Assembly: GCF_052425735.1 (NCBI RefSeq)
Contig: NC_135762.1
Location: forward strand, 6,944,001-7,008,000
Reading direction: 5' to 3'
DNA length: 64,000 nucleotides
Origin: Oculina patagonica
Lineage: Eukaryota
The translations under genes and the position numbers were made by a program. The number at the start of each line of letters is the position of its first letter. Position 1 is the first letter of the stretch. Shown piece after piece: positions 1 through 64,000 of the stretch. Under the pieces are notes generated by a model. The model saw nothing but the letters and a program-made list of their open reading frames with translations, was not told the origin of the DNA and ran no database searches.

Positions 1-232
1 AAGCTTTCTGTGAAATCGTCAGAAATCGTACGTGGAGGAAGTTGCAGGAGTTTAGTACTTTTGCGTGTTCATAGAAAACGTAGTCAGCGAGGAGAAGGAG
101 AATTACGATGGTTGGACCATATTTCTCTACGTTCATTCCTGTTATTTGCATTTTAGCGACTGCTCCATTGCTGTGTGCGGGGCAGACGTGGAAAAGAAAG
201 ATTGTGGTTTCACATCAAGATGGAATCGACAA

Positions 233-617
233 TTAACAATTATTGGATGAGGTTGAGATGATAGCGATAATTATCAAGGCCAAAGTTTCTATTATCTGCC
301 GAAGCCGAAGGCTGAGGCGGATAACAGACTGAGGCCTTGATAATTATCGCTATCATGCGAAAACCGAATCCAATAATTGTTTTATTTGCACATTCTGAGC
401 TGCACTTGTAAAGACAAGAGCGCGCACAAAATATACTTTTATAAGCTTACAACCTTTCGTCACTCTGCATGCATAAAACTATTGTCTGTAGGTATGACGT
501 CACTTCTACATATGTAAAATCTAGTGTCTGTAAGTATGACGTAAGAGAAACAGCAAGCAAGAATTAGCTGCGTGCTTATAGCCAATCAAAATCAAGCTGG
601 TGACACCAATGTATAAT
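233..617 (+). mobile_element. 385-bp non-autonomous element with internal hairpin and no TIRs, inserted in copy A
   Basis: Absent from copies B and C and flanked by AA on both sides. Perfect 24-bp inverted repeat at 258-281/333-356, plus outer arms at 235-248/368-381. A second copy lies at 11644-12116. Confidence 0.85.
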
Positions 618-3600
618 AACAACACTTGTTGGAGTGGAACAGATATGGAAATTCCTTGCAGAACATTAGACTACGCTCTTGCACATGTGACTAATTCGAC
701 TCTTGTGCAGTTATTGCCTGATCAGTCACCGTATAATCTAACCAGACATTTCAACTTTACAAATTTGCACGGGTTTGAATTGGCTGGAGGTCAAGACTCA
801 ATTGCTTCCATCAATTGCCAGAGAAATAAAGGAAGTCTGTCGTTTGAAAACAGCAGACATATCACACTTAGCAAAATCTTGCTCCGTGGCTGTGGTGGCT
901 TGCATGCAAGCACCACTGGTAATGAATTCCGTTATCCACACATACAATTTCTCTCTGCTGTCTTTTTTGTGTACTGTAAGAACATTGTTATAGATAGCTG
1001 CCAGATAGTTGAAAGTCCAGGAGTTGGGCTGAACATGTACGACATAGGTGGTGTTGTGCAGTTCTTGCATTCCAGGTTTGAAAGCAATCAGGCGTAACTT
1101 TAAATTCCCCTGAGAAAAACATTGCAATTGCCGGAGGTGGTGTTTTCATGGAGTTGACCTACCAGGGTGGAACATACCCGTTTGATCTAAATTCAACAGA
1201 GTTAACTGAATTTGATAGCAACAGCAGCTACACTTTCTACAACTGCACATTCAGAAACAACTATGCTCCTAGACAACAGTATGAAACAATAGTGAACAAA
1301 CCCACCGGTGATGACCACATTCCGTTTGGAAGAGGAGGAGGGTTGTCAATATTTCTAAAAGGGAAAGCACAAAATAATGGCATTTATGTCACTGAATGTC
1401 GGTTTGAAGATAATTATGCTGTTTGGGGTGGAGGAATTTTCATTGAAATTCGTGATGAAGTGCAAAACAACACGTTTGAGGTGACAAACTGCACATTCAA
1501 AAATAACAGTGCGTATTTTGCTGGAGGAGCAATCAGAAGTGGAACAACTGCCGATAGTGATCATGAGGGGTTACTTCCTAACAAAATGAGATATGAAGAT
1601 TGTAGATTTGAAAATAACAATGCCATCTGGGGTGGAGGAGTATCATATTACGAAACATGGAGCTCGTCTCTAAAGGGTGATGACGACATGCTACATATAG
1701 AATACAAAAACTGTCACTGGAAGAACAATGCGGCAACGTCAGGCTCTGCAATAGGAGTGGCTACCCAACCAGTCGTAAATGGCCTCCAAGACTTTTCTGT
1801 GAGAGGACTTAAGCTGTATATTATTGTTCTTGAAGACTGTAGTTTCTTTAACAACTCCATAATATTGACAGAAGATAGACAGGTTATTGGCCAAGGAGCA
1901 ATCTATTCATACTCACTCCCTGTCATTTTTAAAGGAGTTGTAAACATTGAATATAGTAACAATACCGCCATGGTGATTGAGAATGCAGCAGTGCATGTTT
2001 TTGGTAATGTAACCTTCAGAAATAACACTGGAAGTCAGGGGGGTGCATTAGGATTGTATGGCACATCAGTAATAATGCTTATGCCGCACAGTAACCTTAA
2101 CTTCTTTAATAACACTGCTCTACAACAGGGCGGAGCAATTTATGTGAGGGACTCTGGGCCACCTGTTATAGCTTTTAATACAACACAGCTCAAGATGCGA
2201 CATTGTTTTCTGGCTTACAACAACAGCTTCAGTCTGGAGAATGTCACTGAATGGCAGACCAAAATAGTTTTTAAGGGCAATCAAGTGCATACAAATGGTG
2301 GTGGAGACTCACTATTTGCCTCAACTCTTCAGGGATGCCGTCAAAATGGACAGCCCCGCATGAACAATATGTCGCTTGAGTGGCCTAATGTAATTCAGTA
2401 TCAAGATTCCAACCAGAGCATTAAAGATTTGATTTCTACTGATCCTATCTTAATCAAATTCAACCAGAAGGAGTGGAGAGTACTTTCTCCCAGTGAAGTC
2501 TTTGACGCAACTATTCAGTTGATTGATGAGAAGAACAGTATTGTTTCAGGAGTCGTCAAAGTGACCATTAATGATGAACCTGACCAAAATACAGCTAGCA
2601 GTGTAAGACTGGATACAGCTTCACATTTGTTTCTGGTGCAAGGAGATTCTTCCAAAATCAACAACTTGTCTCTTGTAGGAAAGGCTGGAAGGCCATTTAA
2701 GGTTCACATCAGCACAGTCGTGGGTCGCATTGTAGACAGCTCTTCCAAAGGGAATTTAACCTTACAGGCCTGCAATACTGGCTTTGAGCAAAGAGATGGC
2801 AAGACATGCTCTTGTATCTCAAGTGCTGAAGAATTTGGTATTTCAAACTGCAGCGCTGACTTTAGGCATGTGTTCTTGAAGCGAGGATACTGGGGTGGAA
2901 TGAAGGAACATAAATTTAGCACATACCCCTGTCCACCACACTACTGCAATTTCTCCAAGCATGATTCAACCTTCCAATACAATTCTGAAACAATGTGTAT
3001 TGATGGCCGTAATGGTACAAGTGTATTGTGCGGGACATGCAAAGATGGCTACTGGGTGAACCTAGGCAATGAAAACTGTACACAAACTTGTACAAATGAT
3101 TACTGGGGGCTATGTGGTGGCATTCTTTATTGTAACACCTCTTGTGGTGTTGTTAGTTTTTCGGATCAGGTTGGAAATTTTCACAACTTATTTAAACACC
3201 TGGCTTTACTCATATCAGACAATTTTGCATATCTCCTGCAAGAAGGACAGTACCTCGATCCATTTATCTCTTTCGTGATTAATGCCGCCAACTGGAAAAT
3301 CAGTGGTGTTGGAGTCTGTCTCTACAGAGGAATGACCAATCTAGAGAAACTTGGAGTAAATTACATTTTTCCCTTCATATATTCTTCTCATCCTTATGGT
3401 TTTGGCCAAAATTGCAAGGCGACGTCCAGGTTGTTTCATAAACAGGAATGTTGAGCATGCTTTTTGCACACTGTTGGTAATTTGTTACACAAATGTTACA
3501 ATAATCTCTTTCAGCATCGTCCATTATGTGCCTATACAAGGAAGATGGGTGCTATACGCAGATGGGAACATTGACTTTGTGAAAGACTGGAAAACACACT

Positions 3601-3790
3601 ATGTCTTGCTATTTACAATTATTGCCTGTCTTTGGATTCTTCTTTTTGTTATTTTGGTTCCATTGGTGCTTCTTTTTACACCGTGGTTCTTGAGGCACTT
3701 CCAGTATCTAAATAATTTTAGACTGTACTTTGACACTTTCCAGCAGTGCTTCAAAGTCAAGTACAGGTGGTTTGCAGCATATTACTTCAT

Positions 3791-5040
3791 CACTAGTCAA
3801 AGCACGAGAGACTCTTGAGAGACCAAGCCAGGTCAACTCCCCAAGGACGGAGTGCGATGACCGCGTCGCCAGAGCCCCCCAGAGGGACGAGACGCGCCCC
3901 AGAGGAGAGCGCCACGCCCCCACACCAGCCCCGCACCAGAGGGCGCAGCCAAGGGGGGGGGGGGGGCCGGCGGGGGCGAGACGGGGAGCCCCCCGGGGGG
4001 GGGGGGAGGGGGGTGAACAGAATCTCTTAATAAGATTTACGCCAGCAATCTTGAGTTGGACAAGAAAGAGAGCCACCTGAGATGAGTACCACTAATCAAA
4101 TGTAGAGTGGAATAAGGATGGACTCATTACCAACAACTGGAGAAGTAGTGGATGACTTAGTGATGGAACTACCCTCAAGATAAGAAAGTAAAAGAATTTA
4201 GACACTGTACCTGAGATGGGAAGAAATGGTGGATTAGTTTTGTTTGTTCTTGCCAACTATGTATAAATTGTGTCAGATGGTACGATGGATCGCGACGTGT
4301 GGGTTCCCCCTCTCGAGTTGTGAAATTGTGTTTTCGTCTTCGTTTGCCGGTCCCTCGAGCTGAAGATGCGGAGGTCGGGCCGGTGTACCCCCGCTTAGAG
4401 GGCAGTTGGGGGGTCCCCTAGAGCGCGCGTGCGCGGTCCCTCGAGGAAGAGCGTTGTGTGGTGCCGGAGGGGGCGCGTTCGCGTCGGCCGGTGGTACCCT
4501 CCGAGCTGTTGCTCAAGTGTGGCGTCGCGCCGGGTGAGCGGGTCGTGTCGTGTAGGGATGCGCGTTGTCTTGTCGGTAGGTCGGCGGTGTCGAGCGGATG
4601 GGCGGCGGGGGGCGGGGGAGGGCTGGTCGTCGTCGGGTGTGTCGGAGGGGCCGGTGTGAGCGGGGCCTGGTGGGCGGGGTGAGGCGGCCGGGTGAGGGGC
4701 GTGCGGGGTGGGGTGGGGGGCGGGGGGGGGGGTTGAGGGGGGGGCGGTGGTCGGGTGTCTTCGAGGGGGGGGGCGTGTGAGGGGGGGGCGGTGGTGGGGT
4801 GTCGAGGGAGGGGTCGTCGGGGTGGCCGGGTGAGGGAGCGGTTGTGTGTGTCGGCCGGGTGAGGCGTGCGCGGGTGGTGTCTGAGGGGATGGGGTGGTGG
4901 TCGGCCGGTGTGGGTGCGGTTTGTCGGTGGTCGGCGTGTCGGGGTGTTGGGCGGGTGTGTCTGAGCGGGGGGGGGGTGCGTGTGTGGGGGGGGGTGGTGT
5001 GCCGTGGAGCGTGGGGGTTTGCGTGCATTGGACATATCTC
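3791..5040. mobile_element. 1250-bp GC-rich insertion with 8-bp TSD in copy A (sequence probably garbled)
   Basis: TACTTCAT is duplicated at 3783-3790 and 5041-5048; removing the insert plus one TSD restores copy B sequence. The left arm is T-poor and the right arm A-poor, as expected for degenerate inverted arms. Confidence 0.75.
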
Positions 5041-6294
5041 TACTTCATTTGCCGCATCTTCATCTTGTTTATTGCCCTGTATTTTCCGTATGGGCCCCTG
5101 AAGAGAACCATTCTAGATGTGTCTAGTGTACTGATTGTGGTGACATGCCTTTACCTCCAGCCTTACAACGAACAGTACCAGTGGTTTAACAGGCTTGATG
5201 CAGTGCTTCTCACAAATTTGTGTTTGATTGTAATCTTCAGCTCAGGCATTGTAAGTGAAGCAGCATTGTCCACTCGTGATGCCCTAGAAATGACTGTGAA
5301 TGTCCTGGCGTATTTGCCTCTGGTTTATCTGATCGCTCTTGTTCTGTATCATGGTTGGAGATACTGCTGTACAAGGCTCTTTCCTGAAGACTACATTAAA
5401 GCAGAACAAAGGCCTAGGTCTAACTCCATGTCTGACACTTCTGGCCCACCCTCACCAATTTATATATTTTCATAATTGAGGCCTTATTTAAATGCCACCT
5501 GCACTTATGTGCTGAAACTAAGGTAGGGCCCTGAGGGGCAGGCTTGATTATTACCTGCTGCATGTTCAGGGTCTAAGCTCGCTCTCCTCCCTGAAACTGG
5601 GGAGGAACAAAGACCTGAACCTACCTGAGGCGTTGGTTTTTAACCCTCGGACGTATAAGGGGGGGGGGGGGGGTGGATGCCAACCCTCCATAAGGTTTTT
5701 TTATGTCAAAGGGGGGGGGATGCCACCCCCATAAGGTTTTTTGAAATTTGTCATAAATACAGCTGGCCTCGCCAAAAATCTCAAATCTTCATTTTTAACT
5801 TTTTCCAGTGAAACACATTGCAAGATTCTGGCTTGATTTTGCATCAATTTCCGTTATTTTGTGACTTTCTAAGAAAATGTTGAAACCCAAGATTGCAGAT
5901 CCATGAAGATAGAAGCTCTAATGACATCATGTGAGGTCATATGACGTCACAGCCAATTAAAATCATGTAAAATTATGCCATTGTCAATACTCTTTTTCTT
6001 TCGCCCATTGTAGTTTAACTAAAAATAACATGCAAACTGCGGTGATGATTATTACGGACAAATACATTGTTATAAAAAAATAGAGGCCTTTTACTTGACG
6101 TTTAATGTATGTTTCAACGAGACATCCTCAGAAGCTAGCACGTAACCATTAAAATGAAAACACAACTAAATTTAAATTCGTAAAATAATAGGTTTGACAG
6201 ATGACGAAAAACAGATGAGAAAAAAATGAATAAAATAAAAACAAATAATAATAATCAGGGGGAGGGAGGAGGAGGGGGGGGGGGGGGTCCTGGG

Positions 6295-6575
6295 GTGCCG
6301 GTGGGCTGGTTGGACTCTGGACTGAGCAGGTTATGATGGGGTCACTGTTTTGTGACTTTGGGCGGGACACCTTACAAACTGCACTTTCGTGGTGCCTCTC
6401 TCTCCACCCAGGTTTATAAATGGGTACCAGAAAATTTATTGCTGGGAGAAGCCGTAGGATGGACTAGCGTCCTTTCCGGCTTGAGAAGAAATACTGCTAC
6501 TAATGCTTCATGCTAATTTTTTTTAGGCGACTTAGATAAGTATAGTCCGATGGACCACCTGGCTTGAATGCAGGC
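6295..6575 (+). mobile_element. Decayed tRNA-derived SINE
   Basis: Shares the core ggtgcctctctccacccagg...aaatgggtacc with 19842-20118. It is the paralogous counterpart of the decayed copy at 20140-20400. Confidence 0.65.
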
Positions 6576-8427
6576 AAAGCTGTGCTCTTGGGATAATTGC
6601 AGGGTGCCTTAAGGCTCTTATGTTAGGAATCTTGGGTGCCTGGGGCTCTAGAAAGGCTTTTATGAAAGCATACTTATCTAAGTCGCCTAAAGGCAAAAGT
6701 AAGTTGTTCCTTTGTACCTGAGCCCTGCTAGAGTACAGCCCTGACAGACAGCCTTAGAGCCATCTGCTTAGTATTTAATTTTCTCATACCAACTGAATAT
6801 AGTTAGTTACTAGCAGCCCTGAGAACTGTTAAGACAAAGCTTCTCGCTTAGGCTGAATCTCACAAAAATAATAAATATACAAACTTAATAACTTAATATA
6901 CAACTTATTAGTTACTTGATTATCGCTGGAATTAATTTTTTTCACGAATTTCGTGATTTTCAATAGAATTTACACATTAAAGTCTTGAAAATTTGGTTAA
7001 CTGTTTTGATTATATTTTACTATATTAGTTCAGAGTTTTGAGCCAAACTCCCATCAAATTAAGTCCTTGTCTCAAAAAATCCTTGATGTTTGTCAAACTT
7101 AGTCCTGCGATATAAGTGCAATGAGGTCAGACTGAGCGTGTTAAGTAAAATTCGGTTGTAAAATCACCTTCATGAGAGCCATGCACAATAAATTAGATTT
7201 ATGGGATGTTCAATGTTGTTTGCTGGTAAAGAATAAAATTAATAATAAATATAATTTATAGCTTTTATAAATTCCATGTCATTTTGAATGGACGTGAAAA
7301 TCTATTTTGTTTAGGTATTTTTAATGTATTATTTACATGTAATATGTAAGTCTAAAATCTAGGAGAAAGTAAACATGCAGTGTACATATCAAGTATATAT
7401 GGTAACCAATAGACTACACTTTGAATTTATTTTTATTTTTTTTTAAATTGTACTTAGTGTAGGAGGGCCACAGGTTTGTCAGTATTTTTGTACCCCATTT
7501 TGTGCTGCTCTCTTTAGAATTATTAAGTTTTCACTACAATATTATTTGAACCCCTATTAAAGTGCTACTACGATCAAATTGTTGGGATACCTGTTTTTTA
7601 ATCCGATTGGTAGTTAACCTTATATAGAACATAAGTTTCAAAGCATATTCTCATACGATAAAAAAAGTGTACTTTTTCGACCTAGTAAGTCAATAAATTT
7701 TTGTCCGCCATTGAACCGCCATGTTCCTGTGGCTTGGTTACCAACTACGGAGGCCAGGCTTCCAGGGAAAAACATTTGACATCATTTTCCCAAGTCGTAT
7801 ACTTTCTGATCACTGCTATCGCTGCAGGTAAGAAATTTCGTCGCTAGAATGCGAACTAGCCATTAAATATTGTCAAATAAACAAACCTTTTGGGAGAAAT
7901 AAAGTTTTCCTCGATCGATTGAGTTGAGAAAATGACGTCACAACAACAGAACAATAAGGTTTCAATAAATTACCACAAGCTAAATTCCTTTGGAAGGAAA
8001 GCTTTATTTTGAGAATTTGTGTACATCACGACAATAGGCTTCTGCTTTGCAAATGTGTATTAATATTGCAGTACAATACTCATGAGTGTTGAGGCATTAT
8101 TACTGTAAGGGGTTGTAGAAAAGTGGAGGGGAAAAGGGGCAGGAGACAGGAGAAAAGAGGGCAGGAAGTGGGATTTACAAGGTTGTGGAAACCAGGAAAA
8201 ATTTGAAAAAAATTCCCAACTTTTCATTATAATTATTTTGCAAAAGAAATGGGACAGAGCAGGAAACAGGATAGAACCACCACAAAAAGGGGTGCGAAGC
8301 AGAAGAAAAGGGTATGGGGAGTGGAAGGTTCAAACCCCCACCTGTCCCCCTCCACAGAAGTGTTAAGCAGAAATAACCCTTTCAGAATAATTAGGTAGTT
8401 TGTGCTGTTTTATTATGCTTTTTATGA

Positions 8428-8433
8428 AATAAA
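8428..8433 (+). promoter_or_regulatory. Candidate poly(A) signal of copy A
   Basis: AATAAA followed by a GT-rich tract. The context gaAATAAAagtcc is conserved downstream of all three paralogues. Confidence 0.4.
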
Positions 8434-9820
8434 AGTCCTTGTTAATTGGTTTTGTAATTTACATGTAAGTGATGTTGTTAATTCCTTGACTGTTTTAGTT
8501 AACAATTGTAAGTTCTCAGTGCTGGGTTTTATTGGCTGATAGTCCATGAGGGTGAAAGAGGTTAGCTTCTACTATGCAAAAAAAAAGTTACTTTTAATTA
8601 TGTATAAAAAAGCCAATGAGAGATGATTGAAAGCACAGATGGGACAAAACGGCGACCAAAACAGGGAGGGGGCCAAAGGCCACAAGGAAAAAGAAACCGA
8701 GGGTTGAAAAAGCATGCACGCCATGTGGCCAATCATATGCATGTTGTGATGATCTGGGGCTCTATTAAGCCCTGCTTCCAATCAATAAAATGTACGCTCA
8801 ACCACAGGATGTCAAACACAACCTTCAGTTCACAGATTGTGAACTTCTCTTATGTAACATTTTGTGGAAAAGGAGTCTCGTTGCAATTCATACACTGTCA
8901 AGCACAATCTATTTTATGCTATGCTCAGCCAGCGATACTTTCGGCACTCCAATAAAGGGGGCTAAGCCCTCCTACCCCCAAATGGTATGAAGAATAAAGT
9001 CCAGAATGTGTTTTTCTAGAAAATATCCATACCCCTTGGCCTCCCATGGAAGGTTTTTTGATCTGATCATGAATCCCCCACCCCTCTGGAAATTCCAGTC
9101 AAGCCTCATACTTTCCTTTAAAAAATTCGGCTTTTGAGGCCCCACTGGAACAGCACAATCTAAACAGGTATCAAGACAGTCCTTTTAAAAAGTCTGGGAT
9201 ACTTTTGGTGTCTAGTCTACAACCCCAGAAAAAAGTCTTGGGAAGGTTTGCCCTTTTGTGCCTCCCCTCCCCTCCCCTATTCAATGTTGAGCGAAAAGCG
9301 ACCGTACACACACAAGGTTGTGAAATGAGGGACCAACATTGATATGGGGGAGCGGGGGGATCCTACAGCAGTACAGGGATGGGGATTGCTAAATTGAATT
9401 AGAAAAATTCACCTTTCTATTGAAAATCGGAATTATTGGTTCTACCACTGTTTTCTATTCCCTGATAGAAAACGACCGCCCTTTTGTCTTGTAGGTACGT
9501 AAGATCTTATTTTTCGACTTTTATCACTGATGTAAATTTTTTAAGTAAATTTGACTCCTCCTCAATAACATCCTCTCTACCTTTGAATAGCACCATGAGC
9601 CACTGGACTATGGCGCTATATAAATCTCTTTATTATTATTACACCTTCCCATTATTTGGGATTATTATCCTATAGGGTTGCAAAATCACCTGAACATGGT
9701 ATAGTATATAAGGTACTAAATCTTTCAGAGTTCCAGCAGTACACCCCAACCCAAAAATATACAGAGTACCCCCTCCTGGGGGCAAATCCACAGTGTAACC
9801 GAGAATTAAATTAAAGGAAA

Positions 9821-10420
9821 CCTCCAGTCAAAATAAAACCTGTGAAATGCATGTGAAATCTCTGCGAAGACCATGTGAATTTTTGGGAAAGTTTCACAGG
9901 GGTTTTCATGTCATTATTCACACAGTTTTTCACAGAAAATGTGAAACCCATGTGAAAAAAAACCTGTGAAACGGGCTCCACACTTTCGCTGGGTATTTCA
10001 CAGGAAAGGATGTGAAATACTATGTGAATTTAAGTGTGCTAAAGAAAGGGATATTTCCACAGATGCCAAGTTTTTTGGCTGGATGGAGTGAGAAATTGAA
10101 TTGCCCCAAAGGAGATTAGTGAGACCCAGAGGAGGTAACTTCTAGGGCGGTCTGGGGGTATATTCCCCTAAAAAATTTTTAAAAATGTAAGTTGTAGAGA
10201 AGCAATCTCCTCAATGTACAGCATTTGTTGTTTTTAAACTCTTCCCTTCGATAGCGTTCATCTCTACCAAGTACAGCTGAAAGTATATATTAATAAGACT
10301 TTCCTCAAGTTGTAGTATTTTTAAAAAAAGCGTGTGAAAATGGATGTGAAACAGTGTAAAATTAATGTAAGATAACCCTGTAAAAATGATGTGAAATAAC
10401 TTGTGAAACAACCTGTGAAT
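9821..10420 (+). repeat. TGTGAA/TTCACA motif cluster, probable end of another EnSpm-like element
   Basis: Starts cctccagtcaaaata (compare ccccagtaaaaata of the big element), followed by many TGTGAA motifs in both orientations. No partner end was found. Confidence 0.45.
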
Positions 10421-10929
10421 TTGTTATTGTAAGGCCATATGCTTGAATATGGGAATTGAAGCTAATAATAACATTAATGCCTCAAACTTGCATGACTTTC
10501 ATTTATTTAAAAACTGTTGGGGATAATTATTACCTTTTACATTTCCAATTACGTTTGTTAAAAACAAATTGTTTATAAACATATCTTATCTGCTAGTACG
10601 TTTCCCTGTCACATGTGACACTTGTAAGAGAACATATCCAAAGGAATCTTGTCACTCTTGCATGTTTGTGAATATTGTTTTCTTTTTAAAACACATTGTT
10701 CTTCAGGCCCTCCTGCTTTATAACCACAACAAAAGCACAAAGCAACATATTTGAATAAAAATTTTAAATCCTGTTCATTCTCTTCTTCCCCTGTGAAGAC
10801 TAGCAAAAGCAAATTTAGCAAAAGCAAATTTATTTGTTACAGAAACACGATTTTAGATAGTTTCTATCGCAGATTTAAATACTACAAATGCTATCGTGCT
10901 TAAATTATTAGTTTCAAGCTTTTATAAAA

Positions 10930-11228
10930 GCTTTTATACCATGCCATAGAAAATACAGCCAATCAGAGCAGGAGCCGTGTATATTCGACGGTATTCAACC
11001 CAACCTTCCCATCGTGCGCTGCGATCTTATTCTCGATGAATTTAGTGAGCGTATTTTCTATGGATGGAAAATAGTTACACAACACTTCCGTGGCAGGAAT
11101 TCCCACTTGTCACTTGTATTTTCTTCGTATACACACTCGTCTAAAGCTAAGGCTCGTGTGTATACCGAGAAAATACAAGTGACCGTGGATATTCCATAGT
11201 AACCACCGAAAGCGTTGCATAACTAGTA
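10930..11228. repeat. Hairpin-containing interspersed repeat
   Basis: Inverted arms gtcacttgtattttct...tatacacac / gtgtgtatac...agaaaatacaagtgac at about 11109-11183. Confidence 0.6.
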
Positions 11229-11643
11229 TGTATAATACATGGACAAGAACAAAACACATGCAAAGATCGAGTTTAGTCTGCCATCACACTGACCCATCTT
11301 AGCCACTGACCGCACTGATCACCCAGCAGATTTTTACAAAACCCTTCTCAAAACTCTTACTTTTAGAAGCCTTATGATTCTTTCTACTTACATTCTTTCT
11401 TAGAGGGGAAAGATCCTGACTTTGCTGCTTCTTAGGTCTACAAAATACATCATTTCCAGAAGCATTTCTCAAAAAACATTCTTCTTTTGACCTTTGAAGT
11501 TATTGAATTGCGCGCGCCTGCAAAGAGTGTTGCATCATGGCCGATGGCCTAGATTAACTCGTTCCCAGGATCTTCTCGTCCAAGATGGCCGCTCGTGTGT
11601 GACCACAGGCAAACCACCCTATGTGTTGTGCACGTGGTTAATT

Positions 11644-12116
11644 ATTAATACATTGGTGTCACCAGCTTGATTTTGATTGGCTATAAGCACGCAGCTTTCT
11701 TGCTTGCTGTTTCTCTTACGTCATACCTACAGACATTAGATTTTACATATGTAGAAGTGACGTCATACCTACAGACAATGTTTTATCACAGATTTTGCAG
11801 ATTTTGTGCAGATTTTGTGCGCGCTCTTGTCTTTACAAGTGCAGCTCAGGAAGTGCATAATAATAATTGTAATTTGTAATCGAGTATATATTATGTAGTT
11901 GTAATTTGTAATCCGAGGGCCGCTTGTTTGTCAGTAGTTTTACTGTTTGCCGTTACCCCTTTAATAAAGTTGATTGATTGATTGATTGATTGATTGATCG
12001 TTCGCATGAAGCGATTTATCAGGCCCAGTTCGTATCCGCCCAGCCCGGCCGGCAGATAACAGAAACTTGGCCGATAATTATCGCTATCATGCTCAACCTC
12101 ATCCAATAATTGTTAA
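11644..12116 (-). mobile_element. Second copy (inverted) of the 233-617 hairpin element
   Basis: Reverse complement of both ends and the body of 233-617. One hairpin arm is replaced by about 170 bp that includes a (GATT)n run. Confidence 0.85.
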
Positions 12117-12125
12117 TTGTTGACA

Positions 12126-12393
12126 TGAGACGAACATATCTGAACTACATTTCGCTCTAAATATCTCAATAAAGTGTAATGAAACGTTAATCAACTCATC
12201 TGTTGTATTTCTTCGCCAGCGCTGCGCGGGCCGTTTTAAGCGCCTTTTTAATAATAATAATTTTTTACAGCACATGAGTTGATTTTTAATAACGTTTCAT
12301 TAAACTTTATTGAGATATTTAGAGCGAAATGTAGTTTAGATATGTAATTTCCAGAGCTTTAATAGATTTCAAGATTTCTTTTGTTCGTCTCAT
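12126..12393. repeat. Foldback/MITE-like inverted repeat
   Basis: About 41-bp near-perfect arms at ~12135-12175 and ~12304-12344, with further degenerate pairing inside and outside. Confidence 0.75.
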
Positions 12394-12823
12394 AATTAAC
12401 CACGAATACATAGGGTAGGAAAATTTGGCAAGCATTTTTTTGATTTGAGTAGGGATGTTTCAGTAGGAATTCAGAACAATCTGATGATTCGCAGTAGTGC
12501 CTTGGCTGCATAGTTCTGCGAATAAAAAACAAAAAACGTGTTTTGCTGTCGATTTTTGAGGGTCAATTTTTGATCTATGGGATTTTTTTGGGTCTTGATT
12601 TTTGCCCCCATTCGATCATCCCCGTCACTTAAAATCCCGAGTCCCCCCCCCCCCCCCTGGGAGCGGGACTAGAAAGCGTTCAGTTACGTTTTTAATTTTC
12701 CATACATTTGTCCATAATTTTTCAGCCCCCCGTGAATCAGTACTTGGACTTGGATCCCTTCCCTTTTATATACCTCTAGCCTAAAAAAAGTTGCCCTTTC
12801 CGTGCAGAATCTCTTCAGGGAGC

Positions 12824-14054
12824 AGGGGTGCCCCCCCCCAAACTAACATTTGAGCCCCCTCCCCCACATTTCGGTGCCGAAACTGATCGCTAGTGCAACA
12901 TAGAATTGGTTGTCAAGACACAAATCGTTTTATCAGGATCTTGCTGCTTGGAAGGAGAATATGACGTAGAACTTTCAACGAAACTCCTTTCCCAAAAACG
13001 CTTCTCAGAAAGGTCCGTAAGCTGTTAAGATTGCATTTGTCAGGCATCAACGACTTCAGACAGGCCCGTAGGCTGGGGGGGGGGAGTTGGACGAACCCCC
13101 CCCCCCCCCACTGACTGAAAAGGTCCGGTCCGCGGAATGACACAGCATATTGTCCGCTTAAAAGAATTTTCACTGACTGTCAGTTTGTATTTATTTTCAA
13201 CAAAAATAGGAGAATAAACTAGTAAACCTTTCACCTGTTTTCCCCTCTTTTCGGTTTTCAGACTAAAACCAAAGGCTGAACGTGACACAAATGCATCTCA
13301 TATTAATTCCACTGATTTAATATATATTGCGGCCCGTTTAACAAATTTCAACATGTTCTGAGAATTCGGAAGGGTAGGCTTAAGCAAAACGCTTAAAATT
13401 TAATTCTAGTATGCAGACGTCTCATTTTTGAATCCATCAACATCTGCATGTTGTGGCAACTAAATGTGAGCATTGATGGGGAAAGTCGCTTGTCTAACCT
13501 TGCTCTTCTATGCACCCATTATGATACCCCTGTGCACCTTGACGCGAAAGTAGGTTGTTGAGCTCACTTACACCCCGGAGACAACAACCTCTGATACGCA
13601 ACGGTGGTAATGGCGTAGCCAGCCTATAGGCAAGTACTCTAGGGCATACAAATTTTTCAGCATCGTATTTTTTCAGTTCAGGCTGGAGCGTTTTTCAAGA
13701 TAAAATGAAACGCAACATTCACTGGCAACGGATCACATATCTCTACCCTTTCGCGATGAGATCAAGGCTGATCGTGCAAGTGAAAACTCTGGACCAATGC
13801 AAACATGTACAATGATATGTGACGTTAACGAAAAGCTCGTTTATGATAGGAATAAGTGAAAATACTAAGTGCAATCTTTTGTTGACTTTGTGTGCTGCCA
13901 AAGTACAAGTAAATCACCATAAAGTAAAAAAGAAGGCCTTTTTAAAGGTCTTTATCTAAAGAAAAATTCCCAATGGAAGCACACTCACTGCTGGATCCTA
14001 CGAAACGGTGGCGCTTACGGGCCAGTTGACCAGGTCTTCAGCTCTACGCCCCTG
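12824..14054 (+). mobile_element. Decayed hAT transposon remnant
   Basis: 13476-13585 translates (with an indel) as MG.SRLSNLALLCTHYDTPVHLD...HPRR-like, resembling the hAT C-terminal dimerisation motif. Ends are caggggtg.../ctacgcccctg. Confidence 0.45.
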
Positions 14055-14985
14055 ATAGCATTTCGTGTGCACTCGTAAAGTGAATAAAGAGAAAAAATTA
14101 CTAAGCAAATGTTCAGTTTACAACTGTTTGGTCCGCTTCAAGAGAAAACGAACCTACCCGGGCAAAAACAAGGCCATGGGCTTGTCAGAGCGTACATTTT
14201 CTGCCCTCTGACGTCTAAAGAACAATCCCAAAAACACCATGAAGCAGAATCGTCAGAACTGCCTAGTTATGCATTGTCGATTACGGACATACCGGATACA
14301 GTTAAAGCAGGGGAATTTGTGAAGGAGGAAGCGCCCGTTCGCGGGGTATTTGCTTGTTTGGAATACAATATGTCCCCCCCCCCCCAGTCCACGTTTCAAA
14401 ACGCTCCGACGCCTTTGCTCCCACAGCTATGACAAATATCAAGCAGGCGCTCTGTCCGGTGATGAGCTTCGCTCTCTCAAATTTGGCGCGAAATTTTTAT
14501 GACGTCAGTGAGGCATACTACAGGCCTAAACATAGGATCAATTCTGTGACATAAAACACGATGACTTTCTAAAAATAATAAAGAGCATGATACTTCTAAG
14601 ATTCGAATGTGCGACCTTGATTTCGCATGAAAGGGTCATGAATAGCCAAACGTTGCACGTTTTTTCAAAAACGCAACCTCTGACCTTCAATATTTCTGCG
14701 AAAAATGGACAGGCGTTGAGGCCGAAATCTTCATTCAAGAACGTAAGAATTTTTTTGACCTGCATCTGAAAATCCATTTCGTTTGATCACTATCCTAAAA
14801 GCTACAAACATTCTTGTTGGCTTTAGATGGCGACTCGTAGCCGAAAAGAACCTTCCGTCAGACCTCAGTGCACGAAATCCGTGCAGGAACGTGCGTGAGG
14901 ATAATAATCTCACGTGACTATAATAACCGCACGTTCGTGACACGTTCGCACGTGCGCGCTGCAATGCTGGCGTGGTTCCATAGTT

Positions 14986-15010
14986 TTCCAGGAAAGTTTG
15001 CGTCAATGAA
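14986..15010 (+). promoter_or_regulatory. STAT GAS-like site (TTCCAGGAA) next to bZIP-like TTGCGTCAA, about 100 bp upstream of copy B ATG
   Basis: Both motifs are retained upstream of copy C (42610-42639). Motif match only. Confidence 0.35.
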
Positions 15011-15096
15011 GTTTTCTGTGAAATCGTGGAAGTTTGGTACTTTATATTTGTGTGTTCGAAGAAAGCGTGGTCAGTTGCAGGAGAAAGAGAATCACG

Positions 15097-18000
15097 ATGG
15101 GTGTACGGTATTTATATACGTTCATTCCTGTTATTTGCATTTTAGCGACTGCTCCATTGCTGTGTGCGGGGCAGACGTGGAAAAGAAAGATTGTGGTTTC
15201 TCAACGAGATGGAATCGACAACAAAACTTGTTGGAGTGGAACAGAGACGGTAATTCCTTGCAGAACATTAGACTACGCTCTGGCACATGTGACTAATTCG
15301 ACTCTTGTGCAGTTATTGCCTGATCAGTCGCCGTACAATCTAACCAGACATTTCAACTTTACAAATTTGCACGGCTTTGAATTGGCTGGAGATCAAAACT
15401 CAATTGCCCCCATCAGTTGCCAGAGAAATCAAGGAAGTCTGTCGTTTGAAAACAGCAGAGATATCACACTTAGCAAAATCTTGCTTCGTGGCTGTGGTGG
15501 CTTGCATGCAAGCACCACTGGCAATGAATTTCGGTATCCACACATACAATTTCTGTCTGCTGTCTTTTTTGTGTACTGCAAGAACATTGTTATAGATAAC
15601 TGCTGGATTGTTGAAAGTCCAGGAGTTGGGCTGAACATGTACGACATAGGTGGTGTTGTGCAGATTTCGAACTCCTGGTTTGAAAGCAATCGGGCGATTA
15701 CTTCAAATTCTTCTGAGAAAAACATTGCAATTGCCGGAGGTGGTGTTTACATGGAGTTGACCTACCAGGGTGGAGCATACCCATTTGATCTGAATTCAAC
15801 AGAGTTAGCTGAATTTGACAGCAACAGCAGTTACACTTTCTACAACTGCCGATTCAGAAACAACTATGCTCCCAGACAGCAGTACGAAACAATTGTGAAC
15901 AAACCCACTGGCGATGACCACATTCCGTTTGGAAGAGGAGGAGGGTTGTCAATATTTCTAAAAGGAAAAGCACAAAATAATGGCATTTATGTCACTGGAT
16001 GTCGGTTTGAAGATAATTATGCTGTTTGGGGTGGAGGAATTTTCATTGAACTTCATGATGAAGTGCAAAACAACACGTTTGAGGTGACTAACTGCACATT
16101 CAAAAATAACAGTGCATATTATGCTGGAGGGGCAATCAGAAGTGGAACGACTGCCGATAGTGTTCGCCAGTGGTTACTTCCTAACAAAATGAGATATGAC
16201 GATTGCAGATTTGAACACAACAATGCCATCTGGGGTGGAGGAGTATCATATTACGAAACATGGAGCTCTTCTCTAAAGGGTGATGAGGACAAGCTACATA
16301 TAGAATACAAGAACTGTCACTGGGAGAACAATGCGGCAACGTCAGGCTCTGCAATAGGAGTGGCTACCCAACCAGTCATAAATGGCCTCCAAGACTTTTC
16401 TGCAAAAGGACTGAAACTGTATATAATTGTTCTTGAAGACTGTAGTTTTTTTAACAACTCCATAATATTGACAGAAGATAGACAGGTTATTGGCCAAGGA
16501 GCAATCTATTCTTACTCACTCCCTGTCATTTTTAAAGGAGTTGTAAACATTGAATATAGTAACAATACTGCCATGGTGATTGAGAATGCAGCAGTACACA
16601 TATCTGGTGATGTGACCTTCAGAAATAACACTGGAAGTCAGGGGGGTGCATTAGGATTGTATGGCACATCAGTAATAATGCTTATGCCGCACAGTAGCCT
16701 TAACTTCTTTAATAACACTGCTGATCAACAGGGTGGAGCTATTTACATGAGGGATTCTGGACCAGCTGTTATAGCATTTAATACAACAGAGCTCAGAACA
16801 CGACAATGTTTTCTGGCTTACAACAACAGCTACAGTCTGGAGAATGTCACTGAATGGCAGACCAAAATAGTTTTTAAGGGAAATCAGGTGCTTGCGAATG
16901 GTGGTGGAGACTCAGTATTTGCCTCAACTCTTCAGGGATGCCGTCAAAATGGACAGCCCCGCATAAACAACCAATCACTTGAGTGGCCTAATGTTATTCA
17001 GTATCAAGATTCCAACAAGAGCACTAAAGAACAGATTTCTACTGATCCTATCTTAATTAAATGGAATGAGAAGGAGTGGATAGTTTCTCCCAGTGAAGTC
17101 TTTGACGCAACTATTCAGTTGATTGATGAGAAGAACAGTTCTGTTTTAGGAGTCGTCATAGTGTCCATCATTGATGAACATGACCAAAATACAGCTGGCA
17201 GTGTCAGACTGGGTACAGCTTCTCATTTATTTCTGGTGCAAGGGGATTCTTCCAAAATCAACAACTTGTATCTTGTAGGAAATGCTGGAAGGTCTTTTAA
17301 AGTTCAGATCAGCACAGTTGTAGGCCGTGTTGTACGCAGCTCTTCCAAAGGGGCATTAACCTTGCAGCGCTGCTATACCGGTTTTGAGCAAAGAGATGGC
17401 AAGACATGCTCTTGTATCTCTAGTGCTGTAGAATTTGGTATTTCAAACTGCAGTGCAGACTCTAAGCACGTGTTCTTGAAGCGAGGATACTGGGGTGGAA
17501 TGAAGGGACATAAATTTAGCACCTACCCTTGTCCATGGCACTACTGCAATTTCCCTGAGCATGATTCAACCTTCCAATACAATTCTGAAACAATGTGTAT
17601 TGACGGCCGTGATGGTACAAGTGTATTGTGCGGGAAATGTAAAGAAGGTTACTCGGTGAACCTAGGCAATGAACACTGTACACAATCTTGTACAAATGAT
17701 TACTTGGGGCTTGTCGTGGCGTTTGGTTTGTTAACACCTCTCCTGGTGTTGTTAGTTTTTCGGATCAAGTTGGACATTTTCACAACTTATTTAAACACCT
17801 GGCTTTACTCATATCAGACAATTTTGTTTCTCCTACAAGAAGGACAGTACCTCGATCCATTTATCTCTTTTGTGATTGATGTCGCCAACTGGAAACTCAG
17901 TGGTTTTGGAACTTGTCTCTACAGAGGAATGACCAATCTACAGAAACTTGGAGTAAATTACACTTTTCCCTTATATATTCTTCTCATCCTTATGGTTTTG

Positions 18001-18801
18001 GCCAAAATTGCAAGGCGCCGTCCGGCTTGTTACATTAACAGGAATGTTGAGCATGCTTTTTGCACACTGTTGGTTATCTGTTACACAAATGTTACAATAA
18101 TCTCTTTCAGCATCGTCCATTATGTGCCTATACAAGGAAGATGGGTGCTTTATGCAGATGGGAACATTGACTTTGTAAAAGACTTGAAAATGCACTTGCC
18201 GTTTACCATCATTGCCTGTCTTTGGATTGTTCTTTTTGTCATTTTTGTTCCACTGGTGCTTCTTTTTACACCGTGGTTCTTGAGGCACTTCCATTATCTG
18301 AACAATTTTAGACTGTACTTTGACACTTTCGAGCAATGCTTTAAAGTCAAGTACAGGTGGTTTGCAGCATATTACTTCATTTGCCGCATCTTCATCTTGT
18401 TAATTGCCCTGTATTTTCCGTATGGGCCCCTGAAGAGAACCATTCTAGATGTGTCCAGTGTACTGATTGTGGTGATGTGCCTTTACCTCCAGCCTTACAA
18501 CGAACAGTACCAGTGGTTTAACAGGCTCGATGCAGTGCTTCTCACAAATTTGTGTTTGATTGTAAACTTCAGCTCAGGCATTGTAAGTGAAGCAGCATCA
18601 TCCACTCGCGATGCTCTAGAAATGACTGTAAATCTCCTGGCATATGTGCCTCTGGGTTATCTGATTGTTCTTGTTCTGTACCATGGTTGGAGATACTGCT
18701 GTCCAAGGAACTTTCTTGAAGACTATCGGTACATTGTATCAGAACAAAGGCCTAGGTCTAGCTCCATATCTGACACTGCTGGGCCACCCTCTCCAATTTA
18801 A
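15097..18801 (+). CDS. Copy B: intact intronless 1234-aa membrane protein (signal peptide, Pmp-like/pectin-lyase-fold beta-helix repeats, Cys-rich stalk, ~9 TM)
   Basis: Uninterrupted ORF; ATG 15097 aligns with the ATGs of copies A and C. Hydrophobic N-terminus; repeats FEDNYAVWGGGI, FKNNSAYYAGGAI, FEHNNAIWGGGV, FRNNTGSQGGAL, FFNNTADQQGGAI; stalk GYWGG..CP.HYC..C.DGRDG..LCG.C..GYS; hydrophobic C-terminal region with LQPY.....FNRLD. Confidence 0.93.
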   Translation: MGVRYLYTFIPVICILATAPLLCAGQTWKRKIVVSQRDGIDNKTCWSGTETVIPCRTLDYALAHVTNSTLVQLLPDQSPYNLTRHFNFTNLHGFELAGDQNSIAPISCQRNQGSLSFENSRDITLSKILLRGCGGLHASTTGNEFRYPHIQFLSAVFFVYCKNIVIDNCWIVESPGVGLNMYDIGGVVQISNSWFESNRAITSNSSEKNIAIAGGGVYMELTYQGGAYPFDLNSTELAEFDSNSSYTFYNCRFRNNYAPRQQYETIVNKPTGDDHIPFGRGGGLSIFLKGKAQNNGIYVTGCRFEDNYAVWGGGIFIELHDEVQNNTFEVTNCTFKNNSAYYAGGAIRSGTTADSVRQWLLPNKMRYDDCRFEHNNAIWGGGVSYYETWSSSLKGDEDKLHIEYKNCHWENNAATSGSAIGVATQPVINGLQDFSAKGLKLYIIVLEDCSFFNNSIILTEDRQVIGQGAIYSYSLPVIFKGVVNIEYSNNTAMVIENAAVHISGDVTFRNNTGSQGGALGLYGTSVIMLMPHSSLNFFNNTADQQGGAIYMRDSGPAVIAFNTTELRTRQCFLAYNNSYSLENVTEWQTKIVFKGNQVLANGGGDSVFASTLQGCRQNGQPRINNQSLEWPNVIQYQDSNKSTKEQISTDPILIKWNEKEWIVSPSEVFDATIQLIDEKNSSVLGVVIVSIIDEHDQNTAGSVRLGTASHLFLVQGDSSKINNLYLVGNAGRSFKVQISTVVGRVVRSSSKGALTLQRCYTGFEQRDGKTCSCISSAVEFGISNCSADSKHVFLKRGYWGGMKGHKFSTYPCPWHYCNFPEHDSTFQYNSETMCIDGRDGTSVLCGKCKEGYSVNLGNEHCTQSCTNDYLGLVVAFGLLTPLLVLLVFRIKLDIFTTYLNTWLYSYQTILFLLQEGQYLDPFISFVIDVANWKLSGFGTCLYRGMTNLQKLGVNYTFPLYILLILMVLAKIARRRPACYINRNVEHAFCTLLVICYTNVTIISFSIVHYVPIQGRWVLYADGNIDFVKDLKMHLPFTIIACLWIVLFVIFVPLVLLFTPWFLRHFHYLNNFRLYFDTFEQCFKVKYRWFAAYYFICRIFILLIALYFPYGPLKRTILDVSSVLIVVMCLYLQPYNEQYQWFNRLDAVLLTNLCLIVNFSSGIVSEAASSTRDALEMTVNLLAYVPLGYLIVLVLYHGWRYCCPRNFLEDYRYIVSEQRPRSSSISDTAGPPSPI

Positions 18802-19841
18802 TTTCATAATCAAGGTCTTGTTTAAATGCTCCTGCACTTATGTGCTGTAGCTAAGGTAGGGCCCGGAGGGGTAGGCTTGATTACCAGCTGCTGCAAGTTC
18901 AGGGAATGAGTCCGCTCTCCTCCCTGAAACTGAGGAGGAACAAAGACCACACAAGAGAGCAGTGAAAATTGAGCCTACCGGGTGAGGGGTGGGTATTTAA
19001 AGAATTTGTGTGGGGTGTGCTTCCTTAAACTGTTACTTTATTTCAGACTGAAATTCATGTTTTTTTGCTTACCCTACGTTTGAGCTGACCTTGCCTAGGA
19101 ACTGCCTTGGTTTAGATTAGAAGTGGAAAGGGACTTTAAATCCTTTTGTTATTAAATTGCATTTCCCGAGAGTTGAAGAACGAAAAATATTTTCTTCCAT
19201 GAGTGACACCAAATTGCTTACCAGAATGGACAAACCATACCCTATTTTAGACCAAATGGGCCTTTGGTGCCACATATATTTATAAGGGAGTACCTTCCTC
19301 ATCCTGGGAGGTAGGGTCGTTGTGCTTGCGCTTGTAGGGGTCATGAATGGTCCATTGCAGTGTTTGGAAAATTAGGCTTCTGCTCAGAATGCTCGCAAAA
19401 TTTTAATGGGTGCTTGTTTGCTTGTTGTTGCATAATTTTACAAAGCTTGTTCAAAAGGGCTTTTTGCTTGCAAGGCTAACTTTTGTCAACGCTTGTGCTC
19501 CCAAAGAAGAAGGCTTGTTTTGCATGCTTGCAAAGACCATGTGATACCCCTGCTTGTGCTTATGCTTGCATCAAGGGTGTTTTTATGGTGAAATAAGAGC
19601 TGATATGCTTACATCAGTGTGCTTGTGTTTGAGCTTGTGTCACTGGTGGAATCTAGGCTTTAGTCTGCTTCATGTCACAAGTTCACTTTGAGTCTAGCAT
19701 TGTGTAAGGCTGCCTTAACAAATTAACCTTCATATAACTGAGGAATTAGTTTATAGTACATGTAACACTTGAAGCTACTAAAATGTAATAATAATAATTA
19801 GGCCTAGAACATGAGAGGTGCAACATTTTGAACGAGCTTAA

Positions 19842-20118
19842 GGAGGCGCGGCGGCCTAATGGTTAGTGCGCTCGGCTCCGAGTTGAACAGCCCGGGCTCG
19901 AGACCTGGCTGGGGCGATGCGTTGTGTTTTTACTCTCACGGTGCCTCTCTCCACCCAGGTGTGTAAATGGGTACAGGTGAACTTACTGCCGGTAACCCTG
20001 CGATGCACTAACATCCCATCCAGGGGGGAGTAGCAATACTCCTAGTCGCTTAATGATATGGAAACCGGGATAAGCTCTGGCTGTATGGGCCACTAAGGCT
20101 TGGACACAGACTTTACCT
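19842..20118 (+). mobile_element. tRNA-derived SINE, near full length
   Basis: Pol III A-box-like ggcctaatgg and B-box-like ggctcgagac in the head, conserved body, tail cagactttacct. Related copies lie at 6295, 20140 and ~50190-50380 (-). Confidence 0.8.
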
Positions 20119-22811
20119 AAGGAAAATAGGGAAATAGCCTTGCCCAATGATTAGCCTGCTGGAGTCTGGACTGAGCAGGTTATGATGGGGTCATTTCTTT
20201 GTGACTTTGGGCAAGACGCCTTACAAACTGTACTTTCATGTGCCTCTCTCCACCCAGGTGTATAAGTGGGTACCAGAAAATTTGTTGCTGGGAGAAACCA
20301 TAGGATGGACTAGCGTCCTACCTAGGGGGAGTAGAAATACTCCTACTTGCTTCTTGCTAATATGGCCTGATGGGTCACTTGGCTTGAATTCAGTTAGCCT
20401 TAGACCCGTCTGCTAAGCATTAGCTTTTAAACACCAACAAAACAGTAAGCAACTAGCAGTCACAACAGCTGTTAAGCTAAGCCTCTGCTTATAGGCAGGT
20501 TCTTATGAAAAAATAATAAATAAATAAATAAATAAACTGGAGAAATAGCATTAAGCTAAACTTGCTACATCAATTAAATCATGAAATCGATTTTTTCACT
20601 TGTCAAAGAGCCAAGCCAAAAATAGCATTTCTTGCATGAACTACGGCAAATCTTTTCTTGAATTTGATCGAATTTCACATATTTTCTTAAAAGTGGTTAA
20701 CTGAATATATTCTAATAGTTCAAATTTGCAAGAAATCTAAACCTAAACCTCAATTTTTTTTCACTAAAATAAAAGTATTTTGTGCTAAATCTGTGATAAT
20801 ATGTTTGGATTTTATTTAATCACTTATTTTTTATGCCATGTCAAACTCATACTTGATATGTTGCTGAGCACAGGTAAAACTCAGTTGTGGAACACCTTCA
20901 TAAGGGCCATGCACAACAAATTAGATTTATTGGATGTTCATTGTTTTTCGCTGGTAAAGAATAAAATTCATAATAAATATTTTTAGCTTTTATAAATTCC
21001 ATGTCATTTTGAATGGACATGAAAATCTATTTTATAAGGTATTTTTAATGCACTATTTATATGTAATATTATGTAAGTCTAAAATCTAGGAGCATAAATT
21101 AAAGTAAACATGCAATGTACATATTAGGTATATATTGTAACCAATAGACTTTGAAGGGTGTTGTTTTGTGTCCGTAATAGCGAGAATCCGTAATAGCAGG
21201 AGCTATTTCCAGTCAAACCTCTTTTGCCGGGGATCTGGATTTTGTCCGTAATAGCGTGTGTCCGCAAGGCGAGGGTTGACTGTAGGGGCTCGTCAAAAAT
21301 AAGCATAAGGCATGGTAGGATATCAAAAGGTCATCACATAGCTTAGTGACAAGTAATGGAATCATGTTAAGACAGTAATGAGGATATGTGTTTGAATGTT
21401 TATATCAGTTGCCACTTCTGATTTTGGACTCTTATCTGTCATAATTTAGGTTATTGAAAACAAGGCCATGACCGCTTAATAGAGGTAAAAACAATGGACA
21501 AATCCTCATTGGAATGTCCAATAGGTGGTCGTAGCTGCTTCATAGAGGTGCTGCTAAATAAGGGTTTTATTAACAGTATGATACCGGCAATACTTTTGGG
21601 ACTGGCTGCCTAATAGGGGGTAGCCACTGGGCTTTTACTGTACTGATAGGAATGCAGTAGAACCCTGTTACAGTGCGACATGCCTTACTGTGGCCACCAA
21701 CAAATTTTTTTATAAGTGTGCTTTCGCAATATTATTATTTGTTTGACGAACACGCCTCCTTGCAAAGTTGAATACGATCAAATGGATACTTGTTTCATTT
21801 TATTTATCAACAAAACGCAGTGAAAACGTAAAATATTACAAGATGACACTTGTAAAATAGTTTGTTGGGGGGCCCCGGTAAGGCGCGTCGCACTGTAAAC
21901 TGGTCACCTACAGGCCACAATCATCTTGCCGTAAATTAACAGGCTGCTACTGTGGCTGTATTAAAGCGGCTGTTTAAAAGATTAATGGCCAAGCTTTTTT
22001 CAAGAGTACTTACTGTAATCAAATTATCAACTTAATAATAATTATTTTGCTGGTGTAGAATCCCTAAAGCTCAACATGGATAATTACCTTTTTTGATTGA
22101 CAGGCATTTCAATTTGATAGTTTTTGAGAATTTGTGTGTATATCAAGACGTAGGCTTCTGCTTTGCAAATGTGCATTGATGTCGCCTTCTCAGACTCATT
22201 AATAATTCGTCAAGTTAAAAATCATAACCGTGACGGTGGTTTGGATACCTGATCGACCTGGATTTTATTTCTCTGTTTTACCCTGTAGTTATTGTTTCGA
22301 TTGAGAAAGATATATCAAACACTCAAGACAGTATTTCATCAGCTATCCAAACACCTTGAATTTTGTCTCTTCTCGGTGTTTGGATATCCCGATGAAACAC
22401 TGCCTCTTGTGTTTGATATATTACATACAATACTGAGTGTTGAGGGATTATTTAAGGGGTTGTAGAAGAGTGGAGGGGAACAGGAGGATGGGAGCTCAGG
22501 CGAAAAGGGGGTAGAGACAGCTAGAAAAAGAGAGGTCAGAAAGCGGGATTTCCAAGGTGGTGAAAACCAGGAGAAATAGAATTTTTTTTTCCAACGTTTC
22601 ATTATATTTTGCCAAAGAAATGGGACAGAGGAGGAAACAGGAGGGAACCACCACAGTGGGGCGCGAAGCAGGAGTAAAGGGTATGGGAGGTGGAAGGTTC
22701 AGAGCCCCCCCCCCCTGTCCCCCTCCACTGAAGTGGTAAGGGGAAATAACCTTTTCAGCTGGGAACTGCATTGCTTAATAGATTGTGCTGTTTTATTGTG
22801 CTTTTTTATGA

Positions 22812-22817
22812 AATAAA
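22812..22817 (+). promoter_or_regulatory. Candidate poly(A) signal of copy B
   Basis: AATAAA plus GT-rich downstream element, homologous to 8428 and 24201. Confidence 0.4.
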
Positions 22818-24200
22818 AGTCCTTGCTGGTTTTGTAATGTGTACATGTTGTTAATTCCTTGACTGTTTTTATTAACAATTGGACTATCAGTGCCGGGTTT
22901 TTATTGACTGATAGTCCGTGAGGGTGAAAGCCCTTTGCCTATACTTTCAAAGTTAATTTAATATTATGCATGAAAAAGCATGCATGCCATGTGGCCAAAT
23001 TGTGATTATCTGGGGCTCTATTAAGGGCCCCCCCCCCCCCCCCCCCCCATTATCAAAATAAGCCCCTTCTCCACATTACTAAGCAGTTCAGACAATCCAG
23101 TGTCTTGGTGCTTTTGGAAGAAATCTTTAGTCATCGTCGTGGGGGTGGGGGGGGGGGGTTATAAAATGTACGCTCTACCACAGGCAATGTCAAACACAAA
23201 TCTTCACATATTGTGAAGAAGGAGTGTTGTTGAAAGTCATACACTGTCAAGAATGATCATGACTGGAGGAAACAATGTGTGCAAAGATTATGAGACTTAA
23301 AATATCTATTTTATGCTATGCGATACTTTCGGCTATGCCCCAAATTTTTGTTTTGGGGGACTACAGCCCCCCTGCCCCCTCTGCCCTGCTGCCTTTGTAG
23401 GGTACTATGTACCCTAACTGATTTATGATTTGAAATGAACCCCCCCCCCCTCTCCAATAAGCCTCTTTATAAAGCCAAGGACCGTGGAGCATTTTCTTAT
23501 TAGGGGGGCTGACTAGTGACTTGAAGTGGGGGCTTTAAGGACACTTCTTTTAGAAAGTCTTTTTTTTTGGAAATATTGGGGGGGGGGACTAACCCCCCAG
23601 GCTCCCCTAGCCTGCTCCGTGGTCCCTGAAAGCCACTGATCAAACGGACTCAAAGAAATAAGCCCCCCCCCCCCCAAGGGGCTTAATAAAGTGCTTGGAT
23701 TTCCATTTAATAATCACTGATATCGAGACAGTCCTTTTGAAAAGTCTGGGATCAGGTAGGGATTTTTGGTGTCCAGTCTAACATAGGGTTGCAAAATCAG
23801 CTGAACATGGTCTGGTATAGGGTAGGGCTTTTAGAGTTTCAGCAGTACACCCCAACCCTAAAATTTACAAAGTACCCCCTCCTAGGGGCAGATCCACATG
23901 TGTACAGTGACTGAGGCTCGAGACCTCAGCACTGACTATGACAGCCAATAAAACACAGGGTCCTATTGTGGCGGATCCAGACCTTTAGGTAAGTGGGGGG
24001 CCCCATCATCCAGACTCTGGAAATAGAGGGAACCTGCTCCCAAAAATAATTTTTCTCAGCCCTTTAAGCCTCAAGGCTCTGGCCCCTTTCGGCCAAGGCC
24101 ATGTGGGCCCCTTCCCTAGATCTCCCACTGTACATGTATTGTTAGCTATAAAAACATTCATGAAAATAACAACATGCACATAACAAAACCAACATGGACT

Positions 24201-24206
24201 TTTATT
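24201..24206 (-). promoter_or_regulatory. Candidate poly(A) signal of copy C
   Basis: Minus strand reads gaAATAAAagtccatgttggttttgtt, homologous to copies A and B. Confidence 0.4.
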
Positions 24207-25764
24207 TCAAAACCTTGCATAACAATACATACAGCACAAACTATTATTGTATAAAGCAATACAGTTCCCAGCTAAAAGGCTTATCTTCCGTTACCACTTC
24301 TGTGGAGGGGACAGGGGCTCTGAACCTCTGACTTCCTGAAAATTTTTCTTCTGCTTCCCGCCTCTTTCTGTAGTAGTTCCCTCCTCTTTGTTCCAATTTT
24401 CTTTTGCAAAATAAAATGACATGCTGAGATTTTTTCAATGTGTTGTTCCAGAAAATATCCAAACCCCTCCCGTGGAAGGATTTTTAATCTAAATGCCCCC
24501 TCCCCTCTGGAAGTTCCAGTTAAGCCCCATACTTTCCTTTTGAAGTTTTGGCTTTTGAGAACCCCTTCCCCTGAGGAATTTCCAATGATCTTTTTTGTAT
24601 GGATATTTTCTGGAACTGCACAATTTCTTCCAGTTCCCAACACCTTGAAAATCCCACTTCCTGGCAGCTCTACCTTCTCCTGAGCTCCCACCCTTCTGTT
24701 CCCCTCCACTCTTTTACAACCCCTTACAGTGACAACCCCTCCACAGTTTTGTATGGCAATATGGCAATATCAATGCAATATCACCACTGTATTCTTATCA
24801 CTGGTAAATTAGTATTATTTAAAGAGGGCATCACAAAAAGGTAGAAAAATACTGACAAATCTGTGCCCCCCCCCCCCCACACACACACACAATGTACAGT
24901 TTAAAAAATAAAATTACGAAATTTAAAGTCTATGGTTACACTATATACTTGATATGTAAACTGCAAGTTTATTTTAATTTATACTCCTAGATTTAGACTT
25001 GCATACTTACATGTAAAAATAATACATTAAAAAAGTTACCTTATAATAAAAATAGATTTTCACGTCCATTCAAAATGACATTGAATTTATAAAAACTATA
25101 AATACTTTTATCGATTTTACTTATTACTGATTTTATTCTTTACCAGCAAAAAACATTGAACATCCAATTAAAAACTCTAATTTATTGTGCATGGCTCCCA
25201 TGAAGGCGATTTACAACCAAATTTTACCTAATGCACTCAGCAATAATTAACAGATCAAGTAGACGGTTGACATGGCATAAAAAATAGTGATTCAATTTTG
25301 CACAAAAATTATTTCAGAAGGGGGAGGAAGTTTCTCCCTACATTTTTGAGCCAATTTCTCCCTGCTCCCTAATTTTTTTGCCAATTCTCCCTGTTCTGTA
25401 CCTCCCCCCTCCTTGTAGTGAAAAAATTGAGGGTCAGGTGCTCTTTGAGCTCCTTCCATCATACATATCGGTAACTTCAAGAAAATATGTCATACAAACA
25501 ATGTACTGCAGACTAATTTAAAGCCTGGATTTCACTAGTGATGAAATCCAGCACAGATGCAAGCATATCAGCTCTTATTTCTCTACTAAAACTCCTTGAT
25601 GCAAGCATAAACACAACCACGAGGACCCTATCTTCCAAGAGGAAGGGGGTAGTCCCTTATAAGGTAAGCTTCTGGTATATAGCTATATGTGGCACCAGAG
25701 GCTATTTTGGTCTAAAATAAGCTAAAATAGGGTTTAGATTTTAACCATTTCGGTCTGAAATAGG

Positions 25765-26182
25765 CCCGGGGGGGGGAGTACTTGGGTGAATTTTTGTTGG
25801 GTATGTGCCGCTGGCTTCTCAGAACCCCTACCCCATTATAGTCTTATTCTATGGCCAATTATAGACCCCATCTTAGTCACTTTTGGGTAAATTTAATTTT
25901 TACGACCCCAACTTAGTCACTTTCTGGGAGCTGTTTGTCAAATATTGAACAACAGCAATAAATATGGTAACATTTTTTTCGGCAAATATTTCCGTTCATA
26001 TTAAAATCACATCTTGCCAGATTTTCGTACTCTCAAAATCCCGGAAAAGTGTGATCCCATTCTAGTCACCCTCTAAAAAATGCTTGAAATGACGACCCCA
26101 TTATAGTCAGTCCAGTCGTGAAAATGCGACTCCATCCAGCGGCACATCCCCATTAGCCCATTTATAGGAAGTGCCCCCCGGG
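25765..26182. mobile_element. MITE with CCCGGGG termini, 8-bp TSD
   Basis: TSD GAAATAGG at 25757-25764 and 26183-26190. Confidence 0.85.
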
Positions 26183-26596
26183 GAAATAGGGTACCAGTAT
26201 GTTTTGTGCACTCTGGTAAACAGTTTCTGGTGTCCTTCATGGAAGAAAATATTTTTTGTTCTTTATCTCTTGAGAAATACAATTTAATAACATGAAGAAT
26301 TTGAAGCCCCTTTCCACGTTTTAACTAAAACCAACGCAGGTCCTGGGTGTCCAAGGTCATATCAGCACTGACATAGGGTAAGAAAAATAAACTGAATTTT
26401 GTTCTGAAATAAAGTAACAGTTTAAGAAAGTACACCCCACCCAAATTTCTTAAATACCCACCCCTCAGGTAGGCTCCATTTTTACTGCTATTTAATGAGT
26501 CCAGTCTTTGTTCCTCCCCCATTTCAAGAAGGAGGGCCCCACCCCAGTTTCAGCACATAAGTGCATGGGCATTTAAACAGGGCTTTGATTATGAAA

Positions 26597-27043
26597 TTAA
26601 ATTGGAGAGGGTGGGCCAGCAGTGTCAGATATGGAGCCAGACCTAGGCCTTTGTTCCGCTTTAATGTACTCTTCACGAAAGTTCCTTGGACAGCAGTATC
26701 TCCAACCATGATACAGAACAAGAACAATCAGATAAACCAGAGGCACATATGCCAGGAGATTTACAGTTATTTCTAGGGCATCGCGAGTGGACGATGCTGC
26801 TTCACTTACAATGCCTGAGCTGAAGTTGACAATTAAACACAAATTTGTGAGAAGCACGGCGTCGAGCCTGTTAAACCACTGGTACTGTTCGTTGTAAGGC
26901 TGGAGGTAAAGGCACATCACCACAATCAGTACACTGGACACATCTAGGATGGTTCTCTTCAGGGGCCCATACGGAAAATACAGGGCAATTAACAAGATGA
27001 AGATGCGGCAAATGAAGTAATATGCTGCAAACCACCTGTACTT
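26597..27043 (-). pseudogene. Copy C, 3' part (last 148 aa, TM6-TM9), cut off by transposon
   Basis: KYRWFAAYYF...GPPSPI* is nearly identical to the copy B C-terminus and has no stops or frameshifts. Confidence 0.92.
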
Positions 27044-27064
27044 TTTACCCCAGTAAAAATATTT

Positions 27065-27255
27065 TGTGATCACACTGTGATCACGGAATAGTGCGTGATC
27101 ACAGGTGTGATCACGCTAAAATTTGTGATCACCTTGCCTAATGGTGTGATCACACTGTGATCGCAGTGATCACACTGTGATCACATCCTCTAACTGTGAT
27201 CACGCTAAGATTGATGATCACATTTCCTCTGCCATGTGATCACAGTGTGATCACA
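27065..27255. repeat. Left subterminal array of palindromic GTGATCAC
   Basis: About 11 perfect copies plus variants, counted by eye. Confidence 0.9.
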
Positions 27256-28024
27256 GCAGTGAAATAGAAAACTAGCCACTCAGGTCAATCAGTCACTGTG
27301 ATGTACTAAAGCCATCTAAATGTTCTATCCAGGCATATTATTGCTGACACTATCTGGAATTTTTAGAGCATCACCGTGGGGCCACTTGCCAGTATTTGAA
27401 TAGTTTAAGTAGACTTAACATTCCCAGACTTAACTTCTTTAAACTCCAAGCAATCATTTGCGCAAAGTGAGCTCTACCTAGAAATATTGCTGGGAATGTT
27501 GACTAAGCCTTGAATAGGAACTGTTGGGTACCTTGGTTTTGCCTTCTAAATAATTATAATTGAAAACCTTCGTGCATGTATTCGGGCATGATTTGTTTAT
27601 TTGTAACTTAAAAGAATTTAATATTTATAACAAACAACTGGCCACCATGCTTGGTGAAGTCGGAAATAATAAATACAGAAATGTTTGAAAAACTTTTTAC
27701 AATCATAGTGGTATCGCTAAATCTTTCTTTCATTTCAGTCTGGTCTTTTAGTTCTTTAAAGCACAATAAGAAAATCCTAGGAATGAGATTACTCAGACTA
27801 TGCATCAAAGAGAATTCCTATAATTGACATCGTGTTGCTAAAACAGAGTTGACCAAAACTGAATTTGCTTTACAATTTTTGTATCTAATTATGTTCAACT
27901 ATGTTAGGAAAACGGGATACTACCCAGACCTTGCCAGTGTGCATCAGTATGCATTTTCTTCTGATAACACTCACAGGAATTATGCATAAATTGTCAAGAA
28001 AGGGTTCCACGACTACTTGATGTT

Positions 28025-30802
28025 TTACAATTTCCTTTTGAACATACTTTTCGATGACCCGTTTGTAATAACAATTCGTTCTGTGTCTGTCATAACAACA
28101 TCATTAGGGATAGGTATGTCATTAAATATAAAGGGAGAATTGCTTTTCTCCACTGGCTTAAATTTGTAGCAAGCACAAAGATTAACTGAGTTAATTCTCA
28201 AGAAGCACTGGATTTTACCAAAACAAATGTGTCCACCTTGATCAGTATACTCAATGACAGAACAGTCCGTCTTTCGTGCGCGTTCATACATAATAGAGCT
28301 AAATCTCTGCCCATATTTGTTTTCAAATATGTAAAATATTTCTACGTTTCTGTTGTCATAATCTTCTTGGCAGTTGTTAACAATAAAATATACTCGTGCC
28401 AAGGTTAAAATGTTATCTACATCGGATGCTTTGGCTGTATTTTTTTGGGAGAAGTACCCTTCTGCAATTTTCACGGATGCCCGACTTTTTTCTCTAGGAT
28501 AGTCATTAAGTCTTTTCAAAACATTCTTTGCCTCTTTAGGCAATGTCTTGTCCTTAAGACGTTCCTTAATGAAATCCACCAGCCCATAACAAAGGCCAAG
28601 GGCACACCCTATCTGTTCCTTTGCATGGTGAGTTCCATGGACAAGGGGCTTCAAAAAGGCATTCATGTGTTCAAATGCGAAACAACTGTAAGCCCAGAGG
28701 GGACCCCGTCTGGCAACATAACTGGCCAAGTGTTGAAGAATGTGAATGTTCATGGTACATTTTGTAGTGTCGTACAGCGTTGCCATCAGAAGAACAAAAT
28801 CTTGTAACATTGCATCAGCCTCTTGTAAGTCATTTTGATCGATAGAATCAGATGTCAGAATTCCTACTGCTCCCACTAGTAGTGACCAGTGTAACAGATA
28901 CAATGGCTGCAAGATGGAATGCATTACTGGCAAAGAATAGTGCAACAACCAGTTTTTCAGTTCAGTAGCTTTCCAGTGTGATATTTCAGCTAGTGCACGT
29001 GGATATCTTCCGACGGTATCTGGGGGCTTGATGGCAAGCAGCCTCTCGGAAAGAACTTTCATTGTACTAGCTGCTCCAATGAAGTATGATCTGCGTTTGT
29101 CTTGCATCAAGAGTGTCATGACATACTTGACACATCCCAGTGAAACACAATGCATCCAGTCAATAGCAAAAGAATACACTAGATCAAAGGGATATTTTAG
29201 TTTAGAGAAAACTGAGTGACCTTTAACACCCATGACTGCGGTTTTTTGGGAGGCAGTAGCGGCGTAAGACAATTGATCCTCATGATTTCGTGGCTCGTTT
29301 TCTTGAAATGGCCAGCAACGGTGTAAGTTGTTTAGTCCATATCCTTTTCCCTCGCTTTTGCAAAGATGACAAGCACATTTTGCGTTGTAGCGCTTCATAT
29401 TCATGAGGTCAGCACGTGCTGGCAGATCTGCTGTGGCAACAAAAAGGAGACATCGAACATTGATATGACCTTCAGCACTATCCTTAATGTCTATTCCCTT
29501 TTCATGAAGAGCATTAAGTTTGTCCATTAACGGACTTAAAAATGTTATCATGCTTGGATCATGTTTGTCACAGTACATGTATGCTGGTATGATGTATTTC
29601 TTTTTAAAGCGGTATTCCTTAGGAAGTTCGTTAATCATAATATAAACAGGCCACAAATGACCTGCACGAGATGACGAAAATTTGTTCACACCATCTGTAT
29701 TAACTGTAAATGAAATGTTAAACGTTTCAGTCAAAAATCCACCTGGCAAAAGAAAGTTGTAATAATCCAGTCCATGATAAATGTCATGTATTTTCCGTCC
29801 CACTGAATTTTTCATTTGTTCTTTTCCCTTTCTAATGAGTTTGCAAAATTCAGAGTCTTTAAAAAACTCCTCGATTCTTTTTTCAAGATGGAGATCCAAA
29901 AATGTGTTGACTCCTTTGCCCGAGCATTGCGGCATTTTACAGTCGCCATGATTTAATAGGTTTAAGCAACTAGCACAGTATCGTATTGCTGTTGGCTCAA
30001 CAGTCCCAAAGTAGTTCTTGAGAAAAAGTTTCATTTTGTACACTGATTTCATAACTTCTCCACAATGGTCGCCAAGCAGTACTGCAATAACACGAAGAAG
30101 GTCTTGCCAGGCAATTTTGCTCAAATTGTGTTTCAGGACGAATGAGACAATTAGCACGTAAGCGAATATCTTTGAAACCGAACTTCCATCATACAGAGGT
30201 TCGTCATTTTGTTTACTTGACAAGTCATCAACAGTCGAAGAAGGTTCTTCAGGAGTGAAACTACAATCCATTTCCTCGTCCTCATCAGAACTCCAGAATT
30301 CCTCGTCCTCACTGTCACTGATACTTGCTTCACTTTCAGTTGGAGTCGAATTTAGTGAACCTTCTGAAATGTACGTATATTGCAAGGGCTCTTCGTCGCC
30401 CGATTCGCTTGTCTGATGCTCAGCGCATCCGCTATCATCCAACCAAGTGTCGTGGCCGTGATTATCGTCCGCACCTGCGTCACTCAAGAGAGCTGCTGCT
30501 GTTTCTGGGGTTTTCTCTGAATCATTTTTCCTTGTGTGGTATCTTTTTAGATGCCACGATGGGCTTTCTTGTTCGCTGTATGGGACATATTTTCTCTTTT
30601 CCTTATTCGCCGTCTTTCTGTAATAGTAGTTAAGCTGCCTTGATGTTTTTTTTGTTTGGCTCTGCGAAGGCTCCACGGGGTTATCACAGGAAAGCATTTC
30701 AGCTGTTTGCTCCCCTGTTCCCTCCACACGGACATTTGTATCAGGCATACCTTCTTCATCAGCTGTGTCAAAAGTGGAAACAGTTTCAGGTGACTCTTCC
30801 AT
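28025..30802 (-). CDS. EnSpm/CACTA-type DDE transposase (925-aa ORF; true C-terminus probably extends to 27885 after a frameshift)
   Basis: Motifs VNTDG, LWPVYIMINELP, ADLPARA, CACHLC, IDWMH, WKATEL and HILQHL..YV.RRGPLWAYSCFAFE are typical of CMC transposases. Acidic N-terminus and a YCASC..C..C zinc-finger-like motif. Confidence 0.92.
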   Translation of the reverse strand: MEESPETVSTFDTADEEGMPDTNVRVEGTGEQTAEMLSCDNPVEPSQSQTKKTSRQLNYYYRKTANKEKRKYVPYSEQESPSWHLKRYHTRKNDSEKTPETAAALLSDAGADDNHGHDTWLDDSGCAEHQTSESGDEEPLQYTYISEGSLNSTPTESEASISDSEDEEFWSSDEDEEMDCSFTPEEPSSTVDDLSSKQNDEPLYDGSSVSKIFAYVLIVSFVLKHNLSKIAWQDLLRVIAVLLGDHCGEVMKSVYKMKLFLKNYFGTVEPTAIRYCASCLNLLNHGDCKMPQCSGKGVNTFLDLHLEKRIEEFFKDSEFCKLIRKGKEQMKNSVGRKIHDIYHGLDYYNFLLPGGFLTETFNISFTVNTDGVNKFSSSRAGHLWPVYIMINELPKEYRFKKKYIIPAYMYCDKHDPSMITFLSPLMDKLNALHEKGIDIKDSAEGHINVRCLLFVATADLPARADLMNMKRYNAKCACHLCKSEGKGYGLNNLHRCWPFQENEPRNHEDQLSYAATASQKTAVMGVKGHSVFSKLKYPFDLVYSFAIDWMHCVSLGCVKYVMTLLMQDKRRSYFIGAASTMKVLSERLLAIKPPDTVGRYPRALAEISHWKATELKNWLLHYSLPVMHSILQPLYLLHWSLLVGAVGILTSDSIDQNDLQEADAMLQDFVLLMATLYDTTKCTMNIHILQHLASYVARRGPLWAYSCFAFEHMNAFLKPLVHGTHHAKEQIGCALGLCYGLVDFIKERLKDKTLPKEAKNVLKRLNDYPREKSRASVKIAEGYFSQKNTAKASDVDNILTLARVYFIVNNCQEDYDNRNVEIFYIFENKYGQRFSSIMYERARKTDCSVIEYTDQGGHICFGKIQCFLRINSVNLCACYKFKPVEKSNSPFIFNDIPIPNDVVMTDTERIVITNGSSKSMFKRKL

Positions 30803-32939
30803 GGCTTCTCTATAGATAACTTCACGACTAAGAATATTCGAACTGAATTGAAACTAAATGTTCTTACATCTGATACCCGACAATGTTGTGCAATTTAACA
30901 CACCAAGGAATGGAATGATCAGTATGCAAAACCGGCTCCAAAAAGTTTTGTTGTTACGTCGAAATAAGTACATCTATTACAAGCAGTGAATTCAGGCCAA
31001 TACTTGTGTAGTTATTAGGCCATAACATATCAAAGAGTTGTAATGTAAAAACAGTTGTATTCTTTCAAACTATTTATAGCCTGTGCCTGCATGCCAGAAA
31101 AACTAAAAACAAACCCTTGAACCTTTTGAGAAGGGTCAATATTTTTTTTGTCAAAATGCTTTTAACATTATATTCCTATGGAGCAGCGGAGGTTATTTAT
31201 CACAAATGATGTGCCTTAAATATTTGTCACTAATATAATAGTACACTGAGCTGAACATAGTTTCACTTTATCCTGTTTTGTATTTTCTAGTGATACACAC
31301 AAATGCATATATATATATATATATATCACAGGATTAAGTACAGTAACATATTAAACGGAACAAAAAACCTAGAAAGTTCGGTGTTGAATAAATTAGTTAA
31401 AGCGGGAAATTATAGTAGGCGGGAAATCGTTCCTTTGTGCCCACTCCTTTATCTTTGAGACTCATTTCTGGGACCCAACAACTAAATGGTTGTACTCTAT
31501 TCGTATTACCTGTACTCTGGCTTGATCATTGTGTTAAAGCTTAGTGTTCTTCATGACCAGCATCTTTTTAGAGTCTATTGTTTTTATACTGGCACATTTC
31601 CCGGGCACATTTCACTTGTGATGGGATTTTGCAAATTTATGTAATAGGTCAGTGTAACTTAAACCGATGATAGCAAATCGGACCAATCAGATCAATACTA
31701 GAAAAAGGCGCGCAAACTGAAACGACGTTACAAACGTGGTTCAGCGAATACATTTACTCCCACATCAACTAAGCGCTCTTACTTAAATGAACGATTCTCG
31801 CAGTCTCTCAACTTAAATCACAATATAATGGCACTATTCCATGTTATAGAATTTCCCAACGAGGAAAATTACAAGTCTCGAGGGCCGTTTGTTATAAGTA
31901 GCTCACGAAAGAAAAGTGAAGACGCGAAATGTTGAACTGGGAACAGTGGCAGTTCAATGGGACGTCTGATCCTCGGAAATCTGAAACAAGAATACTATGA
32001 TGGTGCAAGTTGATGGTAGGCACAAGGAAGGATTGCGGGCTGTTTATCGATCGTCTTAAAGCCAACAGAGAGCAGGCAGCAATAAACAACAAAGAGGGTA
32101 GAACGCGAAAACAGCCAACAAAATTACGCGACTACACAGCACATGTTGTTGAAGAAGGCAGCAATCCCGCCAAAACTACAGCAAGAGTAATGAAGAAGCC
32201 GTCACCGCGAGAGGAGACTTCTGATTCAGAGGGAAAGCTTGACAGCATTAAAGGTGGGAATAAATTAGTGGTTCACAAACCTAACAAAGAACTGCCTGCA
32301 GAAACCCAGAAATTGCGCCAAGAAGCTCAGCGAACTGAGTCAATCGAACAGGGCGGCGCAGCCACCAAAAAAGAAGAAGAGAGCCCACAGGAAAAAGGAA
32401 ACGAGAAGAAGAGCAGCGCGCCCGAATGAAGAGAAGGAAGCGAAGAAGGTCCGCGAGGGAGACACCGACAGGACGGCGAGAGAAAAAAAAATGTCTTCCC
32501 ACTGGGACCAGATAAGATCTGCGGGACGAGGCCCCGAGAAAGAAAAGAATAGAAAAGTCAAAAGAACGACACGCCAGAATTGAACAGGACGCCCCCCCTC
32601 GGAATCCCCAAAAAGGCACCGGAGGAAAGCCCACCACACACCAGCAAGAATGTCCTAAAATTCCAACGCCGAAGTCAGCGCCCGAAACAGAAAAAAGCAA
32701 CCGGGCAAAGAAAAGACGTCATCGTGAAAGTAGTACTGCGCGAATTGGCTTAAAACGCCACAAGAACAAGGCCGAAGGGGAAAAAAAAGAAATACAGCGC
32801 TGAAAGGTATAGAAGAGAGATGAGAAGAGAAAAAAAGACTGACATTCCCTTTAGTTTTTATATCATCGAGTTTGGAGTTTACAGCGATTTGTGCTTAAAA
32901 GGTGAAAATTTTACCTGTTTTATAAATTCAGACATTGAT

Positions 32940-33255
32940 TAAAGTATGACCGGAAAGGCCAAGAATGAGCTTCTAGAGTTACAATAATATTTTAGCATCT
33001 GGAGAGAAATCCAGGCTTTCCCTGCTCCAGTATAACATTCACTACAAATAAAGTAGACGAAAGCAAAGAGCAAATATTAATCTAAGAGAAATCCAGGCTT
33101 TCCCTGCTCCAGTGTAACATTCACTAGCCTTTACGGTATATAGAATAAAGTATGACCGGAAAGGCAAGAATGAGCTTCAGAGTTACATAATTAGACTAGA
33201 GAGATATCCAGGCTTTCCCTGCTCCAGTGTACATCATAGCTTTACGGTAATAGAA
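32940..33255 (+). repeat. Three degenerate ~100-bp tandem units
   Basis: gagaaatccaggctttccctgctccagt occurs three times (third copy slightly variant); aaagtatgaccggaaaggc occurs twice. Confidence 0.75.
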
Positions 33256-33632
33256 TATTAACGAAGGAAGAAAAGTACGTACTGAAAAGTACGACGCGAA
33301 GAAACGCACAAGAAAGGGGGAAAAAAGAAAAAGTGGAAAGATAGAGAAGAGAGAGGAGAAGAGAAAAAAAGAGACATCCCTTAGTTTTTACACGAGTTTG
33401 GAGATAGTTTCTGGCGAGAAAAAAACGCGTTTACACGATTTGTGTTAAAACGGTAAATTACAAAATAAAAATAGAAAACTCAAAAATTAATGAAGGACCT
33501 CATAATTTATTTTTTTTCAGTGTTAAACCCGGCAGCCGAATGTTTTAAAACCCAAAATAACCCATCCTCCTCAAAATAAAACAAAGCATACACAATACCA
33601 CGGCGAACGGCCCCAAAGAAACAAGGCAGGCG

Positions 33633-34054
33633 TTGAGCGTTCGGTGACGAAAGTCCGCCACCGATTAACTTCCGGTGTGACACTTTAGTGGCGTGACAAA
33701 GGTGGCACGTGGTGTTGTTTTCGCGCCAAAACGAACTCGGCGTTGGAAGCGACGAAGTTCTTCTTGGGCTAAACGGCTTAGCGTTGGAAGCGACGAAGCT
33801 CTCGGTTAAATAGAAATACAAAGCGTTCCTCTATATATAGTCACTCAAGTAGATTTTTTCAAATTCAGGGGATTTGTCCCCTCAGTGAGGAGACCACTCT
33901 CAGATCAGTTCGCAACGTGTGCCTAATAGCGTTGAGGTTCTGTTGATCTAGGTACTAGGTCTCGGTCCTACTGGACCTAGTAACTAATAAGGGTATCCCT
34001 TTAGGACACACCGGAAGTTACATCGGTGGCGGACTTTCGTCTCCGAACGCTCAA
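33633..34054. mobile_element. Nested MITE with ~48-bp TIRs
   Basis: 33633-33679 is the reverse complement of 34007-34054 with two differences. GCG lies on both flanks. Confidence 0.8.
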
Positions 34055-36953
34055 GCGTTTTGTAGCTATTTTTACTACTTTGCCGAGGCAATTGTTGAGG
34101 CCTTAAGTTGGAAATCGCTTATTTCTACACCGACATCTCATCAGAATCTCAGCAGGTTCAAAGGAATTGATGGAAAAACGGGAAGATTTTGACTGCCGGG
34201 TATGTAGTCTTTGAAAAATCGTGCCCGTGAGTCACAAAAGTCGTAATTGCAAAACCAAATGACATTGTAAAAACTCGCTTGTATTTCCGACCGAAAATTG
34301 AATTAACTCGGAGCTAGTTTAATATTTAATTAATTATATATTAAATTTTTGACTGCCGGGTATTATTTTGAACAACCGTGCCCGTGAGTCGAGGATTTAT
34401 AGTATGCCGAAGCAAGAGAATCGTCCACAACAAAAGCAAAACATTATTTAGAATCGCTTCGCATTTCTCAGCAAATATCGAATACTCTCGCAGGGTTTCA
34501 ACTTTAGTTTTTGTAGAAATTATTCTATAAGAGTTGACACCGGAGTCAGAGTACGAATTTTTTCTAAGTGTCGAAGAATCAAGATTTTGTAGTATGCCCA
34601 AGCTCGAAAATTTCCTCAAACACAAAGCCAAAATATAATTAAATCGCTTGGCATTTCTAAGCAAAGATTATAGTTGTGAGGAGGATTGATTGTTCCGTGA
34701 AATTTAGAATATTTCAGATTGCCGGGTATTAGTATTTTGAAAACACTTCCCGGCTGCCGGGTATCTAGACACTATGTTGTTTTTATTGCTTGCGTGACCT
34801 TCCTCGTGTTTTCAAGGCTAGAGAGGTTTACTACCGTTACAAATTATTGAATCATGGTCTGGAACTTAATAAGAAGGCAGGCAATGAACAACAATCTACG
34901 TCGACAAAACCCGGGTTGTTCTTACTACCCGGCTACGTTTATACAATTGAACGTTTGACTTCAACTTCGCCCGTGAAAACAGCCGCCCTGATGGCGCGCC
35001 ATCATGACAATTCCTAAGAAGCTTTGAACTTATTTGATTTTACATTAGAACTAATGGTAATTACAACTATCAGAAGCACTGTAAAAAATACAGACCAAAC
35101 TGCTGCAGGACAGTCCGAGATTCAAAGCACGACTTCAAATAGCTAGGAGATACAGATACCTAATAACTTTAAAACGAACCTTTAACAGACGATAAATTCC
35201 TGAATGTAATAAGCCTGTCTAGTCTTGAGCAACATCATCCTGTTACCTTGAGAGGTTTACTGTCTTCCAGCACACATAACTTTAATTTAAATGTTGGCTG
35301 ATCAGATATGAGCCATTAACAGATATCAACCTGTCTGTTTAAGTCACGATATGTTTTCTTGTTGACAGAAATTTTGTTTAACTCGCATTCCAGCTCTGCG
35401 GCCTGAAGAATGAACAGTATGCTTGGAAAAATACATTACTTGCCATTGTAACGCAGCCCCATTTTACTTTTCACCTTGTTTAAACAAAGATGTTGTTGTT
35501 GTTGTTCTGAGCACTCAGTCTGTTCATGTTGGCTATGGGCTGTTTGATCAGGATAAAAGTCGCCACATTTTTAAGCAAATTGAATGTTCAATGCGTGAAT
35601 AAACATGGCGAACCAGCTCTCCTTTTGTGCTCGTACCTTTCCGGCAGAGGAGCCTGGGGCTCGAAATTTTCCAAAATGCGGACAGTGCTGCATCGATAGG
35701 GCGAAATATCTATTTGTTTTTTTTTTTTTCAACATTTTAAATTTTTTTTCTCGTCTCAACTAACATAAATCTGAAACAAAAGGAAATGAAAAGTCAAGCT
35801 TTTGAAAAATTTTAAACCAAAGATAAATTTAAACCACAACTTACATTGTAATACGCTTTGTGCAGTTTTATTAACATGCTCTAATTTTCTCTAGCTCATC
35901 CTTCCAAGCTTTTTCGAGCCCTTAAAGGGTAATTAATCAAATTAATTTTATTCTTATTTGCTGTAGGGTCAAGCAGAAGATGGGGATGGCTACATCAACA
36001 GGTATAAGTTTTTTTAATAACCAGTTTTTACACAAAGAATGGTTTTCAGTTGCCTGTCATTGGGCATAAACCAAAGTAGTCACAGACAATAAGAAGCCAT
36101 CACAAAAAGAAAGCAACTCAAAAATTTTATAAGAATACAGTAAAACGAAATGCAAAATAAATTAATTAAGCTTAGTTTTGGGCTACATGTGTGAAAATGA
36201 CTAACCATTATTAAATAATTTTTTTATTTTTAATTTTCCCTTAAATTTAAATAACAAAATTTGCATGATTTTTTAGTCAATCTCATTTTTTTCTTTACTT
36301 TATTACCAGAAGCAGAGGTTTTAGTAATAGTTGCTCGTAAGTAATATCAACTCTATTATATGGCTTAACTACCATTGTACGTTGGCTGCTGGGCGGGCAT
36401 TATTTTTGTAATGACCAGGCATATGAAAATTTTCTCGACTCGACGGTTGAGTGTGAGTAAAAGCTACTAGCGAGGGGGCAAAAACAACAAAAAATGACGA
36501 CAAAATATAATTATCTTTTCAATAACTGAAAGAAAAATATAAGCATACCAATACTTCTTTAGTATGAGCGACGAAGAGAGCCACAGAGAGCGAGTTTTAC
36601 CTCCAGTGTTTTTTCCCTTGATTATACTCTTTTTTTCGAATAGTGCTAAAAGGCCATATAATAAATAACTTATTAACGTCGTCCGTTCTCATTACAGGGG
36701 AAGCCCGACTGATGTATGACTTCGCTGTCGCTCGGTCAATACATCAAGGCCTCGTCTGAGATTCCCTGTTGACCTCACTGGTTAATAAGTAGTGTATAAA
36801 TTTAAGAAAATTATGTCTAAAAAATTGACTTTCACAATTTATCTCTTTTTATCTTTCACTTACAGAGAATTATCTTATGGTAGATGATGAAAGCTTTGAA
36901 GTGGAAACAAGCTCTATTTTATCAGGTATTGCACATGTCAGTATTTAAGTCAA

Positions 36954-37272
36954 TCAGTGTAAAACAAAGACTGCAGACTGCAGACCGGGGGGTAAAATGC
37001 AGACTTCAGACTGCAGACCAAGGGTAAAATGCAGACCCAGGTTAAAGTAACAAATTATATGAGTCACAAAGCCATTTTCCCTCACATGTTTGCTCAGCGA
37101 AACGTTGTCTGACGTGTACATTCCTTCAAACTTTGGAACGGGCTGGGAAAAAGGCTTTGTGACTCGTATTTCATTACTTTACCCTCTATCTGCATTTACC
37201 CCTGGCCTGCAGTCTGCATTTTACCCTTAGTCTGCATTTTACCCCCGGTCCGAAGTCTATGTTTAACACTGA
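36954..37272. mobile_element. Nested MITE with gcagact/ggtaaaatgcagac subterminal repeats
   Basis: Termini tcagtgtaaaaca.../...tgtttaacactga with mirrored internal repeats. Confidence 0.75.
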
Positions 37273-39037
37273 CTGTATTTAAAATACTGTTTTTTTAGTT
37301 CTCACTTGAGTATAGCCTCCCACACAGTCATTTTAGGGGTGATTTCACTCCCCGCGTGAGAGGCTACAACTTGAAGGATTTTAAATTCCCAAAATAGAAA
37401 GAGAGGAACTTAGTTATGTGACACGGAGGCAAAAAATGGCTGAAACAAATAATAATGGCTTGATGATCACATTTCAGACTGATGGAGGCAGGGGGTTAAT
37501 GGACATGAATGGAGAGGGGAGGCTTATTACAAAATCTGCCTTTAAAAGGGCTGCTTATTAATATTAGAGCTAATTATCAACTTAGTTTACTTAACACTAG
37601 CTACAGTCAAATTCACCCAGAGACATTTTTCATGCACCTTTCAGTGATGGCTTCAGAATAGATAAATATATAACTTAATGTAACTACTTATAAATTTATA
37701 AGTTTTGTTGACATTACTCTCTTATTTGTAACCCTTTCTGGACAACTTATAATAACACCTTAATATTTAACATAAATTTATTCTAACTAAATTAAAAAAA
37801 CAGTTTTAACCAAATAAAAACCAATTTCTGCTTTTAGATGCATTCAAAATTTTAAGCCACTTTGTATCTATCATTGCTATTCAGGAACATCCACTAAACT
37901 AAATCCAGGAGCATCTGGTGATACTTCACTGCAGCATGTGAAGCTGTCAGCACAACTGAAGGGGCTGACAAATCAGGTCAGCAGAATTGAACGCCTGCTT
38001 GACAGTTTCATCAACTGCAAAGCCTGCATCAAGAAGGCTTACAAGGCCTGTGCCACATCCACCTGTACTACAAGCTCCCCAGTGCAAAATAATACAGCAC
38101 CTAAGCCTTTTGTTATACTATTAAAAGGATCCAAAAGCTTGCCCTGAAACCTTTGAGCCAACTAAAACACAAGCACAGCCACCACCATCAATTCATCCAG
38201 TGGATTCAACTGACACCACATGGTTGGTAATCCCCAGCATGTATTTATTTAGTCGGGCAAAGAAAATTTAAAATCAAGAAACCCTCAATGTCCTCGAGAA
38301 CTGGTACTAGAGAATAAAAGATGCCCATACAGGACCTGGTTAAGTATTAAAAAAGAATAGTAATTATCTAAAAAATAATATGAGAATAAAAAATTAAGCA
38401 AAAGTATATTTAAAGGAGATAAGTTTTAGTTAGTAAAGTTTGGGGCCAGCCGCCCAAAATAGGTAGAATATAAAGAATAATTGAAAAGAAAGGCCGCGCC
38501 AGCGAGAGATTAGAAAGTGTAAGAAAAAGTAGTATGCACACAAAGGTAGAAACAGCAAGAAAACACAAATGCGCTTTGACCGCGGAGGAGTGTCCAATAC
38601 AGGTTCCAATGAAGTTGCAAATTGATACCTGTAATTGGACACCCACGTGATCGCGCGCCGATTCGCGAAAGGCGCGCGAGAACCAATAAAATCGAGAATT
38701 TTTTAAGACACGATTAGGAAAAAAAAGCCTAATTCATCAAGTGCGCCAGGCAGTATGACTTATTGACAATAAATAAGCAAACAAGCTGCCTTTTTTTTCC
38801 ACCTTCAGGAAAAGTCTCTGTAAGGTGTCAAAGGGTTCATTAGTTTCCCTAATTAATGTTCTGCCTCATCTTAATTTTAGATGTATTTTGGGTGACATGT
38901 CATTATAGTCAGCCCTTAACTTTTACCATAATAAAATTGTTTAATTTTTTTTACATAAATTTGTTAGTTTTGTATTTTCTGTTTTGTTTTTGCGTACTTC
39001 AAAACACATTCATTATCACACATCTTAAAGATTCTTA

Positions 39038-39250
39038 TGTGATCACAAAGATTAAATGTGAATTGTGATCACAGGCGTGATACGTTTGTGATCACAGTAT
39101 TCACATCAGTGATCACACCTATTCCAACAACCTGTGATCAAACCTGACACACACCCATCATCACACTGTGATCAATGTGATCACAGTAAAGACGCGTGAT
39201 CACACCTGTGATCACAGTTGTGATCACAGTGTGATCACTGTGTGATCACA
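39038..39250. repeat. Right subterminal array of GTGATCAC
   Basis: About 10 perfect copies plus variants. Confidence 0.9.
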
Positions 39251-42200
39251 AAATATTTTTACTGGGGTGACTTTGAAGCACTTCTTGAAAGTGTCAAAGT
39301 AAAGTCTAAAATTATTTAGATACTGGAAGTGCCTCAAGAACCACGGAGTAAAAAGAAGCACCAGTGGAACAAAAACGACAAAAAGAACAATCCAAAGACA
39401 GGCAATGATGGTAAATGGCAAGTGTGTTTTCCAGTCTTTTACAAAGTCAATGTTTCCATCTGCGTAAAGCACCCATCTTCCTTGTATAGGCACATAATGG
39501 ACAATGCTGAAAGAGATTATTGTAACATTGGTGTAACAGATTACCAACAGTGTGCAAAAAGCATGCTCAACATTCCTGTTTATGTAACAACCTGGACGGC
39601 GCCTTGCAATTTTGGCCAAAACCATAAGGATGAGAAGAATATACGAGGGGAAAATGTAGTTTACTCCAAGTTTCTGCAGATTGGTCATTCCTCTGTAGAG
39701 ACAAGTTCCAAAACCACTGAGTTTCCAGTTGGCGCCATCAATCACAAAAGAGATAAATGGATCGAGGTACTGTCCTTCTTGCAGGAGAAATGAAATTGTC
39801 TGATATGAGTAAAGCCAGGTGTTTAAATAAGTTGTGAAAATGTCCAACTTGATCCGAAAAACTAACAACACCAGGAGAGGTGTTACAATAAAGAATGCCA
39901 CAACAAGCCCCACGTAATCATTTGTACAAGATTGTGTACAGTGTTCATTGCCTAGGTTCACCGAGTAGCCATCTTTGCATGTCCCGCACAATACACTTGT
40001 ACCATCACGGCCATCAGTACACATTGTTTCAGAATTGTATTGGAAGGTTGAATCATGCTTGGAGAAATTGCAGTAGTGTGGTGGACAGGGGTATGTGCTA
40101 AATTTATGTTCCTTCATTCCACCCCAGTATCCTCGCTTCAAGAACACATGCTTAGAGTCTGCGCTGCAGTTTGAAATACCAAATTCTACAGCACTTGAGA
40201 TACAAGAGCATGTCTTGCCATCTCTTTGCTCAAAACCAGTATAGCAGCGCTTTAAGGTTAATGTCCCTTTGGTAGATCTGCGAACAATGCGGCCCACGAC
40301 TGTGCTGATGTGAACCTTAAGTGGCCTTCCAGCGTTTCCTACAAGGTACAAGTTGTTGATTTTGGAAGAATCCCCTTGCACCAGAAACAAATGAGAAGCT
40401 GTACCCAGTCTTACACTGCCAGCTGTATTTTGGTCACATTCATCAATGATGGTCACTTTGACGACACCTAAAACAGAACTGTTCTTCTCATCAATCAACT
40501 GAATAGTTGCGTCAAAGACTTCACTAGGAGAAACTATCCACTCCTTCTCATTGATTTTTATTAAGACAGGATCAGTAGAAATCTGTTCTTTAGTTCTCTT
40601 GTTGGAATCTTGATACTGAATTACACTAGGCCACTCAAGTGATTGGTTGTTTATGCGGGGCTGTCCACTTTGACGGCATCCCTGAAGCGTTGAGGCAAAT
40701 ACTGAGTCTCCACCACCACTTGTAAGCACCTGATTGCCCTTAAAAACTACTTTGGTCTGCCATTCAGTGACATTCTCCAGACTGTAGCTGTTGTTGTAAG
40801 CCAGAAAACATTGTCGTGTGTCAAGCTCTGTTGTATTAAAAGCTATAACGGGTGGCCCAGAATCCCTCACATAAATTGCCCCACCTCGTTCTTGCGCAGT
40901 GTTATTAAAGAAGTTAAGGCTACTGTGCGGCATAAGCATTATTACTGATGTGCCATACAATCCTAATGCACCCCCCTGACTTCCAGTGTTATTTCTGAAG
41001 GTCACATTACCAAATATGTGTACTGCTGCATTCTCAATCACCATGGCAGTATTGTTACTATATTCAATGTTTACAACTCCTTTAAAAATGAGAGGGAGTG
41101 AGTAAGAATAGATTGCTCCTTGGCCAATAACCTGTCTATCTTCTGTCAATATTATGGAGTTGTTAAAGAAACTACAGTCTTCAAGAACAATAATATACAG
41201 CTTCAATCCTTTTGCAGAAAAGTCTTGGAGGCCATTTACAACTGGTTGGGTAGCCACTCCTATTGCAGAGCCTAACGTTGCCGCATTGTTCTTCCAGTGA
41301 CAGTTTCTGTATTCTATATGTAGCTTGTCGTCATCACCCTTTAGAGAAGAGCTCCATGTTTCATAATATGATACTCCTCCACCCCAGATGGCATTGTTGT
41401 TTTCAAATCTACAATCTTCATATCTCATTTTGTTAGGAAGTAACCACTGGCGATCACTATCGGCAGTCGTTCCACTTCTGATGGCTCCTCCAGCATAATA
41501 CGCACTGTTATTTTTGAATGTGCAGTTCGTCACCTCAAACGTGTTGTTTTGCACTTCATCGTGAAGTTCAATGAAAATTCCACCACCCCAAACAGCATAA
41601 TTATCTTCAAACCGACATCCAGTGACATAAATGCCATTATTTTGTGCTTTTCCTTTTAGAAATATTGACAACCCTCCTCCTCTTCCGAACGGAATATGGT
41701 CATCGCCAGTGGGATTGTTCACTATTGTTTCGTACTGTTGATTGGGAGCGTAATTGTTTCTGAATGTGCAGTTGTAGAAAGTGTAACTGCTGTTGCTATC
41801 AAATTCAGCTAACTCTGTTGAATTTAGGTCAAATGGGTATGTTCCGCCCTGCTGGTAGGTCAACTCCATGTACACACCACCTCCGGCAATTGCAATGTTT
41901 TTCTCAGAGGAATTTGTAATCGCCCGATTGCTTTCAAAGCAGGAATGCGAGATCTGCACATCACCACCTATGTCGTACATGTTGAGCCCAACTCCCGGAC
42001 AGTCCACTATCCAGCAGCTATCTATAACAATGTTCTTGCAGTACACAAAAAAGACAGCAGAGAGAAATTTTATGTGTGGATACCGAAATTCATCGCCAGT
42101 GGTGCTTGCATGCAAGCCACCACAGCCACGGAGCAAGATTTTGCTAAGTGTGATGTCTCTGCTGTTTTCAAACGACAGACTTCCTTGATTCCTTTGGCAA

Positions 42201-42520
42201 TTGATGGAAGCAATTGAGTCTTGATCTCCAGCCAATTCAAAGCCGTGCAAATTTGTAAAGTTGAAATGTCTGGTTAGATTATACGGTGACTGATCAGGCA
42301 ATAACTGCACAAGAGTCGAATTAGTCACATGTGCAAGAGCGTAGTCTAATGTTCTGCAAGGAATTACTCTCCCAGTTCCACTCCAACAAGTTTTGTTGTT
42401 GATTCCATCTCGTTGAGAAACCACAATCTTTCTTTTCCACGTCTGCCCCGCACACAGCAATGGAGCAGTCGCTAAAATGCAAATAACAGGAATGAACGGA
42501 CAGAAATATGGTCCAACCAT
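39224..42520 (-). CDS. Copy C, 5' part: 1084 native codons reading into the TIR (1098-aa truncated product, ectodomain plus ~5 TM)
   Basis: Open from ATG 42520 and highly similar to copy B up to CFKV (39269), then TPVKIFCDHTVITL* encoded by the transposon end. Confidence 0.88.
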   Translation of the reverse strand: MVGPYFCPFIPVICILATAPLLCAGQTWKRKIVVSQRDGINNKTCWSGTGRVIPCRTLDYALAHVTNSTLVQLLPDQSPYNLTRHFNFTNLHGFELAGDQDSIASINCQRNQGSLSFENSRDITLSKILLRGCGGLHASTTGDEFRYPHIKFLSAVFFVYCKNIVIDSCWIVDCPGVGLNMYDIGGDVQISHSCFESNRAITNSSEKNIAIAGGGVYMELTYQQGGTYPFDLNSTELAEFDSNSSYTFYNCTFRNNYAPNQQYETIVNNPTGDDHIPFGRGGGLSIFLKGKAQNNGIYVTGCRFEDNYAVWGGGIFIELHDEVQNNTFEVTNCTFKNNSAYYAGGAIRSGTTADSDRQWLLPNKMRYEDCRFENNNAIWGGGVSYYETWSSSLKGDDDKLHIEYRNCHWKNNAATLGSAIGVATQPVVNGLQDFSAKGLKLYIIVLEDCSFFNNSIILTEDRQVIGQGAIYSYSLPLIFKGVVNIEYSNNTAMVIENAAVHIFGNVTFRNNTGSQGGALGLYGTSVIMLMPHSSLNFFNNTAQERGGAIYVRDSGPPVIAFNTTELDTRQCFLAYNNSYSLENVTEWQTKVVFKGNQVLTSGGGDSVFASTLQGCRQSGQPRINNQSLEWPSVIQYQDSNKRTKEQISTDPVLIKINEKEWIVSPSEVFDATIQLIDEKNSSVLGVVKVTIIDECDQNTAGSVRLGTASHLFLVQGDSSKINNLYLVGNAGRPLKVHISTVVGRIVRRSTKGTLTLKRCYTGFEQRDGKTCSCISSAVEFGISNCSADSKHVFLKRGYWGGMKEHKFSTYPCPPHYCNFSKHDSTFQYNSETMCTDGRDGTSVLCGTCKDGYSVNLGNEHCTQSCTNDYVGLVVAFFIVTPLLVLLVFRIKLDIFTTYLNTWLYSYQTISFLLQEGQYLDPFISFVIDGANWKLSGFGTCLYRGMTNLQKLGVNYIFPSYILLILMVLAKIARRRPGCYINRNVEHAFCTLLVICYTNVTIISFSIVHYVPIQGRWVLYADGNIDFVKDWKTHLPFTIIACLWIVLFVVFVPLVLLFTPWFLRHFQYLNNFRLYFDTFKKCFKVTPVKIFCDHTVITL

Positions 42521-42609
42521 CGTGATTCTCCTTCTCTTACAATGACTACCTTTTCTTAAACACTCAAACACGTTCAAAACTTCTGAACTTCCACAATTTC
42601 ACAGAAAAT

Positions 42610-42639
42610 TTCATTGACGCAAATGAGACTTTCCCGGAA
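42610..42639 (-). promoter_or_regulatory. GAS-like TTCCGGGAA plus TTGCGTCAA upstream of copy C
   Basis: Homologous to 14986-15010. Motif match only. Confidence 0.35.
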
Positions 42640-43191
42640 AACCGTGTAACCACGCCAACATTGCGGTGCGGCCGTACGAACGTTCAAGAGGGGGGTGGGG
42701 GGGGGGGGGTATGTACTTCCTGCTTCCCGTGCTTCCCGTACCGTTTACTCCTGGTTCCCGTCCCTTTCTTTTATGGTTCCCGCTTTTTTGTTCTATTTCT
42801 TTTACAAAATATCACGAAATGTTGTGAAAGTTTCCCGCTTTTTTCCTGCTTGTTGATCTCCGTTCTCCCACCCCCCGTACCCATCCCTCTCGGGCTCCTA
42901 CCACCCCAGCTATTTGCGGTTATCGCTGGTGACGCGCGTTCCCGCACACGCACGGAATTTGTGCAGTTTTTCTTGGCTTGCCATCTGTTTCATCAATGTT
43001 TTCAGCTTTTATTCTAGGGAACTAATCAAACAAAATAGATTTACAGATGCAGGTACGGCTGATGCAGGTCAAACAGGCCTGTAAGACGGCGAAACCACCG
43101 AAACGGAACGAAACCTGACATGCAACAAATAAAAGCTAACCGCAAGCAAACCGGAGTGAATTGAAAGCTCTGAAAGCTAACCACAATTCTT

Positions 43192-43407
43192 CTGCCTCGT
43201 CCCCAGGCGCCGATTGGCCGGACGTTGAGGCGGTAAGGCGGGAAAACAGGGAGCGCGGGGATTGATGGTTAGGGAGCGAGCCGCGGAGCGCGTCCGCTTC
43301 CCCGTCCGCATCAGGCCCAGAACGCCAAGCGAACCGTGCACGTCAGTCCCACAACACCAAGCGAACCGTGCACGACCAAGGACGAGGACGCCTGGGGACG
43401 AGGCAGA
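43192..43407. mobile_element. GC-rich MITE
   Basis: TIR ctgcctcgtccccaggcg / cgcctggggacgaggcag. Confidence 0.7.
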
Positions 43408-43424
43408 CAATTCTTAGAAAGATC

Positions 43425-43527
43425 TAGCCAGCGTAGCTTGGCGTTCTAGTCCTTCCGCCGTCGCTTTGCTCGCGCGCGCGATTTCTCGCTCTCCCCGACT
43501 GACTAGAACGCCAAGCTACGCTGGCTA
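43425..43527. mobile_element. 103-bp MITE with TAG termini
   Basis: 27-bp perfect TIR tagccagcgtagcttggcgttctagtc. Confidence 0.8.
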
Positions 43528-43544
43528 AGAAAGAGGCCTTCCAA

Positions 43545-44047
43545 GAGGGTCTGAATGGGGGTACCTCGATAGCACTAAACACTTATTTGTTTGGCTCTGT
43601 AACACGAAACAGTTAAATTTTAGGCATTTCACTAACAGTAAAAAATTCCTTGTAACAGTAAATTTTATCCAGGATGAAACAAAAACGGCTCCAAAAAGGC
43701 CAAAATTATTTTGTTTCGTGAATGAAGAAGCTTTCGGTCATTTTCCGACGATTTCCGATTATTTCGGAAGATTTCGAAGACTACCGAATATTCCCGAAGA
43801 CTACCGAAGATGTCCGAAGAATTCCGAGAGGAATCCGAAATTTTCTCTAAGTTCATGAGTGATTTTATCCGGTTTTTGAAGAGCGGATAAGAATTAACAA
43901 TACTAAAATATTTCACGAAAAAACCCTCCAAACACTAAACAGTATTTTATCCGAAAACAGTTAACATTAAAAAATTGGCCAATTTAACAGCAAACACTAA
44001 AAATTACAGGCAAATAACACTTAACACTAAACCCCATTCAGACCCTC
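43545..44047. mobile_element. MITE with GAGGG termini, 6-bp TSD
   Basis: TIR gagggtctgaatgggg; TSD TTCCAA at 43539-43544 and 44048-44053. Confidence 0.85.
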
Positions 44048-46066
44048 TTCCAAGGGGGGTAGCCATGTCGCAGTGTCGCGATCGCATGTTTCTTAGAACC
44101 CATGTAGCCTAGCGAACAGCTCTAAATGTTGCTGTCACATTTCATTGCCGTAGTGATGTTGCTTGTCGCTGTTAAAATGTTCCTGTGTCGCCAGTATTCA
44201 GGGTCATGTCGCTTTTACCCCTTGGAAGGCCTCAAGAAAGATCAACCCTTTCACATTTTTTTAAGAAAATCGTCTTGTTGCATGACAAGGAATTGATAAT
44301 ATGTTTAGGCCTGTATGCTTTTAGAGACGTCATCAATATTTCGCGCCAAATTTTAAGTGAGAGAAACTCGTTCGTATGGTGACGTGTTTTATGTGATGAC
44401 TACCCAGCTACCGGTATATCTATGAGTGGCTGGGATGTCTTGGTATCTAATAATTACAGTGGCGAGCCACTGTTAGAATCCGCACAGATCCAGACGTGAA
44501 TGTTGCATCGGACTTGTGAAATGAATATGCATTTTTCGTCCCCTGCCGGGCATTCCGCATCAAAACTACAGAATGCCTGCTCCGTATTGAGGGGGACATG
44601 GGGCCGGGGGGACCCTGAACACCGCAACACCGCAAAAATTATACATAAACACCGCATCACCGCAAGAAAATTTGACGAAACACCGTCACCGCAATAAAAT
44701 CAAGTTAATTACCAACTAGAAATAGCTGACACTAGGTTGCCCCCGAAGTTTCGACGATGTTTATCGGTTTTTCTCTGCTGTTCATCCTTTTCTACAATTC
44801 AGACATTTTATTAGAAATTAATTTTCTATTTTGGATGATTATTAATTATGATACGGTAAATCATTTAATTACAAGAACGCAACAGCATCTTGATATCATT
44901 TTGTCATGTTTTGCTGTGGTGGGGGATCTCAGCTAGACTCAAGCTAGACTTTAGAAAAAGTCCGTCGTCTTTATTAATTTAACACGGTCGACCTATCGCG
45001 ACTTGCGTGGCTCGTTTTCGCGACTTCGTCGCTTTGAATGGGCCGCTTTGCGGGCTCGAATCTAACACGCCTGCCGCGAGTTTTAAATAATCACAATGCA
45101 TCTCGAGATCTCTTTTGAATTTCTTTTCTTGATGCCGCATAAGTTTTCTCCATTCAAGTAGTTTGTGCCTGGTAAATCACGGTCAGTTGGACAAAGGCTT
45201 TCTTATCGTAAATCACGCTTCATGACAACGATCAACTTTTTAAACGGAAAGGATACCGAAATAATTTCTCACCTTTGACAATGAAAACGCTTGACTTTCT
45301 CAAAGTCGCTCGCTTCTGGTTTCCGGTTTCGCCTGCCGCGAGTCTTAAACAATCCGGAGATAGACTGATCAAGGCTTTTCTCCGTTCAAGTAGTTTGCGC
45401 TTGGTAAATCGCGGTTTTGGACTAAGGCTTGCTTATCGTAAATCGCAGACAAATTTGAAGATATGGCTTGATATGTTCGTACGTGTTCCTAGACATATTT
45501 ATTCTTCGGCCACTCAGATGTAAAAAATGTGGATTTTCTTACTTCTCTGCGAGTTACTTAGTTAATTATCGCGAAGTCTTTTCAACAATTGCATTGCTTT
45601 CGGCTTTTAGACATTGTGAAATGAATAGGCCTCGAATAAAACCTAAAATTATCTTTTTCAAAATTCTGCCCAACTGCAATCAACGTTTACAAGCGTCGTT
45701 CGTTTGCTTGTTGTCATCCGTGCACGTGCTCATGCTTAGGCTGTCATCATTACCCAATCATCGTTTACTTGCGTCATCATTGACCAATCACCGTATGTCG
45801 GCATTTTACAACTCCCGATACCTACTTGCAGGCTTTCAGCTTGTCGGCATTTTACAACTCCCGATACCATTTGCGGGCAAAAATTGATCAAATCGAGATT
45901 TTTCCCAGTATATACTATATATACTCTATATTCGCGCGGATTACAATGATGCCTCCTCGGGTTTTGGCCTCTGGGCCAAAACCCTGCGGGGGCAATAAAA
46001 ACGTATTAGGATTGGGTTGAAGATTAAATAGACAATATTTGACTGTATTTTGTTATAAATTTAACA

Positions 46067-46351
46067 TAGAGCAGTTTTCAATTGAGTGTCGTAAAACCAA
46101 AACCAAAGTAATTACTCTGGCCAATCACAAAGGACACAGACAATCAGGTAAACCAATCAAAACTCGAAGCAAATACATGTTTCCGACACGAAGCGCGGGA
46201 AAACGTGCGCAAGCGAGTCACGATTGGTTTTGGTTTTACTTCTGATTGGCTGAGAAAGTGGCACGTGAGTTTTAAACCAATCAGTGAGCGCAGTAATGCA
46301 AAACCAATGTAAACGCGAATTACTTTCGACACTCAAGTGAAAACCGCTCTT
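46067..46351. mobile_element. MITE with TAGAGC termini (uninterrupted copy of the 52392-55945 host family)
   Basis: TIR tagagcagttttcaattgagtgtcg / cgacactcaagtgaaaaccgctct. Confidence 0.8.
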
Positions 46352-46373
46352 TAAGGACGGATTAACGAAGATA

Positions 46374-46825
46374 CCGTAATGATTCGATTTAGCGCCCTCC
46401 TTCCAATAAGCGCCCCCTTCCGAATAAACGCCCCCTTCGAATGTGTTTTTGTCAATAAGCGCCCCTATTCCAATAAGCGCCCCCATTCTAGTAAGCGTCC
46501 CCATTCTTATAAGTGCACCTATTCTAATACACGCCCCCTATTGTGGATAACTGCCCCTACTGAAGTCATTGACGTCATATATTTACTGCGAAAACGAACA
46601 ATTCTTTTAAAAGTAAGTGAACTTTCAACAATTTGCTACTATTACAGTTTCTGTCATTGTTAGTTATCTTAATATTTATTAAAGTTTTGTTTTGAAGATT
46701 TAGTTGTTTCTCGAAAAATTAAATAAGCGCCCTGTCCCGAATAAGCGCCCTGTCTCGAATAAACGCCCTCCCTTGAGGTGCCAAAAGTAAATAAGCGCCC
46801 CGGGCGCTAAATCGAATCATTACGG
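46374..46825. mobile_element. Tc1/mariner-type MITE, TA TSD
   Basis: TIR ccgtaatgattcgatttagcgccc flanked by TA on both sides; internal aataagcgccc repeats. Confidence 0.85.
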
Positions 46826-47466
46826 TAACAGAGATAAGCGTTAGACAAGAAACCGTAACACCGCTAATAGTTTCGTTTCACCGAACACCGTAGGTTAAAA
46901 AACACAAACATCGCACACCGTAGGGTTTGAGATCACCGCAACACCGCAAGATTTGATTTTATTCACCGGAACACCGCATAAAAAAATTAGCAACACCGCA
47001 AACCTCCCTGTCCCCCTCCGTATTGGGATTCATGTGCCCTTAATAGTACCTTTTCAAAGGAACCATTCACACTCAATTATTAATGAGTTTCACAAGGAAC
47101 CTTTTGAATTTTAGCCTTAAAAAAGTAGCTAATGAGTCTTATTAGCAGTGTGTCTATGAGTGTAGCGTTTCTCTAGCTTTTGGAGAATTCTAGCCTTTTA
47201 CGTCAGTTGCACACGTAAAAATACGACTGTCCTTTCTATGCTGAAGTCCTTGTCCCTTTTCCTTTTGTCAATCGGAGAAGATGTAGAAATGTTACTTTCT
47301 GACACGTCCCTTTGTCTGTTTCTCTTCGTTTTCTCTCCTTTTGAAGGCGTAAAGGAAACCTTGATCACAGTTTACCCACAATTAAAAGGAACGTGATCAC
47401 AGGCTACCCACAATCGCAACGAACGTAAAACTGCGCGTGCGTGATTTAATGTACAGAACCATATGG

Positions 47467-47474
47467 TGACGTCA
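47467..47474 (+). promoter_or_regulatory. CRE palindrome TGACGTCA upstream of the putative 5'-UTR exon (donor cag|gtaagg at 47623) of the LDAF1-like gene
   Basis: Perfect motif. The intron 47624-48646 ends with branch point gctaac, a polypyrimidine tract and AAG. Confidence 0.4.
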
Positions 47475-48154
47475 AATTAGCTGTACGTCAGAAATTACAT
47501 TTTTCTTCGCTTAGTTCGTGAGTAAAAAAGCCAAGAAATTCGCGTTTTCGAGTGCAAAGTTCTTTGATAGCTCCGCAGAAAGAAAAAAGAGAGACGCTAG
47601 ATTTTAAATTGTGAAATACACAGGTAAGGTTGAAACTGAACAAACGTTCAGATTGCAAATACGACTCAGTTTAAATTGTTAAAGAGACTATCCTATGTCA
47701 CGGATTTTACCAGATTTTTGAACAACTAAAATTTATATTTGTGTCGCAGGAAACCTAAAAATAATAGTCCTATTTATTTAAAAATTGCTATATTAGAAAA
47801 ACTAATATATAAAACTGTTAAACGAACATCTTTGGCTGCGGATGGCTTGGATGGAAAGGATTGCAACTTGGAAACGTTAGTCTAACGTTTCAGTTCTAGT
47901 CGTTTCCGCGCGTCATCCGAAAATCGATATTTATAGCCGTAGCTTGGTTTCTATCCGCAAATTAAGGTTATATTAAATTAAGGTTATATAGTTCAAATTA
48001 AGGTTCAAAGATAATGATTTTTCATGGGTTTAGTTGCTTACAACTAAATTTCAGAATTTTCAATTTGAGATCTAAAGTTCCTGATGGCATCACAATTATA
48101 TCACTTGTTTATAGCTAAACTGGACCACTATTTGTAGGTTTCCATACGTCTTAA

Positions 48155-59564: not shown

Positions 59565-62500
59565 GACTGGCAAATGAAAAAAAAAAACTTCTGAGATACA
59601 TGAAATACAAGTTTAGATTGAGTATAAGCAGAAACCCATATGTGTTGAAACGTGTAACGCGCGTTCACAGCGTTTGAATATTCAGTTTTGCCAAGTACCA
59701 TATTTGGATACACGAAGAGTTTGTACGCGAACGCTTTACACACGTAATGGGACACGCAACAGCATTTTCGGTTAGTTACTTAGATTCCGACCTAAATGAA
59801 GTAAATTTCTTACAGGAACTAAAGAAATTCGTTAAGTGTATCCAAGTGAAGTTCTACAGACTACTTAACGACGATAAAACAGGAGAGTTTGACCAAATTT
59901 AATTTTATTTAACCAAGCTTGTTCATACGCCATCGAGCGCGAGCTTGCAACTTTAATTGGTTAATTTTTTCGCCTGATTTTCTAAATATGGAACTTAATG
60001 GAAACGAATGTTCAAACGCTTTGTACCATGCGAATCATAGGTAGTTACACGTTTCAACCCTTATGGGTTTCTGGTATAAGCCTTTTCCAAAGTTCAAAAT
60101 AAAAAAACCCAAGCCAACCAATTATTTAGAAATTGACCCCCTTAACAAGAATTGAAGCAAAACAAAAAGTACATCTACCGAGTGTTTTTGCCAAACGCTC
60201 TGCTCAAGGCTCTCAAAGTCTTCCAGTTTCTCTAATTAAAACTTTTTTTTTTTTTTTAGCAATTTCGCCTTGCTGGAACACAAATAATTTTCCAGGTCAA
60301 TGAAAGCGAGATAGAAATTTATTGACTGATAACAGGCATTCAAAATGTTTGTAATAGCTATTCAATTATCGTACACTTTAAACTTTTCGTCAAACTGACA
60401 AAAACCTACTGCATGGAAACTGCAATCGTTACGAAATTTTAGTCAGAACAAAAAAGGCAAGATAGTGCTGAAAACCTCGTTCGTAAATTGCTCCAAAGAA
60501 TGATAGAAATACAACTGAATCAACAACGCGAACTTACAATAGCTGAATAACCAAATCTTACTTGAGTTCAACGATGGGTGAAGTTTTCTTCAGTTCGTCT
60601 CTTCGGCTTGGTCTGTATCCTCTACAGTGTCTGCACAAAGATAGCTGATGGAGAGACCCTGCCCAATTTATGCCCACATTAGGTTGTTTAATAGTAATAA
60701 GGTTGTTTTAAGCTCATGGCGGATTTCCATGGTTTTCTTTTATAGATAAAAAAATAACCGCCATTTGTTATACATGAAGGACTGATCGCCGGTCAAAATA
60801 AATTACTAAGACGTCATGTAATATTAAAACGGGCTTTTTGCACGAAAGGTAAGGCAAATCATTTGTATTCATATCACGCGTGGCAAGGCAATGCTGAAGT
60901 CCATGAAACAAGCATGCGTAAAGCACACCACATTTGATAACAAAAACGAGTGACTCTCTTCCTACGGACACTGACCCGTTGTTGAATTATCTAATCCAAT
61001 TATCATATTGCTTGGCAAAGTTCTAGATTAGTGTCTCGATTAGTGGCAGTGTGTTTTTTTCTTACTCGGTGTCCAAAGGAGTACCTAAGGTCTAAAACAT
61101 ATTGAACACTTGCTTGGAATGTGATTTAATAGCTTGTTTTCTTGCCTCTCAAATCCATTGTTCCTTCTTTAGGCGCCGAGCGAAAATTAACCCATATCTC
61201 AGATATCTCAATATAGTATTGTTCAATAACCTAGGAAAACTTAACTTTTCTACGTTTCGACGTTGTTTATTTTTATCATTTGGTTTTTGTTGTCTGCCTA
61301 ACTCGCTATAAAACGAAACGAATTTCCAAAAAAAAAACAATCCCAAATAACCGAGAGTTATTATTAAATACCGAACAAGTAGGAAAAATCAACGCAATGA
61401 AAACAACACTTTGCCTGACGTGTCTGTTTAACCATTGTTACAGTTTAGAAAATCACATTTTCGTTCATTAGTCACAATTAATATCGTGTAAAATTTGCTG
61501 GGTAACTTTTTGTATTCTCTAGAAAAAAATTCTTAGCTTCTTATGTCTTCTTAACATCATTGCCACTGTCCGAACGTTCAGTGAACTTTAATACGAATAG
61601 TAATTTAGCCCCCTACACTGACCCCGATCGACCTTTAAGCTCTTTAGACATTCACTCTCATATTAAGTTCTCCTAAAACTTAATATGTACTAACTCTTTT
61701 ATTTTTGTCGAGAATTAGCAAACGTTGTGGAAAAAGTGTCGGTAAAAAACATCTTTCGACTTCTGTCTGGTGGTTATGCAAAATACAGGAATTGATTACA
61801 AAGAAGGGTATGTCTTCAGTACTCATTTTGTCTTGTGATAAATAAATGCAGATTGCTGCAGGGTAAAAACTCCTACGTGGGGTTAAACATGTATTGAGGA
61901 AGAACCATACACAACTTATATGCCTTACATTTGAATCAACCACATTATCAGGTGATAATGTTTCGACGTTTCGATATATATTTTTTGTTTGTCCACACTC
62001 GGTGTTCTTTTGGAAGAAATTCAAATTACATATAATTCTTTTTTCTAAAACAAAAGAGCGTGAATTTCTCTGTGTAACTTGTTAACAACTTCACCTCTGC
62101 TCGTTACTGAAACACTTTACATTCATCAGAAAACAACGGGGTGCTTTCAAATTTTAAATTTTTTAGGATATCTTAGAGGATCAGTGATATGATGCCGAAA
62201 TAAATGAGAGGTCTGTTTCAAATGAGAAATACTACTTTACTACTATAAGTTACCTAGCAACAGGCGCTCTAATGAGTACTTCGCAATTGAGGTCTGCACG
62301 ACTAATATTTTTTTCACGGTTTTTAAAACCAAAAAAGAAAAGTCAAAGCAACAGAGTAATAGGTTTCTATAAGTGTTGTTATTTTAAAAAGTATGTTAAC
62401 TTAGGAACCACGATTTTTAATAAGTGACATAAAACATTGAATTAAAAAAAATCGTTTTCAACGCTACAAATTCAAGTAAATCATTGAAACGGAATAATCA

Positions 62501-63453
62501 AAAGCGGATAGTTATTATATAACTGCCATCATTTTGTCTATATTGTGAGGTTTTTTTTACACATTTACAGACGAAGCTTTAAGATACACAAAGACAGTGA
62601 CAGTAAAACCCGTTGCTTTGAATGTGTCGCTATGGCAGCCCTATTATGTATTGTTAGTAATCCGGGCGGTGAAACTTCAAGCAACACCGCCCAATCACTA
62701 AAATTGAAAACATAACACCATTACGACCGTTAGAGGAATTACATAAACTTAGACACGTACAAGGGATATAATGTCTTTTCCTTCTAACCAGATCTACACA
62801 CCAAGTTTTACATCAACAGCGAATTACAGCGTAAAATATCGCTGTATTTGTTTTGTCGTGTTTTGCGGGTAAACGCGTGCGTAACGCTTATGAAAAAAAA
62901 TATATGTAGTTTTATACCGGGCCTTCAGCACGAAAAGCGTTCTAGTTTAGAAAAGCTTTTCTTTGGCCGTTGTGCAAAATGCAGAATGATTTAAAAAAAG
63001 GGTACGTTTTCATTGTTGATTTTGTCTCGTGTTAATGTTTGTAGCACGAGGGATAGACTTGCCACAAGTCGACCTCGCGAGTTTTTGGAGTAAATAAGCG
63101 AGCGAAGCGAGCCTTTTAGGTCGCGAGATCGAGTGACGAAGTCGTCCCGGCGCGCCATAATAAACAAGACGAAGGACTTTATTGAAAGTCTACACGAGAG
63201 ATGGCGCAAATCGAAACTTAACTTGGTTCTGAGAGAGTTTTCACACCCATTTTGTGGTGCGGATTGAAACGAAAGCCCTTGTAGAATTTGCAATGATGTC
63301 TGCGAAATAAGGGTATGACTGCGAATAGTTATTTTACAAGGAATAAACGGAACGCGACGAAAAGGCCATCGGTTGTAATACTGTAAAAGAGAGTAGGGTA
63401 ATTTAATTCGTGTTCAGGGTTAAGGACAAAAGACCACAAAATGAACGCTTTTA

Positions 63454-63666
63454 GAGGGGGGCAAAGGGTTTATGCATGACACGTGAAAAGGGCAAAAATT
63501 AGTCCGTGACGCGTGAAAATAGGGCAAAAATTAGACTGTGACGCGTGAAAAATAGTTAGAAAAGAAACGTGATCCGTGAATTCTGCTGTTTCAAGTATAC
63601 GTGACACGTGAATTTGGTTAAAACTTGTGCGTGAAACGGGATCACGAACCCCCCTTTGGTACCCTC
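63454..63666. mobile_element. MITE with GAGGG termini, 6-bp TSD
   Basis: TSD CTTTTA at 63448-63453 and 63667-63672; internal cgtgac.cgtgaa repeats. Confidence 0.82.
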
Positions 63667-64000
63667 CTTTTAGACTAAACACAAAAAAGCCAGGATGCAG
63701 TTCGCATTCGTTGTGAACAATGGCAAGTAAGCACCGATAATTTAAAAAAGCATTGGTGGCAGTTTAAGACCTCAGTAAAGCAAACGCACTAAGATGGACG
63801 AGGATTTCTTTTCAACATGCGAAATGTCCGAATTTAGATGGCAGAGAAAATGGCGGAGGCTGACTAGGATCCTTAAAGCAAAATACAACAATTGATTAAA
63901 AAGAATGGTGCGTTTTTGGTGCTGAATTTGTGTCGTTTTTGATAAGTTTTGTATCAAGACATGGCACACTGTGCAATGAATATTTTATTAATCTTGCCAA

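Follow-up and report, generated by a model that had tools for sequence, protein, structure and literature searches.

The Dictyostelium surface protein SadA combines nine transmembrane (TM) helices with EGF repeats, and both adhesion and phagocytosis depend on it (PMC2173991). The CRMPs also have nine TM helices, in an N-out/C-in orientation, and sense contact with the host so that the rhoptries discharge; for Toxoplasma CRMP this topology was shown by experiment (PMC9670195). In the fungi, Pkd2 has nine TM helices in an AlphaFold model, its TM domain is essential, and in S. pombe it sits at the plasma membrane (10.1101/2022.08.11.503631). Flc1 has a role in calcium homeostasis, and fungal relatives localise partly to the ER or vacuole (PMC9600462). 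The 9-TM module is huge in sequence space and has no solved structure, and few of its members have been studied (i.e. SadA, the CRMPs and Flc/Pkd2). We found no paper in the literature that treats these three together, nor any study of the coral beta-helix/9-TM family in animals. The beta-helix itself is familiar from the chlamydial Pmp proteins, where FxxN and GGA(I/L/V) repeats coil into a right-handed beta-helix adhesin (PMC11166332, PMC10715098).

Gene copies in the window

The window analysed here is a stretch of 64,000 nucleotides from the coral Oculina patagonica. It contains three close paralogues of the family spanning 108-42520, in the order A(+), B(+), C(-), that are 92-94% identical to one another at the DNA level. 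This arrangement had been proposed in a first-pass annotation, and tblastn, blastn and codon-level alignment all agree with it. Copy B (15097-18801, + strand) is a single exon with one open frame of 1234 amino acids plus the stop, as expected from the intronless coding region that had been claimed. Its homologues in other corals are full-length, at 1220-1260 amino acids.

Copy C lies on the - strand in two pieces. The 5′ part (39268-42520, codons 1-1084) has no stops or frameshifts and gives a single tblastn HSP over residues 5-1084 at 92.5%, while the 3′ part (26597-27043, codon 1085 to stop) matches at 94% by tblastn and its translation reaches the stop. Identity to copy B is 94.2% for DNA and 92.5% for protein. 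The reading frame is thus open in both pieces and is broken at codon 1084 by a 12.2-kb transposon (27044-39267) that has terminal inverted repeats and GTGATCAC subterminal arrays. The element contains a tnp2-type transposase ORF of 925 amino acids (28025-30802, - strand; PF02992 Transposase_21 at 6.6e-15).

Copy A (108-5460, + strand) is a decayed pseudogene of the beta-helix/9-TM family, with 92.2% DNA identity to copy B. Its tblastn pieces fall in three frames, and there are frameshifting indels relative to B at codons 201, 872, 910 and 959. It also carries two insertions. That of 370 bp (248-617) is seen as a gap in the blastn alignment to B, and is common to an A-like copy on scaffold C1647 (L004), lying within the 97.1% alignment of L004 to A; this is the older insertion. 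The second, of 1250 bp (3791-5040, codon ~1092), is G+C-rich (GC 0.535) and is bordered by an 8-bp duplication (TACTTCAT). It is absent from L004, and no second full copy of it was found in the genome. This insertion postdates the divergence of A from the C1647 copy.

Since A is frameshifted and C is split by the transposon, only B is unbroken and the window has exactly one intact copy, in agreement with the earlier claim. The cluster is species-specific, with B intact, C recently split and A decayed, and this state is one of ordinary gene-cluster turnover. The neighbouring ShKT gene reads as multi-exon on the minus strand, with signal-peptide and ShKT-like pieces in separate ORFs, consistent with the coding introns that had been ascribed to it.

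Domain structure of the copy B protein

All the domains that follow are encoded on the + strand. A signal peptide (aa 1-25; 15097-15171) was assigned by inspection only, from a hydrophobic N-terminus ending in CAG followed by Q. Residues ~29-640 (15181-17016) form a Pmp-type right-handed beta-helix. Between residues 29 and 640 there are 11 FxxN motifs (3.0 expected) and three GGA[ILV] motifs (0.07 expected) plus four GGG[VIL]; these counts of FxxN and GGA[ILV] were reached by none of 2000 shuffles. Six FxxN-x(4-8)-GG[AG] units are in register within the region. Copy B scores 36.4 bits against PF13229 (cut-off 25.9) and 27.1 bits against PF02415 (cut-off 20.6), so that both Pfam cut-offs are exceeded, and copies A and C are similar. 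The AlphaFold2 (AF2) model of the ectodomain is a beta-helix of about 45 short strands (pLDDT 88.9). Comparison of the beta-helix with the PDB using Foldseek gave 25 matches at E <= 1e-3, and those listed are all right-handed beta-helix proteins, including tailspikes, GH136, polysaccharide lyases and the PfbA adhesin. Motifs, profiles and model together support the assignment as a Pmp-type right-handed beta-helix, the fold read from the FxxN and GGA(I/L/V) repeats in the first-pass annotation.

The beta-helix is followed by a beta-rich linker domain (aa 641-754; 17017-17358), for which DSSP places strands at 647-749 in the model. Next comes a Cys-rich stalk (aa 755-865; 17359-17691) of the ephrin-receptor-like or DUF7630 kind. 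The stalk cysteines at 759, 773, 834, 845, 848 and 861 are invariant, and C865 is nearly so. The match of the stalk to PF24633 is weak, and its structural neighbours bear the labels Ephrin_rec_like or DUF7630. The whole ectodomain comprises 860 residues, is Cys-stabilised and has 24 N-glycosylation sequons.

The membrane domain (aa 866-1201; 17692-18699) is of the SadA/CRMP/Flc-Pkd2 type and has about nine helices, as had been claimed. By hydropathy eight of the TM helices are clear and helix 2 (893-912) is marginal; a single AF2 model of the stalk plus TM region (pLDDT 88.7, pTM 0.87) contains nine membrane-length helices. Our own count on the copy B sequence gives ~18 Lys plus Arg residues inside and 9 outside, a distribution compatible with an N-out/C-in topology. 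Two membrane motifs had been described as W...YF..R and LQPY.....N.LD. Both exist, with slightly different spacing, i.e. W-x4-YF-x2-R and LQPY-x7-N-x-LD. Conserved polar residues are found within the helices: N900 and Q907 share one face of helix 2, and N1142..D1145 lies at the start of helix 8, the Asp corresponding to Glu in the LRR family. The short tail (aa 1202-1234; 18700-18798) contains a CC pair, a YxxPhi-like motif and a Ser-rich end, and has low pLDDT. On the N-out/C-in topology it would be cytosolic; Pfam finds no recognisable signalling domain in it.

Relatives of the membrane module

There are no solved structures of the relatives, so every fold comparison of the membrane module is one of prediction with prediction. 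Using Foldseek, the stalk plus TM model matches AlphaFold database (AFDB) clusters with E values of 3e-17 to 1e-10 and TM-scores of 0.5-0.7 by query. Among them are 'TRP C-terminal domain-containing' proteins, Plasmodium CRMP2, and proteins in which a beta-helix, EGF, Sushi, IPT or SBP ectodomain is joined to this module. Among the Swiss-Prot models DDB_G0281931 is found at E 3.8e-10 and SadA at E 4.5e-5. The matches extend across the stalk plus TM as one unit. In the ESM Atlas the same shape occurs with Chlam_PMP in Porifera (TM 0.80), with LRR in Cnidaria, and with Ephrin_rec_like plus TRP; 11-15% of the members of the Atlas neighbours carry PF06011. In a profile search 11,010 representative proteins matched the membrane module at E <= 1e-3. 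Within the same genome the chassis also carries LRR and another beta-helix type as ectodomains. On these predicted structures and profiles, the stalk and membrane module are shown to be part of a pan-eukaryotic family of very large size. Its members include SadA, the apicomplexan and ciliate CRMPs, whose sensing of contact licenses regulated exocytosis, and, more distantly, fungal Flc/Pkd2, with roles in calcium homeostasis and with Pkd2 as a putative channel.

The first-pass annotation had likened the membrane region to the fungal FLC/Pkd2 'TRP' domain rather than to a GPCR. By fold this holds, with all eight of the fungal Flc/Pkd2 entries in Swiss-Prot (FLC1-3, YOR365C, Pkd2, Trp1322, Trp663 and Cryptococcus Flc1) retrieved at E 1e-4 to 9e-3 with probability 0.99-1.00; the alignments cover query residues ~105-480, with TM-scores by query of 0.25-0.41. 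By sequence profile the resemblance is indirect. The TM region of copy B has no match to PF06011 (gathering score 28.5 bits) at E <= 10, and among 112 family members there is a single match, at E 0.12. However, an LRR-stalk-TM gene of the same genome (L028, founder of family A4) scores 29.7 bits against the cut-off of 28.5, and hhalign of the beta-helix family profile (A3) with the LRR family (A4) gives 95.4% probability and E 2e-8 over 304 columns. The predicted kinship to Flc/Pkd2 is supported by structure and, transitively, by way of a coral LRR family with a member above the PF06011 cut-off.

The pairing of a large adhesive ectodomain with a multi-pass domain recalls the design of an adhesion GPCR, and CRMPa has been called GPCR-like by PANTHER (PMC9670195). 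The protein might then be a divergent 7-TM receptor of this type, or a canonical 6-TM TRP/polycystin channel. We regard this as highly improbable. Pfam gives no 7tm or ion-transport match at E <= 10, and GPCR models appear in Foldseek only at E >= 0.1 with TM-scores of 0.11-0.16. The membrane model has no PDB match at E <= 0.001, the best VIA Z against solved structures being 7.1 over about 115 residues, and about nine helices are modelled in place of seven or six. Profiles, fold and helix count together bring this explanation close to refutation.

The fold kinship with Flc1-3, YOR365C, Pkd2 and Trp663/1322, the localisations reported for the fungal proteins (PMC9600462) and the polar residues conserved inside the helices (N900, Q907, N1142..D1145) would also be consistent with an ion channel or transporter of internal membranes. 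It might resemble yeast Flc (ER FAD import, hypotonic Ca2+ release) or vacuolar Cryptococcus Flc1, with a luminal beta-helix serving in folding or anchoring and not in recognition. This seems unlikely to us, as the relatives nearest in structure, at E 1e-10 and better, are of the ectodomain-rich SadA, CRMP and DDB_G0281931 types and not the fungal proteins, the large Cys-stabilised ectodomain with its many sequons is typical of surface proteins, and Pkd2 of S. pombe, one of the fungal proteins, occurs at the plasma membrane.

Selection, proposed role and comparison with known systems

Pairwise dN/dS lies between 0.17 and 0.40 in every domain of the window subfamily (0.32 for copy A and 0.22 for copy C relative to B). 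The highest values in the protein are those of the beta-rich linker (0.34-0.40), and no sliding window along the protein is above 0.34. In the second genomic cluster dN/dS is 0.3-0.45, with the ectodomain equal to the TM domain; in neither cluster does the ectodomain exceed the TM domain. All domains are shown to be under purifying selection. Orthologues are kept across coral families, and ectodomain identity between coral species is 55-84%, lower than that of the TM domain by only a few points. The five close copies group in one species-specific clade, and another eleven in a second. The birth and death that had been claimed, in lineage-specific tandem clusters, is real but ordinary.

These tandem expansions, together with the pseudogenes and the transposon insertion within the window, would fit a fast-evolving repertoire for recognition of microbes, symbionts or self (i.e. 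immune or allorecognition) kept by birth and death. Moreover, beta-helices and LRRs are common recognition modules, and some distant relatives of the chassis in the Atlas carry TIR domains. The first-pass annotation had favoured such a repertoire, often knocked out. The selection data argue against it, however. The low dN/dS throughout, the ectodomain evolving no faster than the membrane domain, the interspecies conservation of the ectodomain and the tail devoid of a recognisable signalling domain do not fit, and at least 13 of ~17 beta-helix family loci in the genome are open single ORFs, so they are not often knocked out. With low dN/dS, mostly open loci and conserved orthologues, the family comes near to the stable, purifying-selected type that the annotation had set against its own proposal. 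We consider a recognition repertoire doubtful.

Copy B is likely to be transcribed. Contigs from runs of guessed RNA status cover only 14988-18927 around it; in two poly(A) runs no reads were found over it.

We lean towards the view that the coral protein is an N-out surface glycoprotein acting as an adhesion or contact sensor, in which a beta-helix ectodomain is placed on an ancient modular 9-TM chassis. The surface location is assumed because of the signal peptide, the 24 sequons and the precedent of SadA and the CRMPs. In this mechanism the ligand of the rigid beta-helix would be extracellular (a glycan or protein surface), and the stalk would couple its binding to the 9-TM module. The module might then answer inside the cell by a flux of ions (Ca2+) through it or under its control, or alternatively by recruitment of machinery of the cytoskeleton or of exocytosis. 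Candidate working parts are the conserved motifs that face the cytosol and the conserved N..D/E pair embedded in the membrane.

A much more specific and rather improbable extension, drawn by analogy, is that the coral proteins are animal counterparts of the CRMP contact sensors. The beta-helix would bind the surface of prey, microbe or substrate and gate the 9-TM module (Ca2+ entry), thereby licensing regulated exocytosis in cnidocytes, mucocytes or adhesive cells. If so, the versions in the genome with LRR, beta-helix and other ectodomains would tune what is sensed, and SadA, the CRMPs, Flc/Pkd2 and the coral families would make up one ancient eukaryotic superfamily of 'ectodomain-gated 9-TM' signalling proteins, perhaps absent from the standard bilaterian models. 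The reviewed UniProt matches include no animal protein, so the usual model animals may lack the family, while corals and sponges have dozens of genes with adhesin-like ectodomains (Pmp beta-helix, LRR) on the 9-TM module. Should the module prove to be an ectodomain-gated channel or transducer, early-branching animals would possess an unrecognised class of receptor, and apicomplexan CRMP biology would gain a tractable free-living comparison.

The chlamydial Pmp proteins have the same repeats, and the coral protein passes their PF02415 model. The Pmp anchor is the C-terminal beta-barrel of an autotransporter, whereas that of the coral protein is a eukaryotic helical 9-TM domain. Identity as a Pmp autotransporter was rejected, the C-terminal 370 residues being helical TM with no autotransporter match in Pfam; the gene type of copy B lies on a coral chromosome and is conserved across corals. 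Fungal Flc/Pkd2 resemble the coral protein, as modelled, in that an N-terminal domain, extracellular or luminal, precedes a membrane domain of nine helices. The N-terminal domain is a small ML-like Ig fold in the fungi (PF14558; PMC9600462) but a beta-helix plus Cys-rich stalk in the coral, where Pfam finds no ML or TRP_N match in the ectodomain, and the long, disordered fungal C-tails contrast with the short coral tail.

The CRMPs (Plasmodium CRMP2 Q8IBR8, Q7RCD9) have a Cys-rich modular ectodomain on a nine-TM module, as predicted for the coral protein, and match the coral stalk plus TM with E ~3e-10 and a TM-score of 0.55-0.60 by query (Foldseek). They are much larger proteins with MAR, Kringle or EGFR-like ectodomains, and work as part of a complex where rhoptries or mucocysts undergo exocytosis. 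Dictyostelium SadA (Q8I7T3) and DDB_G0281931 share with it a signal peptide, an adhesive ectodomain with Cys-rich EGF-like modules at its end and, going by the coral model, nine TM helices, at a sequence identity of ~14%; in place of the coral Pmp-type beta-helix, SadA carries EGF repeats and DDB_G0281931 an LRR ectodomain.

Architecture of the protein

Copy B of the window (15097-18801, plus strand) is an uninterrupted ORF of 1234 codons, encoding a protein with an ectodomain that is a right-handed beta-helix. Both PF13229 (Beta_helix) and PF02415 (Chlam_PMP) exceed their Pfam gathering scores there. Between residues 29 and 640 the sequence FxxN occurs 11 times compared with 3.0 expected from shuffles, and GGA[ILV] three times compared with 0.07; six FxxN-x(4-8)-GG[AG] units are in register over the same residues. 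Homologues of the ectodomain (118) and of the stalk-plus-membrane region (111) were aligned, and each of the two parts was folded. In the ectodomain model (pLDDT 88.9) short strands form a long stack, after which come a beta-rich linker and a Cys-rich region. Its significant matches in the PDB are right-handed beta-helices, from phage tailspikes, GH136 lacto-N-biosidases, polysaccharide lyases and the pneumococcal adhesin PfbA. The first-pass annotation had predicted a beta-helical ectodomain and suggested the two Pfam HMMs as a check; the prediction is borne out by these, by the motif counts and by the model with its PDB matches.

The model of the C-terminal part (residues 755-1234; pLDDT 88.7, pTM 0.87) comprises a small disulphide-rich beta module followed by nine membrane-length helices; helices 4 and 5 are separated by a beta-hairpin, and 5 and 6 by short amphipathic helices. 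Hydropathy gives eight clear segments, with helix 2 marginal. With nine TM helices and an extracellular N-terminus, the loops would have ~18 lysine and arginine residues on the inside versus 9 on the outside. This loop-charge count, made by inspection rather than by a topology program, fits the N-out/C-in arrangement. The best-conserved residues are R1087, R1097 and P1133-Y1134, which would face the cytosol, and N900, Q907, N1142 and D1145, which are polar residues within the helices. As such they would fit a role in coordinating ions or in a conformational switch.

Kinship of the membrane domain

The membrane region had been likened to the fungal FLC/Pkd2 membrane domain rather than to a GPCR. 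The beta-helix family does not pass the direct comparison with the PF06011 HMM that had been suggested: using hmmscan at E <= 10 the TM domain of copy B has no Pfam match, and PF06011 matches a single one of 112 aligned family members, at E 0.12. Nor was any solved relative of the TM domain found in the PDB, either by Foldseek (E >= 0.1) or by VIA-align against 48,161 chains (best Z 7.1 over ~115 residues); the matches from both were to generic helix bundles.

Thirty matches spanning both the stalk and the TM domain were obtained with Foldseek in the AFDB clusters (E 3e-17 to 6e-10, TM-scores 0.5-0.7). Among them are entries with the labels 'TRP C-terminal domain-containing', 'Right handed beta helix domain-containing' and 'ephrin type A/B receptor-like', others with a fused Sushi, IPT/TIG, laminin-EGF or glycine-betaine-binding ectodomain, and Plasmodium cysteine repeat modular protein 2. 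The top 13 Swiss-Prot models are Dictyostelium DDB_G0281931 (3.8e-10), SadA (4.5e-5), DDB_G0287209 and TmcB/TmcC, together with every fungal Flc/Pkd2 member (E 1e-4 to 9e-3, probability 0.99-1.00), namely Flc1, Flc2, Flc3, YOR365C, S. pombe Pkd2, Trp1322, Trp663 and Cryptococcus Flc1. The ESM Atlas is concordant, both by shape and by language-model features. There the stalk and TM domain lie beneath Chlam_PMP ectodomains in sponges (Porifera; TM 0.80) and beneath LRRs in cnidarians, and occur with Ephrin_rec_like; PF06011 is present in 11-15% of members, and TIR domains in some clusters.

No GPCR was found below E 0.1 among the Swiss-Prot models, in agreement with the first-pass annotation. 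Taken with the lack of a Pfam match or a PDB relative, this leads us to reject kinship with GPCRs. Kinship with the canonical TRP/polycystin channels is likewise rejected on the Pfam, PDB and Swiss-Prot model comparisons.

A bridge at the level of sequence was made by searching the coral genome with PF06011, and building a profile from coral orthologues of the gene that was found. This gene (L028, at G000:C2:18282353-18286183) encodes an LRR-stalk-TM protein, and scores 29.7 bits with PF06011 against a cut-off of 28.5. The profile of its orthologues matches the TM profile of the beta-helix family with 95.4% probability (E 2e-8) over 304 columns. The two families have in common K-x2-[YF]-R-x-[FY]...[YF]F-x2-R, lying ahead of helix 6 and within it, and [QR]-P-[YF]-x(5-8)-N-x-[LV]-[DE], between helices 7 and 8. 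It was this pair of membrane motifs that had been noticed at the outset. The likeness to Flc/Pkd2 is thus supported by the folds in Swiss-Prot, AFDB and the Atlas and by the profile bridge, so that it holds at the level of the fold and as transitive profile homology, but not as formal membership of PF06011. We note that two overlapping frames of L028 encode its LRR and TM parts, perhaps because of an intron, a frameshift or an assembly error.

A profile search of 1.84 billion representatives gave 11,010 proteins at E <= 1e-3 (the best 150 of which were listed), 2,884 of them at E <= 1e-30. The module is among the large membrane families of eukaryotes that lack a solved structure.

Gene copies, turnover and selection

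A tblastn search with the intact ORF, a blastn search with the copy B locus and a codon-level alignment give exactly three paralogues in the window. Copy C (minus strand; 94.2% identical in DNA to copy B) is divided into a 5′ piece (42520-39268, codons 1-1084) and a 3′ piece (27043-26597, codon 1085 to the stop), both of which are open. The two are separated by a 12.2-kb DNA transposon (27044-39267) with near-identical terminal inverted repeats and subterminal GTGATCAC arrays, containing a transposase ORF of 925 aa on the minus strand (28025-30802; PF02992 Transposase_21, 6.6e-15, with a weak match to DUF4218). As copy C is otherwise open, the insertion is probably young.

Copy A (108-5460, plus strand; 92.2% identical to copy B) has frameshifting indels at codons 201, 872, 910 and 959, and two insertions. 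The first is of 370 bp (248-617), opposite a gap in copy B. The second is of 1250 bp (3791-5040), is G+C-rich (53%), and has an 8-bp target duplication TACTTCAT on its flanks. It has no second full copy in the genome and matches no recognisable repeat family there, its 205-aa ORF has no Pfam match, and inspection by eye revealed no terminal inverted repeats. An A-like copy on the unplaced scaffold C1647 (L004, G000:C1647:1515-7754), with one TAA stop, is 97.1% identical to window positions 1-3790. Since it shares the 370-bp but not the 1250-bp insertion, either the former is old and the latter recent, or the scaffold is a divergent haplotype. The scaffold copy itself could be a divergent haplotig of copy A or an extra recent duplicate. 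The tandem and inverted arrangement of three paralogues, of which one is intact, is as first described on every structural point, and at the level of the window the picture is one of ordinary gene-cluster turnover.

Searching the 529-Mb assembly, in which the window is G000:C5:6944001-7008000, with the whole protein gave ~17 loci of the beta-helix family. Besides the three window copies and that on C1647, these are an intact copy on C7 (91% identical), a gene 0.4 Mb upstream at C5:6539995 (67% identical) with an ORF identical to 'hypothetical protein ACROYT_G018246' (P0018), and, at 35-39% identity, a second cluster of about eleven loci at C5:24.17-24.60 Mb and one locus on C3. At least 13 of the ~17 are open as single ORFs of 1229-1428 codons. 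A search with the TM profile gave 42 matches at E <= 1e-5, corresponding to ~35 loci as a lower bound. It reveals further clusters on C1, C12, C6, C8, C13 and C14. Five of these were sampled, and bear LRR ectodomains (C1), another type of PF13229 beta-helix (C12), or ectodomains with no Pfam match. Because the sampled clusters bear different ectodomains, the chassis of stalk and membrane domain is modular within one genome. We note that the LRR ectodomains of L028 and of the genes at G000:C1:20.77-20.98 Mb are plant-like.

In a phylogenetic tree copies A, B and C group with those on C7 and C1647 in a single species-specific clade (SH-aLRT 98). Its sisters are two sequences, 83-84% identical to B, that come from other samples. 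A further clade comprises the eleven copies of the second cluster. Within C5:24.41-24.60 Mb the pairs L007/L008, L014/L015 and L009/L012 are identical or nearly so and 121-138 kb apart, which suggests either a very recent large segmental duplication or duplication in the assembly.

Pairwise dN/dS ratios (Nei-Gojobori) for copy B are 0.22 with copy C (dS 0.16), 0.23 with the C7 copy (dS 0.19), 0.25 with the P0018 gene (dS 0.88) and 0.32 with copy A (dS 0.18). From the B-C value, copy C has been under purifying selection for essentially all its history and was hit by the transposon recently, while copy A shows partial relaxation. Between B and the C7 copy the ratio is 0.22 in the beta-helix, 0.40 in the linker, 0.19 in the stalk and 0.17 in the TM domain, and every 150-codon window is <= 0.34. 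In the second cluster it is 0.31-0.41, equal in ectodomain and TM domain. Thus neither the pairwise values nor those by domain or 150-codon window give any sign of diversifying selection on the ectodomain. The suggestion of a recognition repertoire that is often knocked out is not upheld, given purifying selection in all domains and the number of open loci.

Contigs from two studies bearing the same species label cover 14988-18927 piecewise at >= 97% identity, leaving 400 bp on each side uncovered, and resemble an unspliced transcript roughly as long as the ORF. The depth over copy B is 6-29, far above that expected of DNA runs of 70-210 Mb on a 529-Mb genome. Expression of copy B is likely rather than demonstrated, because it is a guess that these runs are RNA, and because two runs of poly(A) raw reads contain zero reads on the gene. 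Just downstream, at 19913-20100, the summed depth exceeds 1000 in the contigs of both RNA-like runs, compared with ~10 across copy B, which marks an element that is either highly expressed or highly repeated.

Two other genes lie in the window. An apparently single-exon ORF of 196 aa at 48662-49249 (plus strand) has a Promethin domain (PF16015, 2.6e-11), and is unrelated to the beta-helix genes. The ShKT neighbour (58086-59573, minus strand) has a signal-peptide-like ORF (59439-59573) apart from a six-cysteine ShKT-like ORF (58086-58211). On its sequence it reads as multi-exon, consistent with the introns ascribed to it by the first-pass annotation.

A possible role, and comparison with known systems

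No paper was found in the literature on animal Pmp-beta-helix/9-TM proteins, on DUF7630 or on the named coral gene identifiers; in a study of sponges an 'Flc morpholog' is named on structural grounds and analysed no further (PMC10176882). At the level of the family, this is an interesting and unstudied group of animal receptor- or channel-like proteins.

Several proteins with nine TM helices provide precedents. SadA is a cell-surface protein with EGF repeats that is needed for substrate adhesion and phagocytosis (PMC2173991). The CRMPs, whose N-terminus is extracellular and whose C-terminus lies in the cytosol, are sensors of host contact that license rhoptry exocytosis, and their ciliate homologues are needed for mucocyst discharge (PMC9670195). 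AlphaFold gives nine helices for the Flc/Pkd2 proteins, whose TMD is essential and whose role is in calcium homeostasis; one of them, Pkd2, is a putative channel of the plasma membrane (10.1101/2022.08.11.503631, PMC9600462). The Pmp beta-helices are themselves adhesins (PMC11166332, PMC10715098). While the architecture and homology of the coral protein are established, it is from these precedents that we infer its ligand, location and output, and by analogy it is most likely an adhesion protein or contact sensor. Binding to an external surface would fall to the beta-helix, which would be rigid and glycosylated. The stalk, locked by disulphides and forming a single unit with the TM bundle in the model, would relay the binding to the 9-TM module, and from there a response would follow inside the cell.

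The beta-helix repeat is common to the coral protein and the chlamydial Pmp proteins. However, the coral protein has no autotransporter barrel and is therefore not a chlamydial Pmp; it is a new ectodomain variant on a chassis of the SadA/CRMP/Flc-Pkd2 type.
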